Of a DNA stretch of 64,000 nt, positions 1 to 64,000 are shown piece by piece. The notes below the pieces were generated by a model that was given only the letters and a program-made list of their open reading frames with translations, did no database searches and was not told the origin of the DNA. Both the position numbers and the translations under genes were made by a program. The stretch comes from Desulfurococcales archaeon. Lineage in GTDB: Archaea > Thermoproteota > Thermoprotei_A > Sulfolobales > WAQK01. The stretch spans positions 543-64,542 of the forward strand of contig JALWQH010000023.1 in assembly GCA_027083135.1 (NCBI GenBank), written 5' to 3'. How positions within the stretch are numbered: the first letter of the stretch is position 1; every line of letters begins with the position of its first letter.

Positions 1-750
1 TATGGAGAAACTATTGCCTATGGTCATGGATACAGCTATGGTCTCACCCGCCGCGCGGCCGAATCCTAGAAGTATTGAGGCCAGTACTGCTGGCTTGATT
101 ATCGACATCATTATGCCCACATACTCGTATCTAGCAGCCCCTATGCTGAGGGCAGCCTCACGGTATATTAGGGGCACAGACTCGTACGCCTCCCTTATAA
201 TGCTCGTCATGAATGGTGTGACCATTATTGCCAGCACTACTCCAGCGGTAAGTATGGTTGAAGGCGTCGTAGGAGTGCAGGAGAATAGGGGGATCATGCC
301 TAGATACGTGTTGAGAGGCTGCATTACATGGCTTTTAAGGGCTGGTGCAAGTATGTATGCTCCCCACAGCCCGTAGAGCACTGTGGGAAGCCCCGCCATG
401 ATTTCCACCATATTGACGAGATGACCTCTAAGACCGTGAGGGGCATACTCATCTATGAGTATGGTGAGGGAAATCGAGGCAGGTAGGGCTAGGAGCAGTG
501 CAACGATGGATGAGTAGAATGTGCCTAGGATCGGTGCAAGCATCCCATAATACTCTGCCTGCGGATTGGTTTCCGAGGGCCTCCAGACACTCGACTCTAT
601 GAAGCCGAAGCCCTCTCTCAGAAATATTGGTAGAGAGTTACCTACAAGTACCTTGAATAATAGGAGGAATAAGGCTACGGTTACCGCCGCGAATGGTAGG
701 AGAGCGTAGAAGAAGAGTTTATCGCTCCGCCCCCCCATACCAGGAGGCAT
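1..750 (-). CDS. pstC: Phosphate ABC transporter permease PstC (3' end runs off window)
   Basis: Manual translation from ATG at 750: MPPGMGGRSDKLFF...EIMAGLPTVLYGLWG...REAALSIGA...LGFGRAAGETIAV; directly downstream of pstS. Confidence 0.93.
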   Translation of the reverse strand, partial: MPPGMGGRSDKLFFYALLPFAAVTVALFLLLFKVLVGNSLPIFLREGFGFIESSVWRPSETNPQAEYYGMLAPILGTFYSSIVALLLALPASISLTILIDEYAPHGLRGHLVNMVEIMAGLPTVLYGLWGAYILAPALKSHVMQPLNTYLGMIPLFSCTPTTPSTILTAGVVLAIMVTPFMTSIIREAYESVPLIYREAALSIGAARYEYVGIMMSIIKPAVLASILLGFGRAAGETIAVSMTIGNSFSI

Positions 751-756
751 GCCTGC

Positions 757-1869
757 TTATCCCTCCATGAGGCTGGAGGCCTGGAGCCCCAGTCTCGCCA
801 CCTCTGGGGGTACAGCTACATAGCCTTCTACAATGTAGTTTAGACCCTCCGTATATATCCACTGGATGAATAGGCGTAGAGCTTCTGCCTTAGCTTCACT
901 ATTATACTTGGCCCATATTATTATATGGGAGAAGGCTGTAATGGGGTAGGAGTCGCTGCCTCCAGCATATATTATTGCGTTCAGCTCCCCGCTGAAATCA
1001 TCTTCGGGGGAGGAGGGCATAAGCCCTGACTCCAGGGCATGCCTAGCGGCAGCCTTTATGGTTCTAGGGGATGGTAGTACAAATACCCCATCCTTGTTTC
1101 TAATTGCAGCTAATCCCAGGTTGCCTTCAAGAGCATAGGCTAGTTCAACATACCCTATAGAGTATGGAGTGCTTAGAATAGTGGCTGTGACGCCTGGATT
1201 ACCCTTGCCTCCCACACCTCTACCAGTCTTGTCTACAGGCCAGTCTATAGTCTTACCCACTAGGTCTTTGGGCCATATGCTTGGAGCGGATTTCCTAAGG
1301 AATGTTGTAAATATCTGTGTTGTACCGCTGGCGTCTGATCGGTGGACGGCTATGATTTCACGGTGGGGAAGCTTGTCAGCTATGCCTGGATTAATGCTCT
1401 TTATCTTAGGGTCATCCCAGTAATTTATGGTTCCCTTATATATTCCAGCCAGGATTTCTCCAGTTAGGTTTAGGTGAATGCTTTTGGGAATGTCCGGAAT
1501 ATTGTAGACTACTGCTACTGCCCCCAGGATAACTGGGAGCTGTAGGACTTTGCCCCTATATTTCTCCCAGTCATCATGGCTTAATGGGGGATCGCTGCCA
1601 GCAAAATCAGCTAATCCCTGGAAGAATTGCTTCTGCCCAGCCCCGCTCCCAACGCTCTGATACTCTACGATTATTTTTCCATCATATCTCATGAATCCTT
1701 GAATCCATGCTTCAAGCTGGGGTTGCAGGAAACTTGAACCCGCGCCTCTTATAACGATCGTTTCACCCTCACTACCAGTGCTTAGGAGAACTCCTGCCTC
1801 ATAGAAGCCGGCCAGCACTATTATTGCAAGCACTGTAAGCGACATTATGCCCCGCATAGCTTCAGCCAT
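757..1869 (-). CDS. pstS: Phosphate ABC transporter substrate-binding protein PstS
   Basis: N-terminal TM; GAGSSF, YQSVGSGAG, FAGSDPPL, HRSDASGTT motifs. Confidence 0.95.
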   Translation of the reverse strand: MAEAMRGIMSLTVLAIIVLAGFYEAGVLLSTGSEGETIVIRGAGSSFLQPQLEAWIQGFMRYDGKIIVEYQSVGSGAGQKQFFQGLADFAGSDPPLSHDDWEKYRGKVLQLPVILGAVAVVYNIPDIPKSIHLNLTGEILAGIYKGTINYWDDPKIKSINPGIADKLPHREIIAVHRSDASGTTQIFTTFLRKSAPSIWPKDLVGKTIDWPVDKTGRGVGGKGNPGVTATILSTPYSIGYVELAYALEGNLGLAAIRNKDGVFVLPSPRTIKAAARHALESGLMPSSPEDDFSGELNAIIYAGGSDSYPITAFSHIIIWAKYNSEAKAEALRLFIQWIYTEGLNYIVEGYVAVPPEVARLGLQASSLMEG

Positions 1870-1892
1870 TCCTCAGCCCTGATAGGCAGCAG

Positions 1893-1985
1893 TATAGTGT
1901 CTATATAATTATTACCTGAATAGATTATAGTATCTATTTTCCACACTCTAGATATATAGATATATATAGTATCTCCAGATACTAT
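1893..1985. promoter_or_regulatory. Divergent pstS/phoU promoter with repeated TATAGT(A/G)TCT boxes
   Basis: Copies at 1893-1902, 1926-1935 and 1965-1974, plus inverted AGATACTAT at 1977-1985. Confidence 0.55.
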
Positions 1986-1988
1986 GTA

Positions 1989-3011
1989 TTGGTGGTAGGG
2001 TTGACTGTGCTTAGGAGGAGGGTTCAGATTGCAGGTGGCTCAACATTCATAGTATCGCTGCCTAAGGAGTGGGCTCGGAGCATAGGGTTGGAGAAGGGCT
2101 CGGAACTCCTCGTATCAGTTCTCCCCGACTATTCTTTAAGGATCATGCCGCCGAGAAGGGCATCCAGGGAGAGGAGGAGTATAAGCATAGTTATCGAGCC
2201 ATCCAGCATTGATACAGCAATAATAGAGATACTTTCAGCTTATCTTGCAGGTTATAGTGTCATTAAGATAGTGTTCAGGAACCTTGACTTAGAGGAGGTT
2301 AGGAGGATCATAATGGCTGCTAGAAGTAAGGCTATAGGATTAGAGGTTATTGAGGAGAAGACAGGGGAGTTCACGCTCTACTCAGTGATAGATACATTAT
2401 CCCTCCCGCTAAGCGAGGCCCTGGACAAGATAGTAGGCACTACTAGAACCATGCTTGAAGATGTAGGGGGATCCATCAGAAGGTTTAGGGAAGACGTGCT
2501 TAAAGGGGTTATAGAGAGAGATGAGGTTGTGGATAAGCTCTTCCTCCTAATCATGAGGCAGCTTAACCAGCTTCTACTAGGCGAATACACGCCCTCACAG
2601 CTGGGCTTCACAAGCCTTGCCGAAGCCCTCTACATGGTGGTTTTCATTAAGAGTATTGAGAGGATAGCTGACCACGCTGTCCTCATATCTGAGAATCTGT
2701 TAAAGATGGGTGAAAGAAGAGCCTCTCTTACCGATCAGATCTCGGTTCTCTTTGACAAGGTTAAGGAGGCATACATCAATGCTGTTAAAGGGTTTAGGGG
2801 CAGGGATAAACGCTATGCTGCGAAAGTCTTAGCCCTCACCAGGGAGGCGAGAAGCCTTGAAGAAGAGGTTAGGCAGAGTGCTGCAAGCATAGCAGGCTTC
2901 CCCGAACTACACCTCATACTCGACAGTATTAGAAGGATCATAGCCTACAGTATAGATATAGTGGAGTCGACCATAAATACAGCGCTGCTCAGAGAGGCTT
3001 CTGCAACCTAG
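1989..3011 (+). CDS. phoU: AbrB-domain/PhoU phosphate uptake regulator
   Basis: N-terminal RRVQIAGGSTFIVSLPKEW (AbrB-like); PhoU motifs DEVVDKL and ERIADH; divergent from pstS. Confidence 0.9.
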   Translation: MVVGLTVLRRRVQIAGGSTFIVSLPKEWARSIGLEKGSELLVSVLPDYSLRIMPPRRASRERRSISIVIEPSSIDTAIIEILSAYLAGYSVIKIVFRNLDLEEVRRIIMAARSKAIGLEVIEEKTGEFTLYSVIDTLSLPLSEALDKIVGTTRTMLEDVGGSIRRFREDVLKGVIERDEVVDKLFLLIMRQLNQLLLGEYTPSQLGFTSLAEALYMVVFIKSIERIADHAVLISENLLKMGERRASLTDQISVLFDKVKEAYINAVKGFRGRDKRYAAKVLALTREARSLEEEVRQSAASIAGFPELHLILDSIRRIIAYSIDIVESTINTALLREASAT

Positions 3012-3112
3012 GCTAGCCGCCTCGCATAGGCCTGCCTGGCTTCAGGCACGCCAAGTAGCTTCATGAAACATGTGGGAGCGGCTGATGCATGTAGACTAGG
3101 CATGCATGCTTC

Positions 3113-3892
3113 TCAGCCTTTCCCGCCTTTATAGAGGTTCTCCTCAGCCTCAAGTATCTCTCTAAACAGCTTCACTATGTCTTCCGTAGTCTTAGATACT
3201 ATGATCTCAGCGGCTTCCCTGGAGGATCGTGCAGGATCTCCTAGACCTCCAGTATCTGTTATCTCGTCGAAGTAGACGAATGTTGGGGCCTTAGCCCTAG
3301 CCTTAACGTTCGGCCTCCTAATCCTATCCATCCTGACTAGTTCTGGGCGGAAGAGCATGATCATGCTTGTCTCATGCTCGCATGCATGGCCCCAGGTCTT
3401 CGAAGGCTTAAGATGCTCCTCAATATACTTGCGGGCATAGGTTGTCCAGTGCACAATGTATACTCTAAGCCCATGCTTGGCGCGGATCGTTCCCGCAGCT
3501 GCTTGGAGTATGGGTAGGTTCCCCCCATGAAAGTTCATGTAGACCAGTCGCCTAGCACCATGGCGCGCCAGGCTTCCACCTATATCCTCCAGCACTTTAA
3601 GATATGTTTCAGGGCTCAGTGTTATGGTTCCAGGGAACCTCATGTGGTGCTCCGATATCCCGTAGTAGAGTGGTGGGAGCAGGTAGATTTTCAATCCCTG
3701 CTTCCAAGCCTCCTCTACAGCCATCCTGGATAAGTGCTCCGCCCTTATAGAGTCTGTTAGGAGGGGTAGGTGGGGGCCATGCTGCTCGAAGCTGCCTGTA
3801 GGCTGAACTATGAAGTCAGACTCCCTTATTGCTTCGCCCGCCTCCTCCCATGTCATTTCCCCGAGGAGAAATGGAGACTCCATTAAGAACAC
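3113..3892 (-). CDS. Creatininase / amidohydrolase family protein
   Basis: GSFEQHGPHLPLLTD, SEHH, NFHGGN, HACEHETS motifs. Confidence 0.9.
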   Translation of the reverse strand: MFLMESPFLLGEMTWEEAGEAIRESDFIVQPTGSFEQHGPHLPLLTDSIRAEHLSRMAVEEAWKQGLKIYLLPPLYYGISEHHMRFPGTITLSPETYLKVLEDIGGSLARHGARRLVYMNFHGGNLPILQAAAGTIRAKHGLRVYIVHWTTYARKYIEEHLKPSKTWGHACEHETSMIMLFRPELVRMDRIRRPNVKARAKAPTFVYFDEITDTGGLGDPARSSREAAEIIVSKTTEDIVKLFREILEAEENLYKGGKG

Positions 3893-4310
3893 CGTGCGCC
3901 ACTATGAATCGAAGGGCTACATAAACTATTCTGTCCATCCGCGGTTTTAACAGGTGGTGGAAGGCCAAGCGGATAGAGTTGCAAGTGTGAGATAGTGAGA
4001 TGTAGAACACATAGAGGAGGAAGAGAAGAGTTATTGATTTAAGTATATTAGCCTCTATTACGGAAAGTTTTTGAAGCCTAAGCTGTAAAATACTGATGAA
4101 ATAGTGGAGAATGGCTGCCAGCGCTAGTCTGATCCCCTAAGCATTTGTGTTGGCTAATCCTCCGAGCCGTGTCTGGCAGCTTTGGGAGGCCTAAAACACC
4201 TGGATATTATTTCAGGCAAACCACATGTACAGTTAATACTGCATTATTGCTTCTCTATCCTTGCAGTGCTAAATAATAGTAAAGATTTAATGTCCGCCAT
4301 GTATAATGTA

Positions 4311-5207
4311 TTATATCTCTATAGGGTGATGCGAGAGGAATTCTCCAAGCACCTTGTCGCTGGTAGGTGCCGCAGGAGGCCTGGAGAACGGCTTGACAGG
4401 GGTTCCAGCCATGTATAGTATTTTCTTAATGTTTGCGCCTAGGTGGCCTGGAAGAGTGTAGAGCCTGGAGAGCTCTAGGATCTTTGAGTAGAGTTCTGAT
4501 GCTTCTGCTAGGTTCTTCTTACTCCAGGAATCATATAGTCTAACTAGTGTGCGGGGATAAGCGTTGGCCAGTGCTGCCACCATGCCGTCCCCGCCTAACA
4601 TGAGGCATGGTAGTGAGAGGTAGGCGCTGCCTGTGAGCACCGAGAACCCTGGCCTCCTAGCCTTAGCTTCATCCACTAGTCTAGCCAGATATGTGAAGCT
4701 ATCATAGGTTACCTTCACGCCCACCACGTTATCATGCTCCTCTATTAGGCGGAGGATAACATCTATGGGTATGCTTATCCCCGTTATACCCGTATTATTG
4801 TACAATATTACCGGTATGTCAGCCTTCTCAGCAATGTTTGAAAAGTGTCTGAACATGGTTTCCGGGTCAGGCCTGTAGTAGTAGGGTGGTGCAACAACTA
4901 CGGCGTCAGCCCCTGCATCACGCGCGGCTCCAGCCAGCTTGAGGGCCTGCTCAGTAGAGTTGGATGTAACCCCAGCGTAGACCTCCACCTTACCCCCCGT
5001 CTCCTCCACAACGAAAGCGTTAAGCCTCTCTACCTCCACTGAATCAAGGTGGACGAACTCCCCTGTACTGCTCGAAGGAAATACTCCATGAACACCTGCC
5101 TCCACAAGCCTGCCGAGCAGCCATTCTAAGGCATTGTAATCTATGCTTAGATCCTGTTTGAAAGGAGTGATTAGGGGAACTATTACTCCGTGAACATGTG
5201 TTTCCAA
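4311..5207 (-). CDS. Dihydrodipicolinate synthase / KDG aldolase family protein
   Basis: PLITPF, STGEF, PPYYY, ILYN and Schiff-base GVKVT motifs. Confidence 0.9.
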   Translation of the reverse strand: METHVHGVIVPLITPFKQDLSIDYNALEWLLGRLVEAGVHGVFPSSSTGEFVHLDSVEVERLNAFVVEETGGKVEVYAGVTSNSTEQALKLAGAARDAGADAVVVAPPYYYRPDPETMFRHFSNIAEKADIPVILYNNTGITGISIPIDVILRLIEEHDNVVGVKVTYDSFTYLARLVDEAKARRPGFSVLTGSAYLSLPCLMLGGDGMVAALANAYPRTLVRLYDSWSKKNLAEASELYSKILELSRLYTLPGHLGANIKKILYMAGTPVKPFSRPPAAPTSDKVLGEFLSHHPIEI

Positions 5208-5288
5208 GGCCTTTCATCCACGAGGACTCTGTGCAGCCGACAATAATATCCATTAACCCGAATAACCCTACCTTGCCTCCAAGCCCTC

Positions 5289-5705
5289 CTAACGCTTAGC
5301 CTCTTGAACTACTAGCGGTATGAACCATGTCTGCACCACACCCTGTATCCGTCTAATGTTTCTCAGCAAGGTCCGAACCTCCCTCCACCTAGCCTCTAAC
5401 ACAGCTATATTGACACACAAGCCATCGCTAAGCATTTGATGGTAGAAGGATTTTATGAGGGCTTGGTGGAGGTGAATAGCATCTATCACCTTCCTATCCG
5501 CAGAGGGCCTAGCCTCATGATCCGTAAGCACAATCACTAGGCTATCAAATGGTTCTCCCCCAAGCTCCTCTGGAAACCTCGATGAAATATAGTCTCTAAG
5601 CGCCTGCCTTATAAACTCGGATCTACCAGTATACCCGTATTTCCCAGCATACTCGTCTATCCTCTCCAATAAAACTTTGGGCAGGGATACACTGATAATA
5701 GGCAT
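5289..5705 (-). CDS. NikR-like ribbon-helix-helix metal-responsive regulator
   Basis: IISVSLP...GYTGRSEFIRQALR RHH plus C-terminal His/Cys domain; divergent from a metal ATPase. Confidence 0.85.
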   Translation of the reverse strand: MPIISVSLPKVLLERIDEYAGKYGYTGRSEFIRQALRDYISSRFPEELGGEPFDSLVIVLTDHEARPSADRKVIDAIHLHQALIKSFYHQMLSDGLCVNIAVLEARWREVRTLLRNIRRIQGVVQTWFIPLVVQEAKR

Positions 5706-5795
5706 GTTTAAACCACCATATATTATGAGGCTGGAGGAATCCTATTAATCCTTATATAATAATTATTTTCTATTTTACCAACAAATTTTATTATA

Positions 5796-7628
5796 TTGGA
5801 CTTGGAGAATCCTGGCGGGGATGGCTGCTTGAGGGCTGGGAGGCTCCTAGGAAGCATGAATGCCTGGGCGTGGCTCCTAGTAGGAGCTGTTAGCCTTACT
5901 TCTATGGTTTTCATGCTGCTTGGAGTGGAGGGTTTAGGATTCATTATACCTGCCTTATCCCTGCTACTTCTTGCAAGAGCCGCCTATCTAGCCTTGAGAC
6001 GCAGGATTTCCGTCGATGTCCTCATGGGTGTAGCTGGGCTGGCAGCATGGATGATGGGGCTGCTTATTGAAGGGTTGCTTATACTGCTCTTATACTCTAT
6101 AGCCGAGCTTGTGGAGGAGTGGGCGGAGCGGTATGCTGAGAGAAGGCTTGTAGGTTTGAAAAGCCTGCTGCCTAGAACAATAATGGTTGAAGATTCAGGG
6201 GAAAATATGGCGGTAGACCATGTAAAGGCAGGACAAGTATATCTCCTAAGGCCTGGCGACATGGCTCCGATAGATGGTGTGATAGTTGAGGGCTCATCGT
6301 TATTTGACACCTCCTATATAACAGGGGAATCTATGCCTAGGAGCCTGAAGCCTGGCGACACTATTTTCAGCGGCTATGTTAATATGGGGGGTCTTGTGCA
6401 TGTGAGGGCTACGCGTAGGGCTGAGGAGTCTCAGCTTCAAGTGCTCTTAAGGGAGGCGGAGAAAGCCCTAGCTAGGAAGTCTAGGATTCAGAGGAGGATT
6501 GAGAGGCTGGCTGGGCCTTATATTCCACTAGTATTGCTGGCTTTCACAGCTGTCTCGTTTTCAGCCTCTCCTCTTAGAGGCCTTCCAATACTCCTGGCAG
6601 GCTGCCCCAGCGCCTTCATATTATCCTCCAGTACAGCTACCACGCTCTCCATAGCCTTGCTTGCCAGGAGATCAGTAGTGGCTAGAGGGGGCCTGGCCTT
6701 AGAGAAAATAGCTGGGGCAAGAGTAGTGGTGCTGGATAAGACAGGCACGGTTAGCAGGGGTGTCATGAAGCTAGGTTCCATTATTCCTTTGAACGGGTAT
6801 AGTGAAGAGGAGCTGCTGGAGTATGCTGGTGGTGCGGCTAAGGGAAGCATTCACCCAGTATCCAGGGCCATAGCGCCTTACAGTAGACTTGTGCCGAGAA
6901 GAGTAGATGAGGTTCCTGGAGAAGGGTTGATAGCTGAGGTTGATGGTAGGCTCGTGCTCCTTGGTTCTAGGAGGCTTCTAGAGGAGCAGGGAGTGAAGGC
7001 TCCCCCTAGGCTCTGCAGGGAAGGGTTAGTGGAGGTTCTAGCTGCGATTAACGGTGAGATGGCTGGGGCACTCTGCCTAGAAGAGGATGTGGAGAGCTCC
7101 CGTAGGATTGTAGAGGAGCTTAAGAAGCTGAAGCTCCATGTAGCCATGGCTAGCGGTGATGCAGCTGAAAGAGTAGATAGGGCTGCCCGTCTCCTAGGAA
7201 TTAACGAGTATTGGGGCTCATTACTCCCTCAAAGCAAGGTTAACGTGGTGAGAAGGCTGCGTAGAATATATGGGAATGTGATGTATGTTGGAGATGGAGT
7301 GAATGATGCCGGCGCATTAGCCGAGGCTGATGCAGGCATAGTTGTCGGCAGCCTACGCATGATATCAGGTATGGGGGATGCTGTCCTCCCTGAAGGTGTG
7401 GATCGCCTCCCCCAGCTCATCAGGGCTTCAAGAAGGTATGTGAAGACGCTTAACGCCTCTCTAATCCTAGCTGTAGTGGTTAAGGCATTGGTAATGGCTT
7501 TAGGAGTAATGGAAGCTATACCGCTCTGGGCTGTCGTGGCTGCAGGTGATGATGGCGCCACCCTTGCCTCTATAGGCCTCATCGGATACCTGTTAAGCCA
7601 TTCCCCTAAGCATGAGGCCAACCATTAG
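5796..7628 (+). CDS. P1B-type heavy-metal translocating ATPase
   Basis: TGES, GCPSA, DKTGT, HP and GDGVND motifs; start uncertain. Confidence 0.92.
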   Translation: MDLENPGGDGCLRAGRLLGSMNAWAWLLVGAVSLTSMVFMLLGVEGLGFIIPALSLLLLARAAYLALRRRISVDVLMGVAGLAAWMMGLLIEGLLILLLYSIAELVEEWAERYAERRLVGLKSLLPRTIMVEDSGENMAVDHVKAGQVYLLRPGDMAPIDGVIVEGSSLFDTSYITGESMPRSLKPGDTIFSGYVNMGGLVHVRATRRAEESQLQVLLREAEKALARKSRIQRRIERLAGPYIPLVLLAFTAVSFSASPLRGLPILLAGCPSAFILSSSTATTLSIALLARRSVVARGGLALEKIAGARVVVLDKTGTVSRGVMKLGSIIPLNGYSEEELLEYAGGAAKGSIHPVSRAIAPYSRLVPRRVDEVPGEGLIAEVDGRLVLLGSRRLLEEQGVKAPPRLCREGLVEVLAAINGEMAGALCLEEDVESSRRIVEELKKLKLHVAMASGDAAERVDRAARLLGINEYWGSLLPQSKVNVVRRLRRIYGNVMYVGDGVNDAGALAEADAGIVVGSLRMISGMGDAVLPEGVDRLPQLIRASRRYVKTLNASLILAVVVKALVMALGVMEAIPLWAVVAAGDDGATLASIGLIGYLLSHSPKHEANH

Positions 7629-7650
7629 GCATAGAGGGTATCATATACGC

Positions 7651-9681
7651 TTATGCTTTCTTAACCCGCACTGTTATTGAATTGTAGGTTGAGCCTCCGC
7701 CTATCTTCTGGGTGATGGGGGGTGCCAACGTGTTGAGAGGCTTACCGTTGAGGCCTGTGAGCAGTTTGGGTGCCCATAATACTCCTGGAGGAACCTTATC
7801 TGTTATTAATGCCTGTACAACTACTTCGCCCTGCTCATTGTAGAGGACAACCCTGTCACCGCTTCTTACCCCCAGTCTTGCTGCGTCGTCAGGGTTTACA
7901 TGGACTACTGGGGGTATAGGGCCGTAAACCTCTCTGAACTGCGTGTGAGTATAGTTTGGGTGGGAGCTGTTCAACAGTATGAAGCCCTGGGCTTCGGGGA
8001 GAGGAGGTATGCTGGGCAGGGGATCTAAGCCTAGGCTGCTAGCCCTAGTGGAGTAGAACTCTATTCTACCTGTAGGTGTCTGATACTTGTTTTTCTGCCT
8101 AGCCTTAAGCCGCAGTGTTTTCCCTGCAAGCAGATCGCTGAAGGATCCGTTCATCAAGGCGTTCTCCAGGCTTTTCTCCACGGCTCTCCACGGATCCTCA
8201 TATACCCATTCCTCCCCGACGCCTATGAGTTCTGCAAGCCTTCTTGAAACCCAGAGTTCGCTTCTACTCTCACCTAGAGGCTCTACTACACGGTGGGAGA
8301 GCCTAATATAGCCGTGGCTATACGAGACAACTAGGTCATCTTTCTCGAGGAATGTGGGTGCTGGTAGCACGATGTCCGCGTAGGCTGTTGTCTCATTCCA
8401 ATGGGTCTCATGAACCACTACGAACACATCTCTCCTCGCCAGCCCTCTTCTAAGCAGATCCTGTGCCGGCAGGGTGGCTGCAGGATTTGTGCCGTAAATA
8501 TATATGAACTTGAACTCCCCGCGGGCTACGTGTTCCGCTAATGCAACCTGGCTCACCACGCGGGGCTTCCTGGCCGACAGCTTCTCCCCTGTAAGATAGC
8601 CTAGATCAATGATCCAGGCCGAACTGTTACTATAGTAGAAGCCTCTATGAAGGCCTAGCAGGGCTGGCAGCAGCGCCACTGCCCTCACAGTCTCCGCGCC
8701 GCTAACTGTCTTCTGAGCTCCGAAGCCTATCATAGTGGTGCTGGGCTTATTCTCACCATAGGCTTCTGCAAGGCTCTCGAGAAGCCCTGGCCTAACACCT
8801 GTAGCCTCCTCAACTCTCCTCGGAGTCCATTCCAAAGCCCTCTCCTTATACTTCTCATACCCATAGCTCCACTTCTCCAGGAAGCCTTCATCCACGTAGC
8901 CGCGGGTTATGAGTATGCGTGCGACACCATAGGCTAGGGCAGCATCGCTGCCTGGCTTAGGGGCAACCCATATGTCAGCCAGACCTGCAGTTTCACTCCT
9001 CCTAGGATCAACCACTGCTATTAGTGCCCCCCTCATCCTAGCATCCAGGCTCAGACTCCACAGGTGAGGAGCACTAATAGCGGCATTGAATCCCCAGAAC
9101 ACTATGAGCCTCACGTTGGGCAGCTCTTCGGGCATAACCCCGTAGGAGAGGCCATAGTGGAGGCGTAGTGCAGCATGCCCTGAGGCGCTGCAGACAGCAT
9201 AATCGGTTCTCGATGCTCCCAGCGCGCTCCACAGTCTGAGGGGTAAATACTGTGTGAGGAGGCCCATGTCCCCCGAATACTCTAGGTGGAGCACAGCGCC
9301 TGAGCCATGCCTCTTTAAAACCTCGGCCAGCTTTTCCGCCGTGATCCTTAGAGCCTCATCCCAGCCTACCCTCCTCAGCCTCCCCCCAGGCTTACCTCCA
9401 ACCCGCAGGTATGGGTGGAGAATCCTCCCCCTAAGCATCCTCACATGATCCATTACTCCGCGGGGACATAGGAACCCCCTGGTAACAGGGTTCCTAGAGT
9501 CTCCTCTAACTCCGGCTACCCGTCCCTCCTCAACATCAGCAAGCATGAAGCACGTATCATAACAGTCCCTGGGACACACGGCTGCTACATGCATACCTCT
9601 GGCACCAGGCATAACTCTTGGTTGGAGGGATGAATACACCCGGTTATAAGAATAGCATCTCCCAGTAGATCCTGCAGGCAA
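7651..9681 (-). CDS. Molybdopterin-dependent oxidoreductase (true start probably near 9594-9612)
   Basis: CPRDCYDTC...LCPRG Fe-S motif, ADIVLPA, C-terminal dinucleotide-binding domain. Confidence 0.9.
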   Translation of the reverse strand: MPAGSTGRCYSYNRVYSSLQPRVMPGARGMHVAAVCPRDCYDTCFMLADVEEGRVAGVRGDSRNPVTRGFLCPRGVMDHVRMLRGRILHPYLRVGGKPGGRLRRVGWDEALRITAEKLAEVLKRHGSGAVLHLEYSGDMGLLTQYLPLRLWSALGASRTDYAVCSASGHAALRLHYGLSYGVMPEELPNVRLIVFWGFNAAISAPHLWSLSLDARMRGALIAVVDPRRSETAGLADIWVAPKPGSDAALAYGVARILITRGYVDEGFLEKWSYGYEKYKERALEWTPRRVEEATGVRPGLLESLAEAYGENKPSTTMIGFGAQKTVSGAETVRAVALLPALLGLHRGFYYSNSSAWIIDLGYLTGEKLSARKPRVVSQVALAEHVARGEFKFIYIYGTNPAATLPAQDLLRRGLARRDVFVVVHETHWNETTAYADIVLPAPTFLEKDDLVVSYSHGYIRLSHRVVEPLGESRSELWVSRRLAELIGVGEEWVYEDPWRAVEKSLENALMNGSFSDLLAGKTLRLKARQKNKYQTPTGRIEFYSTRASSLGLDPLPSIPPLPEAQGFILLNSSHPNYTHTQFREVYGPIPPVVHVNPDDAARLGVRSGDRVVLYNEQGEVVVQALITDKVPPGVLWAPKLLTGLNGKPLNTLAPPITQKIGGGSTYNSITVRVKKA

Positions 9682-9704
9682 GGGGGATGGAATTAGGCTG
9701 GAGC

Positions 9705-10595
9705 CTAGGCCCCCATGGCGGCCAGACTCAAAGCTGTGACGGCTAGTATTGCTGCTACAAGGTGGCGGAGGCCTGGTTTCTCCCTAGCACTCCCCACGAG
9801 AGGAGATAAGAGAGCCGCATACACGCTGTTCATGGAGACGAATACTACAACCAGGGCTACTGGTATGAGGCTGAGGGCCTCATAGCGGAGCATCTGCCCC
9901 ACAGATACCAGGATCCCTGCAGCCAGAGCGAAGCCCAGATACTTGTCAGCCACAAGTATTTCTCGGGGGAAACCTTTAATCACAAGGGTGTAGGGAAGCA
10001 TGACTGCGAGGGCAGCCAGATATGAGGCGAAGACGCCTGCAACAGGGAACCCACTGCTCTCGCCAGTATACCTCACTAGGAGCGTAGTGGAGGCATACAC
10101 GAAGGCTGCTGCAAGGCCTGCAGCAAGGCCTAGGATCCTATCCCTAGGACCAGCACCCATACCACTAGGCTTAGTGCCCACCAAGTATACTGCGATTGAG
10201 ATCAGGGTTACTGAGGCGCCCAGCCTAAAGCCTATCCCCTCGCCAAGCAGAATCCAAGCCAAGATCGACGCAATTACTATGGAAGGACTAGCCGACACAG
10301 CAGCACTAGCAGCCCCTATGCGTCCAATAGAATAGTATAGCAAGCTGCGGCCAACCACGAAGTGCAGCACGCCTGCAAGAGCGTAGAGGCTCCATCCCCT
10401 CATGCTGAGGCTCCAGAGCTGGCCGCTTAGAGCCGCTGCTGCTAGGAGTATTGGTGTGCCTAGGATTAGGCTTAGGAGGACTATGGTTTGAGAACTCATC
10501 CTCCCCGAGGCTGCACGCACAAACACAATGTTAAAGCCGAAGCCAAGGCCAGCCAAAAAAGCAAAAACAACGCCAACCGCAACACCGTAAGCCAT
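9705..10595 (-). CDS. EamA/DMT family transporter
   Basis: About 10 TM helices in two repeats, WILLGE motif. Confidence 0.85.
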   Translation of the reverse strand: MAYGVAVGVVFAFLAGLGFGFNIVFVRAASGRMSSQTIVLLSLILGTPILLAAAALSGQLWSLSMRGWSLYALAGVLHFVVGRSLLYYSIGRIGAASAAVSASPSIVIASILAWILLGEGIGFRLGASVTLISIAVYLVGTKPSGMGAGPRDRILGLAAGLAAAFVYASTTLLVRYTGESSGFPVAGVFASYLAALAVMLPYTLVIKGFPREILVADKYLGFALAAGILVSVGQMLRYEALSLIPVALVVVFVSMNSVYAALLSPLVGSAREKPGLRHLVAAILAVTALSLAAMGA

Positions 10596-10754
10596 GATTC
10601 ACCAAGGATCCCGCACCCTCCTCATAATATATAAGCATGGATTCAGAAGCCGTTCCCAGAAGCATGTCTTTCCCAGGGAATTATAGGTTATTACTGCTTA
10701 TCCGCTGGGCAGAGGTATTTTAGTAGGAGGATCAGCAATATGCCTTGATGAGCC

Positions 10755-12179
10755 GTGTTCCCCGAACTCGAGAAGGCTGTAAGATACGTGGAATCCGAGG
10801 CGCCTAAGCTTATGAGGCATTACAGGACCCCTGGGTTCAGCATAGCTGTTGTTGGGAGGAAGGGTGTTCTCTACTCCGAGGGCTTCGGGTACAGGGATCT
10901 GGAGAAGTATCTACCAGCCACTCCCAACACCCTCTACGGACTGGGATCAACGACTAAGTCGTTCGTAGCCTTATCCATTATGCAGCTCGTGGAGGAGGGT
11001 AAAATATCACTTGATGATCCTGCCTCAAAGTATATTCCCCTTCAAGTAGGATTCGAGGATGAGCCTATACGGATACGCCACCTCCTCTCACACTCCTCTG
11101 GAATACCTGATCTAGGCACATCGACGATCATTCTGCTAAACGGCCTCGGCCTACCCCTAGGCATACCTCTAGCAGGTCCAAACGATTTCTACAGGTTTAT
11201 TAATGATGCCCAGGGCGAGGTTGCTGCAAGGCCTGGTGAGAGGTTCTTCTACCTTAATGCAGGGTACAGGATGCTGGGCCACATAATACAGAAGGTGAGC
11301 GGCCTCCCACTACACGAGTATATTGGGGAGAAAATACTCGGCCCGCTGGGCATGCATAGATCCACTTTCCTGAAAAGCGTGTTTAAACGTGATCCTGATA
11401 GAATAACGCCTTACAGGATAGGCGGGGATGGGAGGCTTATCCCAGCACCCCACCCCTATCCCGACGTACAGGATAATCCTGAAAACTCATTCCTCCTCGC
11501 TGCGGGAGGCCTCATAAGCTCCGTCTCAGAGCTTTCAAACTACCTGGAAATGTACCTTAACTCAGGCGTCTATCAGGGTAGGCGGATAATAGGGAGGGAT
11601 TCGCTGGAGGAGATGCTTAGAATACATGTTGAAATCCCCGGAGGATTCTATGGTAGGAGGGGCTACGGGTACGGCTGGAGGATAACTGAGGGCTTCTTCG
11701 GCTCCAAGCTTGTCTCCCATGGAGGCTCAATACTCGTCTCAACATCACATCTATCCCTACTACCCGAAGAAGGATTCGGAGTAGCCATGGCAGCGAATGC
11801 TGCAGGCTTCCCCTACGATGAGTTCGCCCAGGCAATATACGCCATACTTCTAGGGAGAGATCCAGGGGACGTGCCGCCTGTCAAGGTGAGGAGGAAGATG
11901 GAAATGCTCAGCGGCCACTACTACACGTATAGGAGGGTGGACAGCCTAGACGTAGTGGAGAAGCAGGGAATGCTCTACATAGTTAGGAAGGGCCCCCTGG
12001 GAACAGTGACGCAGCCCCTCATACCCGAAGACCCCCTAATGGAGACCAATAGATTCTACATCTACATGGCAGGCGAGAAGCAGCCAGCCGAGTTCACTAT
12101 AAGGGAGGATGGGAGAATAGACCTCTACCTGGAGAGAGACGTGTACCATAAAGCAGGCCCTCTACAAGAGCAGTGCTGA
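10755..12179 (+). CDS. Serine hydrolase, beta-lactamase/PBP family (Pab87-like peptidase)
   Basis: SxxK (STTK), LLSHSSG, YLN and HGG motifs. Confidence 0.9.
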   Translation: MFPELEKAVRYVESEAPKLMRHYRTPGFSIAVVGRKGVLYSEGFGYRDLEKYLPATPNTLYGLGSTTKSFVALSIMQLVEEGKISLDDPASKYIPLQVGFEDEPIRIRHLLSHSSGIPDLGTSTIILLNGLGLPLGIPLAGPNDFYRFINDAQGEVAARPGERFFYLNAGYRMLGHIIQKVSGLPLHEYIGEKILGPLGMHRSTFLKSVFKRDPDRITPYRIGGDGRLIPAPHPYPDVQDNPENSFLLAAGGLISSVSELSNYLEMYLNSGVYQGRRIIGRDSLEEMLRIHVEIPGGFYGRRGYGYGWRITEGFFGSKLVSHGGSILVSTSHLSLLPEEGFGVAMAANAAGFPYDEFAQAIYAILLGRDPGDVPPVKVRRKMEMLSGHYYTYRRVDSLDVVEKQGMLYIVRKGPLGTVTQPLIPEDPLMETNRFYIYMAGEKQPAEFTIREDGRIDLYLERDVYHKAGPLQEQC

Positions 12180-12190
12180 ACAGCCTCCAG

Positions 12191-12251
12191 ATCGCATTGG
12201 ATTAAAGAGGTTTATAGCGGAGAACATCTCCTCTATGTGGATGATAATGGG
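12191..12251 (+). repeat. Imperfect ~60-bp direct repeat, copy 1 (copy 2 at 14595-14652)
   Basis: tatagcggagaacatctcctctatgtggatgataatggg vs tatagtggagaacat-tcctctatgtggaggacgatggg. Confidence 0.75.
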
Positions 12252-12574
12252 CTCCCAAGCGGCTCTGGCAGGAGGTGTTCTGGTTCTATAAGAAGACACA
12301 TGTCCTCAAAAACTTTCATAAGAATGAAGGCGAGGATTGCAAAGGCGGAGGTCAAGCATGTAGGCAGACCGCTGTTCCCTTTTCCTGAACAGAAAGTGAA
12401 GACTTTGCTCAACAAGGCAAGAGGATACGCGATGCATGGCGCTTGCTGAAAGAAACTAGCGAGATATGCAGAGAAATTCAAGGAACAAATACTGGAAATG
12501 CATAAGTTATAAGCGGTTCAGGCAAAGAGTGAAGTTGCTCTATTATGGTTGATCAGAGCGTGGCTATCATTATC

Positions 12575-13528
12575 TTATCTGCGTGTGCTTTTTCGCTGTG
12601 TTTTTGCTTTTTCGAGGAACCTTGTTAGCTCGTATGCTAGTTTTACGGCGAACTCTCTGTCCACGTCTGCCTTCTCGGCCATGTAGTCTATTATTCTCTT
12701 GGTGCTGAGGTTCTTGTCGTAACCGTTTTCATACATTATCTTCCCTATCTGCCATACTAGGCTGTCGATCCTTAGTAGATGAATGTTTCCTTTAATCCTA
12801 TCCTTTACTCTCTTAAGAACCATTATCCAGGCTTCCCTCACCTCGCTATCGCTACCATAGTCTTCCAGTAGGCCGGCGCTAACCGTGACTTGTCTAATAT
12901 GGAAGTCTACTGGAATAGGAATGTCCCAGGGGAAATCAGCGTAGTCGCCGAAGCAAATTAGATGGGAGATATCAAAGGCTTTCATGGCGAAGACCATGGT
13001 TTTCTTCTCCATACTGCTCCCAATAGTATACGCCAGTTTTCTCCAGAGCAGGATAGGCTTTCTCCTCACCATATCATAGTTCTCAGTAAACCATTCTGAG
13101 AACCCGGATTCGAAGATACGCCTTATCCTGCGACGCTTTAATCTAATGCTCCGAGCGTTCACGGGCTTCGTTAAAAATGATTCCATTAACTTTTCAACCT
13201 GGCTGAGGCTGTTCAGGTTATTGAAGAAGCCTGCAGCATCAACTAGCGTCGACCAAAACCTTTCAGCACCACCCGCTCCAAGCTGGAAATCAATAACACC
13301 GGCAGAGACGGCTATCAGCCCGAGATAGGCAGGCTCAACTCCCCGCTCATAAAGGGTTTTCAGCGCCCGGTACTCCGGCTCTAACGTGTCAAACCTGACG
13401 ATCCCGTTGAAACCTAGGCTAGATAGCAGGTCTGAAATAATCTTAACCCGCTCAAGATTTACACTAGGCCTCCAAGCAGACATTCGCCTCCACCCCCACT
13501 CGTGTTCAGCAGTCAAAGGGAGAATCAT
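12575..13528 (-). CDS. AGOG-family N-glycosylase/DNA lyase (8-oxoguanine glycosylase-like)
   Basis: DFQL, KKTMVFAMK (catalytic Lys), IPIPVDFHI (catalytic Asp), IDSLVW motifs. Confidence 0.85.
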   Translation of the reverse strand: MILPLTAEHEWGWRRMSAWRPSVNLERVKIISDLLSSLGFNGIVRFDTLEPEYRALKTLYERGVEPAYLGLIAVSAGVIDFQLGAGGAERFWSTLVDAAGFFNNLNSLSQVEKLMESFLTKPVNARSIRLKRRRIRRIFESGFSEWFTENYDMVRRKPILLWRKLAYTIGSSMEKKTMVFAMKAFDISHLICFGDYADFPWDIPIPVDFHIRQVTVSAGLLEDYGSDSEVREAWIMVLKRVKDRIKGNIHLLRIDSLVWQIGKIMYENGYDKNLSTKRIIDYMAEKADVDREFAVKLAYELTRFLEKAKTQRKSTRR

Positions 13529-13964
13529 TCTCTATGGCTTCCCTCACCTTAGCCATCGCTTTGCCCAGCGGCAAACCTAAAGTTGGGGCTATAACCTTGA
13601 CTTTAAACTTACTGAAAGCCCTGCGAACAACGTCAACATAGTCCCTGCCGCCCAGCACAACCACTTTATCGTACCCGTAGAGGCCTTTTTCCCTGATCTG
13701 TTCAACAAGCCTACTAATACTGACAGGGTTTGTCCGAGGATCCTTGAAGGTAACATTATAGTTCCCTGGAATAACAAAGTCGGGGTCAATGAAACCATAC
13801 TTCGCAGACAAGATCACCCACCTCTCCGCAAACCTCTTAGCATACTTCCTGTTAACCTTGAAAGGAGCACCAATATAAGCATCCCTAGCGTGAACAGGAC
13901 CTATAGCTGGAGAACGATCCCATATCTTTCTCTTCCCACATGGAACCACAACTAATATTGACAC
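13506..13964 (-). CDS. DUF6884-like protein
   Basis: VPCGKRK, ARDAYIG, ILSAKYG, YNVTF, LGGRDY motifs; overlaps the AGOG start. Confidence 0.7.
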   Translation of the reverse strand: MSILVVVPCGKRKIWDRSPAIGPVHARDAYIGAPFKVNRKYAKRFAERWVILSAKYGFIDPDFVIPGNYNVTFKDPRTNPVSISRLVEQIREKGLYGYDKVVVLGGRDYVDVVRRAFSKFKVKVIAPTLGLPLGKAMAKVREAIENDSPFDC

Positions 13965-14594
13965 TCAAATCCCCTACCCAAAGTAGCAATACTATTCAAA
14001 TACAACGATATTTAAACATTAGCTTCCCAGACCCTAAGAAGGAGCAATGCAAAGTCCATAATATCTTCTCGTAGATCTATAGAGTTATAATGCTTTTGAG
14101 CCTTTAGTTCAAGAAATACAAGCAGGGGACATTAGTGTCAAATATGCATACAGGCATAAATAGTGCTGACAGGCCTAAACTATACGGCTAGCTTAAGACA
14201 TCACATAACTATCTTATCCCAAATTACTTCACGTATCAGGCTATATTCTGAAAACAGGCTTCATACTGAAGGAGGAAGTAGTAAAAAATATGGAACAAGC
14301 ACAGAGAAAAAGACTTCCTACTCATATACCATGAAAAACTCTACATATTTTAAGGAAACCAAAGAATCCAAATGAATATAAGAAATACAAGTATAGCTCG
14401 TACCTAAACTATAATATACTTACCATGAACAATAAGAACTCTAATAATTATGAAGAGCAATCACCTTATAGTAACATGGAGCATCACCAGAATACTAAGA
14501 AACATTTTAGGATAAAATATTGCCAAGGATTAATTATCAAGCACTCATCACAAATGTAGCAGTACTCGTGTAGGTTGCATGGTTATACTCTATC

Positions 14595-14652
14595 ATTGTA
14601 TTGGACTAGGTTTCTATAGTGGAGAACATTCCTCTATGTGGAGGACGATGGG
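14595..14652 (+). repeat. Imperfect direct repeat, copy 2; overlaps the GH5 stop codon
   Basis: See copy 1 at 12191-12251. Confidence 0.75.
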
Positions 14653-15665
14653 TGAACGATGACCTCGAGGATATTCTTTTGGCAATCATACCAGGTTAAG
14701 TTCTCGATGTCGAAGAACCTGGTGTCAGCGTTGATGTCGTAGGGGATGCCTGCCTCCGATAGTGCTGAAACCATCGTCCTAGAGAAGTTCAGTTCTACTT
14801 CCAGTGGGCAGAGGAACTGGCAGCCATTCTTCCCGCTTATCTTTGGATAGACGTTGGGTCTCCATGCTCCAAGCCATGTTGGAATCCCTGTCGCCTTAGA
14901 CCAGTTAAGCGCTGCTTGGATCGATGCTTTTATGTAGCTTTCATTGTATGAGCAACCCCGTGGCCCGCCAGCATAGATGTGCCATTCAGCAAGAGTGTAC
15001 CCGTCATTCGTTACGTTGAGTTCATTGAGGTGGAAAGGACTTGATATTCCTGCAGGGGTGACAAAGACGATCCTGTATGGATCGATAGCCCTTATCTCTG
15101 CTATGGTCTGTGAGTAGATTTTATTGAGGATCTCAGGATGATTCTTTATGTTTCCGCTTGACTCTATGAGCAGGTCGTAGGAAAGGGTGTAGGGATAGCC
15201 TTTAAAATAGTGTGCGATGGTAAGCCACCACTCTACAAAATGCTCCTGTGCCTTCCTGCTTGTTGGGTTTTCCCTCAGCTCCGGGGCAGTATAAGTGATT
15301 ATCGGGATCAGGCCGGCCTTTAACGTGTCATTCACTATTTCACCGAGCTGGACTAAGAGGGTTCGGTTCTCAGCGACGTCCTGGCTCACTCTTATCCGAA
15401 CATTGGAGAACCCCTCCTTCTTAAAGTACCCAGGAACATTCGCCCCTCTAGAACGCCAGTAAAAGTAGTAGTGGTTCACCCAGAGAAAAGTCATCCAGTC
15501 CACGTTTATCCCTACTCCAAGCATCCTCTGATACTGCCTAGCAGTTATAGGATGCCCTTCCCGGGAACCGAGGGGCGACGAGCCTCCCATTCTACTGCTA
15601 AGATAAAAGCTCCATGCAAATGCAAACAATATTAATACTAAGAGCAGCACAGCCATCCTCTTCAA
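14634..15665 (-). CDS. Secreted glycoside hydrolase family 5 (cellulase-like) protein
   Basis: Signal/TM, LGVGINVDW, GFSNVRIRV, IRAIDPYR, EWHIY motifs. Confidence 0.7.
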   Translation of the reverse strand: MKRMAVLLLVLILFAFAWSFYLSSRMGGSSPLGSREGHPITARQYQRMLGVGINVDWMTFLWVNHYYFYWRSRGANVPGYFKKEGFSNVRIRVSQDVAENRTLLVQLGEIVNDTLKAGLIPIITYTAPELRENPTSRKAQEHFVEWWLTIAHYFKGYPYTLSYDLLIESSGNIKNHPEILNKIYSQTIAEIRAIDPYRIVFVTPAGISSPFHLNELNVTNDGYTLAEWHIYAGGPRGCSYNESYIKASIQAALNWSKATGIPTWLGAWRPNVYPKISGKNGCQFLCPLEVELNFSRTMVSALSEAGIPYDINADTRFFDIENLTWYDCQKNILEVIVHPSSST

Positions 15666-15906
15666 ACTCCCGCCACCTGCAGATCATGGTTGGAAGCATA
15701 TAAACACAAAGGCATGAGAAGGAAGTATTGAAACAGTTAAGCCGTGCTGACCTCGAGGAGAGCAAAAGTACAGGATTATAGTAGAGGAAGATATTAACGA
15801 GTTAACCAAGAAGTGTAGAGGAGTTCAGGAAACTCGAAGAGGAGGCCCAAGCCCAGCAATATGCATCTATAAAATTACTAGGTTTATTGATTCGGTAACA
15901 ACAACG

Positions 15907-16135
15907 TCAGGATAGGTATTTACGAGCCTTTGATGTGATATTATGCCGTTATAATTATTGCTGCATCATCTACCCGTTTAAAATTACTACTAGAGATTTC
16001 TCGTCAAGCTTTTTCAAGCATCTACGAGAATCATCTATCTCCTCCTCTCCATCCGGATTACTTAGACACTGGTAGACGAGTCCTCTATCTATGCCTCTTT
16101 GCCTTATCCGCTTTAAGGCGTGTAGAGTGTAGCAT
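15907..16135 (-). pseudogene. DUF4258-like toxin remnant (frameshifted)
   Basis: Fragments YTLHALKRIRQRGIDRGLVYQCLSNPD...KSLVV...IITA...SKARKYL across frames, downstream of DUF2283. Confidence 0.6.
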
Positions 16136-16139
16136 GTTA

Positions 16140-16379
16140 TCACACTTCAGCCACCATGGCCTCAGGTCCCTTCATGATTAGCTTTGAGAGATCAAGTTTC
16201 CTCTGGGAGAATCATAGAATTTCTATGCCGATAATCTCTCCCTTATCATTATAATCCACTATAACACCTGGCTCTACCTCATCGGAGTCAACAATCCCAT
16301 CATCCCTAAGCTTAATATATAAAATGTCACCCAACCTATCATATTTAATGGAAAACTCTACAGGCAATATAGTCCCCAT
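16140..16379 (-). pseudogene. DUF2283 antitoxin-like gene with internal TGA
   Basis: KYDRLGDILYIKL...DSDEVEPGVIVDYNDKGEIIGIEIL*FSQRK; in-frame stop at 16212-16214. Confidence 0.8.
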
Positions 16380-16459
16380 TTACACTCTAATATATAAGAC
16401 ATTTAAGTTACTCACAAACATCATTCTTGCTCTGAATAAAATATACCTTATGCCACTAT

Positions 16460-16650
16460 ATCTGAACCCATTCACCGTTCGCTTTAGCCGTGCCTTCATG
16501 TATCGGATTATAGCATTTGTGTCTGGCACGGCCGGCTTCATCGCGGCTATGTCCCCCCGGCCACCCTATGGGGGCAGAGGTCCCCCAGGGTAATCGGGGC
16601 TCATTAAGGGTTCATCAGCCTCACTTGTTCACCGGCTTCAAGATCCAGTA
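16460..16650 (-). ncRNA. Putative structured ncRNA or non-autonomous IS200/IS605-derived element, copy A
   Basis: GC-rich intergenic block, upstream TTATAA, GATGA motifs, shares blocks with 21612-21820. Confidence 0.35.
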
Positions 16651-16791
16651 GTATTTGGGTGGAGGAGAGCTTATAACTTCTACCTTTCATACAGCAAGCG
16701 CATACCTAATAGCCATACGAGGCATAGAAAAACACAGAATAATACAGAAAGCCATGAGGCAAAGCCTCTATTTCTAAACCCCTGTATACTG

Positions 16792-16845
16792 TGGCGGGCC
16801 CGCCGGGATTTCTAGCCCGGGACCGCCAGCTCCGAAGACTAGCAC
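16792..16845 (-). pseudogene. Degenerate 3' half of tRNA-Arg(TCG); probable old att scar
   Basis: Reverse complement gtcttcggagctggcggtcccgggctagaaatcccggcgggcccgcca: anticodon loop, damaged T loop, acceptor stem 3' strand and CCA; no 5' half. Confidence 0.75.
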
Positions 16846-16962
16846 TTATACAAGGAATATCCCAGAAAATGACAATATTTTGGAACAGTTACAGTACAGT
16901 TAAGAATTTATACCTAAAAATATAACAAAATAATATAGTATAGGAGTTCATGAAGGTGTTTA

Positions 16963-19476
16963 ATGCTGATAAATGATGCCTCACATACGTGTGTGAGGGT
17001 ATTTTTCAGGCTACCTACTATTATAATACTATTCATCCTCCTCGGTGCCCTTCCTTTAATGAATGCCTCAGGCTCTACTAGTAATGTAATCATCGTTCCA
17101 GACGATTATCCCAGCATACAGTCCGCTATTGATCACGCTAGGCCAGGCTATACTATATTGGTTAAGAGTGGTGTTTACCATGAGAATATAACTATAGATA
17201 AGGAGATAGTGCTTAGGGGAATCAATAGTGGGAAGGGTAGGCCTATCATCGATGGTGGATTTAAAGATCAGGTAGTACTCATAAAAGCAGATGGCGTTGT
17301 GTTTAAGGGCTTTATGGTGACGCATGGAGGTATAGGGATACTGGTAAATGGCTCCGCGGGAGCCATTATAGCTGATAACTTAATAATATATAACGGAAGG
17401 TTTGGAGTATTTCTAGATACTTCAAGAAGCAATGTGATAAGAAACAACACGCTATACCTTAATCCATGGGCAGGAATATTTCTCTATAAATCAGCTAATA
17501 ATAGTGTTGTAAACAATAATGTAACAAGTAATATATGGAATGGAATATTTATTCAAGGATCTAACATGACCATGGTTTCAGGGAACCTAGTGGAGCATAG
17601 CTATAATGGAATAATGCTTGACAGCGCATCCAGAAACAACATTATCATTAACAATTTAATAAGGAATAATAATGTTGGGTTGCTCATAGGAACTAAAGAG
17701 CCCTCATATAATAAGATCGTAGACAACACATTCATAAATGATGGGATCTATGTATGGTATCACAGCTACCTTAGATTCAGCAACATAGTTAGGGACAACA
17801 CGGTTAACGGCAAACCCCTGGTGCTCCTCAATAAAGCTAGAGGAGTAAGGATAGATTATGCTGGTCAGGTTGTACTCATCAATTGTAGGGATATCGTTGT
17901 GGAGAACCTGAATCTCTCATACACGACCGTAGGTGTACAGCTATTAAACACCTTTAATGCTAGAATAGGAAATAATGTGCTAAGCAACGATTATGAGGGA
18001 ATAGAACTCGAATGGTCATCGAACAATGTGATAGTCAATAATGTCGTAAGCAATAGCATCATGTGGGGGATCTCCCTTGTATGGGACTCTAACCATAACG
18101 TGGTTACTGATAATAGAATCACGGGTACCAAGAGTTATGGGGCACTATACCTTCACCGGTCCAGTAATAATGAATTGAGAAGCAACATCATAGTGGATAA
18201 CTATAAGGCTGGCATATACCTCCACACGTGTAGCAATAATAACATGATATACAAGAACCATATAGCTAGCAATAGGATGGGGCTTTTAGTTGAATATAAT
18301 TCTAACTGGAATATCATTTATGAGAACTTTATTCTGAAAAATGATATAGGCGTGAATATATCCGACTCGGCTAACAATGTATTGTATCTTAACGACTTCG
18401 TGAACAAGGTTAATGCATACTCGTCTAGCCGTAGAAACATGTGGTTCTCCACGCAGAACATGACTTATAGTTATAATGGAGGGATATATACTAGTTCTCT
18501 TGGAAATTACTGGAGCGACTATGTAGGTACCGATGGGAATGGAGATGGCATAGGGGATGAGCCTTATAAGAGAGATAATGTTACTGATCTACATCCACTA
18601 CTGAGCCAGGCGGGTAGTTATAATATATTACCGAGAGCTTTCTTCACATATGCTCCACTAAAACCCTATGAAAAGACATTGATAGTTTTCGATGCAAGTG
18701 GGAGCTATGACCCCGATGGCGAGATAAAACAGTATCTCTGGGACTTCGGAGATGGGATGAGGGCTTCGGGGAGAATAGTATATCATTTCTATGATAAGCC
18801 CGGCACATATTACGTGAAGCTGATAATAGTAGATGATAGGGGTTCAAAGGATTCCGTATATGGAGAAGTTAGGGTTTATCCCAGCCTAGGTTTAGAGGAG
18901 GTGGAGAAATTGAATTGGACTGTTAATAGACTAAAGGAAAATATAGCACTCATGAATAAAACAATATCTATGCTAGGTGATGCAATTAGTAATGCAAATG
19001 AAACCATAGCCTTGTTAAAGGAGAAAGTCAATAAAGTGAATGCAGCTATATACGAGTTGAATAGAACGATCAATATGGAGATGAAGAACTCATCGGAGTC
19101 AAGGAATATACTTGAAAATAATTTGGAAAACCTGACAATACAAGTAAGGGAGATGCAGAGGCAGATGATTAATTTAAGTAGGATGATTAATGATCTAGGA
19201 GACAGTTTAAGTAAAGTGTCTAATATAAGTAGGATGGTTAGTAATTTAAAGGGAAATATAGCCACTGTGAACAAGACGTTGGAAAATGTATTGAAAGTAA
19301 GGAAGGAAACTGGTGGAGCGCCTCTTAAGGTTATGCAGGATCGGCTTAACAGCTTAGGTAAGGACATCAGCCATTTGAAGGATAAGAGTGCTATAAACCT
19401 ATACATAGCTATTACAGCTTTATCAATAGGCATATTCTCCGTCATCTTAGCAGCTTTACGCAGACGTCAAACTTGA
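16963..19476 (+). CDS. Cell-surface protein: NosD/CASH beta-helix repeats, PKD domain, coiled coil, C-terminal TM
   Basis: VPDDYPSIQSAID, Asn-rich repeats, GNYWSDY, FDASGSYDPDG...WDFGDG; AT-rich DNA. Confidence 0.9.
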   Translation: MLINDASHTCVRVFFRLPTIIILFILLGALPLMNASGSTSNVIIVPDDYPSIQSAIDHARPGYTILVKSGVYHENITIDKEIVLRGINSGKGRPIIDGGFKDQVVLIKADGVVFKGFMVTHGGIGILVNGSAGAIIADNLIIYNGRFGVFLDTSRSNVIRNNTLYLNPWAGIFLYKSANNSVVNNNVTSNIWNGIFIQGSNMTMVSGNLVEHSYNGIMLDSASRNNIIINNLIRNNNVGLLIGTKEPSYNKIVDNTFINDGIYVWYHSYLRFSNIVRDNTVNGKPLVLLNKARGVRIDYAGQVVLINCRDIVVENLNLSYTTVGVQLLNTFNARIGNNVLSNDYEGIELEWSSNNVIVNNVVSNSIMWGISLVWDSNHNVVTDNRITGTKSYGALYLHRSSNNELRSNIIVDNYKAGIYLHTCSNNNMIYKNHIASNRMGLLVEYNSNWNIIYENFILKNDIGVNISDSANNVLYLNDFVNKVNAYSSSRRNMWFSTQNMTYSYNGGIYTSSLGNYWSDYVGTDGNGDGIGDEPYKRDNVTDLHPLLSQAGSYNILPRAFFTYAPLKPYEKTLIVFDASGSYDPDGEIKQYLWDFGDGMRASGRIVYHFYDKPGTYYVKLIIVDDRGSKDSVYGEVRVYPSLGLEEVEKLNWTVNRLKENIALMNKTISMLGDAISNANETIALLKEKVNKVNAAIYELNRTINMEMKNSSESRNILENNLENLTIQVREMQRQMINLSRMINDLGDSLSKVSNISRMVSNLKGNIATVNKTLENVLKVRKETGGAPLKVMQDRLNSLGKDISHLKDKSAINLYIAITALSIGIFSVILAALRRRQT

Positions 19477-19608
19477 ACTAGGATCTCCGGCTGATGCCCT
19501 ATAGTGAAGGCTTATGTTATCCAGCTTTGATCGGTTAGCCTGTGGTATGTTTCTTTATACTCGTGGCTAGTTCCGTGGAGTATGTTTTTATTAGATTAAC
19601 GGCGTATA

Positions 19609-20001
19609 ATGTTCGGTGGAATCTTGACTAGGAGTCTAGGTGAATTGATCTATACTCCGGATAGGGCTTCAGGGGAGGCTATAAGTAAGGTTGAGAGCCA
19701 TACTCCGAGGATAGAGGCTCCGGATAAGGTTAGGGCTGGGGAGGAGTTTGAGGTCCGCGTGACGGTTGGCCCCCACCCTAATACTGTGCAGCACTCTATA
19801 CGTTATGTTGAATTGTACTTTGAGGAGGAGGGGAGGGGCTTCAACCCGATCCACATAGCTACTGTGAGATTGGAGCCTGAGTACGCTGAGCCTAAGCTGA
19901 CCTTCACCCTGAGGCTGAAGAAGTCGGGTGTACTCTACGCTGTGGAGTACTGCAGCCTCCACGGCCTCTGGGAGGCCAGGAAGGAGGTAAGGGTTGAGTG
20001 A
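19609..20001 (+). CDS. Superoxide reductase-like (neelaredoxin / class II SORL) protein
   Basis: ESHTP, HPNTVQHSI, YCSLHGLW iron ligands. Confidence 0.88.
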   Translation: MFGGILTRSLGELIYTPDRASGEAISKVESHTPRIEAPDKVRAGEEFEVRVTVGPHPNTVQHSIRYVELYFEEEGRGFNPIHIATVRLEPEYAEPKLTFTLRLKKSGVLYAVEYCSLHGLWEARKEVRVE

Positions 20002-20434
20002 GAAGGCTGTTATAAAGGCTTCCAAGAAGATGCTTAAACTACTAAACGATGCCGTGGCCAGGGAGCTGCAAGTAGCCATACAGTACATGTGACAGCATGT
20101 CCAGTGGAAGGGGGTTAGAGGCTTCGCGGTCAAAGACGAGTTGAAGAAGATAGCCATAACGGAGATAAAGCATGCAGAGGAGATTGCTGAGAGGCTGAGC
20201 TACCTTGGAGAAAAACCTACAACCAAGCCCTCACCCATATATGTGGGTGAAAACCTGAAGGAGATGATAGAAAGAGACGTTGAGGATGAGTTGAAGGCTA
20301 CCAACCTCTACAAGGAGATAATCAGAGGTGCAAGGGAGGAGGGCGACGCGGTAACGGAAAGAATATTCAGGAAAATACTGGAGGATGAGGAGGAGCACCA
20401 TGACTTCTCCACAAGCCTCCTAGAAGACCTCTGA
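19994..20434 (+). pseudogene. Bacterioferritin/ferritin-like gene interrupted by in-frame TGA
   Basis: GGAGG RBS, TTG at 19994, LNDAVARELQVAIQYM*QHVQWKG...EIKHAE...DEEEH; stop at 20090-20092. Confidence 0.85.
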
Positions 20435-20457
20435 GAACCAGATCTAGATTGGAGGAG

Positions 20458-20883
20458 TCATCCCTTCTTTCCTCCTTTTCCACGCCCACCATATATCACG
20501 ATGTTTACTAGGAAATCCTTATCCCTTAAGCCTAACCTGCCTGCAATAAGGTTTACAAGCTCCTGATCCTCCACGTCAACTACTCTACCCTCCTCAGGAT
20601 AGACGATGTTTATGTGGGGCTTCATATTAACCTCGATCCTAGTCTCCCCGCTTAGGTCGAAGAGCCTCACATATCCTAGCCCACTAAGCTTCATCACAGT
20701 GGAATACAGGGTGGAAAAGCTTGTTGTAGGCATCCTCCTCCTAACCCTATCATAGAGGCTTCTAAGGGCAGGGTGCTCGGCCCTATTCTCCCAGATAGCC
20801 CTCACAACCTCAAGCCTCTGGGGTGTTACCCTATAGCCCTTTCTCCTCAGCTCATCCACAATTCTCCTCAAAGCTTCCTCCAA
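20458..20883 (-). CDS. Fur/PerR family regulator
   Basis: GYRVTPQR, EHP, SFSTLY motifs; within the oxidative-stress cluster. Confidence 0.88.
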   Translation of the reverse strand: MEEALRRIVDELRRKGYRVTPQRLEVVRAIWENRAEHPALRSLYDRVRRRMPTTSFSTLYSTVMKLSGLGYVRLFDLSGETRIEVNMKPHINIVYPEEGRVVDVEDQELVNLIAGRLGLRDKDFLVNIVIYGGRGKGGKKG

Positions 20884-20987
20884 GCCCCATCACGCTTCAG
20901 AAATTACATGCTGCACTTAATATAACATCACTATAAATATATGCTTCTATATAGAAATATTTTTTAATTAGAATATGCTTCTACCTA

Positions 20988-21554
20988 TTGGTGGCATACA
21001 TGCCTAGGAGGAATATAGAGGTAATAGAGGCTGCAGGAATCAATGTGAAGAAGCTGCTCGATATGCTTGTACGGGCAGCGGCTGCAGAATTTGTAACCTA
21101 TTACTACTACACACTTCTCAGAAACCATGCTGCGGGGATGGAGGGAGAGGCAATCAAGGAGATCGTGGAGGATGCTAGGATAGAGGATCGAAACCACTTC
21201 GAAGCCCTCGTCCCAAGGATCTACGAGCTGGGTGGAAGCCTCCCCAACAACCTTGTAGAATTCATCCGCATAGCCTCCTGCCCAGAACCCAAGCTACCCG
21301 AGAACCCCACCATAAAGAACATATTAGAGGTGCTCCTAGAGGCTGAGCGATGCGCTGTAAGCGTTTACAGCGAGATATGCCGCTACACTCACGGTAAGGA
21401 TCCCAGGACCTACGACCTATCCCTAGCCATACTCCACGAGGAGGTTGAGCATGAAGCATGGTTTGAGGAACTATTAACAGGCAGGCCCTCAGGTCACTTC
21501 AGGAGAAAGACGCCTGGTGAGAGCCCGTATGTCTCAAAGTTTCTCAGAACATGA
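20988..21554 (+). CDS. dps: DPS-like (DPSL) ferritin superfamily protein
   Basis: [37 protein letters not shown] motifs. Confidence 0.9.
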
Positions 21555-21611
21555 GGCAGCATCATCCACATACTGGGCTTCATAATCCCATCATCTTTTA
21601 CCATAGATAAT

Positions 21612-21820
21612 ATGACCGCTTCCTCTAACCGTACCACTCTGTTTCTTCCTGGTTTCATTGCGGCGCGGCTTCATCGGTTCCAGCCTCGCCTAGAGGGCTC
21701 ACCACTAAGGCTCATCCCCCTGGGTTCATGGGCCTAGGAGCCCAGCGGCACCCGGGGCCCTGCATCCACGCTTAGCTGGGGGCTTGGAGCACAGGCTCCC
21801 ATCGCCCCCGAGGACTCCAA
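21612..21820 (-). ncRNA. Putative structured ncRNA or IS200/IS605-derived element, copy B
   Basis: GC-rich hairpins, TTTATGTA about 25 nt upstream, shared GATGAAGCCG and GGYACGGYTARAG blocks. Confidence 0.35.
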
Positions 21821-22073
21821 TAGGATGCTATAGCCGACAGCTTACATAAATCCCACCAAGCCGCAAAAAGACACAAATTGACGCGGAAGCCATAATCTAA
21901 CGTTTCAGCCCATGGCTCCGTGGAAGAAGCTCATCTCTGAATATACCATGTTTATTCGTTCCTTTTTGATAACGTGATAATTTTTAAGCGCGTTGTTAAC
22001 GCTAACGATTATTATTCTATTGAAATGTTTTGTTTCATAAATGTAAAAAATTATTAGGTATTGCTGCCTTATC

Positions 22074-23300
22074 GTGGCTCTAGGTGGTGGGATGGATCCC
22101 TTTAACAGTGGTAACACGGCCTTCGTCCTGCTATCTGCTGCGCTGGTTATGATAATGACGCCGGGGCTTGGATTCTTCTATGGAGGCCTCGTAGGTAAGA
22201 GGAATGTGCTGACTATTCTCATGGAGTCCTTATTCTCTCTTGGATGGACAACTATACTTTGGGTTACAGTGGGCTTTACGCTTGCCTTCGGGCCTGATGC
22301 TGGCGGCATTATAGGCGGTCTTAGATACCTCTTCCTATCCCATATGGGTGAGCATACAGCCCTAACAGCATATAGGATTCCCTTACCAGCATTCGCCATG
22401 TTTCAGCTCATGTTCGCAGTTATAACGCCTGCACTTATAACGGGGGCCTTCGCCAATAAGATGAGGTTTAAGGCCTACGTATGGTTTCTAACGCTCTGGC
22501 TGCTTTTAGTCTACTTCCCCGTAGCTCACTGGCTGTGGGGAGGAGGCTTCCTGCAATCATGGGGAGTGGAGGATTTTGCCGGAGGAGTAGTTGTACATGA
22601 GATAGCAGGCTTCTCAGCCCTTGCAACAGTCTTCTTCCTAGGATCCAGGAAGATTGGGGATAGGCCGCATAACCTGATGTTCGTCGCCCTTGGAACAGCT
22701 CTACTATGGTTCGGCTGGTTCGGCTTTAATGCTGGAAGCTCCCTTAGAGCAGGGGGAGATGCAAGCATAGCCTTCGCTAACACTCAGATCGCAGCATCCT
22801 TTGCCGCTATAACGTGGATCCTCCTAGACATGGCGCGTGGAGGCAGGATAACCACTACAGGCTTCTGCACAGGAGCGATAGCAGGGCTAGCTACAGTTAC
22901 ACCTACAGCAGGTTTCATCTCCCTCCAAGCAGCAATGATTGTAGGGATCGCGGCATCCCTGGTAGCCTATGCTGCAGTATCCTATAAGAATAGGAGAGGG
23001 TGGGATGACGCCCTAGACGTATGGGGCGTACACGGCATGGGGGGACTCACAGGCATGATAATGCTAGGCATATTCGGCTCAGCATCAGTGCTGGGATCAA
23101 ACGGCCTAATCTACGGAAACCTAGCCTTCTTCGGAAAAGAGATCGCTGCCGCAACTCTAGGCGCAGTATACCCATTCACAGTCACCTACCTGATCCTCTG
23201 GGCACTCAGCAAAGCCATGCGAATTAAAACAACAGGCGAGGAGCAGGAGAAAGGGCTAGACCTACTAGAACTAGGAGAAACAGCATATGCGGAACAGTAG
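22074..23300 (+). CDS. amt: Ammonium transporter
   Basis: MTPGLGFFYGG, FQLMFAVIT, DFAGGVVVH, WFGWFGFNAGS, DDALDVWGVHG. Confidence 0.97.
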   Translation: MALGGGMDPFNSGNTAFVLLSAALVMIMTPGLGFFYGGLVGKRNVLTILMESLFSLGWTTILWVTVGFTLAFGPDAGGIIGGLRYLFLSHMGEHTALTAYRIPLPAFAMFQLMFAVITPALITGAFANKMRFKAYVWFLTLWLLLVYFPVAHWLWGGGFLQSWGVEDFAGGVVVHEIAGFSALATVFFLGSRKIGDRPHNLMFVALGTALLWFGWFGFNAGSSLRAGGDASIAFANTQIAASFAAITWILLDMARGGRITTTGFCTGAIAGLATVTPTAGFISLQAAMIVGIAASLVAYAAVSYKNRRGWDDALDVWGVHGMGGLTGMIMLGIFGSASVLGSNGLIYGNLAFFGKEIAAATLGAVYPFTVTYLILWALSKAMRIKTTGEEQEKGLDLLELGETAYAEQ

Positions 23301-23850
23301 GAGAAACACACTCTTTTCCCCATTTCCCGATTTTTCCAAGGGCTGCGGGAACCATGGTTACCTCGGCTATAAGTCCATGCCCACAACGTTATCGACGTCA
23401 GGCACAGCCACTTTACCATAATTCTTAGTCTCAGAGTAAGCTACGAAATGAGGGGATGTATTGGCACCCTCAGTGCCTGCAGCCATTATTATAATAACTG
23501 TTGAGTCCGGCTATTGGAGGCCTTCCAGCCTGAGACGCGGGAAGCGTCCATTGGCTTCTCCTCTATTCTCTTATGGGGCTTCTTAACAAGATATGCATCC
23601 TACCTGCATTCAGGGAGATCCAGCGGCCTCAGTCTTCGGGGCATTAACCTATAGTTCTTCCTTGCAGTGTTCATGCCTCTAGAGATCCAGTTATGCTTCA
23701 AGCCGTCTCATATGGCTTGAATTAGACACATTTGCTTTAAGGCTACTAGATACTAGAGGCCTGGCAAGCCGAAGCTAGAATCACCGATGAGGCTGCGATA
23801 TATTTAATGATATAGAGGTAGATCAACTGACTGCAGCATGGGTGTGATGG

Positions 23851-24523
23851 ATGCTGGACCGGAGATCCTCCTGGCTTAGGGCTTCAGCGATAATCGCTGT
23901 CATTGTGGCCATCCTGACCTCAGCCCTCTATCTGGAGAACAGTGGAGCAGGGGAAAAGCTTCAAGAACCGCTCCAAGAATCCCTTGAATACGGCTCCGCA
24001 GAGACTATTGTTCCCGTGAATATGGGTTCCTGCAGGCTTGTCGCCAATCTCACGAAGAAGAGGCGGAGCATGACTCTAACCACCAGCATGGTGAGAATAG
24101 GGGTGAATGGAACCATGCTTGGAGGAGAAGCTAGGGTAACCACCACCAGCGTGGCTGAGAAGCCTCTGCCCCTAGTGGAGTACGAGTGCAATGGATCGCA
24201 TCATATTAAGAGTGCTTGGCCCACAGACAGTCAATGCATCGCACATCGTGGTGAAGGTAGTGGAGTATAGAGGTTCAGGGAGACCCGGAAACTACATCGT
24301 AGAAGGGGATGCTGTGTATAAGCGGCTTCCCAACGGAACCGAGGTGAAGCTAAGTGCAACCATGAACAGCACAGTCAAGGTTGATGAGGGAGGATACCTG
24401 CTCCTAGAGCCCGGCGACTGCGTGACGAGGATTATCATCAATGTTTACTATAGTTATGGGGGAAGCCGCTCATACGGCATGATCATGACTTCAGCCTGCC
24501 TCGGGGAGGCCTATTTAAAGTAG
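23851..24523 (+). pseudogene. Membrane-anchored exported protein split by a frameshift near 24190-24200
   Basis: Two overlapping same-strand ORFs (23851-24270, 24191-24523) with continuous beta-rich composition; only the first has a TM. Confidence 0.5.
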
Positions 24524-24993
24524 CCTCCAGCATTACACGGATCTTGGAGGCCTGAATAACGTTCACCTCGGCCTCAGGCTTCCCATACTCAATGAAGATT
24601 AGCCGTGAATAGACGTGTGGCTACGGGCATTACTCACGTTGATCCTGACTAGTATTCTCTTCTCCCAGCACTTATAAAGGCTCTCCATAAGTCAACCATA
24701 CTTCGCATCATATTCAAGGCGGAGCTAAGCCCCTGCTCTCCGAGAATAATTAGCGGGGATTCTTGAAGCGTGGATCATCCTATGTCTTGTGAACTAGTTA
24801 GTAGGCGGAGGGGCTGGTGACAACATGTTCAAGAATTCTTAGTAAAGATAATCACTATAAGAAACTCTAAGCTATTTACTAGGTTATTTAGAGAGATACG
24901 GCATGCTCCTCGGAGAACCTCTTCAAGGAAGATGGTTCTTCGAGTTCCCTCATAGTTAAGATAGAGCTTTAAACAATATGTTGAGATTATGGT

Positions 24994-25389
24994 ATGGGGC
25001 GGCGCTATATGGTGGGGGTAGCAGCGATGCTGGGATTAATGACTGGAGCTATAGTAGGCTGCCTCACAGCTATGCATGCTGATAAGTCAAGGATCCCTGG
25101 CGACACCCGCCTCCTCGTCCCCACAATATTCGCACTTACAGCACTGGGTATGCTTCTGGAGGAGGGACTGTACTTTTCTCTACCCTGGCTGATCCTAGCG
25201 CTTCTTATAATACCGGCCAGCGGCAGGTTATTTGAAAATACAAGGCTCTTCCTCCTAATAGCAGCATCCCTAACTCTACTCTACATGAGCCTCTTCCCCA
25301 GGCTTCATCCTCTAGGCCTACTCGTAGCATTAGCTGGCATTATAGGCGCAGCTGCAGGACAGAGGAGAACTATCCCTAGCCGAACTTAG
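24994..25389 (+). CDS. Small integral membrane protein
   Basis: Highly hydrophobic 131 aa ORF with upstream TTTAAA. Confidence 0.6.
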   Translation: MGRRYMVGVAAMLGLMTGAIVGCLTAMHADKSRIPGDTRLLVPTIFALTALGMLLEEGLYFSLPWLILALLIIPASGRLFENTRLFLLIAASLTLLYMSLFPRLHPLGLLVALAGIIGAAAGQRRTIPSRT

Positions 25390-25596
25390 GTTCTTAAGCT
25401 AAGCTATATAGGTCATTCCACACTAGCATAAGGCTCAGACTACCCTAACCCTCCCTACAAACATAGGCACAATACGCATATTCCAGGCAGGATTGCGTAT
25501 TTCCTGGAAGGTTGGGATAACTAGAGAGAAGTATAAGAGGAATGGTTTTAGATATTAAGAGGAAGAGATAAAACTATGTATTCGCGGCACTCATGG

Positions 25597-26007
25597 CTAT
25601 TTCTTCACCCATAGTCTTTTCACTGCAGGTATTTTGTCGAACTCTCTATCCTCAGTAACTATTGCGGTGATACCATTATTGGCCATAGCTCCTAGGTGGA
25701 GGGCGTCTGAGGGCTTAAGATTATATTTCGCTAGGAGTTTTGCCGCCTGCCTGTATTCCTCTTCACCTAGGGCAATTATAGATATGTAGGGGAGGACATT
25801 TGATTCTATGAACTCCATTGAGACACCATATGGAATATTGTATTTTCTCCTAGAGACATAGATCAGCTCATCGAGGACGAGGACATCAGTATAAGATTTA
25901 TGCTTCGCCAAGACTTCTAAGTAGAAGTTCTCATAGGGGATCCTGTTCTCAGAATCTGCCATGGTGTTGAGGTATATGAGAAGCGGTGCATCTATGAATA
26001 CCTTCAT
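25597..26007 (-). CDS. vapC: VapC PIN-domain toxin
   Basis: VFIDA, VLDEL, PSDALH, TEDREFD motifs. Confidence 0.92.
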   Translation of the reverse strand: MKVFIDAPLLIYLNTMADSENRIPYENFYLEVLAKHKSYTDVLVLDELIYVSRRKYNIPYGVSMEFIESNVLPYISIIALGEEEYRQAAKLLAKYNLKPSDALHLGAMANNGITAIVTEDREFDKIPAVKRLWVKK

Positions 26008-26273
26008 TACTCAAACTCCTCCTCAAGATAGGTTTCTGCTAGCTCGCCTGGTTTAGGCTCCCTCCTACCCTGTATTCTCTTAATCACCTCAACATGTCTT
26101 CTCAGAGACTCCCTAAGCTTCTCAGCATCTACCTTTCTCCTAGCAGGCTTAAGTACAATTCCATCCCTGATTTCCACAATAACCTCATCACCCTCATCAA
26201 TACCGACAACCTCACGGATAGCCTTCGGCAATATTATGTAGCCCTTCCTACCAACCCTCAACTTAAGAGTCAA
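26007..26273 (-). CDS. vapB: AbrB/MazE-type VapB antitoxin
   Basis: RVGRKGYIILPKAIRE...GDEV; coupled to vapC; CCAGGTT/AACCTGG inverted repeat upstream. Confidence 0.9.
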   Translation of the reverse strand: MTLKLRVGRKGYIILPKAIREVVGIDEGDEVIVEIRDGIVLKPARRKVDAEKLRESLRRHVEVIKRIQGRREPKPGELAETYLEEEFE

Positions 26274-26554
26274 ACCAGGTTCACCTAAAGTATAACCTGG
26301 CTAAACCGATTATTAAGCTTCCCTAAGACACTAGTTTAAGTGAATGAACACACTATATCTAGCATCCGATGCCATAGGGAAGATCACTGCCTCACTAGGA
26401 ATTAGCCTGTCAGGGCTGAATAAAAGAACCATGAATTCTACTAAGATTCATGAAACCAAATATTATTATGAAGGAAAAATGTAGGAATGCATCGATTAGA
26501 AGCCATTCTTGGCAGGGATAACGTTTACAGGGAATATGCTGCTCCTCGCTCTTT

Positions 26555-27052
26555 TTATTGTGCTATAGTTTTCCTCCACTCCTCATATTCTTTAGGCGAT
26601 ACTACTTGCAGCTCGTTTATCATGGTTGTATATCCCTCCTCTCCCATTCTCTCCAGTATTCCACCTAGGTTTCCGCTAACCTTATACCAGTCGTCAAGGT
26701 CATTTGTTATTATTATAGGTATGTCGTTCAGGAGTATTAGTGAGGCGTGTATTGAGTCATACTTAATGTTCACTACTTCGTTTATTATGGCTGCTAGTCT
26801 TATGACATCCTCATCTATGTTCAGTAATGTTATTCCCAGTGATAGATAATCCTCTGTAGCCCTCCTAGCAACATGGGGGCTTATCTTTGAGAGGGAGCCG
26901 AGGAGCTCTAAAGCCACTAGGATTGAACCATGGGCTTCATAGACTCCCCTATCAACATCCTTTAGAATCTCGGCACACAGCTCTCCATACACTGGATGAT
27001 GTATTATAGCGTAGACATAAATGTTTGTGTCAATATATGCTTTAATTCTCAT
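26555..27052 (-). CDS. vapC: VapC PIN-domain toxin (ORF is open to 27103; start placed at MRIKAYIDTN)
   Basis: YIDTNIY, LEL, YDSIHA, TNDLDD motifs. Confidence 0.88.
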   Translation of the reverse strand: MRIKAYIDTNIYVYAIIHHPVYGELCAEILKDVDRGVYEAHGSILVALELLGSLSKISPHVARRATEDYLSLGITLLNIDEDVIRLAAIINEVVNIKYDSIHASLILLNDIPIIITNDLDDWYKVSGNLGGILERMGEEGYTTMINELQVVSPKEYEEWRKTIAQ

Positions 27053-27290
27053 TCCATGATTCCTCAACAAGTTTAACAGCATCAATGCTGATAGGTTCAC
27101 CAACTAGGTTGAGCATATCATCAACAGGATTCCTCGTACGAGGCACTACGGGTTCCAGGATCACCTTCCCATCCTTAACCTTAACTCTCAGGAGATCACC
27201 TATACGGATGCCTAGTTTCTCCCTAACCTCTTTAGGCAGTGTTACCTGGTGTTTCCGCGTAACCTTCACCAAAGCACGCATAATTATCAC
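27042..27290 (-). CDS. vapB: AbrB/MazE-type VapB antitoxin
   Basis: KVTRKHQVTLPKEVREKLGIRIGD. Confidence 0.92.
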   Translation of the reverse strand: MIIMRALVKVTRKHQVTLPKEVREKLGIRIGDLLRVKVKDGKVILEPVVPRTRNPVDDMLNLVGEPISIDAVKLVEESWNEN

Positions 27291-27453
27291 AAGTACTACG
27301 TACTACACAGCACCTAAAACCTTTACGTTTCACCTGGAAGGCTTCTCATCCACCTGCAACCTATAGGGGCACCACGCCTCTTCGGATATCTTACTCTATA
27401 AGTGACTGCCAATGAAGCATTATCCTCGTGTAGAAACATTCTCATCGAAAACA

Positions 27454-27467
27454 TCAGCACTCAAGAC
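27454..27467 (+). repeat. attL core TCAGCACTCAAGAC
   Basis: Exact copy at 59744-59757; 72 bp upstream of the integrase; inner arm GGGATGTAGAA at 27481-27491. Confidence 0.85.
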
Positions 27468-27539
27468 TCTCATCACAGCGGGGATGTAGAACCTCACTTT
27501 CATCTAGGTCTCCCCCCATTATATATTCTCTGAGGATCG

Positions 27540-28661
27540 ATGGGGGAGGGCGTGTACGACTATAGGGAGTCGGAGTACTATAAGAGGCTTCCCCGGGACA
27601 TTAGGGAGCTACTGGACGACTTCTACTCCTGGATGCTGGGGAGCATGAGGGAGACGACTGCAGGGAGGTTTGCGTGGGATGTGGCCAGGATCCTAGTGGA
27701 GGAGGCCTTCAACCCCCTCGACCTAGACTTGGCTAAGGCCAGGAGGGTGGTGGCAAGGGTCTCGGGTATGAGGCCCGGCACGAGGAGATGGTACGTGTCC
27801 CTCATGAGGAGGCTCGCCGCCTACCTCTACGAGATACACGGCTCGGAGAAGGCAAAGGAAATACTCGAGAAGCTCAAGTCCCCGAGGGTCAGGCTTCCCC
27901 CACCCGAAACCCTCACACCCGAGGAGGCCGAGAGGCTGCTGGAGGAGGCCAGAACCCTCAAGAACAAAGCCCTGATAGCCGTGCTCCTAGAGGGAGGCTT
28001 GAGGATAAGCGAGGCCCTCAGCCTCAGAATAGGGGACGTGGAGTTCGACGAGTATGGAGCCAAGCTCTACGTAAGGCAGAGCAAAACAGAGGCTAGGCCA
28101 GTAAGGATAATCAAGTACACCCACATCCTCCGGGCATGGCTTCAAAGCCACCCCCAGAGAAACAACCCCCAAGCATGGCTATTCCCCAAGGCAACAAACC
28201 CTGATAAACACATGACCCCCCAAACCGCAAACAACAATATCAAAAGAATAGCAAGGAGGGCAGGAATAAAGAAGAACGTACACCCCCACATCCTAAGACA
28301 CACCAGGGCAACCATGCTAGCCACAAGGCTAACAGACAGAGAAATGATGATGGTATTCGGCTGGAAAACAGTAGAAATGGTGAGGAGATACACACACCTA
28401 ACCATGAGAGACGTGGAAACCAGCCTCCTCAAAAAGGTCTACGGAATAGACAAGGACGATGACAGGACACCCCTAACCACCAAGACCTGCCCTAGATGCG
28501 GAGCCCAAAACCCAGCCCAAGCAAAATTCTGCTGGAACTGCGGATACCCATTCGAACAAGTACAAATCCAAATAATCAAGAAGGAAACAGAGACCGAGCA
28601 ACTAGCAAGAAAAATAGCAGAGCTATTGAAGCAGAATCCAGAGATACTAGGACAGCTGTGA
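27540..28661 (+). CDS. int: Tyrosine integrase with C-terminal Zn ribbon (SNJ2-like architecture)
   Basis: GLRISE (R), SKT (K), HILRH (HxxR), FGW, RRYTH (Y); CPRC...CWNC; gene intact, not split. Confidence 0.95.
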
Positions 28662-28663
28662 TT

Positions 28664-29233
28664 CTACCATACTGCTGTCATCATTGCCAGCCATATTAGG
28701 CCAGCCACGGCCAGCACTGTTAGGCCTGCTGAAGCCAGAGCTGTGCTCAGGCTCCCCCTGCCAGCCTCAACCCACCCATACTTGTAGAAGAGGGGTAGGG
28801 GGATGAATAGGAGAGGGATAGTGAACTCCCAGTAGTGCAGGATAAAGCCCAGCAGGATTGCGGCAAGCATGTAGGAGGGAGCCAGGATCAGGGACTCCCA
28901 GAAGCCCAGCCTAAGCCTAGGCATCCTCCCATACCAGTAGGCCAGGCCCAGCACGCCTAGGATGAGGGGGGAATCCCACAGCAAATCATACATCCAGCCG
29001 ACACCCAGAGGACCCAGGGAATGCCACATCAACGTGCCTGTCAGGAACACAGCCAGCCACGGCATACGCGTCCAAACAGCCGCCAACACTAAGAGCACCA
29101 CTACAGGCTCAAACCAGAGCTGCGTATCCCCAGCCACGGAGTAGACAGCGAATCCTGCTAGAAGCCCGAAGCCCCAGCCAGCCATACCCACAACAAACAC
29201 GGATAAAGCTAAGCCAGCCCAGCGGGACAACAC
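28664..29233 (-). CDS. Viral polytopic membrane protein
   Basis: Hydrophobic 189 aa, last gene of the minus-strand virion module. Confidence 0.7.
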   Translation of the reverse strand: MLSRWAGLALSVFVVGMAGWGFGLLAGFAVYSVAGDTQLWFEPVVVLLVLAAVWTRMPWLAVFLTGTLMWHSLGPLGVGWMYDLLWDSPLILGVLGLAYWYGRMPRLRLGFWESLILAPSYMLAAILLGFILHYWEFTIPLLFIPLPLFYKYGWVEAGRGSLSTALASAGLTVLAVAGLIWLAMMTAVW

Positions 29234-29292
29234 TATATCCCAGCATAATTACTGCGGATAAAAAATAAAACAATATTGATTGTAGCACAGGC

Positions 29293-31356
29293 CTAACCCG
29301 CAGGCTCCAAGTGGATCCAGTCCAGCCTAAGGCCGTTCTGATAGCTATTTATAGTGTCAGCAGCATCGCTGAGAGCATGGCCCACAGAGGTTGACACACC
29401 CCTCACAATCACCCCGACCTCAACATAATATGTCCCTGGAGACAGGTTGCCGATATTAGCCGTCAGCGTTACAAGGCCTCCCTCCTCCACCACATTAGTG
29501 CTGGAGCCTATATCCTTGATTATCTTGCATGCCCCTGCAATGGCATTATGGTTGGAGTCGTAGACCATGTATGAGAACTCTATCTCAGCCTCATCTCCAG
29601 GCGTCGAGGCCTCGAGACGATAGCTCAGAGCAGCAGCCAGCGAGAGATTATAGTTGCCTGACTCCTCCACAGGGAACTTGAAGACAGCATACTGGTAGTA
29701 CCAGCCCTCCTCACCGTAAGCCGTATTTATATGAGCAGTTATCACGCGGCCATCATAGGATGTCGAGCCATGAGTATCACCCTCCCCGCCGCTGTCATGG
29801 CCAGCATCATATATCTCGCCTCCACCAGTATCCACATGGGAGCTCGGATAGTAGGGTGTCCTGCCAAGCTTCTCATACTCGCGGAGAGCCTGGATAGCCA
29901 GGATAGTCGTCTCACTATTCGTGAAGGCGAACGGGTTCTCAGGCTCAGCCATCATCCTGAACCCAGCAATGTAGATGCCATGGTTCTCGAGGAAGCTGAG
30001 GACATGCTTGTCGATCAGGCTTGCAATATTCTCAGACCATGCGAACAGGCCTGAGTCACCCCACCCTGTGGAGACCTTCTCCACACCGTCTATCCTGTAG
30101 CCGCTTGCAAATGACCCCCTGTAGGTGGCGAGCTTAACGGTGATCCCGTCAACCTCCTCCTCATAGTCCCACTGAAGCTTCACCAGGATGCCTGCCAGCC
30201 TGTCAGCCATGGCCAATATGTCCTGCCCATTAATGTACCGGTCCCCAGTAATCCTATAGTACTTGGAGAGCACTATGAGCAGAATAGCGTTGAGATAAGT
30301 AGGGTAGTTGGAGTAGTAGAAGGTGTAGGAGCCCCGTCTAAGCCCATAGCCATCCCATCCACCCTCATCAAGGGCCTCGGAGATGAGGCTCTCAGCCTGG
30401 CTCTGCCCATCCGAGCCATACCTGTCAAGATACCATGCAGCCTTAAGCAGCTTATAGTACACGTGGTGTTCAAACATGGTGTACCAAACATCAGCGCCTA
30501 GATCCTCTATAACTGAGACAACCTTGCTGTAATACGGGTAGAGATCCCTCTCAGCATTAATGCCGCCGAACCATGGGAGATCACTGTACCCCTTGCCCTT
30601 CCACGTGCTGACAGCCTCAGCCGCCTGGTCGAAGTCAGCAACATTCCCGCTCTTACCGAACAGCGGGTCATACACGTCGAAAGTATAGCCGTGATCCTCC
30701 ATGAAGTTAAGCAGCTTCTGGGCAAGGCTGGGCTGATAGTCTTCGAGAAGCCAGGCAGCAATCCTGGTGGAGTGCCTAGCAACATACCTCTGACTATAAT
30801 ACCAGGCATCGCCTCCAACATCAGCCGTCAGGGTTATGGAGGAGCCCAGGTGGATCTCATGCTGGTAGACCACGGGGTAGGAGCCAACCCTCAGTATAAC
30901 CCCGCTGAGAGTACACTTCTCAACATAGATGTACAGCTTATCCTGAGTATAGCTCCCATCATTATAGTACCTCACATAGAGAACCACATCATAATCCCCG
31001 CTCTTATCAGGGTTAAAGTAGAACCTCATGTAAACACCGTCAGACTGGAAGCCAAGCAGCTCAGCCTTATAGTATGTGTGCTTAGGCTCATAGAAGCCGC
31101 CAGCCATGAAAAGCGTATTATTATAGATTATCGCTATAGGTATGCCTACATGGTCACGCATAACAGCCTCATTATCATTGATCTCCGCGACAGCCCTGGA
31201 AACCCATGAAATACCCTTAGATATAGCCTCCTCCACAGGGTCGCTGGGAGGCTCATCCACAGCCAGCACCACGGCAGGCCCAGCCACGCTGAACAGGAAG
31301 AGAGACAGGATTAGTATAGCGCCTACAGCGTATAGGAGCCGCACCCCCAATATCAC
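29293..31356 (-). CDS. Secreted virion protein, putative alpha/alpha-barrel spike or adhesin
   Basis: Signal peptide, Tyr/Gly-rich, helical core with TNSETT, beta-rich C-terminus. Confidence 0.6.
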   Translation of the reverse strand: MILGVRLLYAVGAILILSLFLFSVAGPAVVLAVDEPPSDPVEEAISKGISWVSRAVAEINDNEAVMRDHVGIPIAIIYNNTLFMAGGFYEPKHTYYKAELLGFQSDGVYMRFYFNPDKSGDYDVVLYVRYYNDGSYTQDKLYIYVEKCTLSGVILRVGSYPVVYQHEIHLGSSITLTADVGGDAWYYSQRYVARHSTRIAAWLLEDYQPSLAQKLLNFMEDHGYTFDVYDPLFGKSGNVADFDQAAEAVSTWKGKGYSDLPWFGGINAERDLYPYYSKVVSVIEDLGADVWYTMFEHHVYYKLLKAAWYLDRYGSDGQSQAESLISEALDEGGWDGYGLRRGSYTFYYSNYPTYLNAILLIVLSKYYRITGDRYINGQDILAMADRLAGILVKLQWDYEEEVDGITVKLATYRGSFASGYRIDGVEKVSTGWGDSGLFAWSENIASLIDKHVLSFLENHGIYIAGFRMMAEPENPFAFTNSETTILAIQALREYEKLGRTPYYPSSHVDTGGGEIYDAGHDSGGEGDTHGSTSYDGRVITAHINTAYGEEGWYYQYAVFKFPVEESGNYNLSLAAALSYRLEASTPGDEAEIEFSYMVYDSNHNAIAGACKIIKDIGSSTNVVEEGGLVTLTANIGNLSPGTYYVEVGVIVRGVSTSVGHALSDAADTINSYQNGLRLDWIHLEPAG

Positions 31357-31397
31357 CGCCTAAAGGGTGCGGAACAAGTAACACCCTGAGCGGGGGC

Positions 31398-31673
31398 TCA
31401 CAGGCTCCGCATCTTCCTCTTAACATAGTCTAGGATGCTTTCACGCGTCTTGGGGCTCCAGCCCCTAACCTTACTGTTATTCTTAGGCTTAGAGAGACGT
31501 ATGAGGAGGAGAAGCCTACCCCTAGCCGTCTTCTTGGAGATCCTGTGCCTCCTATAATCCCTCACAATAGCCCGGGCAATACTCCTGAACTCCGAGGGCC
31601 TGTCGAGACCCTTAAGCCCCCTATCCTTAACCCTCCTCCCAAGATACTTGTAGCGCCTAGCCACGCCTACCAC
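31398..31673 (-). CDS. Small highly basic protein, VP2-like virion nucleoprotein candidate
   Basis: 91 aa, strongly Arg/Lys-rich, located in the structural module. Confidence 0.6.
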   Translation of the reverse strand: MVGVARRYKYLGRRVKDRGLKGLDRPSEFRSIARAIVRDYRRHRISKKTARGRLLLLIRLSKPKNNSKVRGWSPKTRESILDYVKRKMRSL

Positions 31674-32085
31674 GCCTCCGCCTATATCTGCGTTTCATGG
31701 TGCCAGCATCTATCCCCTCAATATCATAGCGCTCAGGATGGTTCATCCACCTCTCAATCATGACTATGCTCCTAGGATTAGGCTTAGGCCTAATAGTCCT
31801 CCTAGCCCTATACAGGTCATCCATACGCTGAGCCCTCTCACTCCTACCCTCATGCAGCATCTGAGCAGTATAGAGGAGCTGGCTAAGCGTCTCCTCGAGA
31901 TCCCCCCGCCTATAATCACCCCTCACAACCAAGCTCCTAATATGCCTGAGATTAGCCCTGTAGCCAAGCCTAGGATCAATCTCAGCCCTAACATCAATAG
32001 ACTCGGGATCATAGCCATGCCTAACAAGGTATTTCCTAATCATACGTATCTGGAGAGACACGGGCATACGCCTACCCATACACAT
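31657..32085 (-). CDS. Basic viral protein of unknown function
   Basis: Arg-rich, WMNHPERYDIEGID motif, overlaps the next gene. Confidence 0.65.
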   Translation of the reverse strand: MCMGRRMPVSLQIRMIRKYLVRHGYDPESIDVRAEIDPRLGYRANLRHIRSLVVRGDYRRGDLEETLSQLLYTAQMLHEGRSERAQRMDDLYRARRTIRPKPNPRSIVMIERWMNHPERYDIEGIDAGTMKRRYRRRRGRRG

Positions 32086-32106
32086 CCCTCTAACACTCTA
32101 TGCGGA

Positions 32107-33402
32107 TCACCAAGTCTCAGGGAGTTCGAGGATCTTTCTCCTGCTCCTGGCTGCAACTATGAGCCTGTAAACCATTATGATGATGTTGAGCATCAATACT
32201 ACTCCTAGGAGAAGCCCTGAGGCTGAGAGGATCACGCGGTCCTCGGAGCCAGAGGCATAGCTGTACTCCCTAGCAGTGAGAAGAATACCGTAGCCTGAGA
32301 CAAGGCTCATAACAGCCGCGGCTGGAACCCCTAGAAGCCAGGAGACCAGGGGGCTGAACAGGGAGGCTAGGAGGACAACAATGTAGAGGCCTGAGAGCTC
32401 CAGCTTCTCCCTATGCTCCACCACCAGGGGCTCAGTGCTCGGAGGCCCCGAGAAATATACCTCCACCTCAACATACATGGAGGAGCTCCAACTAACAGAG
32501 GCCTCAGGCACCAAGCCATCACCAGTGCTGGGCCCTGAGACCACCAGGCTCCCCAAGACAGCACCGCTAGAAGGATCCCTGAAAACCACGTAAGAGCCCA
32601 GCGGGAAGAACAACAGGTGGAGGGCATTATCACCATAGGCCCCATGAATAACCCAGACCCACCGCTCGTCAGGCTCCCTAGCAACACTCCCCTCAATGCC
32701 CCCCCAAGCATAGAGGCCGTAGAACCCCTGGCCTGAAAGCCAAGTAGGATCAAAGAGGAGGACAGGGCTCGAGACCGTATGATTATCCCATAGCTCCTCC
32801 AGCCCTCCTAGCCCCAGGCTCCTCGGGAAGCCTGCAACGTATCTTATCTCACCCCTCCACCTCTGAGCACTCATCTCACTCCCATTATAGCTGCTAGTAC
32901 CTATCAGGAGAGAGTTGTTTAGACGGGAGCCAGCACCGCTCCAAGAAGCCTGGGCTGATAGGGCACCGTTCACGTAGAGGAGGATGTGGGTGGAGTTGGA
33001 GACCCCCGCGATCCTGGTCCAGCTCCCCTCGCTCGCAGGGGCTCCCTCAGCCACAACAGTAGAGCCTGAGGAATCCCTCCTAGCAAAATCCCAGCGGTCG
33101 GAGACCTGGCTGACGTAGAGCCTCCAGTCAAGCTCATCCTTACTTGCAATAGCGTTCCAGTCAGGAGTGCTGTAGGCCTTAACCATAGCCGCAACAGTCA
33201 GGTCAGGGCCCTCCAGGGCATCGGTGTGGGGGAACACCACGTAGCCTGAGCCATTCAATACGAGCTTGTAGGCATGATAACCCAAGGCATCCCCGGGCCC
33301 AAGCTCAACACGGAACTCCACGTCGGGGCCCGAAGCCCCAGCCACAGGGGCTAGGACGAAGGAGGCGAGCAGGATAACTATGAGCAGCAAGGCAGGCCTC
33401 AC
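32107..33402 (-). CDS. LamG/concanavalin A-like membrane-anchored virion protein
   Basis: Signal peptide, LNGSGYV...W.RIAGV...LYVNG...LLIG...WRGEI LamG pattern, three C-terminal TMs. Confidence 0.8.
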   Translation of the reverse strand: MRPALLLIVILLASFVLAPVAGASGPDVEFRVELGPGDALGYHAYKLVLNGSGYVVFPHTDALEGPDLTVAAMVKAYSTPDWNAIASKDELDWRLYVSQVSDRWDFARRDSSGSTVVAEGAPASEGSWTRIAGVSNSTHILLYVNGALSAQASWSGAGSRLNNSLLIGTSSYNGSEMSAQRWRGEIRYVAGFPRSLGLGGLEELWDNHTVSSPVLLFDPTWLSGQGFYGLYAWGGIEGSVAREPDERWVWVIHGAYGDNALHLLFFPLGSYVVFRDPSSGAVLGSLVVSGPSTGDGLVPEASVSWSSSMYVEVEVYFSGPPSTEPLVVEHREKLELSGLYIVVLLASLFSPLVSWLLGVPAAAVMSLVSGYGILLTAREYSYASGSEDRVILSASGLLLGVVLMLNIIIMVYRLIVAARSRRKILELPETW

Positions 33403-33459
33403 ACTAATCCCCTACAACTAGGTGCGGAGAAAAAGAAGAGGCTGGGGTTTAAGGGGAGG

Positions 33460-33732
33460 CTACTCGCCGCTGAAGCCTCCCGCCACGACACGTATCATTA
33501 TCATCACTAAGCCCACTATCGCTACTGCAAGCGCGATGATTATGCCTGTCCCAGCAAAGCTCTGAGCCGTATTAATACTATTAGTGAACTCCTGGGGGAT
33601 AGTTATAGTAGAGTTGTTGAGATTGCTGGTTATAGTGTTGAAGGCTCCGAACAGTAGTCCAAGCCCTATAGCCACCCCCGCTATCATCGCTATTAGGAAC
33701 AGCCATCCCAGCAGACTATTCATAGCCACCAC
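33460..33732 (-). CDS. Major capsid protein candidate, spindle-shaped virus type
   Basis: 90 aa; two hydrophobic helices separated by an Asn/Thr/Ser loop with N-x-S/T sequons; followed by a U-rich terminator-like tract. Confidence 0.75.
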   Translation of the reverse strand: MVAMNSLLGWLFLIAMIAGVAIGLGLLFGAFNTITSNLNNSTITIPQEFTNSINTAQSFAGTGIIIALAVAIVGLVMIMIRVVAGGFSGE

Positions 33733-33765
33733 TTATCCCTGCATCATAGTGCGGAACATGATCAA

Positions 33766-34092
33766 CTATTCCTCAGCACTCCTCCTCCAAGCACCGTAAA
33801 GCAGGCCTGCCAGAGCAAGAGCGGCAACCATGAGGATCCACTTCCCAGTATAAAGGCTGGCTACAACAATAGCCGAGACACCCGTCGCTGCAAGACTCCT
33901 AGTCTTAAGATAAACACTGGCAACAACAAGGGGGCCCAGCAAGGCTGTGAAGAGCCCGAAGGTGGAGCTACTCCACCATTCAACCATAGCTGTGACATTC
34001 AAGGGGTCGGGGAACGTTATGCTGGGCGGGGAGGGAGGCTCAGCCCCAGCCAGCACGGCTAAAAGCCAGGTAGGAATAATCACTCCAGCCAC
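33766..34092 (-). CDS. Small viral membrane protein
   Basis: Hydrophobic 108 aa, RBS present, structural module. Confidence 0.7.
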   Translation of the reverse strand: MAGVIIPTWLLAVLAGAEPPSPPSITFPDPLNVTAMVEWWSSSTFGLFTALLGPLVVASVYLKTRSLAATGVSAIVVASLYTGKWILMVAALALAGLLYGAWRRSAEE

Positions 34093-34096
34093 CCCT

Positions 34097-34468
34097 CTAG
34101 CTAAGCATTCTGAAAGCCAAGCCCCTGAAGAACTGCACAGCCGCCAACAGCAGGCTGACGGTTCCCAGGAGGTTAAGCCCCGTTACCAGGCTGCTGGGAG
34201 GAGGGAATGGCAGGAGGCCTGCCACAGTATCCCCCAGCAAAGCGGCTCCAAGAATCACTTTCCAAAGCTTCTCGAAAAGCATGGGGAGCTGGACAACCAT
34301 GTAGAGGGGATCATACTTCATACTAGTAGCCGCCTCAACATCGCTCTTATCAACATTGAAGGGCATCGAGCCTGGAGACAAGCCGTAAGCCTCCCTAAAC
34401 GCACTTATGCTGAGGCTCAGCAGGAATATGAACATCGCTATGCTCAGAGCCCTCACATCCACCCCCAA
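34097..34468 (-). CDS. Small viral membrane protein (minor virion protein candidate)
   Basis: Hydrophobic termini, tightly packed operon. Confidence 0.7.
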   Translation of the reverse strand: MGVDVRALSIAMFIFLLSLSISAFREAYGLSPGSMPFNVDKSDVEAATSMKYDPLYMVVQLPMLFEKLWKVILGAALLGDTVAGLLPFPPPSSLVTGLNLLGTVSLLLAAVQFFRGLAFRMLS

Positions 34469-34485
34469 TAACCTGATGCGGAGCC

Positions 34486-37203
34486 CTACACCCTCCTCCT
34501 ATAAACGAAGCCAAGCCCGCCTAGAATGAACGCTAGGCCCAGCACAGCATCAGGGACGGAGAGCCAGCCCCAATACCCAAACGTGGCCAGCAGGCCAGCA
34601 CCCACCACGGCGAAGAACCCCGCGGTAGCCTCATTGGCCAGCAGCATGACTCCGAGGATGACTACAGCCGCCACTGTGCCCTTATGCTCCTGCAGCCAGT
34701 CTGGGAGAGGCAGCGTAGCATTCCTCCCTGGACTCCACTTCCAAGGCCATGAGGAGACCTTCCAGGAGCCCTCCAGGTTGCTCTTAATCTCAGAGCCGCT
34801 GAGGCTGCCCACATAGCCCACCACAATAGTGGATGTTATCCTATCCACAAACCCCCTAATATAGAGGAGACCATTAGACTCATTATAATAGTAGCCTACA
34901 ACACCAGTATTGTTAAGCTCATCCAACGATGAAACATTCCTCAGCTCCACGCCATCCATGGAGACATAGTCAAGGCTACCCACAATATGGAGGCACACAG
35001 TGAACTCTGCGAAAGGCTTCGTGTCAAGCTCCAATGTAAGCCTCGACTCAACAGCAGTATCATTAACCACACCCACCTCCTCGTAAGTAAACTGGGCTAG
35101 GGAAGCACCCCTAACATACTCGAAGCCGAAGGCCATGTGCCTCTCATAGTTCTCGAGGAGGTAGAGCATGCCTGTAGCCACGCTGCTCTGAGTCTCCACG
35201 TTGGTCTCATCAGCCCCATCCCACGTAAGCTCCCACAGCTCATCGCTCAGCAGGCTCCAAATCCTGTTCAAAGACACGATCAGCTTGGGATCAGTCCAGT
35301 AATAGTAGCTCATAGCCTGGAGGAAGTAGCCCTGAGCATAAGGCTCCTTCTCATCCAAGTAGCCCTTATACCAGTACTCCCCAGGAGCCTCATCCAGGCT
35401 CCTATACCTATAGTAATAATACCTGTCGTAAACACTGTCATAGTGGAACCAGTTGTTCATCAAGTAGTCGACAGCCTCCTTATACGTCTCATTCTTAGTC
35501 CTATCATACAATGCTAGGAGAGCATGAGCCACCTCAGCATTAACATCGAGATAAGTAGCGGCTCCGAACGGCGGGGGAATATCAAGGAACCCCCCGTTCC
35601 TAACATCACCTGGATCCCTAACCTGGCTTCTAAGCAGAGTATTAGAAGCACTAATAGCCTCGGACAAGTAGGTCCTATTCCCAGTATAATCATAGATGTA
35701 AAGAGCCGACAAGATATAGTTGCTTAAAGCCCTGTTGCTGACAAACCAGCTCCAAGAGTCAAACACCTTCTTAACAGTGGCGAACACGTTCTCCACGAAC
35801 TCGTAGTCGCCAACCCTGAGGGAAGACATAACTATGGAGGCCATAGCAAACCCCTTGAAAACACCCGTACCAGTATTAACAGCGAAGCTGAAGTCCCTGC
35901 CATCAAAGCTATCAACATTGTACAGCATATCCTCGTAGACCTTGTATAAGCCTGGAGCAAAGCTCGACATAGGAACGATCTTGAACTCAACACTGCTTGA
36001 AGAATTAGTGGAGTTTGCAGTCAGGTTGCCCATCTGAACCTCAAACTTCATCCACCTGAAATACCAGTCATAGTCAGGCTTCTGCCTATTACCATAACCC
36101 CACACATGCACACCCTTATCAGCAGGGACAAGAACCGCGAAAGCCCTGTTCATACCTATAGGCCTCTTAGTGAAGAACAAGGCCAGGCGCCACCCATTCC
36201 TCTCCTCCCACACGTTCTCCCAGCTACGCGCCAAGTGGTACTCCTTCTCATCACCGCTGCTCAGAACACTCCCACTAGTAGAAGCATTAACCAAGCCTAC
36301 ACCTGGAAGATAAGCATACTGGTACTGCCACCAATCCAGGTTATCGAAAGCCAATGTAACCCTGACGTTAGTCAGATTCATCCCCGAAATATTAGTGACA
36401 TTAAACCTGACGAGAACATAGGGCTTCCCAGGAATAACAACATAGTCCTGCACATAGCGGAGGACACCGTCACTCATAACCCTCTCAAGCACGTAGCTCG
36501 AACCATCCTGATATATCCTGGCATCAATGATCCTCCCATCACCCAGGCTCCCATCACCCGTATCCCATATACCCCTATAATCCGAGCCGTTAACAGAGCC
36601 GTTAAAATACCAGACCTCAGTCGACTTAATGTTAGCGAGATACCACAGGTTAGGCCACGAGAAACCATGCTCCAACACATTATTGTAATCCTTATAGATG
36701 TCCATTGAGAGGACAATGCACCTACCATACTTATCAGTCCTATTCCCAGCGAGATCACCGCCCACATTGACGATAAGGTTCCCAATACTCGCATCACTCA
36801 GATTAGTCGACAAAACCCTATCATAGGGATCCGTGACATACCTTGTGAACAAGTATATGTCCCCGCCATCCTGGTATGAGAGAAGCTCCTTGTACTTAGA
36901 GATAAGGGAGGATAAGAGATCACTGTAGCCGAGGAACACTAGGAGCTGGGCAGCCTCACCCTGCTCAGTATTCCAATGCCACCTCTGCCCCTCAGGTGTC
37001 CCCCAAGTCTCCCTAAACAGCCCCGTGGAATTATCGTAGAGCCTCTGGACAAGGACCTCAGCCATCCTCCTCCACAAGTGAGGGTCAACTACGAGGAGCT
37101 TGCTGGGAGTAACCCAGTCAGCCACCCCTCCCCTAGCAGTAACACCCGCCAGAGGAGCTGCGAGAAGCATGAGTAACAGTAGGGGAAGGACAGCACGCCT
37201 CAA
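34486..37203 (-). CDS. Large membrane-anchored virion protein, glycoside-hydrolase-like alpha/alpha barrel (tail spike candidate)
   Basis: Signal peptide, many sequons, WNTEQGE, DVNAEVAHALLALYDRTKNETY, TNVETQ motifs, C-terminal TMs. Confidence 0.7.
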   Translation of the reverse strand: MRRAVLPLLLLMLLAAPLAGVTARGGVADWVTPSKLLVVDPHLWRRMAEVLVQRLYDNSTGLFRETWGTPEGQRWHWNTEQGEAAQLLVFLGYSDLLSSLISKYKELLSYQDGGDIYLFTRYVTDPYDRVLSTNLSDASIGNLIVNVGGDLAGNRTDKYGRCIVLSMDIYKDYNNVLEHGFSWPNLWYLANIKSTEVWYFNGSVNGSDYRGIWDTGDGSLGDGRIIDARIYQDGSSYVLERVMSDGVLRYVQDYVVIPGKPYVLVRFNVTNISGMNLTNVRVTLAFDNLDWWQYQYAYLPGVGLVNASTSGSVLSSGDEKEYHLARSWENVWEERNGWRLALFFTKRPIGMNRAFAVLVPADKGVHVWGYGNRQKPDYDWYFRWMKFEVQMGNLTANSTNSSSSVEFKIVPMSSFAPGLYKVYEDMLYNVDSFDGRDFSFAVNTGTGVFKGFAMASIVMSSLRVGDYEFVENVFATVKKVFDSWSWFVSNRALSNYILSALYIYDYTGNRTYLSEAISASNTLLRSQVRDPGDVRNGGFLDIPPPFGAATYLDVNAEVAHALLALYDRTKNETYKEAVDYLMNNWFHYDSVYDRYYYYRYRSLDEAPGEYWYKGYLDEKEPYAQGYFLQAMSYYYWTDPKLIVSLNRIWSLLSDELWELTWDGADETNVETQSSVATGMLYLLENYERHMAFGFEYVRGASLAQFTYEEVGVVNDTAVESRLTLELDTKPFAEFTVCLHIVGSLDYVSMDGVELRNVSSLDELNNTGVVGYYYNESNGLLYIRGFVDRITSTIVVGYVGSLSGSEIKSNLEGSWKVSSWPWKWSPGRNATLPLPDWLQEHKGTVAAVVILGVMLLANEATAGFFAVVGAGLLATFGYWGWLSVPDAVLGLAFILGGLGFVYRRRV

Positions 37204-37493
37204 TCAAAATACACCTCCTCAGGCCTCCTCCTCATACTCTCAATCAAAATATAGATGATTATCGAGCCGAACACCACGACTGGAACCCAGCTCCAAACAC
37301 TCTCAAAATACCCGTTAATCTTATCCGAGATCTGCCTCCAGGAATCAGGGATCAGGAGGCCGTTCTCAGATGCAGAGTCATACAGGTAGTCCTGCAGCCC
37401 AATAAAGAAGCCTGTAAGCTGAGCCAGGAAGCTCATAGCAATCCATATACCGAAGAGAGCGACAACAGCTGTAACCCACGCCCTAGCAGCCAA
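37200..37493 (-). CDS. Two-TM viral protein
   Basis: 97 aa, two hydrophobic helices, overlaps the next start. Confidence 0.7.
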   Translation of the reverse strand: MAARAWVTAVVALFGIWIAMSFLAQLTGFFIGLQDYLYDSASENGLLIPDSWRQISDKINGYFESVWSWVPVVVFGSIIIYILIESMRRRPEEVYFD

Positions 37494-37516
37494 TCCTACC
37501 CCGTATAAACTATGCG

Positions 37517-39193
37517 TCAGCCAAGCACAATCCGCCTAAGACTAGGCACAGGGTAAAGTATCTCACTATACCTCCTACCCCTCAAGCCACGCCTCCTCCT
37601 CCCCTGGAGAACAATAGGAGCCCTAAACCTAGCAGGGATCCTGGGAGCAGAGATGCGTGGAGGCCTAGGGGGACTGGGTTCTCCCAGAGCCCCCAGCACA
37701 AGATTCCTAGCCCTAACCTTGCTGCGCAGCACCTCAAACTCCCCTAACATGCCTCTACCCTTAACCCTGCCCCTAGACCCCACTCCTCCTTTAGGGAGGC
37801 TAAGGGAAACAGGGAGAACAGAGGGCTTAGAAGCCCTACGCATAGAGCCCAAGCCCACTACTCCGAGGGCTCCGAGGCCCCGAATACTCCTAGACTCACT
37901 CCAGAAACGCACAATCATCCTCCCAGGCCTCCCCACCTCGACTCCAGCCAGCCTTCCCAGCTCCCTGGATCCTAGGCGTACACGCGGCTCCTCAGCACCC
38001 CTCTCCTCTAGGAGAAGAGAGCCGCGGCCAACAGGCTTCTCCACCTCTCTGGGAGGCCTAGGCCCCTGCCCCTCCACTCGGGGCAGGAAATCCTCAATGC
38101 TTGGCGCGTTCTCCTCGGAAGGAGGCCTAGGCTCGCCTGGAGGCTTAACCCTGAAGCCATACCTCCTAGCCTCACCCAGCTCGGGGATCCTCTCCACTCT
38201 GGGAGCCCTGCCCCTCCTAACAGCTACGAACTCATCCTCCACCCTATAGTCCTCCACACTTCTCCTCAGAGCCTCAGCCTCCACCACGCCTGGCCTCGAG
38301 GAAAACCTCTCAACCCTAAGCTCACCGGGCTCAAGCTCAGCCCTAGCAACCTCCTTGTACCCCAAGCCCGAGCGGAGAGAGTAGACGCGGCCCCTGACTG
38401 GAAGCTCCTCCCCCTCAACCCTAGTAGTCCACAGCTCCCAGGCCTCCCCCCTAAGCCCCTCCCCACCAGAGGCAAGCTCCACTCCCCTATAAGCCTCAGG
38501 CTTAGAAGCCCTATACACCCTGTAAACCACAGGAGCCTCACGCGTATAGGTCAGCCTAGCCTCATCACCTGAAAACAAGCCCCTAGCCTCCTCGGAGGGA
38601 GGCCTGTAGGGCTCAGCAACCTCAGCATAATACCTGTCAGGCAGAAGCTTGGAGACACCTGCACCCAAAGCCTTCCCTCCAACATAGCCTCCCACAACCG
38701 AGCCTGCAAGCTCACTCCAGCTAAGCGGATTATTCCTAAGCTCATCTAGGAGGGGGGAAGGATTCCTAAGCGTCTTATAAGTCCTATAGTAATCCATAGG
38801 GTTAACGATGCCTGTCAGCCCCTCCACCACGCCTCTACCGAAGTAAAGAGCAGATAAGCCGAAGGCAGCACCAAAGGCCTCAGCCTCATGGAACCCGCCT
38901 CTCCCACGGCTACCCTCATACACTCCCTGCAGCCTCTTCTCAGCAGGCCTGAACAAGTGCTCCTCAACATAGCTCCTAGCCTCCTGAACCTTAGAGTCAA
39001 CAAACCCTAGAATACGCCTCCAACCAGACTCCCGCCTAGCCCTCCTAGCCTTCCTGGCAAGATAAGCCTGATACGCTATAGCCGAGCTAAGCTCCCCATA
39101 ATAGGTTTCACCCGGAGGCTGGGAGGGAAGCCTGAGGGCCTCGGGATCCTCACTATACTCACGCTCCCTCTCCAAGCCCCCAGTATAGCTCAA
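37517..39193 (-). CDS. Viral protein with Gly-rich hydrophobic segments and Arg/Pro-rich C-terminus
   Basis: 558 aa ORF translationally coupled to the upstream gene. Confidence 0.7.
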   Translation of the reverse strand: MSYTGGLEREREYSEDPEALRLPSQPPGETYYGELSSAIAYQAYLARKARRARRESGWRRILGFVDSKVQEARSYVEEHLFRPAEKRLQGVYEGSRGRGGFHEAEAFGAAFGLSALYFGRGVVEGLTGIVNPMDYYRTYKTLRNPSPLLDELRNNPLSWSELAGSVVGGYVGGKALGAGVSKLLPDRYYAEVAEPYRPPSEEARGLFSGDEARLTYTREAPVVYRVYRASKPEAYRGVELASGGEGLRGEAWELWTTRVEGEELPVRGRVYSLRSGLGYKEVARAELEPGELRVERFSSRPGVVEAEALRRSVEDYRVEDEFVAVRRGRAPRVERIPELGEARRYGFRVKPPGEPRPPSEENAPSIEDFLPRVEGQGPRPPREVEKPVGRGSLLLEERGAEEPRVRLGSRELGRLAGVEVGRPGRMIVRFWSESRSIRGLGALGVVGLGSMRRASKPSVLPVSLSLPKGGVGSRGRVKGRGMLGEFEVLRSKVRARNLVLGALGEPSPPRPPRISAPRIPARFRAPIVLQGRRRRGLRGRRYSEILYPVPSLRRIVLG

Positions 39194-39492
39194 CGCCTCC
39201 TCCCTCTCCTCTCACTCGCCTCGAAGCCAGGCATACCGATCAGTCCCAGGAGATCAGGGCTCCTCGAGGAGCGCCTAGGCTTCTCCGAATCCCTGAGCAT
39301 CCCCCTGATCCTCCTCTTACGGTAGTCGCCGATAATCCTCTTAACCTCCTCCTCGCTGAGCACACCGTTCTCCAAGCCAAGCATGATCTCCCTGGCAACC
39401 CTCTTAGAAACCCCATACTTCTTAGCCAGCCCGTTAACCCTCCGCTCACGCTCAAGAAGCTCACGGATCCTAAGCCTAACACCACTAAGCAA
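39190..39492 (-). CDS. Small basic viral protein
   Basis: LAKKYGVSKRVARE HTH-like segment; operon packing. Confidence 0.65.
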   Translation of the reverse strand: MLSGVRLRIRELLERERRVNGLAKKYGVSKRVAREIMLGLENGVLSEEEVKRIIGDYRKRRIRGMLRDSEKPRRSSRSPDLLGLIGMPGFEASERRGRRR

Positions 39493-39517
39493 GCATCAAT
39501 CCCCAAAACAAAATGCG

Positions 39518-40258
39518 TCAACCCATAGCATAGGAGAACACGTAGGGAGCAACCTCAAAGTAATAAGCCTTGAACAGCTCCCTATCCTGCACGATCCCAC
39601 GCCTAACAAGATAGGAGAAGAGGAACTCACGCATCCTGCTCCTCCCCAATAGGAAGCTAGCAGCAGCGAAGCACGAGTAAATATAGCTGAGGCTAAGCAG
39701 ACTAGCAGAGAAATCACGCTTCTTCTTCATACTGGTCGTCCAAACCTTCTCCCCATACTCATCATAAAACCAGTTGAAAGCCCTGCGATGCACAAGCTTA
39801 ACCGTAGCCCAGAACGTGCCATCAGGGTCAAAACGCTTAACACCGCTCCTACGGTAAAGCCTATGCATAAGCTGCTCATACTCGTAGAACTGCCTCATAC
39901 CAGGATTCATCTTCCGAAGCACAATGCTCCTCTCACTCCTCTCAGGCGGAGCCCTGTGAGCCAAGGGATCCCTCTCACCACCCCCCAGCACAGGTGTTGT
40001 AGATTCATCGAGTTGTAAAGCCTGCATGGAGCTGTTATAGGCTCTGGAAGCCCTCTCCTCCATCCTCCTCTGAGCATAGAGGAAAAGCTTGTGGACACGG
40101 TTAACAAGGCGCAGGTAGAGCTCCCTGCTCCTAGTCCTCTCCCACTCACGGTAATCCTCAGGATAAAGATCCCTAGCAATATCAATATACTTCAACCCGT
40201 AGCCGCGGAGCTCCCAGACATCCATATACCTGGCTTCAGCAGTCAACTCTACCACCAT
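39518..40258 (-). CDS. Viral HTH protein, transcription regulator candidate
   Basis: N-terminal WELRGYGLKYIDIARDL HTH-like segment; own TTATAA at 40275-40280. Confidence 0.65.
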   Translation of the reverse strand: MVVELTAEARYMDVWELRGYGLKYIDIARDLYPEDYREWERTRSRELYLRLVNRVHKLFLYAQRRMEERASRAYNSSMQALQLDESTTPVLGGGERDPLAHRAPPERSERSIVLRKMNPGMRQFYEYEQLMHRLYRRSGVKRFDPDGTFWATVKLVHRRAFNWFYDEYGEKVWTTSMKKKRDFSASLLSLSYIYSCFAAASFLLGRSRMREFLFSYLVRRGIVQDRELFKAYYFEVAPYVFSYAMG

Positions 40259-40285
40259 ATAGGGATGAGCATGGTTATAAGCTGG

Positions 40286-40304
40286 GTGTCCACAGCATGG
40301 ACAC
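40286..40304. promoter_or_regulatory. Palindrome GTGTCCA-CAGCA-TGGACAC
   Basis: One of four copies; immediately upstream of the TATA box of 39518-40258. Confidence 0.75.
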
Positions 40305-40309
40305 GCAGG

Positions 40310-41260
40310 CTACCCGACAAGCTCCACCTCCACATCCTCCTCGCCCCCAGAATCCCCTGCACCAAGCCTAGCCAGGATGGAGCGGGCCAGCCGCCTAAGC
40401 TCAGGGGGAGACTCCTCGTCCTCAAGGACCTTCCTAGCAGCAGCCATGAGCTTGGAGGCCCTCTTAAGCTCCTCCTCCCTAATAGCATCCTCCAGCTCAG
40501 TCAAAGCGTGGTCAATGTACTGGTCCCTCATATCCATATACTTGGGGTAAACATCGTCGGGAATCCTCCTAACAAACTCCTCCTCAAACTGCTTATACAC
40601 CCTGACACTTCCCGAGGGGGCGACAGAGAAGCCGTAGCCATGAGCCCTGCTCCACCTCTCATCAACCTTAACAACCCTCACAATAATGTTCTCATACCTG
40701 CGGATAGGGCGGAGCATATCCTCAGGGCTCGGAGTACTCATAATCAAGGCTGAAGCCCTGCTCCTCACAAGCTTAACCACATCGCTTATCGCCTTCGCCT
40801 TAGCCACACTGGTGAAAAACATGTAGGCCCCACCGAAAACCCCCGCATCATCCCAAACCAATAATGGGATCCTCTTCCTCCACGAAGCACCCCTAAGCTT
40901 AGGGATAAGATCCCCTATATCGAAGAAGCTGTAGCGGAAAACAATGTCGCTGAAATCAACCCTGAAGCCAAGGCTCCTCATAGCATCCAAGGCAACCTTG
41001 AAGCTATACGTGGACTTCCCAGCCCCAAGCTTCCCGTAGATTATGGCTCCGAGGAACTCCGTCTCCCTGTAAGCCGAGACTATCCTCCTCCCAAGAACAC
41101 TCCACCCACTGCTCCTAGACTTCTCCCTAGCATCCACAACACTACTAGTATCCGCTACACGGTCAAGCTCCTCGGGCTCCCACTCCAACAGCTCCTCTAT
41201 CTCCCTAAGCGCCCTGACAACACTACGCTCCGCTCTCAACCTCCCTGCCCCTCTCAACAC
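40310..41260 (-). CDS. Viral P-loop ATPase, SSV1 B251-like
   Basis: Walker A GKLGAGKST, Walker B LLVWDDAG, IMSTP. Confidence 0.85.
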   Translation of the reverse strand: MLRGAGRLRAERSVVRALREIEELLEWEPEELDRVADTSSVVDAREKSRSSGWSVLGRRIVSAYRETEFLGAIIYGKLGAGKSTYSFKVALDAMRSLGFRVDFSDIVFRYSFFDIGDLIPKLRGASWRKRIPLLVWDDAGVFGGAYMFFTSVAKAKAISDVVKLVRSRASALIMSTPSPEDMLRPIRRYENIIVRVVKVDERWSRAHGYGFSVAPSGSVRVYKQFEEEFVRRIPDDVYPKYMDMRDQYIDHALTELEDAIREEELKRASKLMAAARKVLEDEESPPELRRLARSILARLGAGDSGGEEDVEVELVG

Positions 41261-41669
41261 CCCTGACGCTGAGGAACAAGCGGTGCCTATGCATCACGCC
41301 CAGAATAATCCTGAAAATACTGTCCAACGCCTTCTTCTTAACCGCGGCACACCTCCTCCTATAAACCATGGGATGCGTGAACTCGTCCCTCTGAGCCCTG
41401 CACTCCTCATCAACCCGCTTCTCAAAGTCCTCGAAGCTCCCCTCCTCCACGCCCAGAGCCTCACGCAGCCTAGCCTTAAGCTCCCTCTGAGCCCTGGGAG
41501 GCAGAAGCCCCCAAAGCGTATCCAGATCCTCAGCGTAAACCTCCACGAGCTCAGGGTTAAAGGACGCCAGCCTCTTACTCTCCATAGCGTTGGAGACAGC
41601 CCTTACAAGAAGGAACTGGTAGTTCCCATACAGGCCTCTAACCTCCTCAACCCTGCTCACACCAGTCAC
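41223..41669 (-). CDS. Viral protein upstream of the ATPase
   Basis: 148 aa, coupled on both sides. Confidence 0.7.
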   Translation of the reverse strand: MTGVSRVEEVRGLYGNYQFLLVRAVSNAMESKRLASFNPELVEVYAEDLDTLWGLLPPRAQRELKARLREALGVEEGSFEDFEKRVDEECRAQRDEFTHPMVYRRRCAAVKKKALDSIFRIILGVMHRHRLFLSVRGVERGREVESGA

Positions 41670-42685
41670 CCCCCACCCACACTTATAGTCCTAGGAAGCC
41701 CTGGAGCATGGGGAGCTCCGCCTCCATGCATACCCATATAGATGACGCCCAGCACACCCATCACCACTAGGCCTATGATCACTATGATGGGGAGCCACTT
41801 CTTCACCCAGTCGCGCATCCAGTCCTCCTTAACCTTCTCCATAAGGCTAGCCTGCTCAGCATTGATAATCTTCTTCAAGTCTGCTGGGTGGTGGCGCCAC
41901 ACAAGGTAGTCTATGAGGTCGGAGGCCTTGATCGTCACCCCGCCCAGCTTAGCCTCAAGCTCCTCCCTCGACCTGGGAGCAAGCTTCAAGACACGCTCCA
42001 AGTAATCTATCGCGCCCCTGAGCTCCGCCGCAGCCTTCTCTGGATCCTCTATCCTCCTCTGCTTCAACTCCTCTACACTCATATTCATGAGGGCATCAAG
42101 CTCTCCTTGAAGCTCCGCGAGCTGCTTCTCAGCAGCCCCGCGTCCACCCAGCCTCTCAAGCTCCTCCCAAGCCTTAGCAGCAGCGAAGAGGTCGTCAATA
42201 GTCTTAAACCTCTGCCTAAACACGGAGATCGCAGCGGTCATCCTAGGGTCAAGGGTGAACGGGTACTTCATATAGGCCAGCACGGCTCTAACACCCTTAC
42301 CCTTATGAATAGGCATGACGCTCTGACCATCAGCCGCGAACACATACTTCTCCTTGTAGGGCTTCCTAGAAGGAGTTATGAAGTGCCCATCACTCACACC
42401 AGGCATAAGCCTAACCTTACCGTCAGCACCCACAAGCAGGAGGAGGAACCCCGTCCTAGCACTATCAATAACATCAAGGATGAAGCCAGGCATAACCTGC
42501 TCCAACCCCAAGGCCACCGAGACCCCCACCAATCCCCCCAGAGCCAGGAACAAGAGTATAGCAGAGTAGGGAGCCACAAGACTGGCTATGAAGACGCCAA
42601 AACTAGTGGTATTGGCTATCACTCCGAGAGCAAGGAACACCAGGAGAGCCAGGAACCCAGCGAACCCAGGCCTCAAGGCTACCAC
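41666..42685 (-). CDS. Viral membrane protein with coiled coil
   Basis: N-terminal TMs, central coiled coil, C-terminal TM. Confidence 0.75.
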   Translation of the reverse strand: MVALRPGFAGFLALLVFLALGVIANTTSFGVFIASLVAPYSAILLFLALGGLVGVSVALGLEQVMPGFILDVIDSARTGFLLLLVGADGKVRLMPGVSDGHFITPSRKPYKEKYVFAADGQSVMPIHKGKGVRAVLAYMKYPFTLDPRMTAAISVFRQRFKTIDDLFAAAKAWEELERLGGRGAAEKQLAELQGELDALMNMSVEELKQRRIEDPEKAAAELRGAIDYLERVLKLAPRSREELEAKLGGVTIKASDLIDYLVWRHHPADLKKIINAEQASLMEKVKEDWMRDWVKKWLPIIVIIGLVVMGVLGVIYMGMHGGGAPHAPGLPRTISVGGG

Positions 42686-43167
42686 ACCTCCCTCCTACCC
42701 TCAACGTTAACGAGAACGCTCTTCCTGGTCTGCATCACCCTCTCAAACCCCTTGTAGCTCCTCCTAGCCCTAGCATACATCCAGATACGCAGATTCTCAG
42801 CTAGAAGCTGCTTGGCATGGCTCTCCTTAACGAAGTCGTCTAGAGCACCATAGCGGAGAGGCCTGGAAATACTGCTGTTCAAAGCAAGCTCTATCTGAGT
42901 AGCCAGGCTCTCAGTCTTCCAGAACAGCCACCTCATATCAGTCTCAGACAAGTAGCTCAAAGCCATATCCCTAGTAGCAAAAGCCAATACATAGCCCCAC
43001 AATTCCCTAGAAATACGCTCATCCTCCAATAAAGTGTAGAGGTCTCCTGGAAGACTAGGACCACTCTGAGCAAACTGAAGCGCAGCGCTTGCAAGCTCAG
43101 GGCTCACACCAGTAGGCTCCTTCCTAACACCCAGCATTTTGCTGAGAAAGTCAAGCATACCCATCAC
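42679..43167 (-). CDS. Viral protein, first gene of the morphogenesis operon
   Basis: 162 aa, GGTGA RBS, RRSYKGFER motif. Confidence 0.7.
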   Translation of the reverse strand: MMGMLDFLSKMLGVRKEPTGVSPELASAALQFAQSGPSLPGDLYTLLEDERISRELWGYVLAFATRDMALSYLSETDMRWLFWKTESLATQIELALNSSISRPLRYGALDDFVKESHAKQLLAENLRIWMYARARRSYKGFERVMQTRKSVLVNVEGRREVW

Positions 43168-43331
43168 CTATACATATACACACATACATACATGCCCCGC
43201 AGAAAGAGTGCGGAAACCCCCCTCCACTCCAGCCGCAACCTAGAGAATAAGGAAAACCATGATAGAATAATTTAAAAACCCATATAAATACCCCTTTAAA
43301 TACCTCGGAGACCATCAGCCCTTAAATATCC

Positions 43332-43350
43332 GTGTCCATCCCGTGGACAC
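43332..43350. promoter_or_regulatory. Palindrome GTGTCCA-TCCCG-TGGACAC next to AT-rich TAAATA repeats
   Basis: Abuts minus-strand TATTTAAG at 43321-43328. Confidence 0.75.
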
Positions 43351-43523
43351 GATGCATCCACACACAGGGCTTCCAGGAACCCGTAGAGATACTGAGGAAG
43401 AGAATAAGAAGGAGGGATCATCCGCTCTAGGCGGATTCCTGCCGCCGTGCGGCTCCACATCCCCGCCCAGGCTCTCCAACCATATAGTAGAACATGTTCC
43501 TTCTTATCTTAATTGCCTCTCTT

Positions 43524-44042
43524 TTAGCCTGCTAGTCTTAGGAGGAGCTCCTCGGCAGCACGCTTCTGAGTGTAGCTTAGAATGTAGTCCAGCTTCTTAT
43601 GCCCCGTGAGCTTAGCTATCAGTTGGGCTGAAACCCCTCTCTCCGCTAGTTGCGAGATGAAAGCATACCTCAAGGCATGCGTGTTAAAGCCCAGGGCTTT
43701 CCTCGTCCACGACTTTATCCTGGAGACCACCGTGTCTAAGCCGTGGACACGCAGTCCAGCAACAGCGAGGCGCTCACCCCTCCCAAGCTCCCTCGGAACA
43801 ACAACCAGCCTCTCATAGGGATCCCGCCTCTTCCGGACCCTCACCCTCAGCTTCCTCCTACCCGTCTCAGCCCACTTGAAGGCGGCCTCCACGGCCTCGC
43901 TTATCCTAAGCCCATTGGAGAGCTGTATCAACAATATACTGATATATGCACGAGCCACAGGCCTGGCATCCCTAAGCCTACCAACCAAATCCCTCCTAAC
44001 AACATTGTAGTCCAACCCCTTATCCCACGCATACAAACCCAT
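43524..44042 (-). CDS. Mini tyrosine recombinase (catalytic domain only)
   Basis: NGLRISEA, THALRY, TGH, LSYTQ catalytic residues in 172 aa. Confidence 0.88.
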   Translation of the reverse strand: MGLYAWDKGLDYNVVRRDLVGRLRDARPVARAYISILLIQLSNGLRISEAVEAAFKWAETGRRKLRVRVRKRRDPYERLVVVPRELGRGERLAVAGLRVHGLDTVVSRIKSWTRKALGFNTHALRYAFISQLAERGVSAQLIAKLTGHKKLDYILSYTQKRAAEELLLRLAG

Positions 44043-44182
44043 AGGAGTTCACCCCACAGGAGGTATGCGGAGAAAAGATGAACCCCTAAGTAGGCCTGGA
44101 GTTCACCTTTAGGCCCAAACATAAACTAATAACCTTTTGAAGACATCAAAGAGGTATCAACGAGTAGTATACTGAAAAATTT

Positions 44183-44863
44183 CTATTTCCATTGCAAGGT
44201 GGGTGCTATTCTCCTGGCTACATCATCCATATGGCTTAATATTTCTTCTTCAAGTTTTCTATAACCTTTGTAAGGTCTTAATGATAAGTCTGCAAGCTCA
44301 ATAGCACCGAAAAATAGTGAAGATGACCTTACCGTTTCATCAAGTAAGACAAGGACATGTTGGGGAGAAGCCCTGGGCCCTTTTAAAGGAAGATGTAAAC
44401 CAGGAATAGAAACCTTTTGAGAAAATTTAAGAATAGCATATGCGGCAAGCTCCATTAGAACTCCTGATAAATATGTAGCAGAACTCTTTGAAAATATAAA
44501 AACAGGGATATCCGCTCTCTGAAAAGAGTATATGCTTCTGAGGAAGTTCTTTTCATTTTCTGAAAGGTTTCTTAAAAGATTTTTATCTAAATCCAAATAA
44601 TCGTCTGAGAGTTCCTTAACTAGATAAACTCTTTTATATCCTTTATCTATTAGCATTCCTTTCACTTTTTCCAGCAGCTTAATGCCCTGAGGGTCATCTG
44701 TTTTATAGGAGCCGTATAATATTATAGTATACTCCTCCCTTATTGTATCTAAGCCTTTATCAATAATAGCATGTGAAGCAACGGCGTTTTGTCCTACATC
44801 CTCATAACCCTGCTTATTCGCTGCTGCATGTTCAGAGGCATTAGATAGCTCGTCATGCCTCAT
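44183..44863 (-). CDS. Low-GC cargo protein, possible nucleoside deoxyribosyltransferase/TIR-like fold
   Basis: IILYGSY...ADIPVFIF...SGVLMELAAY pattern. Confidence 0.5.
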   Translation of the reverse strand: MRHDELSNASEHAAANKQGYEDVGQNAVASHAIIDKGLDTIREEYTIILYGSYKTDDPQGIKLLEKVKGMLIDKGYKRVYLVKELSDDYLDLDKNLLRNLSENEKNFLRSIYSFQRADIPVFIFSKSSATYLSGVLMELAAYAILKFSQKVSIPGLHLPLKGPRASPQHVLVLLDETVRSSSLFFGAIELADLSLRPYKGYRKLEEEILSHMDDVARRIAPTLQWK

Positions 44864-44978
44864 TGCATGATCGAAGCCACAACAAGTATTTTATAGTAAG
44901 TTATTTTAATTTTTCTCAAGTGGACTTGGAGGAAGACTTTAATACAGATACTCCTCAAAATTTTTTGAGGAGGTAGAA

Positions 44979-45446
44979 ATGTGGAGAGTAAAAAACCTGT
45001 TTCATCCCATGTTAAGAAGAGCCTTAAAGGCCTTAGATAACGAGAAAAGGCAGCTAATACTAAGCTATATAATAGAGGAGGGGCCTGCAAGTCCGAGCGA
45101 TATGGCAAAGGCTCTCGGTATGCGTGACAACAAGCTAGCATACCATATACGGCAGCTAGTGATAGGGAACATAATCGAAGGAAAAGTAAGAAGGGGGAAA
45201 GTAATATATAGACTAAAGCCCTTCGGCATAGATCTGCTAAACAACATTTTCAAAGCACTAATACCCCCTTCCTTAAGGACACCTTCAGAAAAAAGACACA
45301 AACTAATAAAAGACTATGAATTCGAGCTGCCTCGTTTTGAAATAGATTGGGAGGCAATAGAGAGAAAAATGCTAGCCTACCAAGATATAAAAGCAAACGA
45401 GCCTTTAACCCTACATCTGGAGGAGGCGATGATATATGAACACTAA
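44979..45446 (+). CDS. ArsR-like winged-helix regulator
   Basis: KALDNEKRQLIL...SDMAKALG...LAYHIRQL. Confidence 0.85.
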   Translation: MWRVKNLFHPMLRRALKALDNEKRQLILSYIIEEGPASPSDMAKALGMRDNKLAYHIRQLVIGNIIEGKVRRGKVIYRLKPFGIDLLNNIFKALIPPSLRTPSEKRHKLIKDYEFELPRFEIDWEAIERKMLAYQDIKANEPLTLHLEEAMIYEH

Positions 45447-45825
45447 TATAGGAAGTAACCTTAAAGAAGTTCTAGAACAAGCAAAGAAAGCTGAGAATCC
45501 TAAATTACGACTAGCATATATTAGCCATATACTGGGCACGTTCCATTCTCGGTGGCTGTATCTAAATGATCCCAATAGCTACTTGGCCATCCATTGCTTA
45601 GCCCCTGCTTATAATAGGCTATCCGAAATAATAGGAAAAACAGAAGATATCCAGGTAAGAGGCCTAGCTGGACAAAAATTCGAAAAAATAATGGAAATTA
45701 TTGAAAAAACTATAAAAATAATTGAAGAGGGAGATGCAACGCTAGAGAAACTTGCAAAGCTATATGTTGAAGAACTTATACCTGTAGAGCGAGACCTAAT
45801 AATATTAGCAAGGTCTTTAGAGTAA
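45436..45825 (+). CDS. Hypothetical helical protein coupled to the ArsR gene
   Basis: GGAGG RBS, overlap with the upstream gene. Confidence 0.7.
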   Translation: MNTNIGSNLKEVLEQAKKAENPKLRLAYISHILGTFHSRWLYLNDPNSYLAIHCLAPAYNRLSEIIGKTEDIQVRGLAGQKFEKIMEIIEKTIKIIEEGDATLEKLAKLYVEELIPVERDLIILARSLE

Positions 45826-45846
45826 AATATAATAAGTTATTTTTTA

Positions 45847-46112
45847 TCATATCAGATAATAACTTGGTTTTACCCTTTTAACCATAAAATGCCTGTAGAA
45901 GCACGAGGTTTCGGTTGTGCCCGCCAGGCCCTCAAGCCTCTCAACAACCCTCTCCAGCAAGGCCCTAAGGGGAACGCGCTCACCCCTAAGCCACCGGCTC
46001 AAACTACTAACACTGACACCACTAAGCCTGGCAACATCCCTCAAGCTGAAGCCCAAGCCCTCCAACAAGCCCACAAGCTCCCTAAACCTAGCCAGCAAGA
46101 CCTCAACCCTCA
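45847..46112 (-). CDS. XRE-family HTH protein (3' part of listed ORF 45847-46488; start approximate)
   Basis: GFSLRDVARLSGVSVSSLSRWLRGERVP. Confidence 0.75.
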
Positions 46113-46264
46113 ATGTTGCCACTCCGGCAACACCCCCACAAAAAAGACTAAACCAAAACAACACAAAACAAACAACAACCACCCAACCACACGAGACAAG
46201 TACAGGAAAAACGCTATTCAAAAAGCTAGTACAGAATATAATAAACATGGGAGGATAGGCAAAC

Positions 46265-47140
46265 ATGATTTCACAGGCAGTACTAGGAATTATAACGGTA
46301 CTAATACAGGCATTAATCGGCGTAGCATCCGTATGGTATATGAGGAAGCAAGCCGAGGAAACAGCCAAACTAGCGAGAGAAACAATCAAGGTCTCTGAAA
46401 GGGAGACAGTTATCGAGCTTCTAGCATGCCTTATAGAACCCCTAAAAGAAATGATAGGCAATGAAAGGCATGGAATGCTTAGGAGCATTAGGCAATCCCC
46501 AGCCGCTTATATTCCCGATCCCCGCCTACCAGAGGACAGCATTCTCTATATAACGAACTTTGACGAAACAACAAGAACAAGGTTGAAGAAGCGCCTAGAA
46601 AAATACCTCCGTAAATATGAAATGCTTAAAGACTGGAATAAGTACCGCAGGAAATACGAAGAAGAAGCAAAAAAGATACAGGAACTCAACTCAGAGCTGT
46701 CAAGAATAGTCCGGGAAGCAATCCTTGGAAATGAAAGATACTATGAGCTTGCAAAAGAGGAAGCAGGAAAAGAAATAAGCAGGAGCATAAGCCCAGAAGA
46801 ATATAACAAGCTAGTAGAGCAGCGAGTACGGGAATACATCGAGCCAGAAAAACTGCTCCCAGTCATAAAGAAGGCTTTAGAACTGCCACCAGAAAAATAC
46901 GATCACAGCGGCATATGGCATAATGTACAGCTCCGACAATTACTCCAACAAACACTCCAAGAAAAAGAAGCAAAAAAAGTACTAGAACAAAAACAGAGAA
47001 CCGCAGCCGAGCTAGAACAAACACTAGAAAAAATGCTAGAAAAAATAGAAGAGCTATTAGATAAACTAGATGAATATAATATCCCACAATATGAAATAGA
47101 AAAATGCCCCCTACCAGAAAAACCCAGAGTATCTTGGTAA
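46265..47140 (+). CDS. N-terminally anchored coiled-coil cargo protein
   Basis: One TM followed by Glu/Lys-rich helices; GGAGG RBS; A-rich DNA; opposite strand to neighbours. Confidence 0.8.
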   Translation: MISQAVLGIITVLIQALIGVASVWYMRKQAEETAKLARETIKVSERETVIELLACLIEPLKEMIGNERHGMLRSIRQSPAAYIPDPRLPEDSILYITNFDETTRTRLKKRLEKYLRKYEMLKDWNKYRRKYEEEAKKIQELNSELSRIVREAILGNERYYELAKEEAGKEISRSISPEEYNKLVEQRVREYIEPEKLLPVIKKALELPPEKYDHSGIWHNVQLRQLLQQTLQEKEAKKVLEQKQRTAAELEQTLEKMLEKIEELLDKLDEYNIPQYEIEKCPLPEKPRVSW

Positions 47141-47252
47141 GCCCAAGAAACCCATCCCCCATAAAATATAGCAACACAAAACCACCTAACATACCATGCA
47201 ACACCAGCTCTCCACCACACAAGACAACCCTGACGACCCCGCGGCTGTCACT

Positions 47253-48251
47253 TTAACGTGTGTTTAGGCGTGAGAGCTCGCGGTATGCTATTTCTGAGAC
47301 CATGCTTGTGAAGGACTCGTATCTGGATAGCCATTCTGGCTTCTGGTCTGGTGAGGCGATTAGGCCTTCTGGCCTCCATAATCGGTGCTCGAATCTTATG
47401 ACTCCTGGCCTCGGGCTATATACTACGGTCATCCTCCATCCCAGGCCTCTTAGCCTCTGTGTGACGCCTGTGTCAACGTGGTAGTCGTTGTGTAGTTCTA
47501 CCTGGTCGACGGGCCACGTCTTGCCTAGTAGGTGGGCCCTGAACAATGCCTCGCTCAGCAGCTTGGGTTCCCCATCCCTCTCCTTACTCACTATCTGCAT
47601 GCCTGAGACCCTCATGTTGTGAACCAGTACCTCCCTGGAGTCTAGGGAGACGTAGAAGCGTAAACGGTATAGGCCTAGTACCTTCTCCCCTGATACTAGG
47701 AGGGTTGAGGGCATGTATTCTATTAGGCCTCTCCTTCTAAGCCTCTTAAGGGCCTCGAATAAGGCCTGCCTGGTGTAGAGGTATCTGAGGAGCCTGAGCT
47801 TGTTTCTTATGGCTGATATGGTCCACCAGGATCCAGGCTGCTCGCTCATAACGTCCAGTATGAGGCGCTGGGTTCTGCCGAGCCTGCCAATGCTATTCGT
47901 CAACGGCTGCGTGACACTGTCAACGGGTTTGGGTGTCACGTTCCGTCCCACCAGCCTGGAGCCACCATCAGAGCCATCGCTCCCATCACTACCGTCAACG
48001 CTGCGTGTCACTTTAACATGCGTTAACAGTGAGAGGTACTTCTTATAGAGCCTCTCAACCCTCTTATAATGCATTCCCAGAGCCTTGCCTATCCTCCTAT
48101 AACCCAAGCCACGCTCACGGAGCCTATGGATCTCGCGGGCAAGCTCAAGATCCCCGCGGACATGGGCTGAGGGAACCGTGTCCACAGGATGGACACGATT
48201 GCTATGGGCCCTGGGCCCCCCGCGAACACCCGGGGAGCCCAGGGCACCCAA
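47253..48251 (-). CDS. HTH/wHTH protein, replication initiator candidate
   Basis: GLGYRRIGKALG HTH, second wHTH, internal DNA repeats, last gene of the early operon. Confidence 0.55.
   Translation of the reverse strand: MGALGSPGVRGGPRAHSNRVHPVDTVPSAHVRGDLELAREIHRLRERGLGYRRIGKALGMHYKRVERLYKKYLSLLTHVKVTRSVDGSDGSDGSDGGSRLVGRNVTPKPVDSVTQPLTNSIGRLGRTQRLILDVMSEQPGSWWTISAIRNKLRLLRYLYTRQALFEALKRLRRRGLIEYMPSTLLVSGEKVLGLYRLRFYVSLDSREVLVHNMRVSGMQIVSKERDGEPKLLSEALFRAHLLGKTWPVDQVELHNDYHVDTGVTQRLRGLGWRMTVVYSPRPGVIRFEHRLWRPEGLIASPDQKPEWLSRYESFTSMVSEIAYRELSRLNTR
48178..48196. promoter_or_regulatory. Palindrome GTGTCCA-CAGGA-TGGACAC in the 5' end of the Rep-like gene
   Basis: Same motif as 40286, 43332 and 43732. 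Confidence 0.7.
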
Positions 48252-48257
48252 GCATCA

Positions 48258-48419
48258 TCACCCCTTAGGAGAAGGCCTCTTAGAGGCAGCCAGGTTAGCC
48301 CTAGCCGTATCAGAAAGACAGCTATTCACAATGCAGTCCAGCATCTCCTTGGCTTCAGGGTTATGCTCATCGCAGTACTTGATGCAGAGAGCCTTGATGA
48401 CGTAGGCACTGCTATTCAT
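48258..48419 (-). CDS. 53-aa Cys-containing protein (not in ORF track)
   Basis: MNSSAYVIKALCIKYCDEHNPEAKEMLDCIVNSCLSD...; fills the operon gap. Confidence 0.55.
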   Translation of the reverse strand: MNSSAYVIKALCIKYCDEHNPEAKEMLDCIVNSCLSDTARANLAASKRPSPKG

Positions 48420-48685
48420 CATCTCCATACAGGCTCAGCCTCCTCACGCTTATAGCCGAGTTCACGGAAACGCCTAAGGATGGTTTCAGGGCTGGTAAGC
48501 CTCCTCAGAATCCTCAGGGGGATGAAGGGGAGAGGAGCATTATCACAGTACCTCCAGTAAAAATAGGTGGGGACGCTTCTAGGCTCCTCAGCCAGGTAGG
48601 GGAAGCGGCGGACAAGCTCATCCACACATCTCCTAACACGCTCAAAAGCCTCAGGATTCCTAGCCATCACTATTCCCCCACGCAT
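48419..48685 (-). CDS. Small viral protein
   Basis: LTSPETILRRFREL HTH-like segment; operon packing. Confidence 0.65.
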   Translation of the reverse strand: MRGGIVMARNPEAFERVRRCVDELVRRFPYLAEEPRSVPTYFYWRYCDNAPLPFIPLRILRRLTSPETILRRFRELGYKREEAEPVWR

Positions 48686-48914
48686 CCCTTAGCTGAGGGT
48701 AGAAGTCCACGAGCGTTGTGCTCGGAGAAGCCAGCTTCTTGTTCCTGAAGCCCCAGCAGCGGCCCACATAGTGGGTGACAGGTCTCTCAAACCTCCTGCA
48801 CCATCCCAGGCACCTCTCACCCCGCCTAGCCGCCAGTATCTCACATTCTTCTAGCTGCTCAGCATCCATGCCCCCACGCCCTACGAAGAAAACACACTTC
48901 CTGCAATCAGCCAC
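48660..48914 (-). CDS. Small Cys-rich (Zn-binding) viral protein
   Basis: CRKC, CLGWC and C motifs. Confidence 0.65.
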   Translation of the reverse strand: MADCRKCVFFVGRGGMDAEQLEECEILAARRGERCLGWCRRFERPVTHYVGRCWGFRNKKLASPSTTLVDFYPQLRDAWGNSDG

Positions 48915-49491
48915 TATTCTCCACCCCTGCTGGAATGTATTTTAGGAGAGTCAGGGTCTTCGCCTTGGTCTCAGCCCACCTGGAGGCTCCCCTGCTATAT
49001 GCTCTGAAGATGACCACGTTGTCCCTGGTGCTTATGATCCCTACTCCAGCCTTGACGGCTTCTTCGGCCAGATCGTGGCCAGCCATCCATGTCAGAATAT
49101 CGTTGACGGGTAGGTTAATGGCGGCATAGACGTAGTCTGCTAGGGGGCGGCGCTCCAATGCCTGCTCAAACACCTTTCCCAAGTCGCTTTCCTTCAGCTC
49201 CACTATGATGCTCTTCTGGCGGCCCTCTGGATGCCCCATGCAGCCCGTATCCTGGCATTTGATCAGCAGGTCGACCTCATGCCCCCCAACCCTAACATGC
49301 TGGCCAACATCGATCCACACACACGCTCCACCACAATGCGTGTCAAGCACCCTTCTAAGCCAAAACGCTAGAATCACCATGTCCTCCTCCTTAAACCTCG
49401 TCACGGCGCCCACCACCTCCAAGCCTCTCCAAGCATCTCCTCTCAGCCTGCTCCAAGCACCTGTCAAGCCGCTCCCACTCCTTGGCTTCAA
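48907..49491 (-). CDS. PD-(D/E)XK nuclease / resolvase-like protein (true start probably near 49404)
   Basis: EVDLLIK...IIVELKE...FEQA...DYVYAA. Confidence 0.65.
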   Translation of the reverse strand: MKPRSGSGLTGAWSRLRGDAWRGLEVVGAVTRFKEEDMVILAFWLRRVLDTHCGGACVWIDVGQHVRVGGHEVDLLIKCQDTGCMGHPEGRQKSIIVELKESDLGKVFEQALERRPLADYVYAAINLPVNDILTWMAGHDLAEEAVKAGVGIISTRDNVVIFRAYSRGASRWAETKAKTLTLLKYIPAGVENSG

Positions 49492-49600
49492 AAAGAGGGG
49501 CGCATTTGGCGTCCTCCTCCCCTATGCATCTCCAGAACTCCCTGCTATGCATCCAAGGCTCAGCCATAACTATCCCCTCCTGGCGAAGAGGATAGGTCAT
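49391..49600 (-). CDS. Small viral protein
   Basis: Operon packing, Cys-containing. Confidence 0.5.
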   Translation of the reverse strand: MTYPLRQEGIVMAEPWMHSREFWRCIGEEDAKCAPLFEAKEWERLDRCLEQAERRCLERLGGGGRRDEV

Positions 49601-49601
49601 C

Positions 49602-49802
49602 TCAGGATCCCCTCAGGGCTCTTGCCAGCCGCCTAGCCGCATCTTCTTCCCTCTCAGGCACTAGGAGCCAGAGACAGCTAGGATCGCCTGGCTGCCACAG
49701 CATGAGGCTCCAGCCCCTAGCATACAGCCTCATAGCCAGCTCAAAGTCCACCTCATCCACCACGCACTTCTCCCCATTACCCCCACTCATACAGGCATCC
49801 AC
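49602..49802 (-). CDS. Small viral protein
   Basis: Operon packing. Confidence 0.5.
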   Translation of the reverse strand: MDACMSGGNGEKCVVDEVDFELAMRLYARGWSLMLWQPGDPSCLWLLVPEREEDAARRLARALRGS

Positions 49803-50005
49803 TCCGAATCCTCTATCGGGTCTCCGCCAGGGCCTAGGCGGGCCCTAAGAGCCAGGAAGAGGATGAGGGCCTCCCTGATCGCCTCACTCCTACTCATACT
49901 CCTCCTGGCGGCATACCTGTCAAGCCTCTCCAAGATTTCGTCAGGCATCTTGAAGGCCACTATTCTCTGCCTCCTGCTTCGATAACGCTCACTGTAGAGA
50001 GCCAC
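49787..50005 (-). CDS. CopG/RHH DNA-binding protein
   Basis: IVAFKMPDEILERLDRYA...SRSEAIREAL. Confidence 0.88.
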   Translation of the reverse strand: MALYSERYRSRRQRIVAFKMPDEILERLDRYAARRSMSRSEAIREALILFLALRARLGPGGDPIEDSEWMPV

Positions 50006-50008
50006 GAC

Positions 50009-50194
50009 TCATCCCTGCTCGGATTGTTTCTGCTCCGCGATGATCTGTATTAGAGCCCCAATGTAGTACTGTGTGAGCCTATCCTCAAGCTCGCCTATCG
50101 CCTTCCTACACCTATCCTCATCCCCGCCGAGATTCTCAATGCATATCCGCATCAGCTTCCGCCTAAAACTAGGCTTAAACAACCCAGCCATCAC
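50009..50194 (-). CDS. Small viral protein
   Basis: RBS and translational coupling. Confidence 0.55.
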   Translation of the reverse strand: MMAGLFKPSFRRKLMRICIENLGGDEDRCRKAIGELEDRLTQYYIGALIQIIAEQKQSEQG

Positions 50195-50403
50195 TCCTCA
50201 CCCTCCTCTCTGCACAGCTTTCTCCTAAGGCTCCAGACCTCGTGCTCAGGGAACATTGCTAGTCCTCCTGGCAGGATGAGGGGTAGCCTGCGTCCATCCC
50301 TATGCCTGAGCACCACGATGTCCATGTCGGGAGCCTTGAACACTCCAGCCACCCTCCAGCCACAGGGCTCGAGGTTCAGCCTCAGGATATGGAGAGAGAC
50401 CAT
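50191..50403 (-). CDS. Small viral protein
   Basis: RBS and translational coupling. Confidence 0.55.
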   Translation of the reverse strand: MVSLHILRLNLEPCGWRVAGVFKAPDMDIVVLRHRDGRRLPLILPGGLAMFPEHEVWSLRRKLCREEGEE

Positions 50404-50409
50404 GATTAC

Positions 50410-50631
50410 TTACACCTCCATGAAGGAGCACTTGTAGCCTGCTCTGCTCAGAGCTCTGAGGATCCCGTAGGCCTGGTTGCTCAGGACAACTATGTGTACA
50501 CGGCTCCCCAGGTAGATCCAGCGCGTTGCTGGGAGCCTGAGCAGCACGCGCTCCAGCCTATCCTTATCCCCATCGAAGCAGCATGCAATAGTCCTGAAGA
50601 ACTCGAGTTCAGGGTCACCCATCCCTCTCAA
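50410..50631 (-). CDS. Small viral protein
   Basis: RBS and translational coupling. Confidence 0.55.
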   Translation of the reverse strand: MRGMGDPELEFFRTIACCFDGDKDRLERVLLRLPATRWIYLGSRVHIVVLSNQAYGILRALSRAGYKCSFMEV

Positions 50632-50837
50632 CCTCCCGCTGGAATAGTTCTGAATATTTCCCTGAACTTGACTGGCTCAATGGTGAGCAGGCTTAGAAGC
50701 TCGTCGTAGAGCAGCAGCCATACTGTGTTTCCCTCTAGACGCATTATCCTCTTCTTCGCCGCAAAGTAGCCCGCAGCTACCAGCGCATTATCATGCACAA
50801 GCTCCATTCTCTCAAGATCATAGATCTCCACCTCCAC
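50628..50837 (-). CDS. Small viral protein
   Basis: RBS and translational coupling. Confidence 0.55.
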   Translation of the reverse strand: MEVEIYDLERMELVHDNALVAAGYFAAKKRIMRLEGNTVWLLLYDELLSLLTIEPVKFREIFRTIPAGG

Positions 50838-50839
50838 GG

Positions 50840-51157
50840 CTACTCGCCTCCATCAAGGCTGCTCAGAGCATCAGCCACCAGGCGGCCACGCTCAGTAAGC
50901 TCATTCCACACCACAGGCCTCCCAGAGACTGGCAGGGAGCCAGCATAGCGGCGTATAAGCCCCCTAGCCTCAGCCTCCGCCAAGAGCTGCTGGCCACGCT
51001 CCCAGCTCGAGAGAAGCCCCAGCAGCTGCCTAGTATACATCCTGCCACGCCTAAGCAGCACCAGGATCCTCCAAGCACCACTCCTAACACTCCAAACAGC
51101 ATCCCCAACAACCATCCTACAGCTAACCCCACGAACAACACTCCTACCCGCACTCAA
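50840..51157 (-). CDS. Winged-helix DNA-binding protein
   Basis: AEARGLIRR...WNELTERGR wing motif. Confidence 0.7.
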   Translation of the reverse strand: MSAGRSVVRGVSCRMVVGDAVWSVRSGAWRILVLLRRGRMYTRQLLGLLSSWERGQQLLAEAEARGLIRRYAGSLPVSGRPVVWNELTERGRLVADALSSLDGGE

Positions 51158-51309
51158 ACCACAACACCCCGCCTAGCAAGCACATAGCGAACCAGATACC
51201 CCTCAGGACCCAGCCTATCCAGAATCCTCCCCACAAGCCCAGGATCCTCCCTAGCCCTAGCCTCCAGCTCATCCAGCAGCCTAGAGAACTCGCTAGGCTC
51301 CTCAGGCAT
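51154..51309 (-). CDS. 51-aa viral protein (not in ORF track)
   Basis: MPEEPSEFSRLLDELEARAREDPG...; GGAGGTGG RBS; overlaps both neighbours. Confidence 0.55.
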   Translation of the reverse strand: MPEEPSEFSRLLDELEARAREDPGLVGRILDRLGPEGYLVRYVLARRGVVV

Positions 51310-51508
51310 TGGCTGCCACCTCCTCCACGAAGGCTAGAACTCGTTTTACCATGAAGCCACTGCCATCGGGAAGAGGCTCTAGGAGCAGAGGCTCTTTTTC
51401 CTGAAGTGCTAGCTCCTTGAAGAGTTCTTTAGGTATCAGGATATAGTAGCTCTTGTTCTGCGGGGCCCCTCGCCCCACGATTCTTGTGGGATATGCTTTC
51501 TTGGCCAA
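51302..51508 (-). CDS. AbrB/SpoVT-like regulator, first gene of the leftward early operon
   Basis: SYYILIPKELFKELAL; GGTGA RBS. Confidence 0.8.
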   Translation of the reverse strand: MAKKAYPTRIVGRGAPQNKSYYILIPKELFKELALQEKEPLLLEPLPDGSGFMVKRVLAFVEEVAANA

Positions 51509-51632
51509 TTTATCACCATTACTCTAATGCCAATAATGACATATAAGTATTATTGACATAAATGGGGTAAAGTCAATATGCCTAACTTATCCAAATAAAC
51601 GTAATTTTATAAAGAGGCCATCTAGATCCATA
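51509..51632. promoter_or_regulatory. Divergent promoter / putative lysogeny switch region
   Basis: AT-rich, TATA boxes on both strands; inverted repeats CAATAAT/ATTATTG (51531-51555) and TATTGAC/GTCAATA (51551-51578). Confidence 0.7.
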
Positions 51633-51815
51633 GTGATAATATTGGGAGAAGAGATCCATGTTGGAAGAGTAATTGAGAGAAGAGTAGGGCCCTACGCCTC
51701 CTTTTACCTAAACATCCCCAAGCCTATAGCACTAAAACTTAAAGTTAGAAAGGGAGATGTCTTCAAAATTGAAATAATTGATGAAAAAACCATAAAGGCT
51801 ACAAAGCTAACTTAA
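51633..51815 (+). CDS. AbrB/MazE-like regulator
   Basis: VGPYASFYLNIPKPIALKLKVRKGD. Confidence 0.85.
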   Translation: MIILGEEIHVGRVIERRVGPYASFYLNIPKPIALKLKVRKGDVFKIEIIDEKTIKATKLT

Positions 51816-51841
51816 CAAAAGCATGCAAAGAGGCAGCAGAC

Positions 51842-52033
51842 ATGGAGAAAACCAAATACTACATTGTGAGGATAACTGAGAAGAAGGTTGGGCCCTACAG
51901 CTCATTATATATGAACATCCCGAAAGAACTAGTCATGAGACTAAGCCTAAAGAAAGGAGACATAGTGAAAATAACCGTAATCGAGGAAGAGGGAAAGAGA
52001 AGCTTCAAATGCGAAAAGCTGGAGCTAAGCTAG
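51842..52033 (+). CDS. AbrB/MazE-like regulator, tandem paralog
   Basis: VGPYSSLYMNIPKELVMRLSLKKGD. Confidence 0.85.
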   Translation: MEKTKYYIVRITEKKVGPYSSLYMNIPKELVMRLSLKKGDIVKITVIEEEGKRSFKCEKLELS

Positions 52034-52294
52034 CCTACGCAGAAATCAGCACATATATCACCCAGCCTCTCCTCCAGCTCACCAAGCAGCTGAGCCAAAA
52101 CTATCAACGCATAAGTATCAATATGCTTCTCCTTATACAGCTCCCCAATCTCAGGCCAAACCTCCTCATCAATAAACGCCGACACCGCAACCCCCCATCC
52201 TAGAATCAACACTATATAAAGCGGAGAGACCAGGGTGAAAATATTCGGCAGGCAAAGTTTATTAGGTTGCATCCCTATATGTACATAGGGGTAT

Positions 52295-52633
52295 GTGGAT
52301 ATGGGGATACCTACTCCAAGAGAGCCTGAAAACATTAAGGAGCTGATCAGAACAATAAGGGCTAGAATGGGTGGTGAAGGCAGCAGAAGTGACATTGACT
52401 ATGACTCACTGTCTGTCTGGGGCTTCAATAAGCTGCCTAAGTATCTATGGGAGCAGTGGAAAACCGAGCTAAAGGAGAGAGGCATTACATGGCAGAAGTT
52501 CCTCAGAATATTGAAGCTTCATACATTAGACATGATACAATGGGCACTTAGAGATTCTCTATCATGGAGCGAACTAGTGGGGAAAATAGAAAAATCCATT
52601 GAAAACTATTCTAAAAGAGAGCAGAATATTTGA
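52295..52633 (+). CDS. Hypothetical protein
   Basis: 112 aa with protein-like composition. Confidence 0.65.
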   Translation: MDMGIPTPREPENIKELIRTIRARMGGEGSRSDIDYDSLSVWGFNKLPKYLWEQWKTELKERGITWQKFLRILKLHTLDMIQWALRDSLSWSELVGKIEKSIENYSKREQNI

Positions 52634-52703
52634 CGCTTACCTTATCTCTAAGGGCCTAGGAGTCCAGTAGCTTGCCTCTTGCATTAATAACTACTAGGCT
52701 CTC

Positions 52704-53888
52704 CTATATCGGTAGCTGTTCATGTATTGATGTAAGTATTCTGCTGGCCTCTTCGTCTGATTCTCCGCTCATCATGTCTATTGCTTCTATACGTCTCCTC
52801 CCCTTCTCCGCGATTTTACAGGCATAGTATGGGTAATATATTAGCCTGTAATCCTTGACTACTCCCTCCCAGAACACTTTAACCATGTTTTCAAGGCCGC
52901 TTAGATTTAGCTTGGGAGTTAAGATTGCTTCTTTACTGCTTTGCAGAGGCTTTAGAGGCAGCTGAGGCGCCAGTGTTCTCAGGGCTGCTGGATCAGGGAT
53001 CCTCTGTTTCAGAACATATATTCCTCGCCCACCCTGTGCAACCAGCCCTTTGATGACGAGGCCTTGAACTATTCTCCTAGCCTTGGATGTAGAGCATCCT
53101 AGAAATGCTGCTAGGCCTGAAGTAGTTATCTGGGGGCGTACTAGGAAGAGTTTAAGAGCCTTGGCTTCATCCTCAGTAAGCCTTGAGATACGCAGCACCC
53201 TCTCAACCCGTTTTCCAGTATAGTTGCAGAGGCTTCCATCCATAGCATCTACAAGTATTGCTGAATTAACTATTAGCTCCTTAGTCGTCCTCCTAAGCAC
53301 CCCCCTCGAGACATATATTTTTCCTTCAATATGGGCCTCATAGAATGGGTAAAATATAACGGCGCATTCCTCTATAGCTCCCTTCATACCGAGGAAACCC
53401 TTAAGCTTTCTTTCAACCACTAGCCTGCATTGTCCAGCCCCTATTCTCGGCTCCACGTAGAAGGCATTCTGGGGAGCCTTTGCCTCCTCTAATGGTATTT
53501 CGCCTAATAGTTCTCTCAGCTTCGCCTGATCCCATAGGTCTATGTTGTAGCCCGAGGCTGTTGAGACCGCGTCAGGCGTGAAGTAGGATGTTGTGACAAG
53601 TATTCCCCTATCTACTCCTAGGTCGTTCACCTCGCTTATGAGCTTCATAACTATATCCTTGTTGACAGGCTTATCGTAGGCCTTGCATTCAACTATTATC
53701 CTGGAGGTGTGGAGAGGAGCCTTATACTCAGCGTAGACATCTATCTGGTGCTTGACCCCTGAGCGCCCCACCAGCAAGGCATTATGCTTAGCATAGTACC
53801 CCTTAGCCTCGAAGAGCCTAGTAATAAGCTTCTCAAGCTCAACACCCTTCTCATAAGCCTTCTCATAAGCGTTCTCCAACACCCTCAC
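52704..53888 (-). CDS. Mrr-like restriction endonuclease fused to a wHTH-containing C-terminal region
   Basis: ELEKLITRLFEAKGY, HQIDV, IVECKAY, GILVTTSYFTPDA. Confidence 0.85.
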   Translation of the reverse strand: MRVLENAYEKAYEKGVELEKLITRLFEAKGYYAKHNALLVGRSGVKHQIDVYAEYKAPLHTSRIIVECKAYDKPVNKDIVMKLISEVNDLGVDRGILVTTSYFTPDAVSTASGYNIDLWDQAKLRELLGEIPLEEAKAPQNAFYVEPRIGAGQCRLVVERKLKGFLGMKGAIEECAVIFYPFYEAHIEGKIYVSRGVLRRTTKELIVNSAILVDAMDGSLCNYTGKRVERVLRISRLTEDEAKALKLFLVRPQITTSGLAAFLGCSTSKARRIVQGLVIKGLVAQGGRGIYVLKQRIPDPAALRTLAPQLPLKPLQSSKEAILTPKLNLSGLENMVKVFWEGVVKDYRLIYYPYYACKIAEKGRRRIEAIDMMSGESDEEASRILTSIHEQLPI

Positions 53889-54039
53889 TATTCCAAATAT
53901 AAAACACGAAGGAGAATTTAAAGGAATAACATCTCCAGAACACTACACAACGTTGATCCCAACTAATCGATAACAAAAACACCTCAAACCAAGCATTTAT
54001 GCTGAAACAAGCCTCTATAATTCAATGAAGGTGAAATAG

Positions 54040-54531
54040 GTGGCATTAAATCTCCTATACTTTGCACAGGTGGTGTTCGAAGGAGCAATGGTAATAGGCA
54101 CCTTCCTGATGGCTATCATGACAGGCCTTATGGCATTAGAAACCATGAAGGATAGAAGACTAAGATTAATAGAGAAGAGGTTGGACGAGTTCTATATGCC
54201 GCTCATAGAGCTCTTCTCCACGCCCGCCTTGAAAGATCAGAGATACGTTGAAAGGGTGAATAGAATAGTTATTGGTAAGCGGTATCTCAGCGGGCCTAGG
54301 ACTGCTAGGGTTTTACCTTCAACCTTCTCCCCTAAATTCCAGGTTGGTGGCCAAGAATACAAGCTGGGGGAAGAGGCTGGGACCTGGCGGAGGGTGGCTG
54401 ATGTTATCTGGGAGGAGGCGAAGAGCTATATCGAGCAATATTACCGCTTAGGAGGCATAAGGGACTACTCTCTGCCCAGGGAGAAGCCTAAGTGGCTGTT
54501 CTCAGAAAGTACTGGCTTTAAGGGAGCTTAA
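54040..54531 (+). CDS. N-terminally anchored hypothetical protein
   Basis: One TM followed by IEKRLDEFYMPL; GGTGA RBS. Confidence 0.7.
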   Translation: MALNLLYFAQVVFEGAMVIGTFLMAIMTGLMALETMKDRRLRLIEKRLDEFYMPLIELFSTPALKDQRYVERVNRIVIGKRYLSGPRTARVLPSTFSPKFQVGGQEYKLGEEAGTWRRVADVIWEEAKSYIEQYYRLGGIRDYSLPREKPKWLFSESTGFKGA

Positions 54532-54687
54532 GACTACTCGCATGAAACCCGGAGTTGCTCAGCAAGGATGTGGAATGGCCTGCTGAGGAAGGTGAAGTCT
54601 GCCTAAGAGGGCATTAGATGCTTTGCGGTGATTAATAGCCATGAATAGCTGTCGAAATAATAGTAAACTATGCAAGGCTTACGTTTT

Positions 54688-55545
54688 TTAACTGTTTATT
54701 TTGGGAAGATTCTTCAGCAGGTTTTCTAGTTCTTTCCATGTGAGTATTATTGCTGGGTAGGGTGTTTTTCCTTCTCTTTCCTTGGCTATTACTCGGCGGA
54801 TTTCTTCTAGCCTTGTCTTCTCGTGTGGTGGGACCAGGTATACTGGGATGAACTTTACGTGGGGGAGGCATTGGGCTATGTCGTCGTACTCTGAGCTGAA
54901 CTCCTTGGCTCGTTTCACCAGGTCTCTGCGTACGCCTGTCCTGACCTGTAGGGCTATTTCTACTCGGCGTGGATCAGGGGGTATGGCGGCGTCTACTTCG
55001 ATCTCCTTGCCTCCGCAGTGTATCTTTATCTTGCCGCAGGGGTGGCCGTGCTTCTCGGCGAGCTCTCTGACAGCTTCTTCTATGCGGGCCCGGTAGTGGC
55101 GTTTCTGGTGTTCCTCCCAGTTCTTGTAGAACTTATATATCACTGTTTCCAGGTGGAGGGGGTGTTTCAGGCTGCTTGACACGAGTTCTGCGAACCTGTA
55201 GGCTGTCCTCGTCTTCCTCCTGAAGGCCTCAGGCCTCCTCAAAGTGTAGACGTCGTCTATTCCTGCTAGGCGTTCAAGCTCCCTGACGCTGAAGCCGCAT
55301 ATCATGACGAAGAAGGGTATCATGACGCCGGGATCCCTCGCCATGAGCCCGTATATGTCTCTAGGGGAAGCCTTGTCGAATCTTATGAGCCCTGTCTCCT
55401 CCTCGTAGAGCCTTGATTCCACCAGTATTCCGCCGATCCTCCTAGCCATGTCGTCGAGGTCGGAGTAGAGGTGGGGGAGCTCCTCCTTATTTGGCCTCGG
55501 AATCCTGGCCAGGATGTCCTCCACCAGTCCTGCAGGCCTGCTCAT
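54688..55545 (-). CDS. Putative type II restriction endonuclease
   Basis: Coupled (ATGA overlap) to the MTase; EVDAAIP...IALQVR variant of PD-(D/E)XK. Confidence 0.65.
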   Translation of the reverse strand: MSRPAGLVEDILARIPRPNKEELPHLYSDLDDMARRIGGILVESRLYEEETGLIRFDKASPRDIYGLMARDPGVMIPFFVMICGFSVRELERLAGIDDVYTLRRPEAFRRKTRTAYRFAELVSSSLKHPLHLETVIYKFYKNWEEHQKRHYRARIEEAVRELAEKHGHPCGKIKIHCGGKEIEVDAAIPPDPRRVEIALQVRTGVRRDLVKRAKEFSSEYDDIAQCLPHVKFIPVYLVPPHEKTRLEEIRRVIAKEREGKTPYPAIILTWKELENLLKNLPKINS

Positions 55546-56978
55546 AGTAGTTGCCTCAGGCTAAGTGTTTTCACGCCCTTTGAATAAAGGCTTTCAGGGA
55601 TGGGCAGGTTTTTGAAGAGCGTGGCCTGTAGTCTGAGGTACCCGTTGGCCGCCCTCTGGGCATGCGCCTCGATCCACATCTCCACTTCTCTGCTGCTAAG
55701 GTATTCTAGGAGGCCTGGTATGATGGAGGGGTTGCGGGGGACAAGGTAGTAGACGTTGTGTCTGGGTATTATTCGTCCCTCAGGGTCCCACCAGAACCTG
55801 GGCTCCTTCTCCACGTCTCTCCAAAGGATCTTGGGCTTAGCCAGGGTCTTCATAGGCGGGTTTTCGTGGAAAGCATACCATTTCTTCCCAACGATCCTCA
55901 CGGCCCTCCTCTTCTCGAGCTCCCCTCTATGCCTCGCAAGGTATTCTAGGAGGGGCTTGGCCTCCTCTTCGCCTAGGAGCCGCCCCTCCCTGTCATAGGG
56001 GACGAGCATGACGTGCTTTAGCTTGGAGTAGTCTATGGGTCCCCCTGCCTTGAAGCGTGCCAGCTCCTCCCCGCTCACCGTGGGCCAGGCGTAGGGCCTG
56101 AGCTCCTCGGGGAGCATATCCCTCCTAACCACGAAGATGTTGTCTCTCCCCGTGGCTACTCCTGCGCTTATCCTGACGCATATTTCCCTGAGCCTGTGCT
56201 TGTACTGTTTGAGCCTGGTTGGCTGCAAGCGGACCATGGCTTCACCCAGCCAGGGCGACCCGTCCCTGGGTAGATACACAGTGGTTCTGGAGCCGTCTCT
56301 GAGGATGAAGGTTGTAGGGCCTGGAGCCTCCTTGTCCACCACTGTTACCGCGGGGTAGGCTAGTATTTCTCCGAAAGCCTCCTCCTCAACCAGCTCCACC
56401 TCCACCACATGGTGCTGGGCTAATAGTCTCCGCAGGGCTCGGGCAGAGTGGACGTATAGGTATTTCTCAGGCGTTATGAAGACCAGTCTGCCCCCAGGAT
56501 TGAGGAGCCTGAGAGCCTTCTCGAAGAACAACATGTAGGTGTCGAACCTGCCTGTAGCCGTCCTGTAGAGCCGCTTATACTTCTCCCTGAGATCCATGGG
56601 CAGCCTCTCAATCGAAATGTAGGGCGGGTTGCCTACAACATAGTCGAAGGCTCCGAGACCCTCTAGGAGGAGGAAGTCTCCCTGCACAATGGTCACATTG
56701 GACAGGTCCCTGTACCTCGCCCTACAGGCCCTAGCCATACCCGCATCTATCTCCACACCCACGATCCTAGGAGGCCTCACCCCCCTCCTCTCACACCACC
56801 GGAGAACACCGTCAATGAAGGCTCCAAGCCCGCAGCCTGGATCAAGAACCCTGTCCCCAGGCCTAGGAGCCTTCCCAGCAAACAGCTTCCCAACCATACG
56901 GTCAACTAGCCTCGGCGGCGTGAAAACCACACCCTCAGCAGCCCTGATCCTCTGCCTCCCCACAGCCATGCACCACAA
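55542..56978 (-). CDS. N6-adenine DNA methyltransferase, gamma class (TaqI/Eco57I-like)
   Basis: VFTPP, VLDPGCGLGAF (motif I), GNPPY (motif IV), C-terminal target recognition domain. Confidence 0.93.
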   Translation of the reverse strand: MWCMAVGRQRIRAAEGVVFTPPRLVDRMVGKLFAGKAPRPGDRVLDPGCGLGAFIDGVLRWCERRGVRPPRIVGVEIDAGMARACRARYRDLSNVTIVQGDFLLLEGLGAFDYVVGNPPYISIERLPMDLREKYKRLYRTATGRFDTYMLFFEKALRLLNPGGRLVFITPEKYLYVHSARALRRLLAQHHVVEVELVEEEAFGEILAYPAVTVVDKEAPGPTTFILRDGSRTTVYLPRDGSPWLGEAMVRLQPTRLKQYKHRLREICVRISAGVATGRDNIFVVRRDMLPEELRPYAWPTVSGEELARFKAGGPIDYSKLKHVMLVPYDREGRLLGEEEAKPLLEYLARHRGELEKRRAVRIVGKKWYAFHENPPMKTLAKPKILWRDVEKEPRFWWDPEGRIIPRHNVYYLVPRNPSIIPGLLEYLSSREVEMWIEAHAQRAANGYLRLQATLFKNLPIPESLYSKGVKTLSLRQLL

Positions 56979-57103
56979 GCAATCCTACATTCTTCACAGA
57001 GACTTAATACTAGCCGTATTTATAAGGGCCTCTAGGACTTAATTATTTAGTCCATAAATCTTTAATTATAACATGATATAGATCAGGGATACAGCAGGTC
57101 TAT

Positions 57104-57703
57104 GTGAAATGCTGGGTTGCCAAATATACTGAAGGTGGCCTAATAGTGTCCGGTGAACGGCTCGATATAGAGTGCCCTTACTGTGGAGCTATAATCAGCC
57201 TCTTCCTGAAGCCTAGAACTATAGAACTTCAGGGAAGTTTATCTACGGCTTCATTAGCAGTTAGTATTTCAGGAGGGCCGGTAGCCATATCCAGTATAGA
57301 TGTTTCCTGCAATTTTTGTGGAAGCCGGTACAGGTGGTACCGCATAGCTTCCCGGGATGTGGTTACCATGATAAGGTATACTGAGGCTTTTCTCGGCTGG
57401 CTCAAAAGATATAACCTGCCTCTAGAGAAGCTGGAATCATATATTATTGCCGTAGTTGAGCCCAAGACAAGCCGCTGGGCCCGGCTCAGGCATCCTTTCC
57501 GTAGAAGAAGGCATGGAGAAGCTCCCTTCAAGCTCGTGGAACTAGTCCTTAAGGTTGAGCGTGAGGGCCGTATCTACAGGGCCGCCGTGCCCGGCAAGCT
57601 CTACCTGAAGCCCCCATTTCACATAGATGTAGCTCCCGGCACCTGGATGACTGGCCCGCCTCCTGAGAGGCAAATCTCAAATAGCTTGGGGGAGGGGAAG
57701 TAA
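57104..57703 (+). CDS. Zn-ribbon hypothetical protein
   Basis: CPYC and CNFC pairs; first gene of a three-gene operon. Confidence 0.65.
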   Translation: MKCWVAKYTEGGLIVSGERLDIECPYCGAIISLFLKPRTIELQGSLSTASLAVSISGGPVAISSIDVSCNFCGSRYRWYRIASRDVVTMIRYTEAFLGWLKRYNLPLEKLESYIIAVVEPKTSRWARLRHPFRRRRHGEAPFKLVELVLKVEREGRIYRAAVPGKLYLKPPFHIDVAPGTWMTGPPPERQISNSLGEGK

Positions 57704-57704
57704 A

Positions 57705-58262
57705 ATGAGTGAAGAGGAACTCAGAATGACCCTATCCTATGAGGAAGCACTTAAAAAATACAAGGAGCTTCCCAAGCCTGTGTTAGGGCAGGACGAGCTC
57801 GTGCTGCTGCTCCTCGGCCTCCTTGACAAGCCAGTTAATGGCCGCACCGTGTTGATGAAGGAGCTCTTCCTGCTCCACGAGGAGCTCAAAAACAAGGTTC
57901 AAGTAGCCTCGCCTAGATTCTATCCTTATAAATACGGGCCCTTCAGCTCTGAGCTCCTCCTAGTCGTGGAGCTGCTAGAACGCTATGACTACATCTCAGT
58001 TAAGAATAGGCGTACACGCACGGCCACCAAGTATATGCTTACCAGTAAGGGAAGAAAAGCCGCTAAAGCTGTGATAGAGAGGCTCACCCGGATCCTGGGG
58101 GAAGGCTACATTGAGAAGCTTAAACAACTAAGAATTGGATGGGATCAGCTGGGACACCACGGCATATTAAACTACGTATATAAACTATACCCTGAGTATA
58201 GGGAGAAGTCGCTGCTTAAAGAGAAGTATCAACCCATGGACTGGGGGGTATCAGAGGCTTGA
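57705..58262 (+). CDS. Panacea/SocA (DUF4065)/YwgA-like antitoxin-type protein
   Basis: GRTVLMKELFL, FYPYKYGPFSSEL, YMLTSKG, YVYKLYPEY. Confidence 0.75.
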   Translation: MSEEELRMTLSYEEALKKYKELPKPVLGQDELVLLLLGLLDKPVNGRTVLMKELFLLHEELKNKVQVASPRFYPYKYGPFSSELLLVVELLERYDYISVKNRRTRTATKYMLTSKGRKAAKAVIERLTRILGEGYIEKLKQLRIGWDQLGHHGILNYVYKLYPEYREKSLLKEKYQPMDWGVSEA

Positions 58263-59551
58263 TTGAAGTAAAAGTGAGAAGCATCGTTGAAGAAGGCCCT
58301 GGATTCGCCAGAACCGCTGAGATAACCATAGATAATATACGGATAGAGACGCCGAGCAGAGTCTTGGTGCGCACGGATCTTAACGCTAAAAGAAGCGTGC
58401 CGACGCAAATAGTCCTGGAAAACAAGCTTGTTCTTCTAAACATACCGCTAAGCGCCTTAACCCTTGCAGGAGCACCATCTGATAAGGCTGACCTTCACCT
58501 ATACAGGGCTGTCAGGGAGCTGGAAAGATTATACGGAGATCTCTATGGGATTCATGGGCTAATACCCTACCTTTATCCCAGCGGCAAGGGTTCTGAGACT
58601 TTCCTGAAAAGCGTTAGGCATGTGAGAGAATTTGTTTTAAGACAGCTACCAATGTTGCTGGGAGCTCCAAGAGATTATCGTTTCACAACAGTGCTTATCC
58701 CGCCTTTAGGAGTGCCTCTCCATGAATACAGGGATCTGCTTAAAAACGCGGCAAAACGGTTTGAACAGCTAGGGATCGAGATCATCCCAGTGCTCGATAT
58801 AGGCCTAGGAACCAAGAAGTTCATCCCCCTGTTAGACTACGTTGTCAACGAGTTGGATGCCCGTATGGTCTGCATAAAATACAGGGAGATAACCAGCCAC
58901 TTAACGGCTTATCAGCATCTGCAAAACTTCATGGATAGAAGCGTAGGCTTCATGTACATAGACGTACCCAGACACTATGACTTCGCTGTAAAGGACTTTG
59001 CAATGACGCATCTCGTCCCACTGCTTGGCAGCGACCTTATAGCCCCGCATCTACCCTCATATAAGGGTAGATGGACCCCCCTAAGATTTACGCATGGAAG
59101 CTTCAGGCTTATGCATAGAAAAGAACTCAGACTTCCACCCATCTCAAAGCTACACCCGCAAACCCGGGTCAACCTTCTAGACGAACTCGAGATAAACTTT
59201 GACAGAGCCATGCTGTCAGGAATGAGGAGATTCATTGTGGAATACAAGCCCATAGAAAGGGATATGCTGAAAATAACAGAACTACAACAACAGGTAAAGG
59301 CGTTTAGAGAGAGGCAACGCCCTATACCCGACGAATTTAAGAAGGAACTGAGAAAACTTAGAGGTCGGCTGACAAGCCTCTATGCTTTGACGCGCATCCA
59401 GGAAGTTAAGGCCAGCACCAAGGAGTTCGGAACTCTTCGACACTATATGAAGTCAGGGGAAATGAAGGAATATACCCAGGATAGGCGTACACTTAGCAGG
59501 GCTATCCAGGTCCTCAGTGATCTTAGTAAGCAGTCTTCCTTATTCAAATGA
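58259..59551 (+). CDS. Hypothetical protein with a tRNA-guanine-transglycosylase-like N-terminus (TIM barrel candidate)
   Basis: FARTAEITIDNIRIETP resembles the TGT N-terminal motif; IIPVLD; no CxCxxC Zn site seen. Confidence 0.45.
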   Translation: MIEVKVRSIVEEGPGFARTAEITIDNIRIETPSRVLVRTDLNAKRSVPTQIVLENKLVLLNIPLSALTLAGAPSDKADLHLYRAVRELERLYGDLYGIHGLIPYLYPSGKGSETFLKSVRHVREFVLRQLPMLLGAPRDYRFTTVLIPPLGVPLHEYRDLLKNAAKRFEQLGIEIIPVLDIGLGTKKFIPLLDYVVNELDARMVCIKYREITSHLTAYQHLQNFMDRSVGFMYIDVPRHYDFAVKDFAMTHLVPLLGSDLIAPHLPSYKGRWTPLRFTHGSFRLMHRKELRLPPISKLHPQTRVNLLDELEINFDRAMLSGMRRFIVEYKPIERDMLKITELQQQVKAFRERQRPIPDEFKKELRKLRGRLTSLYALTRIQEVKASTKEFGTLRHYMKSGEMKEYTQDRRTLSRAIQVLSDLSKQSSLFK

Positions 59552-59740
59552 TGAAGACTTAGGCTTCCAATAAATCATGATTCACAGGCAAAGATAGTAG
59601 CCTGCTTGCTACACACATGCCTTACCCATACTACGTATTTTCGCTTATCCATCGCCTGTAGAACCTGCCGACTTTCACAATCAAATCCTTTCACGTTAAG
59701 ACTATCCTATCCATGGAAGGAAAAGTTTCTACATCCCAGG

Positions 59741-59801
59741 GTGTCAGCACTCAAGACCCTCTTCATCTCCCAGGGGATCAGCACTGCCGAGCTCATCACA
59801 C
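59741..59801 (-). ncRNA. Box C/D guide sRNA containing the attR core
   Basis: gtg-TGATGA(C)-gctcggcagtg-CTGA(D')-tcccctggg-AGATGAA(C')-gagggtcttgagtg-CTGA(D)-cac; TTTAAA at 59829-59834 upstream. Confidence 0.88.
59744..59757 (+). repeat. attR core TCAGCACTCAAGAC
   Basis: Exact copy of 27454-27467; inner arm TTCTACATCCC at 59727-59737. Confidence 0.85.
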
Positions 59802-60094
59802 TTCATATGTACTCCTCTGGCACAGCGCTTTAAAGATATGGCTGGCTGCATTAATAACATAGCCAAGGCATATTCCTTAGGTGAGTAATGTTCCCTCAAT
59901 ACTTATCTCCACTTAATCTAGAAGCATGCATTATTGATTAGAATAATCATTTACAGCAACTCTTGCTATAGGGTAATGCCTATATTCAGGGACTTTCATG
60001 GCTTTAGATCCCTGTATAGAAGATTAGTATAGACATAGTTTCATGCCTAGCATAATGGTAAAATGAGGTGCCCTCATGGCTGAGGGCTTAGCTC

Positions 60095-60409
60095 CTACTT
60101 TTGTGCCAGTTGCACTGCTTCTTTCGCCGTTACGTAGGGCGCTATTTTATGAACCTTGAATACTCCGGGCATGGCTTTAATCCATTCCAGCAGGCTGCCG
60201 AATACGTCCTTTGAACTTGCCTCTTCACTGTATTCTACCAGTGTTATTCCCCACATAGGTATGCTGCTTGTCACATACCATCCTAGGATTTTCCCATGGG
60301 ATGCTGGGTAACTGCCTGTCTCGAAGAGCTTTGAAGCCAGGTCTGCAATATCAGTGATATTCTTATCGGGATCCAGCTCCCAGTATATCATATACCTCAA
60401 TACACACAC
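60095..60409 (-). CDS. Hypothetical protein (DUF3303-like)
   Basis: 104 aa with GAGGTG RBS. Confidence 0.6.
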   Translation of the reverse strand: MCVLRYMIYWELDPDKNITDIADLASKLFETGSYPASHGKILGWYVTSSIPMWGITLVEYSEEASSKDVFGSLLEWIKAMPGVFKVHKIAPYVTAKEAVQLAQK

Positions 60410-60584
60410 CTCTTTAAATTATGTACATTAATATTCCAACATTCTTAAATATTTCCGTAGATTTCCTCCAAGAAACATGGTGGAATGCCTGGAGAGATGC
60501 TTTATTATGGGGAGCCTGACTTACTCCTTGAAAACATTGGAAAGATTTTTCTGAATGTTCGGTATTTATGGAATATGGTGATAG

Positions 60585-60971
60585 ATGGTGCTGGAAGCCT
60601 TGGTGAGCCTGCTGAGAATGCTGGGGATGCCTACGTCCTCCTCCATAGTGCTTGCCACGCTCCTCTTAGAGGCTAGGCCTATGGATCTAAACGAACTGCA
60701 TGAGAGGACAGGGTATGCTAAGAGCCACCTATCCAGCAGCCTGAGGCTGCTGGAGGAGAAGAAGCTTGTTGAGAGAATTATTGCTAGGGGGCGTAGAGCA
60801 TTGTTCAGGGCTAGGAGAGAGGCCCTGCAGAAACTATTACACGAGCATCTCTCAGAGCTTAGGAGAAGCATCCACGGAGTAATCGAGGAGCTTGGAGGAG
60901 TAGAGGAGGATGAGAGGCTCAGGGAGATAGAGGAGAACCTGCTCAGAATCCTGGAGGGGATGGAGGAATGA
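60585..60971 (+). CDS. MarR/GbsR-like HTH regulator
   Basis: LNELHERTGYAKSHLSSSLRLLEEKKLVER. Confidence 0.85.
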   Translation: MVLEALVSLLRMLGMPTSSSIVLATLLLEARPMDLNELHERTGYAKSHLSSSLRLLEEKKLVERIIARGRRALFRARREALQKLLHEHLSELRRSIHGVIEELGGVEEDERLREIEENLLRILEGMEE

Positions 60972-61312
60972 GTGAACACAACCTTGTAATAGTCTACGAG
61001 GACGGCGTGCCTACAAGTATTTTAAGACATATATACAAGCTGGGGGCGAAGGGCTACAAGCATTTCAACATCTATGTGATCTCGCCTAAAGGGAGGCCCC
61101 ACTACCTCGAGGATCTCAGAAGCGTGATTCAGGGCGTAATAGCTTATAGCCTTAGAATAAGCTATGCAGGCTCAACTATAATGGATCTGAGGAGAATAGC
61201 TGAGAAGCTTCCCAGGGAGAATACGACATACATACTCGCCTCCCCGTCAGACGGGTATAGGGAGGTGCTTGGCGAAATCGGAGCTGAGAACATTGTTAGA
61301 GTGGAGGTGTAG
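60968..61312 (+). CDS. Hypothetical protein
   Basis: Coupled between the regulator and the radical SAM gene. Confidence 0.7.
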   Translation: MSEHNLVIVYEDGVPTSILRHIYKLGAKGYKHFNIYVISPKGRPHYLEDLRSVIQGVIAYSLRISYAGSTIMDLRRIAEKLPRENTTYILASPSDGYREVLGEIGAENIVRVEV

Positions 61313-61317
61313 GGGCA

Positions 61318-62826
61318 GTGGGATACGAGGTTGTACTGACAACGGATAGAACCATGATGACCAATCACCATGGAAAAGAGTTCATAGGATTCATGACCAC
61401 AGGCCCACCCATAGGAGTGCCTGAAAAAGTGTGGCTCTGGATAAGCGCCCCTAAGGTAAAGGTTGACAGGGAGGGAAAGCCGAGGGAAGCGCCCTACGGT
61501 ATGAGGAAGGTTGAGGCAAAGCTGATCGAGGAGGGATTCAATGCAGCCATAATTGACCCAGACCACCTTCACAAACACCTGGATTCGATGAAGGTATTGA
61601 TGCTCGGCCACCACGACTACTTCGCCTATGGCCCGCCCAGCAGCGAGTGGTGGATGCTTATGGGGAGGGAGCCTGTCAACAGGGTTAGCTTCAGGAGGCT
61701 TATGGAGAGCCCCGCGGTGAGGAAAGCCGTGGAGAAGGGTGTGAGAATAATAGCTGGAGGCCCCGCGGCATGGCAGTGGTTATGGGAGCTTGACTCGTGG
61801 AAGAAGTGGGGAGTCGAGACAGTGATCGACGGCGAGGTTGAGAGAATAATAGGGGGAATAGTGGAGAAGGCGCTGAGAGGCGAGCCTCTCCCAGACTACA
61901 TATATGTGGGGCCCTCAGAGTCTCCAAGCATAGATGAGATACCTGTGATTAAGGGTGCAAGCGTCAACGGCCTAGTGGAGATCATGAGGGGGTGCCCCAG
62001 GGGATGCAAGTTCTGCAGCGTGACCCTACGCCCTCTCAGATACATGCCTCTAGATAAGATAAGGGCTGAAATGGAGGTTAACAGGAAGCACGGGGTTAAG
62101 GGAACAATATTTCACAGCGAAGACGTGCTGCTCTACGGGGCCGACGTGGTTAGGCCTAGGCCTGACCCCATATTCAAGCTGCACAAACTGTGGTACGATG
62201 AGGCTGAAGGCACGCTTGCATGGTCTCATGCAAGCCTAGCAGCCATAAAGTATGCTGAGGAGAAGCATAGAATAATCTCAAGGCTCATGCAGGACTATGT
62301 GCTTACAAGACAGGATTTCCTTGGAGTGGAGGTTGGGGTAGAGACGCTTAGCACAAGGCTGGCTAAAATAATAATGCCTGCTAAATCAGCCCCCTACAAG
62401 CCTGAAGAGTGGCCTCAAATAGTGGAGGATGCCTTCCGCATAATGCATGAAAACCACATTATACCTGCAGCCACACTCATAGTAGGGCTTCCAGAGGAGA
62501 AGCCTGAAGACCTTGTCAAGACAACGGAGCTGCTTGATAGGCTGAAGCCTTATAGGAGCCTAATAGTACCCATGTTCTTCGTACCCATGGGAGCCTTAAA
62601 ACACCGCGACTGGTTCCGCAGAAACATGATGAGAGAAGAGCATGTAGAACTCCTGAAGAAATGCCTCGCACATTCCGTTTACTGGGCTGAGGAGATAGCT
62701 AACAAGATGTACTTGAAGGAGCCTTACCTCATGCCTGTCCGCACAGCTGTGAAGGCAGTAATCAAGTATATCAAGCACAAGGTTTATGAAACCATGCCTG
62801 AAATGGAGGCCCTCCTAAGAAGGTGA
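61318..62826 (+). CDS. B12-binding-type radical SAM enzyme, GDGT ring synthase (Grs)-like family
   Basis: CPRGCKFC motif; VLTTDRT, APYGMRKVEA, GGPAAWQ, GVET, IVPMFFVP motifs. Confidence 0.75.
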   Translation: MGYEVVLTTDRTMMTNHHGKEFIGFMTTGPPIGVPEKVWLWISAPKVKVDREGKPREAPYGMRKVEAKLIEEGFNAAIIDPDHLHKHLDSMKVLMLGHHDYFAYGPPSSEWWMLMGREPVNRVSFRRLMESPAVRKAVEKGVRIIAGGPAAWQWLWELDSWKKWGVETVIDGEVERIIGGIVEKALRGEPLPDYIYVGPSESPSIDEIPVIKGASVNGLVEIMRGCPRGCKFCSVTLRPLRYMPLDKIRAEMEVNRKHGVKGTIFHSEDVLLYGADVVRPRPDPIFKLHKLWYDEAEGTLAWSHASLAAIKYAEEKHRIISRLMQDYVLTRQDFLGVEVGVETLSTRLAKIIMPAKSAPYKPEEWPQIVEDAFRIMHENHIIPAATLIVGLPEEKPEDLVKTTELLDRLKPYRSLIVPMFFVPMGALKHRDWFRRNMMREEHVELLKKCLAHSVYWAEEIANKMYLKEPYLMPVRTAVKAVIKYIKHKVYETMPEMEALLRR

Positions 62827-62920
62827 CAGGTATAGGCAGGTCTTCCGCCAGCATCCCTAAGCCGCAAAATTTTTAGCAACAGGCTGAACTCGCAGCGTAG
62901 AAGGCTTAAAGCAGGTAGGA

Positions 62921-63598
62921 TTGATGAGCGGGAGAAACTCTAAGAAACTTGAAGTAAGCGTGGCATCGCTGCTAACAGTGATCCTGGCATACCTCATACT
63001 GCTGGAATACTGGGGTCTCACAAGCAGCATTGATGAGGAGGCCTTAAGCATAATGGGTGGGAGAGGAGTTCTTCCAGCCAGGATCCTATCCTTCTCAGCC
63101 AGCCTACTGTTATTCGCATTATACTGCATCATCCCTCTATTCCCCGCAGCTCTTAGGAAATGGAGGCTCAGTGTATCTTACCTCTCATTCATCTTCTCGC
63201 TTCTGCTGGCCATGCTGGTTGTCCTTGCATTAAAGATCGCTATCCAGGCTCCCAGACCCCTGGAGGAGAAGATCACTCTCCCCCTTATGCAGGCGCTCAT
63301 ACACTATGATTATTTCTCCTTCCCCTCAGGCCACGCTGCCAGAGCCACGGTGCTCGCATACTATGCGGGCAAGAATAGGGGGGCAGCAGCCAAGATTACC
63401 GCATGGCTGTGGGTGCTAGGAGTGTCGGCTAGCAGGATCATGCTTGAGCAGCACTGGCTAAGCGATGTAGCCGCATCCGTAATCCTAGGCATCCTAGTAT
63501 CAATTCTTGTAGATATAACTGCTGATCGCTGGGCAAGGATCCTGCAGCATAGTGGTTTAGGAAGCACAGGGGTGCTGAGCCTTGATGCATCTTCCTAG
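62921..63598 (+). CDS. PAP2 family phosphatase
   Basis: K...RP, SFPSGH, SRI...HW.SD motifs. Confidence 0.92.
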   Translation: MMSGRNSKKLEVSVASLLTVILAYLILLEYWGLTSSIDEEALSIMGGRGVLPARILSFSASLLLFALYCIIPLFPAALRKWRLSVSYLSFIFSLLLAMLVVLALKIAIQAPRPLEEKITLPLMQALIHYDYFSFPSGHAARATVLAYYAGKNRGAAAKITAWLWVLGVSASRIMLEQHWLSDVAASVILGILVSILVDITADRWARILQHSGLGSTGVLSLDASS

Positions 63599-64000
63599 CA
63601 CGCTGTATGTATACCTGTTATCCCTGCTACCCTCATTTGAGGGCAGGTATGCCATAATAGTTGGGGCGGGGATGAGGCTTGATGCGGCTCAATGCATGGC
63701 TGCAGCAACCCTAGGTGTAGCCACGCTCTCCCTAACACTACCCTATATTCTACCCCTGATAGACGGGTTCATGGAGGTTTTATCGGAAGGGAAGGTCAGA
63801 GTGCTGGGCAGGATTGCTGAGCTGTACTTAGAATATGTGGGCAGGGCTCGTCGAAGAGCCTCGAGATACATGGATAAATATGGGCTGATAGGCCTCATAG
63901 TGTTCGTAGCAATACCTCTTCCAGGCACAGGTATATGGACTGGAAGCCTCGCAGCATATGTTCTAGGCATGGAGAGGGAGAAAACAATACCTGCACTACT
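63582..64000 (+). CDS. Small multidrug export family membrane protein (COG2426-like), runs off window
   Basis: LSLLPSFEGRYAI...FVAIPLPGTGIWTGSLAAYVLG. Confidence 0.88.
   Translation, partial: MMHLPSTLYVYLLSLLPSFEGRYAIIVGAGMRLDAAQCMAAATLGVATLSLTLPYILPLIDGFMEVLSEGKVRVLGRIAELYLEYVGRARRRASRYMDKYGLIGLIVFVAIPLPGTGIWTGSLAAYVLGMEREKTIPAL

Follow-up and report, generated by a model that had tools for sequence, protein, structure and literature searches.

A probable APSV1-related provirus flanked by duplicated 3′-terminal bases of a predicted C/D guide RNA gene

Gene content of the element

The window, that is, the whole stretch of DNA that was analysed (64,000 nt), derives from a Desulfurococcales archaeon (GTDB lineage Archaea; Thermoproteota; Thermoprotei_A; Sulfolobales; WAQK01) and covers positions 543 to 64,542 of the forward strand of contig JALWQH010000023.1 (assembly GCA_027083135.1). 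Within it, an element of about 32 kb (27454..59757; 32.3 kb) is bounded by a 14-bp direct repeat (27454-27467 and 59744-59757), and its 46 open reading frames cover 90% of its length. Both junctions are bridged by contigs of the likely source sequencing run, which are not independent of the assembly, and depth is flat over both. No excision joint, attP or empty-attB junction was detected in the contigs of runs X1 and X3, a form of data from which rare forms drop out.

The first gene encodes a 373-aa tyrosine integrase (27540..28661, plus strand) with the motifs GLR, HxLRH and W..Y (R155, H250, R253, W275 and Y284). As the earlier note on this DNA had proposed, the gene is intact and unsplit and encodes a C-terminal Zn ribbon. 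The genes described next, up to position 44042, are on the minus strand. A 189-aa multi-membrane protein and a 687-aa signal-anchored protein (28664..31356) have no known homologue and are likely surface or accessory proteins. They are followed by two basic proteins of 91 aa (K+R content 33%; 53% identical to APSV1 orf31) and 142 aa (K+R content 24%), both likely nucleoproteins (31398..32085), and by a membrane-anchored LamG/concanavalin-like protein of 431 aa (32107..33402; PF13385, E 1e-16) that corresponds to APSV1 orf23.

The adjoining 90-aa protein (33460..33732), the counterpart of APSV1 orf22/orf21, has two hydrophobic segments, and AlphaFold models it as a helical hairpin (H2-40 and H47-86, pLDDT 87). 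It is predicted to be the major capsid protein of a spindle-shaped particle. Searches with this candidate gave no tblastn hit, no PDB sequence match at E < 0.1, no Foldseek match in the PDB and no sequence match to SSV4 VP1/VP3. Further along lie membrane proteins of 108, 123, 905 and 97 aa (33766..37493), which correspond to APSV1 orf20, 19, 18 and 17 and are likely virion tip or minor components, the 905-aa protein being membrane-anchored. Next are proteins of 558, 100 and 246 aa (37517..40258), of which the 558-aa protein matches APSV1 orf16 over 74 aa and the 246-aa protein corresponds to orf14.

A 316-aa B251/DnaA-like ATPase and its neighbors of 148, 339 and 162 aa (40310..43167) correspond to APSV1 orf12, 11, 10 and 9. 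A second, catalytic-domain-only tyrosine recombinase of 172 aa (43524..44042; R46, H122, R125, H148 and Y157) is of the bicaudavirus type, with up to 44% identity over 128 aa. This enzyme is a complication, as it could be the one that acts. The remainder of the element comprises a low-GC accessory stretch (44183..47140; 226, 129 and 291 aa plus an HTH frame, with family matches to HTH only) and a likely early region and switch (47253..52033), in which a 332-aa protein (APSV1 orf3) and a small-gene operon with an RHH protein are accompanied by three divergent AbrB-like genes; two of these match PF04014, one of the matches being weak. The cargo (52704..59551) encodes an Mrr-like nuclease, an AF_0924-like protein, winged-helix-like proteins of 199 and 185 aa and, likely as a type II restriction-modification pair, an Eco57I/TaqI-like adenine methyltransferase with an adjacent 285-aa open reading frame. 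A 430-aa protein in the same stretch has no match in Pfam, NCBIfam or PDB, and Atlas returned archaeal clusters without names and pointed weakly to TGT (0.82).

Relationship to APSV1 and other archaeal viruses

Twelve genes of the element are colinear with APSV1 (orf9-12, 14, 16-20, 21/22 and 23), and orf3, orf31 and orf48 are also shared. The two genomes are similar in size (38 kb for APSV1), while their proteins are 30-53% identical and DNA matches are patchy, the longest being 735 nt at 67%. APSV1 has two capsid-candidate genes where the element has one, carries a DNA methyltransferase and differs in its cargo. Its integrase is annotated as SSV-type, in contrast to the unsplit Zn-ribbon enzyme with a putative guide-RNA target found here, which matches APSV1 orf53 with an E value of only 1e-4. 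Among the hallmarks of APSV1-like viruses, the colinear orf9-orf23 core (ATPase, large membrane protein, hairpin and LamG) is present, an SSV-type split integrase in a tRNA gene is absent and the spindle-shaped virion is predicted from the hairpin model.

These results agree with the earlier note in its description of an intact-looking, mosaic, spindle-virus-like provirus. The 12 colinear genes show no visible break, and every item of its inventory (two-helix 90-aa protein, basic proteins, LamG protein, large 905-aa membrane-anchored protein, ATPase, early operon and switch) is present. Its proposal of a mosaic and probably unclassified lineage holds for the mosaicism; a lineage without a described relative is incorrect, because APSV1, itself unclassified, shares the 12-gene block. 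Near-identity to a described virus, named there as a finding that would count against the proposal, was not observed, APSV1 at the above protein identity being the closest. The docking site described below, which is the unusual feature of the element, is absent from that note, as is the second recombinase.

SSV4 (NC_009986.1), the member of the Fuselloviridae that was compared, shares the B251/DnaA-like ATPase (E 1e-31), has genes of similar size ahead of it as the element does, and likewise has a hydrophobic two-helix capsid candidate. The element, however, is twice the size of SSV4, and its integrase is neither split nor located in a tRNA gene. SSV4 VP1, VP3, ORF280 and ORF152 have no similarity to element proteins by phmmer and small profiles, both sequence methods, and no fusellovirus match was obtained for the 90- and 339-aa proteins. 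The run of 339-aa protein, 148-aa protein and ATPase had been likened to fusellovirus B277-A154-B251. The ATPase assignment and the order and sizes of the genes stand; the topology of the first two does not. Because the 339- and 148-aa proteins have no sequence similarity to ORF280 and ORF152, the positional counterparts of B277 and A154, and their membrane segments are placed differently, the match is positional only. Of the fusellovirus characters, the ATPase is therefore found, while VP1/VP3 and B277/A154-type homologues and an SSV-type integrase with a tRNA att site are not. Judged by sequence comparison, the element is not a fusellovirus and has only the B251-type ATPase in common with SSV4.

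The integrases of the bicaudaviruses SMV1, ATV, ATSV and STSV1 are 30-44% identical to the 172-aa recombinase with catalytic motifs kept, although the latter lacks about 70 N-terminal residues compared to the SMV1 enzyme. Among six SMV1 proteins tested, only a weak ATPase match was found besides the integrase. Searches of IMG/VR with the 316-aa ATPase and the 905-aa protein returned no relative, and none of the 34 CRISPR spacers of the same genome truly matches APSV1 or the element, against which a single 14-nt hit was recorded.

The element's small, hydrophobic two-helix proteins might also be of pilin type, and structural comparison matched the capsid candidate to no solved capsid in the PDB, so that a conjugative or pilus-bearing integrative element was weighed in place of a virus. 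We consider this highly implausible in view of the 12 colinear APSV1 genes. The ATPase matches phrog_5484 (E 8e-45) and 71 viral records, whereas among 72,556 plasmids its one match is a 5.7-kb non-mobilizable Sulfolobus plasmid and none is conjugative. Neither a conjugation family in Pfam or PHROGs nor a VirB4/TraG-type ATPase or relaxase was found. The earlier note had named a match of the 90-aa protein and the ATPase to conjugation or pilus systems as evidence against a spindle-virus-like provirus; the ATPase is instead B251/DnaA-like.

The attachment core and the predicted guide RNA

The 14-bp core occurs only twice in the 1.75-Mb assembly (≤1 mismatch), and the reversed control gave zero copies. 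The copy at 59744..59757 (minus strand) is the 3′-terminal part of a gene predicted to encode a box C/D sRNA (59742..59801, minus strand), in which boxes C, D′, C′ and D follow in order within about 60 nt: C at 59799-59793, D′ guide at 59792-59782, D′ at 59781-59778, C′-like at 59769-59763, D guide at 59762-59748 and D at 59747-59744. A TATA-like hexamer lies near 59834-59829. The repeat is made up of box D and the D guide's end. In the displaced copy (27454..27467, minus strand), box D and the final 10 nt of the D guide are preceded by a C′-like box on the virus side. Arms of an 11-bp inverted repeat (27481..27491, right; 59727..59737, left) would lie on either side of the core once the element is circular; 3 of 5,000 random pairs of such stretches reach at least 11. 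No tRNA gene that could serve as an integration target was found within the 64-kb window.

Full-length alignments at 59741-59805 were obtained with five archaeal C/D families of Rfam. All scores are far below gathering (best 18.4 versus 45 bits), which bars only membership of those families because guides differ between families. Over 14 nt, with a single G-U pair, the D guide is complementary to the anticodon arm and the beginning of the intron of tRNA-Leu(UAA) of the same genome, and its pairing score of 13.5 was reached by none of 300 shuffled guides compared with 43 tRNAs. The D+5 pair is the G-U. tRNA-Leu(CAA) was not found in this assembly; the orthologous guide in genome G013 pairs with tRNA-Leu(CAA), with a Watson-Crick pair at C34. 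rRNA was rejected as a target of the D guide (scores of at most 9 in 16S/23S of relatives). Taken together, a box C/D guide RNA gene acting on tRNA-Leu position 34 is predicted, the same position as that of the Pyrococcus C/D sRNAs for tRNA-Leu(CAA) and (UAA) described in the available part of PMC7994747. No RNA data set was listed for the stretch searched, which has no bearing on expression.

Of 351 genomes in the class to which the host belongs, 147 contain the 13-mer core, compared to 2 control matches. C and C′ boxes lie upstream in 37 of 70 core copies inspected. The sub-threshold Rfam scores, together with the absence of both boxes from 19 of the 70 copies with enough upstream sequence, could point to a dedicated dif-like recombination site of 13-14 bp whose C/D boxes are accidental or secondary. 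This is very unlikely, as all four boxes occur in order, the guide complementarity extends into the tRNA-Leu intron of its own genome and the box-less copies are either displaced insert ends or isolated matches in different surroundings.

The repeat, the four boxes, the guide complementarity, the APSV1-colinear block and an integrase 72 bases from the displaced core are all visible in the sequence. We conclude that an APSV1-related provirus is probably flanked on each side by the final 14 bases of a gene predicted to encode a box C/D guide RNA, the likely att site of its intact integrase. A circular viral genome would carry an attP of the core and its 11-bp inverted arms, which the 373-aa integrase would recombine with the sRNA gene's 3′ end. 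The sRNA would stay whole, since box D and an identical guide end arrive with the incoming core, and would keep guiding 2′-O-methylation at tRNA-Leu position 34. On induction, the virus would be excised, replicated with the aid of the B251-type ATPase and packaged in a spindle-shaped particle of the 90-aa hairpin protein.

Integrase family and other insertions at the core

Related Zn-ribbon tyrosine integrases adjoin this core in four other genomes (G345, G337, G181 and G019), those of G345, G181 and G019 being broken. The 9.4-kb insert in G345 has the same layout as the present element, and that in G337, found by an integrase-only search, is about 3.6 kb. At the core in G001 and G094 there are inserts of 3.06 and 0.86 kb, respectively, that have no integrase. 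Additional copies of the 13-mer in G046, G077, G102, G013 and G185 resemble isolated matches and were left out of the insert count. None of 80 loci from a 14-mer core scan of IMG/VR has a match to any element protein.

Elsewhere, the insertions at this sRNA are small cassettes of cargo (0.9-9.4 kb), which fits a composite origin, in which an sRNA-docking defence island (integrase, att pair and restriction-modification cargo) was joined by a recombined APSV1-like virus as passenger. The 172-aa protein would then be the recombinase of the virus, and packaging of the entire 32 kb may never occur. The presence of two recombinases and of cargo at 52.7-59.6 kb with no APSV1 match is also in line with this scenario, to which we assign a low but appreciable probability. 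However, a search allowing up to 2 mismatches found no third core within the element, the end of the virion gene run is met directly by the convergent integrase gene and APSV1 itself reaches 38 kb with a DNA methyltransferase.

In a tree built without SNJ2 or pNOB8 sequences, the window integrase groups with those of G345, G181 and G337 (support 0.984), with no tRNA-adjacent member among them; about ten members of its own clade show no sRNA. Among 97 loci of the family, 22 are beside tRNAs, 15 are too short and 46 lack the end of either a tRNA or an sRNA. In Micrarchaeota, a different C/D sRNA has integrases of a separate branch behind it. The lineage of the provirus likely exchanged the split, tRNA-targeting integrase of APSV1 for one from a guide-RNA-gene-targeting branch. 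Mimicry of tRNA anticodon-loop DNA is one conceivable route by which the integrase came to this site. More broadly, we lean slightly toward a scheme in which archaeal Zn-ribbon tyrosine integrases, a widespread family, moved at least twice from tRNA genes to guide-plus-box-D ends. The tRNA-Leu wobble guide would serve as a class-wide landing pad that stacks viruses, toxin-antitoxin and defence cassettes in integron-like arrays, and the element would be a whole, inducible spindle-shaped virus using such a site.

The available part of PMC8371274 lists archaeal att sites as tRNA genes, intergenic DNA or protein genes, and no report of C/D sRNA att sites was found in the literature searched. Elements lodged in C/D sRNA genes would escape tRNA-anchored searches, and unannotated sRNAs may account for some ‘intergenic’ att sites. 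Integration at the sRNA 3′ end would leave the guide RNA whole. The class-wide 14-bp core, intact hyperthermophilic integrase and readable attP lend themselves to a direct recombination assay, and the same core and integrase pair could possibly provide an integration tool for crenarchaea. APSV1, so far unclassified, gains a complete relative and a case of likely integrase exchange within its lineage. In layout, the arrangement resembles that of the pNOB8 and SNJ2 non-suicidal integrases as described in the accessible text of PMC5861418, in which att lies upstream of an intact int. In both, the intact gene is beside an att core located outside it, and duplication of the core rebuilds an RNA gene's 3′ end; the target here differs in being a predicted C/D sRNA.

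An APSV1-like provirus and its gene content

Two copies of a 14-bp direct repeat, 27454-27467 and 59744-59757, bound the 32.3-kb element and coincide with the provirus ends proposed in an earlier note. With up to one mismatch allowed, the 1.75-Mb assembly contains exactly two copies, which share no further identity on either side of the 14 bp. The element is 90% covered by 46 ORFs and has a GC content of 51.3% versus 50.6% for the genome, falling to 39-42% at 44-47 kb of the window. A sequencing run containing this DNA carries the label hydrothermal vent metagenome and is its possible source, and gene content suggests a Thermoprotei-type archaeal host. No excision joint was found in the contigs of two sequencing runs, and depth was flat.

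Comparison of 50 ORFs with the 53 proteins of the archaeal spindle-shaped virus APSV1 gave 15 matches at E < 1e-4 and one weaker match. Twelve colinear genes (162, 339, 148, 316, 246, 558, 97, 905, 123, 108, 90 and 431 aa) correspond in order to APSV1 orf9-12, 14, 16-20, 21/22 and 23. The 316-aa product is a fusellovirus B251-type ATPase with its best match in APSV1 (45%). Because the proteins are 30-53% identical and DNA similarity is confined to patches (longest, 735 nt at 67%), the element is not APSV1 itself but a separate relative of it. The proposed equivalence of the 339- and 148-aa proteins to B277-A154 holds by position only; neither matched ORF280 or ORF152 of the fusellovirus SSV4. 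Hydrophobic helical hairpins are typical capsid proteins of spindle-shaped viruses, according to PMC12934983. The 90-aa protein, with 19 relatives at E ≤ 0.001, was modeled as a two-helix hairpin (pLDDT 87); since it matched neither SSV4 VP1/VP3 in sequence nor any PDB entry in Foldseek, its candidacy as capsid protein is based on topology, position and APSV1 orthologues.

The 373-aa integrase, with a C-terminal Zn ribbon, is uninterrupted and retains R155, H250, R253, W275 and Y284, bearing out the unsplit enzyme described in the earlier note. It is one of a broad family of archaeal enzymes (30-45% identity, with one relative at 58%). A second recombinase of 172 aa (43524-44042) comprises only a catalytic domain with its motifs kept, and is bicaudavirus-type within an APSV1-like genome: all 25 phage-collection records matched were bicaudaviruses and related large spindle viruses. 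One guess is that it resolves replication dimers. A three-gene operon at 57104-59551 encodes proteins of 199 aa (Zn-finger-like), 185 aa (matching PADLOC PDC-M19A and, weakly, DarG) and 430 aa (a weak TGT lead), and is a candidate defence or DNA-modification module.

Related sequences occur elsewhere. The same genome carries two additional B251-type ATPases near tRNA genes, on contigs C34 (~40.5-41.2 kb) and C54 (~33-41 kb), likely marking further proviruses, and a related integrase on C44 (~11.6-12.1 kb). Genome G002, from the same family, contains two further fragments of APSV1-like elements. Decayed APSV1-like remnants with an SSV-type integrase at tRNA-Asn (G094:C40, ~75.4-81.5 kb; G061:C1, ~397-412 kb) show that the split-integrase form is usual in this virus group. 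Homologues of the 905-aa protein (APSV1 orf18) were found at loci L031, L032, L036, L039, L034 and L045 in several genomes of family f9, unaccompanied by other APSV1-like genes and, for four, with tRNA-Thr in the retrieved stretch; this gene is possibly a captured host gene or a domesticated viral one.

A predicted box C/D sRNA at the probable integration site

No tRNA gene was found in the 64-kb window. A sequence resembling a box C/D sRNA ends, on the minus strand, with the 14 nt of the right repeat; it has box C at 59799-59793, box D' at 59781-59778, a C'-like box (59769-59763) and box D at 59747-59744, and is preceded ~30 nt upstream by a TATA-like hexamer. Five archaeal C/D families from Rfam align end to end over it, all scoring far under gathering (best, 18.4 versus 45 bits). 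Over 14 nt, one of them a G-U pair, the D guide is complementary to the anticodon arm and first intron bases of the genome's own tRNA-Leu(UAA), at a score reached by none of 300 shuffled guides against 43 tRNAs. The established D+5 rule places the target at position 34, where the pair with tRNA-Leu(UAA) is G-U. The expected Watson-Crick partner, tRNA-Leu(CAA), was not found in this assembly; in genome G013 the orthologous guide pairs with tRNA-Leu(CAA), Watson-Crick at C34. Guides to position 34 of tRNA-Leu are known from Pyrococcus (PMC7994747).

Of 351 genomes in the host's class, 147 contained a 13-mer version of the core (reversed control, 2 matches). Among 70 distinct core copies inspected, which are not a random sample, 37 had both a C and a C' box upstream, 10 had only a C-like box and 19 had neither; 4 were cut by contig ends. 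An 11-bp inverted repeat on the two virus-side flanks would surround the core in the circular form; one at least that long arose in 3 of 5000 random pairs.

Site anatomy, guide-tRNA complementarity, conservation and repeated insertion can be read from the sequences themselves. Mechanistically, the 373-aa integrase would recombine attP with the predicted sRNA's 3' end, and the incoming core would restore the guide end and box D, so that the predicted sRNA would survive integration. tRNA genes likewise stay whole after insertion by tRNA-targeting elements. In the full-text literature searched, outside which most subscription journals fall, we found no report of archaeal elements that use C/D sRNA or snoRNA genes for attachment. 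Section 19 of one review lists only tRNA, intergenic and protein-coding targets in archaea (PMC8371274); passages of two other papers describe mobile features of C/D sRNA genes as still to be discovered (PMC7994747) and MITE-like sRNA copies, with no occurrence of 'integrat' (PMC6009581). The window contributes a whole APSV1-like provirus at a predicted C/D sRNA site and a tRNA-Leu guide as a class-wide target.

Reuse of the site in other genomes

In G345, a full sRNA and a bare core flank a 9.4-kb insert; next to the bare core, on the opposite strand, lies a broken integrase of the family, a layout as in the window. In G337, sRNA, integrase, cargo and a second core fall within ~3.6 kb, assembled from two contigs with a 55-nt overlap; this locus is independent of the sRNA pattern because it was found by searching with the integrase alone. 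In G181 and G019 the sRNA is followed by broken integrases, and integrase-less inserts lie between cores in G001 (3.06 kb), G094 (0.86 kb) and G019 contig C4 (3.0 kb). A class-wide search used a profile built from the integrases of G345, G337, G181 and G019, and is circular for them; among 29 of its loci examined, L420, L423 and, more weakly, L422 had other C/D-like RNAs upstream and 4 had tRNAs.

Directly outside the left core, two tandem vapBC-like pairs (PIN and AbrB) occupy 25597-27290. The PIN toxin at 25597-26007 shares 68% identity with one in the G337 insert, and the first 36 nt left of 27454 match the arm behind the G342 sRNA at 21 positions (reached by 1 of 500 shuffles). No far core was found with up to 2 mismatches. 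The DNA left of 27454 may represent a cassette that entered this sRNA site earlier.

The integrase family and Micrarchaeota

Public genomes and metagenomes supplied 97 family loci, of which 22 had a tRNA within 600 nt, 14 the sRNA-3'-end pattern and 46 neither, and 15 were too short; the pattern was derived post hoc from the same loci, with 12 of its 14 matches inspected by eye. A full C/D pattern set in advance occurred in 4 of 80 upstream windows (one apparently spurious) versus 4 of 655 controls. A FastTree phylogeny of 109 sequences and 388 columns groups the window integrase with those of G345, G181, G337, L422 and L423 (0.984) in a clade with no tRNA-adjacent member and about ten other members with no sRNA seen. 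The enzymes of Micrarchaeota, which supply most sRNA-type cases, form a separate clade (1.0). Read from this tree only, the move to sRNA sites would have occurred at least twice.

The Micrarchaeota D guide (loci L381, L382 and L387 versus 16S loci L405 and L407) forms 9 of 10 possible pairs with the conserved 16S 1400 region, the mismatch falling at D+5, and the D' guide pairs with the 16S 3' end; this sRNA may be a folding aid and not a methylation guide. The Micrarchaeota core is repeated in tandem, as in G331, with four more copies 1.6-2.2 kb apart. Arrays in G331:C4 (499.5-531.1 kb), G335:C140, G328:C6 and G332:C49 show integron-like stacking, with sRNA-end cores 1-5 kb apart, conserved upstream arms and often no integrase between.

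Follow-up and report, generated by a model that had tools for sequence, protein, structure and literature searches.

The provirus and its site of integration

The window, i.e. the whole 64,000-nt stretch of DNA analysed here, contains an element of 32.3 kb (27454-59757), inserted in a box C/D sRNA gene of the host. Its ends share, as their longest direct repeat, a perfect 14-bp sequence (27454-27467 = 59744-59757), and when it is widened across the C/C' box, 20 of 22 positions are identical. The features on which the argument depends are the following (positions in the window):

27430-27453, minus strand: flank on the outer left side, bearing the arm GATGAGAA 7 nt past the D box; the motif also follows the D box in genomes G001 and G041
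27454-27467, minus strand: left att core, consisting of the final 10 nt of the guide and the D box; 14-bp direct repeat
27470-27475, minus strand: element-side C-box hexamer TGATGA, 12 nt ahead of the D box CTGA (27457-27454)
27481-27491, minus strand: left arm of an 11-bp inverted repeat, perfect match to the right arm
27485-27502, unstranded: composite motif (TGTAGAACC then ACTTTCA), with a direct copy at the right end (59657-59677); candidate arm-type protein site
27510-27550, unstranded: second inverted repeat (CCCCCAT...ATGGGGG), which encloses an AT-rich box and covers the integrase start; also in G142
27540-28661, plus strand: intact tyrosine integrase of 373 aa with a C-terminal zinc ribbon, reading into the element
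31398-48251, minus strand: colinear block of APSV1-like genes (APSV1 being a spindle-shaped virus); of the 37 element ORFs, 13 match APSV1
40310-41260, minus strand: DnaA-like ATPase, 45% identical to its APSV1 counterpart
52704-56978, minus strand: accessory defence genes (by Pfam), namely a Mrr-type nuclease and an Eco57I-type methyltransferase with a neighbouring ORF without Pfam family
59657-59693, unstranded: right end, where further copies of the arm motifs are left unpaired (59657-59665, 59671-59677, 59688-59693)
59727-59737, minus strand: right arm of the 11-bp inverted repeat, perfect match to the left arm
59744-59799, minus strand: host box C/D sRNA gene as restored (attB), with C box 59798-59793, D' box 59781-59778, C' box 59765-59760 and D box 59747-59744
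59829-59843, minus strand: promoter-like site for the host sRNA, scoring 5.0 bits

Judged on its genes alone, the element is an APSV1-like spindle-shaped provirus, sharing with that virus (NC_028268) a colinear core block and the DnaA-like ATPase. Its integrase had no match among the APSV1 proteins; it belongs to family PF00589 (E 1.5e-31; phrog_1), has the canonical catalytic residues R...HxxR...Y by inspection, and, of the phage records, is matched best by one from an Archaeoglobales pleomorphic virus (33% identical). With a core repeat at both ends and an intact catalytic integrase beside one of them, the locus has the make-up of a tyrosine-integrase attachment site.

A second, short tyrosine-recombinase-like ORF of 172 aa lies in the middle of the provirus (43524-44042; phrog_9208) and has a homologue near the integrase of G187. 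The right end of the element (57705-59551) carries a winged-helix gene and a 430-aa gene without Pfam family, an operon that would point at the integrase after excision. By eye, we take the 430-aa product to resemble tRNA-guanine transglycosylase-like proteins.

A tRNA guide gene as the target

The restored host gene has the C, D', C' and D boxes in order together with a conserved antisense guide, as archaeal double-guide sRNAs do. Guide and D box were found in 212 of the 325 genomes of the order, and guide, D box and C' box in 126 of the 325, while a reversed control pattern gave nearly zero matches. The guide pairs with the anticodon arm of tRNA-Leu(CAA) over 11 nt, with the fifth base before the D box opposite C34, and on this complementarity it is predicted to direct Cm34 of tRNA-Leu(CAA). 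The gene for that tRNA was found in four of five relatives and was not found in the assembly of this genome.

For Pyrococcus, the accessible parts of two papers report guide sRNAs for C34 of tRNA-Leu(CAA) (PMC7994747, PMC7668247). The host sRNA resembles these guides in that its D+5 position pairs with C34 of the same tRNA, whereas the attP copy discussed below is a half molecule and the host gene is likened to them by its target, Rfam giving no match in the window at gathering score; orthologous and analogous host loci gave weak Rfam CD-box matches under that score. The D' segment of the host sRNA pairs with the D arm of tRNA-Leu(CAA) and may be a helper pairing instead of a second methylation guide; it has a conserved CTCGG (59782-59792), and the D' box is often degenerate. 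A pre-tRNA-Leu(UAA) (G000:C54:22695-22798) also matches the host guide over 11 nt when the first bases of its intron are included, with a G-U pair at position 34, and the host sRNA may act on this precursor too.

Use of guide genes by other elements

The same guide gene is found next to element DNA in further genomes. in G210 the site is seen both empty and joined to an element, the downstream flank being identical in the two; G001 has a 3-kb islet between two cores of this guide; related integrase sequence directly follows the D box in G041 and G019, the latter having tandem cores; and contigs of G005, G029 and G132 end at or beside the core. Double matches in G121, G126, G184, G007 and G132 are alleles or contig overlaps, not insertions, and second core copies in G008, G213 (L234) and G286, which are also without the C box, were excluded as probable chance matches.

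An element in G142 sits in another C/D guide gene, antisense to the anticodon arm of tRNA-Val(CAC), and the intact guide gene and its synteny are visible in the sister genome G140. Its layout is that of the element in the window, with the integrase on the C-box side and the same inverted repeat over the integrase start. The evidence from empty or intact sites (G210; G140 compared with G142) concerns the sites and not this element's own insertion. Related integrases also stand directly after a third C/D guide family in G147 and G219, a family that is present in G158 as two alleles with different arms. Altogether, one integrase group uses at least three families of C/D sRNA genes as attB, two of them antisense to tRNA anticodon arms. 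In a quick integrase tree of modest support and long branches, which has no SNJ2 sequences among its taxa, the integrase of the window groups with those of P0002, G041, G142, G131, G187 and G049 (SH-aLRT 91), and the G147 and G219 integrases fall elsewhere. The related integrase of G187 is found at a tRNA 3' end, and the idea that all related integrases target sRNAs was rejected for this reason. On these sequence comparisons, tRNA-guide sRNA genes are a hotspot of attB sites for elements with intact integrases; this is the durable result of the analysis, and the literature searches did not turn it up.

An inversion or an assembly join has separated the ends of the G142 element (G142:C26:77410 and 247662), which are now 170 kb from each other and oppositely oriented, and the genes of this element look conjugative. 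Along 13 bp, its element-side core (L269, G142:C26:77410-77425) agrees with the tRNA-Val(CAC) gene, and at a position where the host guide reads A it has the G of that tRNA gene, which hints at target switching between tRNA and guide genes.

Outside the element in the window, the left flank carries an element-type arm and was rejected as pristine host flank. Since this arm is of the G001/G041 type and is followed by two PIN-AbrB toxin-antitoxin pairs directly outside the left junction (25597-27290), the flank is likely the start of an older tandem islet with the PIN-AbrB pairs as its cargo; a far end of this putative islet was not found.

Wider scans added junctions from metagenomes. Viral contigs gave no match to the integrase (0 loci); they contain at least 120 stretches with the core motif, and none of the 80 inspected had sRNA or arm context or an integrase, nor was the integrase present in any of the 36 stretches with the start-codon inverted repeat. 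The scan of genome contigs gave 14 matches and no new element. The metagenome scan gave 14 matches as well, six of which were retained as junctions and eight discarded as chance (six in long open frames, two in short repeats).

The reconstructed attP

Joining the inner ends of the element gives a modelled attP, and the bases on which the first-pass annotation of this DNA had built its case are all there as it described them: a 14-nt core, an 11-bp inverted repeat and, 12 nt from the D box, a C box. In the model, this attP forms a stem (MFE -21.1 kcal/mol, z -1.9), and the stem pairs with a probability of 0.93, compared with 0.09 at the integrated left junction. The inverted repeat exceeds what is expected by chance, because only 3 of 3000 random pairs of 40-nt element pieces reached 11 bp. 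The annotation had further held that the motif exists only after excision and that it is closed by the stem. The former holds for the stem, which is new in attP, but the integrated left junction already has C box, guide and D box in one unbroken stretch. As to the latter, the stem does not abut the boxes in K-turn register, and next to the bulge 0 of 6 C-helix pairs are formed. Since 12 of 35 host loci are likewise without the first C-helix pair, the poor register is not decisive. The motif does have a RUGAUGA C box and a CUGA D box with a guide of 10-12 nt. One listed sequencing run contains this DNA, labelled as a hydrothermal vent metagenome and possibly the source, and no RNA run is listed with it. 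In the contigs of the vent run, the left end gave no sign of an excised form, the junction being contiguous, without joint or loose end. A symmetric core dyad in attP was rejected, its symmetry being weak by eye.

The C box is missing from all 12 other element-side flanks compared (0/10 distinct flanks at this guide, which have 3-5 mismatches to it, 0/1 at the G110 islet and 0/1 at G142), a count in which 4 of the 10 distinct flanks come solely from the six metagenome junctions, themselves chosen by a pattern that requires the arm. The comparison is indirect, since the att sites belong to integrases that are only 33-45% identical to this one, the nearest integrase (P0002, 58% identical) being without genomic context. 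G142 offers the best comparison, because the layout and the inverted repeat at the integrase start are common to both elements. A TGATGA at the C position was also seen in one of the discarded metagenome matches (L101), yet in the coding frame of a contig with 26% G+C.

In the host sRNA the C' box is TGA-N-GA, and it reads TGATGA in 24 of 128 host rows, including G001 of the same family. As TGATGA is a common host variant, a C box that differs from the host C' box needs no explanation at the RNA level, and the hint of an RNA function that the annotation had seen in this difference is weak. Compared with the TGATGA version of the host gene, the attP segment has a single difference, at guide base 2, which is A in attP and G in 128/128 host rows. 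The attP guide pairs with the tRNA-Leu(CAA) of relatives over 9 contiguous bp and the host guide over 11, with energies of -11.8 to -14.3 against -18.6 to -21.2 kcal/mol, i.e. about 6-7 kcal/mol weaker. Functional C/D guides make at least 10 pairs with their target, a length of which the nine contiguous pairs of the attP guide fall short. A host-like segment with a mismatched and weaker guide resembles captured, decaying host DNA and not a selected guide, and the C box is likely the C' box of an earlier host's sRNA copy that was captured by the element.

Inverted arms are more widely shared. Of five attPs modelled (this element, G001, G142, G019 and G110), three have inverted repeats, of 11 bp in this element, 10 bp in G001 and 11 bp in G142, with inner spacers of 33, 37 and 39 bp, respectively; arms of 10-11 bp are therefore found in two of the four other reconstructable attPs, and the small islets of G019 and G110 have none. 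The repeat of G142 is perfect and comes without a C box, and its arm sequences are wholly different from those of this element. The G001 arm TTCTCATC resembles this element's TTCTACATC, with CATC-to-GATG edges 37 bp apart in both, and it is conserved at a fixed distance in seven G001-type junction types, six metagenome junctions having been preselected for the arm. An 11-nt part of the composite motif recurs in the G187 element, which is related and has a tRNA 3' end as target. The arm heptamer occurs 13 times in the window, four times within 100 nt of the junctions with two of these copies unpaired, as counted with motifs picked after inspection. A stem needs only two copies, so the extra unpaired direct copies fit protein sites on DNA. 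The G001-type arms (L036, L091, L093, L096, L231, L243; L008, L038) are dyads of ATG-N12-CAT or CAC, and the downstream arm of this type resembles the start of the host C'-guide.

For transcription across attP we used a promoter model built from 42 tRNA upstream regions. An outward, minus-strand promoter-like site at about 27535-27519 scores 4.9 bits, next to 5.0 bits for the host sRNA site, and lies below the 10th percentile of tRNA promoters (5.9 bits); in the model it would start an RNA near 27495, about 4 nt before the arm. Sites of at least 4 bits are found at 0.55% of positions, so that one near an element end is not rare. A pyrimidine tract follows the right arm. The model gave no good plus-strand promoter site directly before the integrase.

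The second inverted repeat, over the integrase start, is possibly an operator or a start-codon hairpin. A class-wide search for it found only G142 (1/351), and the version in this genome, which is one C longer, was missed by the pattern. The integrases of this element and of G142 both would begin with MGEG (L004/L269).

Function of the arms and the C box

We consider it probable, with some confidence, that the arms are sites for the recombination proteins of a tyrosine-integrase system and that the C box is captured host DNA. The integrase would exchange strands in a 7-bp stretch antisense to the anticodon loop of tRNA-Leu(CAA), and integration would rebuild guide and D box through duplication of the core, so that the host sRNA should survive. 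In attP, the arms and the extra direct copies would bind the integrase or an accessory protein, and the C'-box segment would be a passenger or part of a core half-site. Anticodon-arm guides would be usable targets because they are conserved and single-copy and mimic the anticodon-loop overlap of tRNA genes. As far as can be read from the DNA, the attP hairpin is real and is most likely a DNA site. The annotation had itself offered the reading of the arms as integrase sites roughly centred on the anticodon-loop sequence, and the arms found without C boxes in related elements support it.

The annotation had also proposed, as the reading it preferred, that after excision the provirus gives rise to a single-domain C/D RNA, closed by the stem, that binds L7Ae and is a guide, a decoy or a K-turn switch turned on by recombination, which on our comparison is quite unlikely. 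Such an RNA would account for a perfect RTGATGA exactly 12 nt ahead of CTGA, for a stem that forms only in attP and holds at 85 °C in the model, and for the promoter-like site with its start near 27495 and the pyrimidine tract past the right arm. The host genome encodes fibrillarin, a minimal single-domain C/D RNA is described for Drosophila in the accessible part of PMC7994747, and an RNA stem could be formed just as well by arms that differ wholly between this element and G142. The proposal nevertheless fails the test of conservation that the annotation itself had named, with no C box in any of the 12 other flanks; the C-helix pairs are lacking, though the first is lacking in a good number of host loci too; the guide is mismatched at a position invariant in the host; its target would be that of the host sRNA, with the D-arm helper segment absent; and the promoter score is low and of a kind met by chance. 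It is equally hard to credit that excision builds, out of the outward promoter, the two halves of the stem and the C box-guide-D box unit, an RNA gene that is stable only in the episome, and we doubt strongly that an attP RNA, unique to this sRNA-targeting sub-lineage, competes with the host sRNA for L7Ae/Nop5/fibrillarin or for C34 of tRNA-Leu. If true, a viral guide RNA switched by recombination would be a new regulatory principle, which is unlikely on present evidence.

The arms might instead act in RNA without forming a C/D motif, in that a transcript across attP, either outward or reading through from the 57104-59551 operon toward the integrase, folds into a hairpin with an effect on termination or on the expression level of the integrase. 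In favour of this are the inverted repeats of this element and G142, which are unrelated in sequence, the second conserved inverted repeat, which in both elements covers the start codon of the integrase, and the lack of a good plus-strand promoter site immediately upstream of the integrase; we nevertheless consider it unlikely, as the unpaired direct copies and the TTCTCATC arm sequence kept in seven junction types fit a DNA-binding protein better. That inverted repeat and C box are mere coincidences is very improbable. TGATGA 12 nt from CTGA with this guide did turn up by chance in 1 of the 14 metagenome matches (L101), but the inverted repeat is rare among random pairs, similar arms are present in G001 and G142, and the C box lies within the 20/22 match to the host gene. 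The recurrence of arms in independent elements largely refutes coincidence.

Relation to known integration systems

The statements on published systems that follow refer to the accessible portions of the papers cited. A review of archaeal tyrosine recombinases names tRNA genes, protein genes and intergenic sites as targets, and in archaeal att sites the shared core is not sufficient, further bases being required (PMC8371274). SNJ2 integrases use a 14-bp core with conserved P/P' arms (PMC5861418), and the element in the window is like them in its intact integrase beside att, its 14-bp core and its P/P' arms (PMC5861418, PMC8371274). SNJ2 integrases are, however, confined to Halobacteria and target tRNA genes (PMC5861418, PMC8371274), whereas we find a C/D sRNA target and a zinc-ribbon integrase in a hyperthermophilic crenarchaeon; membership in the SNJ2 type was rejected, the target being a C/D gene and not a tRNA gene in the halobacterial clade. 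With SSV1/SSV2 and APSV1 the element shares the spindle-shaped-virus gene block, and with the SSV1/SSV2 att sites an overlap that matches the anticodon loop and has inverted repeats flanking it (PMC8371274); here the anticodon-loop sequence is antisense and lies in a guide gene. The APSV1 integrase is annotated as SSV-type, whereas this element's integrase is whole, and an SSV-type (suicidal) integrase was rejected since the 373-aa gene is uninterrupted and outside the core and has HxxR, not KxxR. In pNOB8 the att site also lies upstream of an intact integrase gene, but the pNOB8 residues are R...YxxR...Y (PMC5861418) and those of this integrase the canonical HxxR. The pNOB8 type was rejected on this difference.

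Prophage att sites in bacteria also lie in tmRNA and ryeB. To our knowledge, bacteria are without C/D guide RNAs. The prophage phiEf11 is integrated in ffs, a bacterial small-RNA gene (PMC12540744). The present case is like such prophages in having a conserved small-RNA gene as attB whose 3' end is replaced by element DNA, and is unlike them in that one integrase group uses several C/D guide families.

Among thaumarchaeal att sites, 15 of 68 are listed as 'intergenic', and the accessible part of this survey contains no mention of sRNA or snoRNA (PMC6563490). A search of mostly open-access literature listed no paper that, by its title or the opening of its abstract, deals with an archaeal element in a C/D sRNA gene or with a virus-encoded C/D RNA. 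The use of at least three C/D families as attB suggests that some 'intergenic' att sites are perhaps unannotated guide genes. It would also offer a possible route by which integrases switch targets between tRNA genes and their guides. On a practical matter, genetic tools for the order could use this site, conserved in about two-thirds of its genomes (212/325), as a neutral place to land.

Further element-type sequences were seen on G000 contigs. A broken relative of the integrase, with stops within the match, lies at G000:C44:11605-12084, and there is no C/D motif within about 1 kb of it. A second provirus-like element of about 16 kb with a DnaA-like ATPase (G000:C54:28211-44589) has at its borders a 46-bp repeat that corresponds to the 5' part of tRNA-Val(CAC), and a third DnaA-like ATPase, on G000 C34, lies beside a partial tRNA-Leu copy.

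Follow-up and report, generated by a model that had tools for sequence, protein, structure and literature searches.

Results

Provirus and gene content

The window, by which we mean the whole stretch of 64,000 nucleotides analysed here, carries a 32,304-bp provirus at 27454..59757, both copies of its bounding repeat included; the corresponding circle would measure 32,290 bp. All features are collected in Table 1. Thirteen ORFs match the spindle-shaped virus APSV1 in conserved order (tblastn against APSV1 bases 1-28483), with identities of 50% for a 905-aa protein, 45% for the ATPase and 44% for a 90-aa membrane protein (to orf22), and this shared ordered core block makes the provirus similar to spindle-shaped viruses as far as its genes are concerned. 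The ORF of the 373-aa tyrosine integrase, which is intact, starts 72 nt inside the left core, retains the complete R-K-H-R-H/W-Y set of catalytic residues (R155, K182, H250, R253, W275, Y284) and encodes a C-terminal zinc ribbon. On both sides the switch from virus-like to cellular genes coincides with a copy of the core.

Elsewhere in the same genome, a further virus-like region carries an APSV1-like ATPase of 36% identity (G000:C34:38772-48000). On the same contig, the 16S rRNA gene is broken after approximately model position 496 by an ORF-bearing insert (G000:C34:50101-51425, L001), which is likely a homing-endonuclease intron.

Table 1. Coordinates of the features at the provirus and its two junctions (positions in the window).
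Feature	Position	Strand	Basis or remark
Left flank, like the element-side arm 3' of the same sRNA elsewhere	27425..27453	-	alignment
Left att core	27454..27467	+	exact repeat TCAGCACTCAAGAC
Virus-side half guide	27454..27476	-	consensus C'-like GTGATGA (27476-27470) in register with 12-nt guide and D box
Element-side arm GGGATGTAGAA	27481..27491	+	inverted partner of 59727-59737
Tyrosine integrase, 373 aa, intact	27540..28661	+	PF00589, E 1.5e-31
APSV1-like core genes, order conserved	31398..48251	-	tblastn against APSV1
Second, short (172 aa) tyrosine-recombinase-like ORF	43524..44042	-	PF00589, E 4.7e-10; phrog_9208
Cargo toward right end: Mrr-like nuclease, type II DNA methyltransferase, ORFs of unknown function	52704..59551		
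Element-side arm TTCTACATCCC	59727..59737	+	inverted partner of 27481-27491
Box C/D guide sRNA gene, whole at right junction	59741..59801	-	boxes read; homologs; alignment
D box CTGA	59744..59747	-	sequence
Right att core	59744..59757	+	D box and 10 guide nt; CTCAAGA (Leu(CAA) anticodon-loop 7-mer) at 59750-59756
D guide	59748..59759	-	antisense to tRNA-Leu anticodon stem-loop
C' box ATGAAGA	59760..59766	-	sequence, alignment
D' guide (59792-59782) and D' box CTGA (59781-59778)	59778..59792	-	sequence
C box GTGATGA	59793..59799	-	sequence, alignment
TATA-like TTTAAA, approximately 30 nt upstream of C box	59829..59834	-	sequence; host-side promoter inferred

A conserved box C/D sRNA gene at the right junction

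The right-hand copy of the repeat lies within a small RNA gene in which C, D', C' and D boxes surround two guides of 10-12 nt, and TCAGCACTCAAGAC comprises the D box and 10 of the 12 D-guide bases. An earlier note on this DNA had read both repeat copies (27454-27467 and 59744-59757) as the reverse complement of the D box plus 10 nt of the D guide of a canonical C/D sRNA (59741-59801) with an upstream TATA; our reading of the boxes and of TTTAAA on the minus strand is in good agreement with this. Its statement that all four boxes stay intact at attR is supported and extends to the putative promoter, which is also situated on the right-hand junction. Neither end carries a tRNA gene, again as the earlier note had it, since ARAGORN calls none in the window.

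In the comparison with Rfam, no model of this guide family matched, with 0 hits at gathering score, whereas 8 of 9 sub-threshold matches over 59650-59900 belong to C/D families (best RF00095, 18.4 bits against 45, E 0.13). Conservation of the sRNA, another point to be checked, is well supported: the exact core occurs in 131 of 325 genomes of the order (reversed control 0), and among 40 relatives queried by BLAST with 59700-60400, 11 gave a match, which in each case fell on the sRNA. A 14-row alignment shows little or no variation in the boxes and the D guide, and the model derived from it recovers a single full sRNA copy in the genome, plus the left junction. Among the homologs, expression is documented for Sac-sR108 of Sulfolobus acidocaldarius (coverage 2152) and for IHOsR37, which belongs to Ignicoccus hospitalis (680) (PMC4644070). 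The gene at 59741..59801 can be regarded as that of a conserved box C/D sRNA whose homologs have RNA-seq coverage. In other loci (L165, L346, L347, L351-L353, L362) the Leu guide gene is often found within approximately 200 nt of a tRNA gene (Gly, Arg), and in L362:1840-1900 (genome G200) the Leu guide takes the first (D') position in swapped order, as it does in NeqsR12.

The D guide forms 11 pairs, 10-11 of them Watson-Crick, with the anticodon stem-loop of tRNA-Leu(CAA) from three relatives. The N+5 rule leads to tRNA-Leu position 34, with a Watson-Crick pair at N+5, and ribose methylation of this position is therefore the predicted function of the sRNA. Among the 31 tRNAs called in the assembly tRNA-Leu(CAA) is absent; with the Leu(UAA) of the genome itself, the D guide forms 11 pairs including G:U. 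An rRNA target was rejected in favour of tRNA-Leu, the best rRNA match reaching at most 7 Watson-Crick pairs. For the D' guide, the best predicted target lies close to G603 in the 16S rRNA of a relative, with 9 Watson-Crick pairs out of 11 (prediction only), and pairing with the D arm of tRNA-Leu was unsupported by the target comparison. Since the D guide is complementary to the anticodon loop of tRNA-Leu(CAA), the loop 7-mer CTCAAGA itself appears on the plus strand of the core.

Architecture of the junctions

The repeat is exactly 14 bp long, does not extend on either side, and is found at these two places only in the whole 1.75-Mb, 57-contig assembly. Taken alone it carries little weight: among 300 random 150-nt windows of the genome, 21 give an exact match of at least 14 nt in the same 35 kb, which would suit a chance repeat and a provirus that ends elsewhere. 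The same explanation could draw on the four public runs listed, none of them an RNA run, in which no circle or empty-site joints were found; the reads were inspected at the right junction. One of them, the possible source run, holds a single unbroken contig across the right junction (X1); others yielded only 59993-61800, short of the sRNA (X2), or the conserved gene only (X4). Against chance stands the behaviour of the arms. When the element ends are rejoined in silico, the core becomes flanked by TTCTACATCCC and GGGATGTAGAA as a perfect inverted repeat of 11 bp, an arrangement that arises only on rejoining, and none of 300 arm shuffles scored as high. Both copies, moreover, sit at the switch between virus-like and cellular genes, and the same core bounds unrelated elements in other genomes, as described below. 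Because of the inverted repeat and this recurrence the att site goes beyond chance; a coincidental repeat is hardly credible, and that an att site at the C/D sRNA gene is real we hold to be very likely.

The left junction appears to have a longer history. Its flank can be aligned to the arm found downstream of the sRNA in G001, G039, G322, G181, G094 and G115, and two tandem MazE-like/PIN toxin-antitoxin pairs lie next to it (25597-27290); PIN genes also occur in the G019 and G094 islands. From this likeness and the neighbouring MazE/PIN pairs we take the left flank as the probable relic of an older insertion, so that the predicted empty site is itself probably an older, decayed insertion. A third, decayed core was searched for to the left of 27454, and none was found. 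The half guide on the virus side is devoid of a C or D' box and has no counterpart in the far ends of the other elements.

Use of the same site in other genomes

At least two cores are present in 10 of the 131 genomes with the core, and all nine besides the present one were examined. In G001, the intact sRNA and a second core enclose a 3.1-kb island without integrase, and the arms have their centre at the 7-mer (0/300 in the shuffle test). G019 shows the sRNA with a frameshifted integrase behind it and, in tandem, two further cores, whose arms score 0/300 (G019a) and 41/300 (G019b). An 860-bp island with a PIN gene and no integrase was found in G094, where the arms are not significant (238/300). 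In G202, one contig carries the intact sRNA, core and flank, and another a foreign arm, the core and the same flank; the pair is identical at 133 of 134 nt downstream and at 14 of 60 upstream. As read from these contigs, G202 holds an empty and an occupied allele at a homologous site. The remaining multi-copy Leu cores were not counted, owing to contig overlap or break (G007, G116), two sRNA copies (G029) or a lack of arms (G201, G205).

The att sites of the integrase homologs, which the earlier note had proposed to inspect, show the same core in G325 (L223) and L273 and a Val-guide core in G127. The G325 element is 10.8 kb long with the core at both ends, an integrase of 38% identity and arms at 8/300. 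Its two core copies differ inside the D box, and this places the crossover within the guide. The element of L273 is complete, measures 6.4 kb and has a core of 16 bp and arms of 13 bp (0/300). The same sRNA precedes the integrase in L273, L275 and L276, i.e., in 3 of the 71 metagenome loci examined (out of 80; L336-L344, short matches, were left out), and in G181, which has one core, a frameshifted integrase homolog directly follows the sRNA. Of the 77 homolog loci on genome contigs, 21 are within 1 kb of a tRNA and one (L223, G325) is accompanied by this sRNA. At L293:150-290, a short core-like stretch within a protein gene is followed by an integrase and arm of the L273 kind; this may be a secondary site.

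In viral contigs the core pattern occurs at 120 loci; none of them has C' box context or matches the integrase, and they were taken as chance; the integrase search of the viral contigs gave no match.

A second guide gene of this kind is used in G127. [quoted passage not shown] This sRNA is found intact 170 kb away in inverted orientation, followed by TraG-like and secretion ATPases, and between them the halves carry an inverted repeat of 11 bp whose centre coincides exactly with the loop complement (0/300). The Val-guide core is found in 125 of 325 genomes; its second copies in G032, G122, G254 and G255 are devoid of arms and seem to be fortuitous, and in G116 the sRNA is present twice. The inverted att halves could be explained by a serine resolvase encoded close to the G127 integrase (L159:9886-10497).

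The genome studied here harbours a second, 16-kb virus-like element (G000:C54:28198-44722; L371, L375), which sits in the tRNA-Val(CAC) gene itself, repeats the tRNA's 5' half and has its integrase split by the tRNA half in an SSV-like manner. In this order, tRNA-Val and its guide thus both serve as att sites.

Which recombinase acts at the site

Given a real site, the recombinase could be another one than the integrase next to it, namely the 172-aa ORF or the host XerA. A copy of the short ORF with 48% identity is present in the G325 element, and the islands of G001 and G094 have no integrase at all; L273, however, shows no match to the short ORF, and it is the full-length integrase family that adjoins the core in G000, G325, L273, G181, G019 and G127. 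We judge another recombinase to be very improbable. The reading we prefer, and regard as probably correct, is that the repeat is the att core and that the provirus's own integrase inserted an APSV1-like circle into the 3' end of the C/D sRNA gene.

Integrase phylogeny

The tree of the integrases was computed by FastTree for 137 rows and by IQ-TREE for 38 rows picked by hand from them; L332, with a tRNA-Leu past the 3' end of its integrase gene, is in neither. FastTree unites the five Leu-guide integrases in one group of 31 rows without tRNA-adjacent rows. In the IQ-TREE result, a split with 99/95 support separates 17 rows, which include all 6 sRNA-adjacent ones, from 21 rows with all 15 tRNA-adjacent ones; for 11 of the 17 integrases on the sRNA side no sRNA was identified. 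Rfam gave no match in 15 loci of sister integrases. Short repeats of tRNA pieces in L196, L203 and L259 lie in coding DNA and were dismissed as fortuitous. In L287, the sister of L273, a C/D-like gene occurs at equal spacing, and its candidate guides best match 16S rRNA with 9 Watson-Crick pairs each. Judged from its near end, L287 seems to use a 16S rRNA guide gene.

Discussion

What the integrase recognizes

Two descriptions of the target choice have to be weighed. In the first, the integrase would originally have crossed over in the anticodon loop of a tRNA, have switched to a guide carrying the same 7-mer on the other strand and have reached other guides later. This is in agreement with several facts: both well-supported targets, Leu and Val, are position-34 guides; tRNA-Leu adjoins 10 of the 21 tRNA-adjacent homologs; the core stands in tRNA sense just before the integrase in the provirus and G127; and anticodon loops represent the classical 7-bp overlap (PMC8371274, in the part available). 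The arms, too, centre on the loop complement in G001, G019a and G127 (offset 0), with offsets of -1 in the provirus, -2 in L273 and +3 in G325. As the centres vary, these data fix no crossover point. The N+5 rule, on the other hand, itself sets the distance between loop complement and D box, such that the symmetry cannot separate anticodon mimicry from anchoring at the D box. Furthermore, the tRNA-Leu-adjacent homologs, mostly Micrarchaeota, repeat the tRNA 3' end and not the loop wherever a repeat is seen, and a clade joining them with the provirus integrase is rejected (p-AU 8.6e-48).

In the second description, this integrase group reads the guide/D-box end of C/D genes in general, anticodon guides being among its targets. 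We consider this likely and favour it because the N+5 geometries coincide, because no relative using a tRNA anticodon loop was found among the homologs examined, and because the L287 guides point to rRNA. A switch from the anticodon loop is, in comparison, unlikely.

Still more far-reaching, C/D guide genes might form a general archaeal attB class that was entered via anticodon guides as antisense DNA copies of tRNA anticodon loops. We offer this tentatively and with considerable doubt. If it were true, the genes for tRNA-modification guides would be hotspots at which viruses, plasmids and conjugative elements insert throughout Thermoproteota.

For the provirus we propose the following course of events, on the basis of tyrosine-recombinase chemistry. 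With the inverted arms bound by the integrase, strands would be exchanged inside the D guide, either within the 7-mer that lies 3-9 nt ahead of the D box or beside it. The virus would supply the guide end and D box, and for this reason the sRNA gene would stay whole under its own promoter. The gene likely serves as a target because it is short, single-copy and widely conserved.

Comparison with known systems

The earlier note had inferred a different class of attB and knew of no described case. Both statements are supported, with qualifications. The target is a C/D gene and not a tRNA gene, but its guide is antisense to the tRNA-Leu loop, which brings it closer to the classical tRNA attB. Likewise, no description of a C/D gene was found, but archaeal attB sites outside tRNA genes have been published: the accessible text of PMC8371274 names only tRNA genes, intergenic sites and protein genes as integration targets, with no occurrence of 'sRNA'. 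Our search, in which subscription journals were mostly outside the scope, yielded no published case of a C/D gene as attB, including the parts available of PMC10919331, PMC13573593, PMC7668247 and bioRxiv 10.1101/2021.04.21.440749. PMC6563490, as far as accessible, lists no sRNA or snoRNA target, and the 16 occurrences of 'intergenic' in its table may hide guides. A 2021 review (PMC7994747, accessible part) says that the mobile features of C/D genes in archaea have yet to be uncovered. What is new with respect to published non-tRNA attB sites is specifically the C/D guide gene, and new here are the provirus, the Thermoproteota hosts and the tRNA-anticodon guides.

Since C/D guide genes are poorly annotated, att sites within them would be filed as intergenic and missed by island finders based on tRNA and tmRNA genes. 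With a conserved 14-mer in 131 of 325 genomes of the order, element ends become easy to map, and the site is a candidate neutral landing pad in Thermoproteota. The sRNA att site ties guide-RNA genes to mobile DNA, and the antisense link to the anticodon loop opens a direct way to ask how integrases change their target.

Guides for position 34 are known from other archaea. Pyrococcus Leu(CAA)/(UAA) guides (PMC7994747), Pyrobaculum sR45 for Val C34 (PMC6009581) and Sac-sR108 (PMC4644070) share the box layout and an anticodon-complementary guide with our sRNA, and Sac-sR108 has the same D' start and D guide, with a one-base difference at its guide end. In the available portions of these three articles they are not mentioned as integration sites ('integra' and 'virus' have 0 occurrences in that of PMC6009581). 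Bacterial prophages likewise use small stable RNA genes as attB, ncRNA making up 13.5% and tmRNA 11.7% of their RNA targets (PMC13626063); a C/D or snoRNA class is not named in the accessible text and supplement of that study.

Among viruses, APSV1 (Aeropyrum pernix spindle-shaped virus 1, HE580238) shares the 13-gene ordered block and the 90-aa membrane protein with the provirus. It is annotated with an SSV-type integrase (orf53), whereas the provirus has a different, non-suicidal integration module. In the SSV type, att lies inside the integrase gene, which is split upon integration; here the gene is intact and the core is found 72 nt upstream. The best matches of the integrase among 50,697 phage records, at 33-34% identity, are those of Geoglobus acetivorans pleomorphic virus 1 and ThalV2, pleomorphic viruses of Archaeoglobi whose integrases fall on the tRNA-adjacent side of the tree. 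The haloarchaeal SNJ2 family (PMC5861418, accessible part) resembles the provirus in its 14-bp core and in att being next to the integrase gene. Its members, however, carry substitutions at Glu/Asp-I (Gly/Ala) and His/Trp-III (Ala/Val) and have att past the 3' end of the integrase gene in a tRNA gene, whereas our integrase keeps E158 and W275 and has att before its 5' end, and is thus not of the SNJ2 type. The pNOB8-like 'classical' non-suicidal integrases, which act at the 3' parts of tRNAs (PMC8371274, accessible part), share with the provirus an intact integrase gene beside att, a short direct repeat, a host RNA gene rebuilt under its own promoter and the re-use of the site in tandem; they target tRNA genes, whereas the provirus targets a box C/D guide gene.

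What the first reader, a model, noticed from the sequence alone, without database searches (positions are those of the whole stretch)
59744..59761. The att-bearing guide looks antisense to the tRNA-Leu(CAA) anticodon loop, so attB mimics a tRNA
Seen: the D guide GAGGGTCTTGAGTG is complementary to CTCAAGACCCT, and by the D+5 rule the methylated base is the C of CAA. Recalled, not verified here: crenarchaeal tRNA-Leu(CAA) arms read about GGGCTCAAGACCCT, which would make the target wobble C34. Inference: the DNA of this guide carries the 7-bp anticodon loop CTCAAGA, the kind of overlap region tRNA-targeting integrases use. An integrase could therefore switch from tRNA-Leu to the gene of its modifying guide. 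The D' guide (target TGCCGAGC) resembles a tRNA D-arm, but its target is uncertain.
Basis: partly seen in the sequence, partly recalled or inferred. Interest (0 to 1): 0.8.

Follow-up and report, generated by a model that had tools for sequence, protein, structure and literature searches.

The report
Provirus integrated into tRNA-methylation guide gene
A 32-kb virus genome in a heat-loving archaeon is bounded by copies of the tail of a small RNA gene predicted to guide methylation of leucine tRNA, and relatives of its integrase sit at the tails of other guide-RNA genes, many of them for ribosomal RNA, so such genes are likely a general viral landing site rather than a tRNA look-alike.

Summary
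Window 59744-59799 (minus strand) is a complete C/D box sRNA gene. Its D guide pairs over 10-11 nt with tRNA-Leu(CAA), Watson-Crick at C34, in 10 of 10 relatives tested; the host's own copy is not assembled. The last 14 bp (ten guide bases plus box D) are repeated at 27454, 72 nt before an intact tyrosine integrase, and enclose an APSV1-like provirus.

The mimicry inference is mostly unsupported. Of 15 related integrases linked to C/D genes, 5 use wobble guides, 8 use 23S rRNA guides and 2 are unresolved. Two fully delimited elements sit at a pure rRNA guide. No relative seen uses tRNA-Leu(CAA), and the site lacks the anticodon-stem symmetry. Shared identity stops at box D, and the predicted overlap is one base off the loop. 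Switches between guide genes and tRNA genes do occur in the family, but through tRNA 3' ends.

The larger result is an integrase group that uses C/D sRNA gene tails as attachment sites, with this Leu guide a class-wide hot spot. I found no such site in print; earlier scan notes report an rRNA-guide case. A founding tRNA-to-guide switch is not excluded (about 20%).

The parts
59744..59799 (-). C/D box sRNA gene, intact, at the integrase-distal end of the provirus (C 59793-99, D' 59778-81, C' 59760-66, D 59744-47)
   Evidence: sequence; exact 14-nt tail in 137 of 351 genomes of the class, reversed control 0 of 351
59748..59759 (-). D guide, 12 nt; D+5 = 59752, predicted to direct 2'-O-methylation of C34 of tRNA-Leu(CAA)
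   Evidence: 10 of 10 relatives
59782..59792 (-). D' guide; target unresolved. The conserved CTCGG is complementary to the tRNA-Leu D stem (likely an anchor); a 16S site in one relative pairs 12 nt with two G.U
   Evidence: CTCGG in 23 of 31 loci listed
59744..59757 (.). att core at the sRNA end: box D plus ten guide bases, 14 bp
27454..27467 (.). att core at the integrase end (displaced sRNA tail)
59727..59737 (+). arm of the 11-bp inverted repeat on the virus side of the right att
   Evidence: 11 of 11, centre D+7
27481..27491 (+). partner arm of the 11-bp inverted repeat on the virus side of the left att
59751..59757 (+). predicted 7-bp overlap, one base off the anticodon-loop copy at 59750-59756
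   Evidence: inference from the dyad centre and the identity edge at D+10; not tested
27540..28661 (+). tyrosine integrase, 373 aa, intact gene, C-terminal zinc ribbon; R155, K182, H250, R253, W275, Y284 invariant among 17 homologues
27454..59757 (.). APSV1-like provirus, 32.3 kb
   Evidence: 14 of 45 ORFs hit APSV1 in the same order, 30-60% identity; ATPase 45%
27470..27476 (-). extra perfect C box on the virus side of the left att, 12 nt before box D
   Evidence: sequence; not seen by eye at that place in the other rebuilt attP sites printed
27437..27446 (-). sequence like the arm of other elements at this site; possibly the scar of an older insertion
   Evidence: resemblance to G001, G039, G041 flanks; no partner found

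Best explanation
An APSV1-like provirus (27454-59757) is bounded by a 14-bp repeat that is the tail of a conserved C/D box sRNA gene predicted to guide methylation of C34 of tRNA-Leu(CAA), and its integrase likely lands there because its group targets the tails of C/D sRNA genes in general, not because the site mimics a tRNA. Shown: the sRNA anatomy, the repeat, the intact integrase next to the displaced copy, the 11-bp inverted repeat around the rebuilt attP, and the same layout at other C/D genes. Inferred mechanism: the integrase exchanges strands inside the D guide (predicted overlap 59751-59757). The virus supplies the remaining guide bases and box D, so the RNA stays whole, as tRNA-targeting elements restore a tRNA 3' end. 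The inverted-repeat arms are likely extra integrase-binding sites. The anticodon-loop heptamer is in the att simply because any wobble guide gene carries it. This guide is likely a favoured target because its tail is unchanged across the class, as is the 23S guide tail used by other members.
For: Fifteen related integrases are linked to C/D tails. Leu-C34 guide: window, G258, G041, G019. Val-C34 guide: G165. 23S guides: G315 and G132 (10 WC nt in 4 of 4 23S sequences); G641a, G606a, G606b, G502, G621b (11-12 WC nt in 4 of 4); G641c (10 nt, one G.U). Unresolved non-wobble guides: G049, G646. Both ends are seen as direct repeats on one contig in the window, G258 (9.4 kb), G606:C17 (17.6 kb) and G502:C7 (8.7 kb); the last two are at a pure 23S dual guide, with 11/11 and 10/11 inverted repeats. 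Identity ends exactly at box D in 7 of 8 pairs; the exception, G181, is an empty and a filled allele sharing a flank. Control: 0 of 17 XerA-like loci have a C/D gene upstream. Wobble-guide users do not form one clade (AU p 0.012). The 14-mer is in 137 of 351 genomes, 11 with two or more copies; 2 of these are contig overlaps and 7 show an intact sRNA plus a fragment.
Against: No recombination or methylation was measured. For G041, G049, G315, G132, G646 and G641c only one end was seen; G641a and G606b show a fragment with no intact sRNA beside it; G165's ends are inverted and 170 kb apart. Wobble guides make up 3 of 8 lineages, more than their share of sRNA families. The dyad centre is D+6, opposite tRNA position 35, in 5 of the 9 rebuilt attP sites. 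The window integrase groups with the sRNA-linked set in one tree (98), weakly in a second (66) and with the tRNA-linked set in a third (96). sRNA-linked integrases are not a clean clade: two tRNA-3'-end users nest inside (AU p 1.5e-12). The host's tRNA-Leu(CAA) is not assembled.
Confidence: 0.72

Rival explanations
1. tRNA mimicry, the first reader's idea: an integrase that cut at the anticodon loop of tRNA-Leu(CAA) moved to the guide gene through the shared 8-9 bp, either in this lineage or at the origin of the whole C/D-targeting group.
For: The loop heptamer lies inside the core and on the integrase's strand, as intact tRNAs do for tRNA-linked relatives. The dyad centre is D+6 in 5 of 9 rebuilt attP sites. 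Wobble guides are 3 of 8 lineages, 2 of 7 without the window. Leu-guide use occurs on two separate branches. One tree puts the window integrase next to tRNA users.
Against: 0 of 16 tRNAs upstream of relatives is Leu. Eight relatives use 23S guides. The stem dyad is absent (2 of 6). The window's own centre is D+7 and two others are D+8; D+6 also occurs at a 23S guide. The switches seen in the tree involve tRNA 3' ends without the anticodon (G159, G116). The D+5 rule puts position 35 near the middle of any 12-nt guide.
Confidence: 0.2
2. The target is simply a conserved short sequence at the end of a small transcription unit. The integrases do not recognise C/D features; each lineage drifted on its own onto whatever stable RNA gene end it met.
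For: Nested switches to tRNA-Tyr and tRNA-His-like 3' ends. Both gene orientations occur. Arms differ between lineages.
Against: 15 of the 18 resolved sites outside the intact-tRNA clade are C/D tails, always at the D guide and box D. Arms often resemble box C' plus the start of the guide (by eye). This rival differs from the best explanation only in what is recognised.
Confidence: 0.25
3. The 14-bp repeat is chance and the provirus has other ends.
For: The window has 39 exact repeats of 14 nt or more. No empty or circular form was seen in contigs.
Against: Position next to the integrase, end at box D, 11/11 arms, and the same core beside the G258 integrase.
Confidence: 0.02

Closest known systems
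Pyrococcus C/D sRNA for C34 of tRNA-Leu(CAA) (PMC7994747, PMC7668247, passages read) and Pyrobaculum wobble guides such as sR45 for C34 of tRNA-Val (PMC6009581, passages read)
   Same: Box layout, 12-nt D guide, predicted target at wobble C34 of tRNA-Leu(CAA).
   Different: Here the gene's tail is a provirus attachment site; none of the passages read mentions integration. Orthology to the Pyrococcus RNA was not tested.
Intact-gene (type II) archaeal tyrosine integrases at tRNA genes: pNOB8-, SNJ2-type and pleomorphic-virus integrases (PMC8371274 sections 17-19; PMC10919331 passages)
   Same: Gene stays whole and lies beside one att; short core; the element restores the 3' end of an RNA gene. 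GacPV1 and ThalV2 integrases are 33-34% identical.
   Different: The target is a C/D sRNA tail. The motif is HxxR, not the pNOB8 YxxR. The review lists tRNA, intergenic and protein-coding sites only.
Anticodon-loop att sites (SSV1, pTN3-like; PMC8371274 sections 17-18)
   Same: A 7-nt anticodon-loop sequence lies within the shared core.
   Different: No stem dyad, no tRNA restored, predicted overlap shifted, integrase not split.
Aeropyrum pernix spindle-shaped virus 1 (NC_028268)
   Same: 14 genes in the same order, 30-60% identity.
   Different: APSV1 has an SSV-type integrase holding the 3' half of tRNA-Val(TAC); this provirus has another integrase and site.
Bacterial prophages at non-coding RNA genes (PMC13626063 passage: 13.5% of RNA targets are ncRNA; ryeB recalled, seen only as a term in a search listing)
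   Same: A small RNA gene serves as attB.
   Different: Not modification guides; other integrase families.

Membership tests
Archaeal C/D box sRNA | Boxes C, D', C', D with 10-13 nt guides | tested here: met
Archaeal C/D box sRNA | Guide pairs 9-10 nt or more with a target, Watson-Crick at D+5 | tested here: met
   10 of 10 relatives' tRNA-Leu(CAA); host gene not assembled
Archaeal C/D box sRNA | Guide and boxes conserved in relatives | tested here: met
   137 of 351 genomes; 31 loci listed
Archaeal C/D box sRNA | Expressed, binds L7Ae/Nop5/fibrillarin, methylates the target | not testable with these tools
   needs RNA data and bench work
Anticodon-loop-type tRNA att site | 7-bp overlap equals the anticodon loop | tested here: inconclusive
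   loop lies inside the core; dyad centre predicts a one-base shift; cleavage not mapped
Anticodon-loop-type tRNA att site | Stem-derived inverted repeat directly flanking the loop | tested here: not met
   2 of 6 flank positions pair (sequence), against 5 of 5 in G001's tRNA
Anticodon-loop-type tRNA att site | Related integrases use the tRNA with the same loop | tested here: not met
   0 of 16 upstream tRNAs is Leu; a sample only
SSV-type integrase | att inside the gene, gene split on integration | tested here: not met
   gene whole, att 72 nt upstream
XerA | NF040815 score over 220; branches with XerA | tested here: not met
   110 bits; separate from XerA rows
pNOB8-type integrase | Intact gene after integration | tested here: met
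pNOB8-type integrase | R...YxxR...Y motif | tested here: not met
   H250xxR253; motif from PMC8371274 passage
APSV1-like spindle-shaped virus | Collinear core gene block | tested here: met
   14 of 45 ORFs
APSV1-like spindle-shaped virus | Inducible, spindle-shaped virion | not testable with these tools
   needs culture

The most novel reading that the evidence does not exclude
The C/D-targeting integrases began when an anticodon-loop integrase jumped to a wobble-guide gene through its DNA copy of the loop, then spread to other guide genes in nearly the same register. By cutting inside the D guide and carrying guide-plus-box-D modules between hosts, they now shuffle methylation guides and produce the composite and transposed sRNAs seen in Thermoproteota.
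Probability: 0.17. Interest if true: 0.85.

Novelty: new variant of a known kind. Interest (0 to 1): 0.63.

Why it matters
Archaeal integration sites are catalogued as tRNA genes, protein genes or intergenic DNA (PMC8371274, sections 18-19). C/D sRNA genes are rarely annotated, so insertions there would be filed as intergenic and missed by tRNA-based island finders. A phylum-wide integrase group using C/D tails gives a new class of att site with 12-15 bp cores and a testable layout. It offers a concrete route to the mobility of archaeal guide RNAs, which a 2021 review lists as still to be discovered (PMC7994747 passage), and to the composite sRNAs of Pyrobaculum (PMC6009581 passages). The Leu guide tail is identical in 137 of 351 genomes of the class, so it could serve as a broad-range integration site for vectors. 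The mimicry idea is now directly testable with one enzyme and two substrates.

Tried and rejected
Host tRNA-Leu(CAA): not found by ARAGORN, BLAST or motif scan; taken as unassembled. Host 23S is not assembled and 16S stops near model position 496, so relatives stood in. Rfam gave nothing for the window or 8 related loci. Viral contigs: no locus with the single protein; 25 loci with an alignment, none informative on att; 120 hits of the 14-mer with no integrase homologue near. Sequencing runs: no RNA holder listed; contigs of four runs showed no empty or circular form, and a second sample covered only host-side DNA from 59993. I first read the metagenome element L247 as using a 12-bp inverted copy of another sRNA tail. 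It has no inverted-repeat support, and a nearer fragment of the 23S dual guide fits better, so I re-assigned it. Sites stayed unresolved for G029, G305, G320, G226, G354, G681 and L080. Double copies in G007 and G306 were dropped as contig overlaps. The AU test under the mixture model did not finish and was rerun on 30 rows with LG+G4. All trees are quick searches with SH-aLRT only. No synteny with G001 was found around the site. A half-size C/D RNA at the left att was considered; the fold is no better than shuffles and it is not conserved. Literature searches for sRNA att sites found nothing relevant; supplements were not read and may list such sites unlabelled.

Full report
What is at the coordinates. 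The minus strand of 59744-59799 reads as a complete C/D box sRNA: C box, 11-nt D' guide, D' box, linker, C' box, 12-nt D guide, D box. D+5 is 59752, the C of CAA in the plus-strand heptamer CTCAAGA. Rfam has no match. The exact 14-nt tail occurs in 137 of 351 genomes of the class, the reversed control in none, and relatives show the same box layout.

Target of the D guide. The host assembly has four tRNA-Leu genes but no CAA gene, no 23S and a partial 16S. Of 20 genomes for which I held both loci, 11 had the CAA gene and 10 of these a parsed guide. All 10 pair over 10-11 consecutive nt with a Watson-Crick pair at C34. The UAA tRNA pairs as well but with G.U at the target in 8 of 8 parsed; that such a pair usually blocks methylation is recalled, not tested. 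In the host the UAA pre-tRNA intron extends the pairing. rRNA gives at best 7-8 Watson-Crick nt. A guide for this position is known in Pyrococcus (PMC7994747 and PMC7668247, passages; the second says it is predicted and was not among positions detected). The D' target stays open: CTCGG, complementary to the tRNA-Leu D stem, is kept in 23 of 31 loci listed, and one relative's 16S offers 12 nt with two G.U. I favour an anchor on the same tRNA (about 55%).

The element. Box D plus ten guide bases is repeated at 27454-27467, 72 nt before an intact tyrosine integrase with a zinc ribbon. Between the repeats, 14 of 45 ORFs match APSV1 in order. APSV1 itself has an SSV-type integrase carrying the 3' half of tRNA-Val(TAC), so the integration module differs. 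Bringing the ends together gives an 11/11 inverted repeat (59727-59737 with 27481-27491) centred on D+7. This predicts an overlap at 59751-59757, matching the edge of identity and one base off the loop.

Relatives. I searched the order, class and phylum with the protein and two alignments (251, 351, 351 and 401 genomes) and metagenome contigs, and read the DNA upstream of the best hits. Fifteen integrases are tied to C/D tails. Four use this Leu guide (window, G258, G041, G019) and one a Val-C34 guide (G165; its 15-bp ends are inverted and 170 kb apart, with 11/11 arms). Eight use 23S guides: G315 and G132 (10 Watson-Crick nt in 4 of 4 23S sequences), G641a, G606a, G606b, G502 and G621b (11-12 nt in 4 of 4), and G641c. 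Two use unresolved non-wobble guides (G049, G646). G606:C17 (17.6 kb) and G502:C7 (8.7 kb) are fully delimited at a dual 23S guide, with arms of 11/11 and 10/11 centred on D+8. For six of the fifteen only one end was seen, and two show a fragment without the intact gene beside it. The integrase lies either beside the displaced fragment or right after the intact gene. Identity ends at box D in 7 of 8 pairs; 0 of 17 XerA-like loci have a C/D gene upstream. Seven further relatives stayed unresolved.

tRNA users. G159 and G116, close relatives of the Val-guide integrase, share 16-19 bp with the 3' ends of tRNA-Tyr and a tRNA-His-like gene; G500 has a tRNA-3'-end-like fragment by eye. More distant relatives follow intact tRNAs: 14 of the 43 visible phylum loci (one line was cut) plus two earlier ones, for Thr, Met, Ser, Phe, Glu and Gly. 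None is Leu. Trees need at least two target changes; an sRNA-only clade is rejected (p 1.5e-12), and so is a clade of wobble-guide users (p 0.012). The window integrase's place is unstable: with the sRNA set at 98, at 66, or with the tRNA set at 96 under a simpler model, where the alternative is not rejected (p 0.225).

Hot spot. Eleven of the 137 genomes hold two or more cores. Two are contig overlaps; seven show an intact gene plus a fragment; G181 has an empty and a filled allele; G330 shows two fragments; G029 has two full genes. Units of 0.9-3 kb without an integrase sit between cores in G001, G019 and G293, and in a tandem array at a 23S guide in G258.

Judgement on mimicry. For it: the loop lies inside the core on the integrase's strand; the dyad centre is D+6, opposite position 35, in 5 of 9 rebuilt attP sites; wobble guides are 2 of 7 lineages without the window, against about 5 of 110 Pyrobaculum families (PMC6009581 passage; my rough binomial is 0.04, and conservation confounds it). 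Against it: rRNA guides serve equally; D+6 also occurs at a 23S guide, and D+7 and D+8 occur; the stem dyad is missing; no Leu-tRNA user was seen; and the switches seen run through tRNA 3' ends. I put mimicry as the origin at 0.2 and C/D-tail targeting with a preference for conserved guides at 0.72.

Novelty. The review of archaeal tyrosine recombinases (PMC8371274; sections 17-19 and passages read, 'sRNA' 0 hits) lists no such site. PMC6009581 has 0 hits for 'integra', and two provirus surveys (PMC13626063, PMC13573593; passages) have 0 hits for 'sRNA' and 'snoRNA'. PMC3218864 and PMC10919331 (passages) mention tRNA sites only. Searches found nothing; supplements and subscription papers were not seen. 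Two earlier notes of this scan describe an rRNA-guide case in another genome; I did not check that locus, but found rRNA-guide cases independently. The guide itself is a known kind; its use as an attachment site by a phylum-wide integrase group is a new variant.

Noticed in passing
window 27454-27476 (minus): The virus side supplies a perfect C box 12 nt before box D, so the left att, and attP inside its 11-bp inverted repeat, reads as a half-size C/D RNA that could still pair 9 nt with tRNA-Leu(CAA). Not seen in other attP sites.
   Followed up: partly
window 25597-27446: Two PIN-domain genes and an arm-like 10-mer just outside the left att; possibly the remains of an older insertion at the same site.
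   Followed up: partly
window 43524-44042; repeats at 40286, 43332, 43732, 48178: A second, 172-aa tyrosine recombinase (phrog_9208) inside the provirus, with four copies of a 21-23 bp palindrome around it.
   Followed up: no
window 52704-56978: Mrr-like nuclease and an adenine methyltransferase with a neighbouring unknown gene as provirus cargo.
   Followed up: no
G000:C54:22695-22798 (L062): The 5' end of the tRNA-Leu(UAA) intron continues the pairing with the guide; 7 of 30 tRNA-Leu(YAA) loci printed have an intron.
   Followed up: partly
G000:C34:48940-48996; C44 near 23717; C52 near 49857 and 107154: Duplicated 3' parts of tRNA-Leu(TAG), Glu, Pro and a Val-like tRNA mark other integrated elements in the host.
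   Followed up: no
L234 12600-12720 (G258:C5) and L240 (G029:C94): A second full copy of the Leu guide gene with near-identical flanks in genomes of two orders: a mobile copy or a binning error.
   Followed up: partly
L293 7495-10571; L308 1466-4486; L317 430-1303; L327 7044-11253: Short integrase-less units between sRNA-tail cores, some with arms like those of full elements and with toxin-antitoxin-like small genes; possible satellites or tandem arrays.
   Followed up: partly
L247 5665-5713 and 9438-9449: A C/D sRNA with a 23S D guide and a D' guide for U34 of tRNA-Ala(UGC); an inverted 12-bp copy of its tail lies upstream of the integrase.
   Followed up: partly
L008; L007, L010-L012: D' guides differ by family but by eye still pair with tRNA-Leu: 9 nt on the D stem in one family, 8 nt at the variable/T-stem junction in another.
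   Followed up: partly
G005:C34, G007:C4/C30, G029:C73, G256:C106, G306:C47/C71: Contigs break at or within about 35 nt of box D of this sRNA in several assemblies, as expected of a variable insertion site; not counted against chance.
   Followed up: no
L350 1-30; L351 1-30: GacPV1 and ThalV2 records begin, upstream of their related integrases, with a sequence resembling the tRNA 3'-end core of G159.
   Followed up: no
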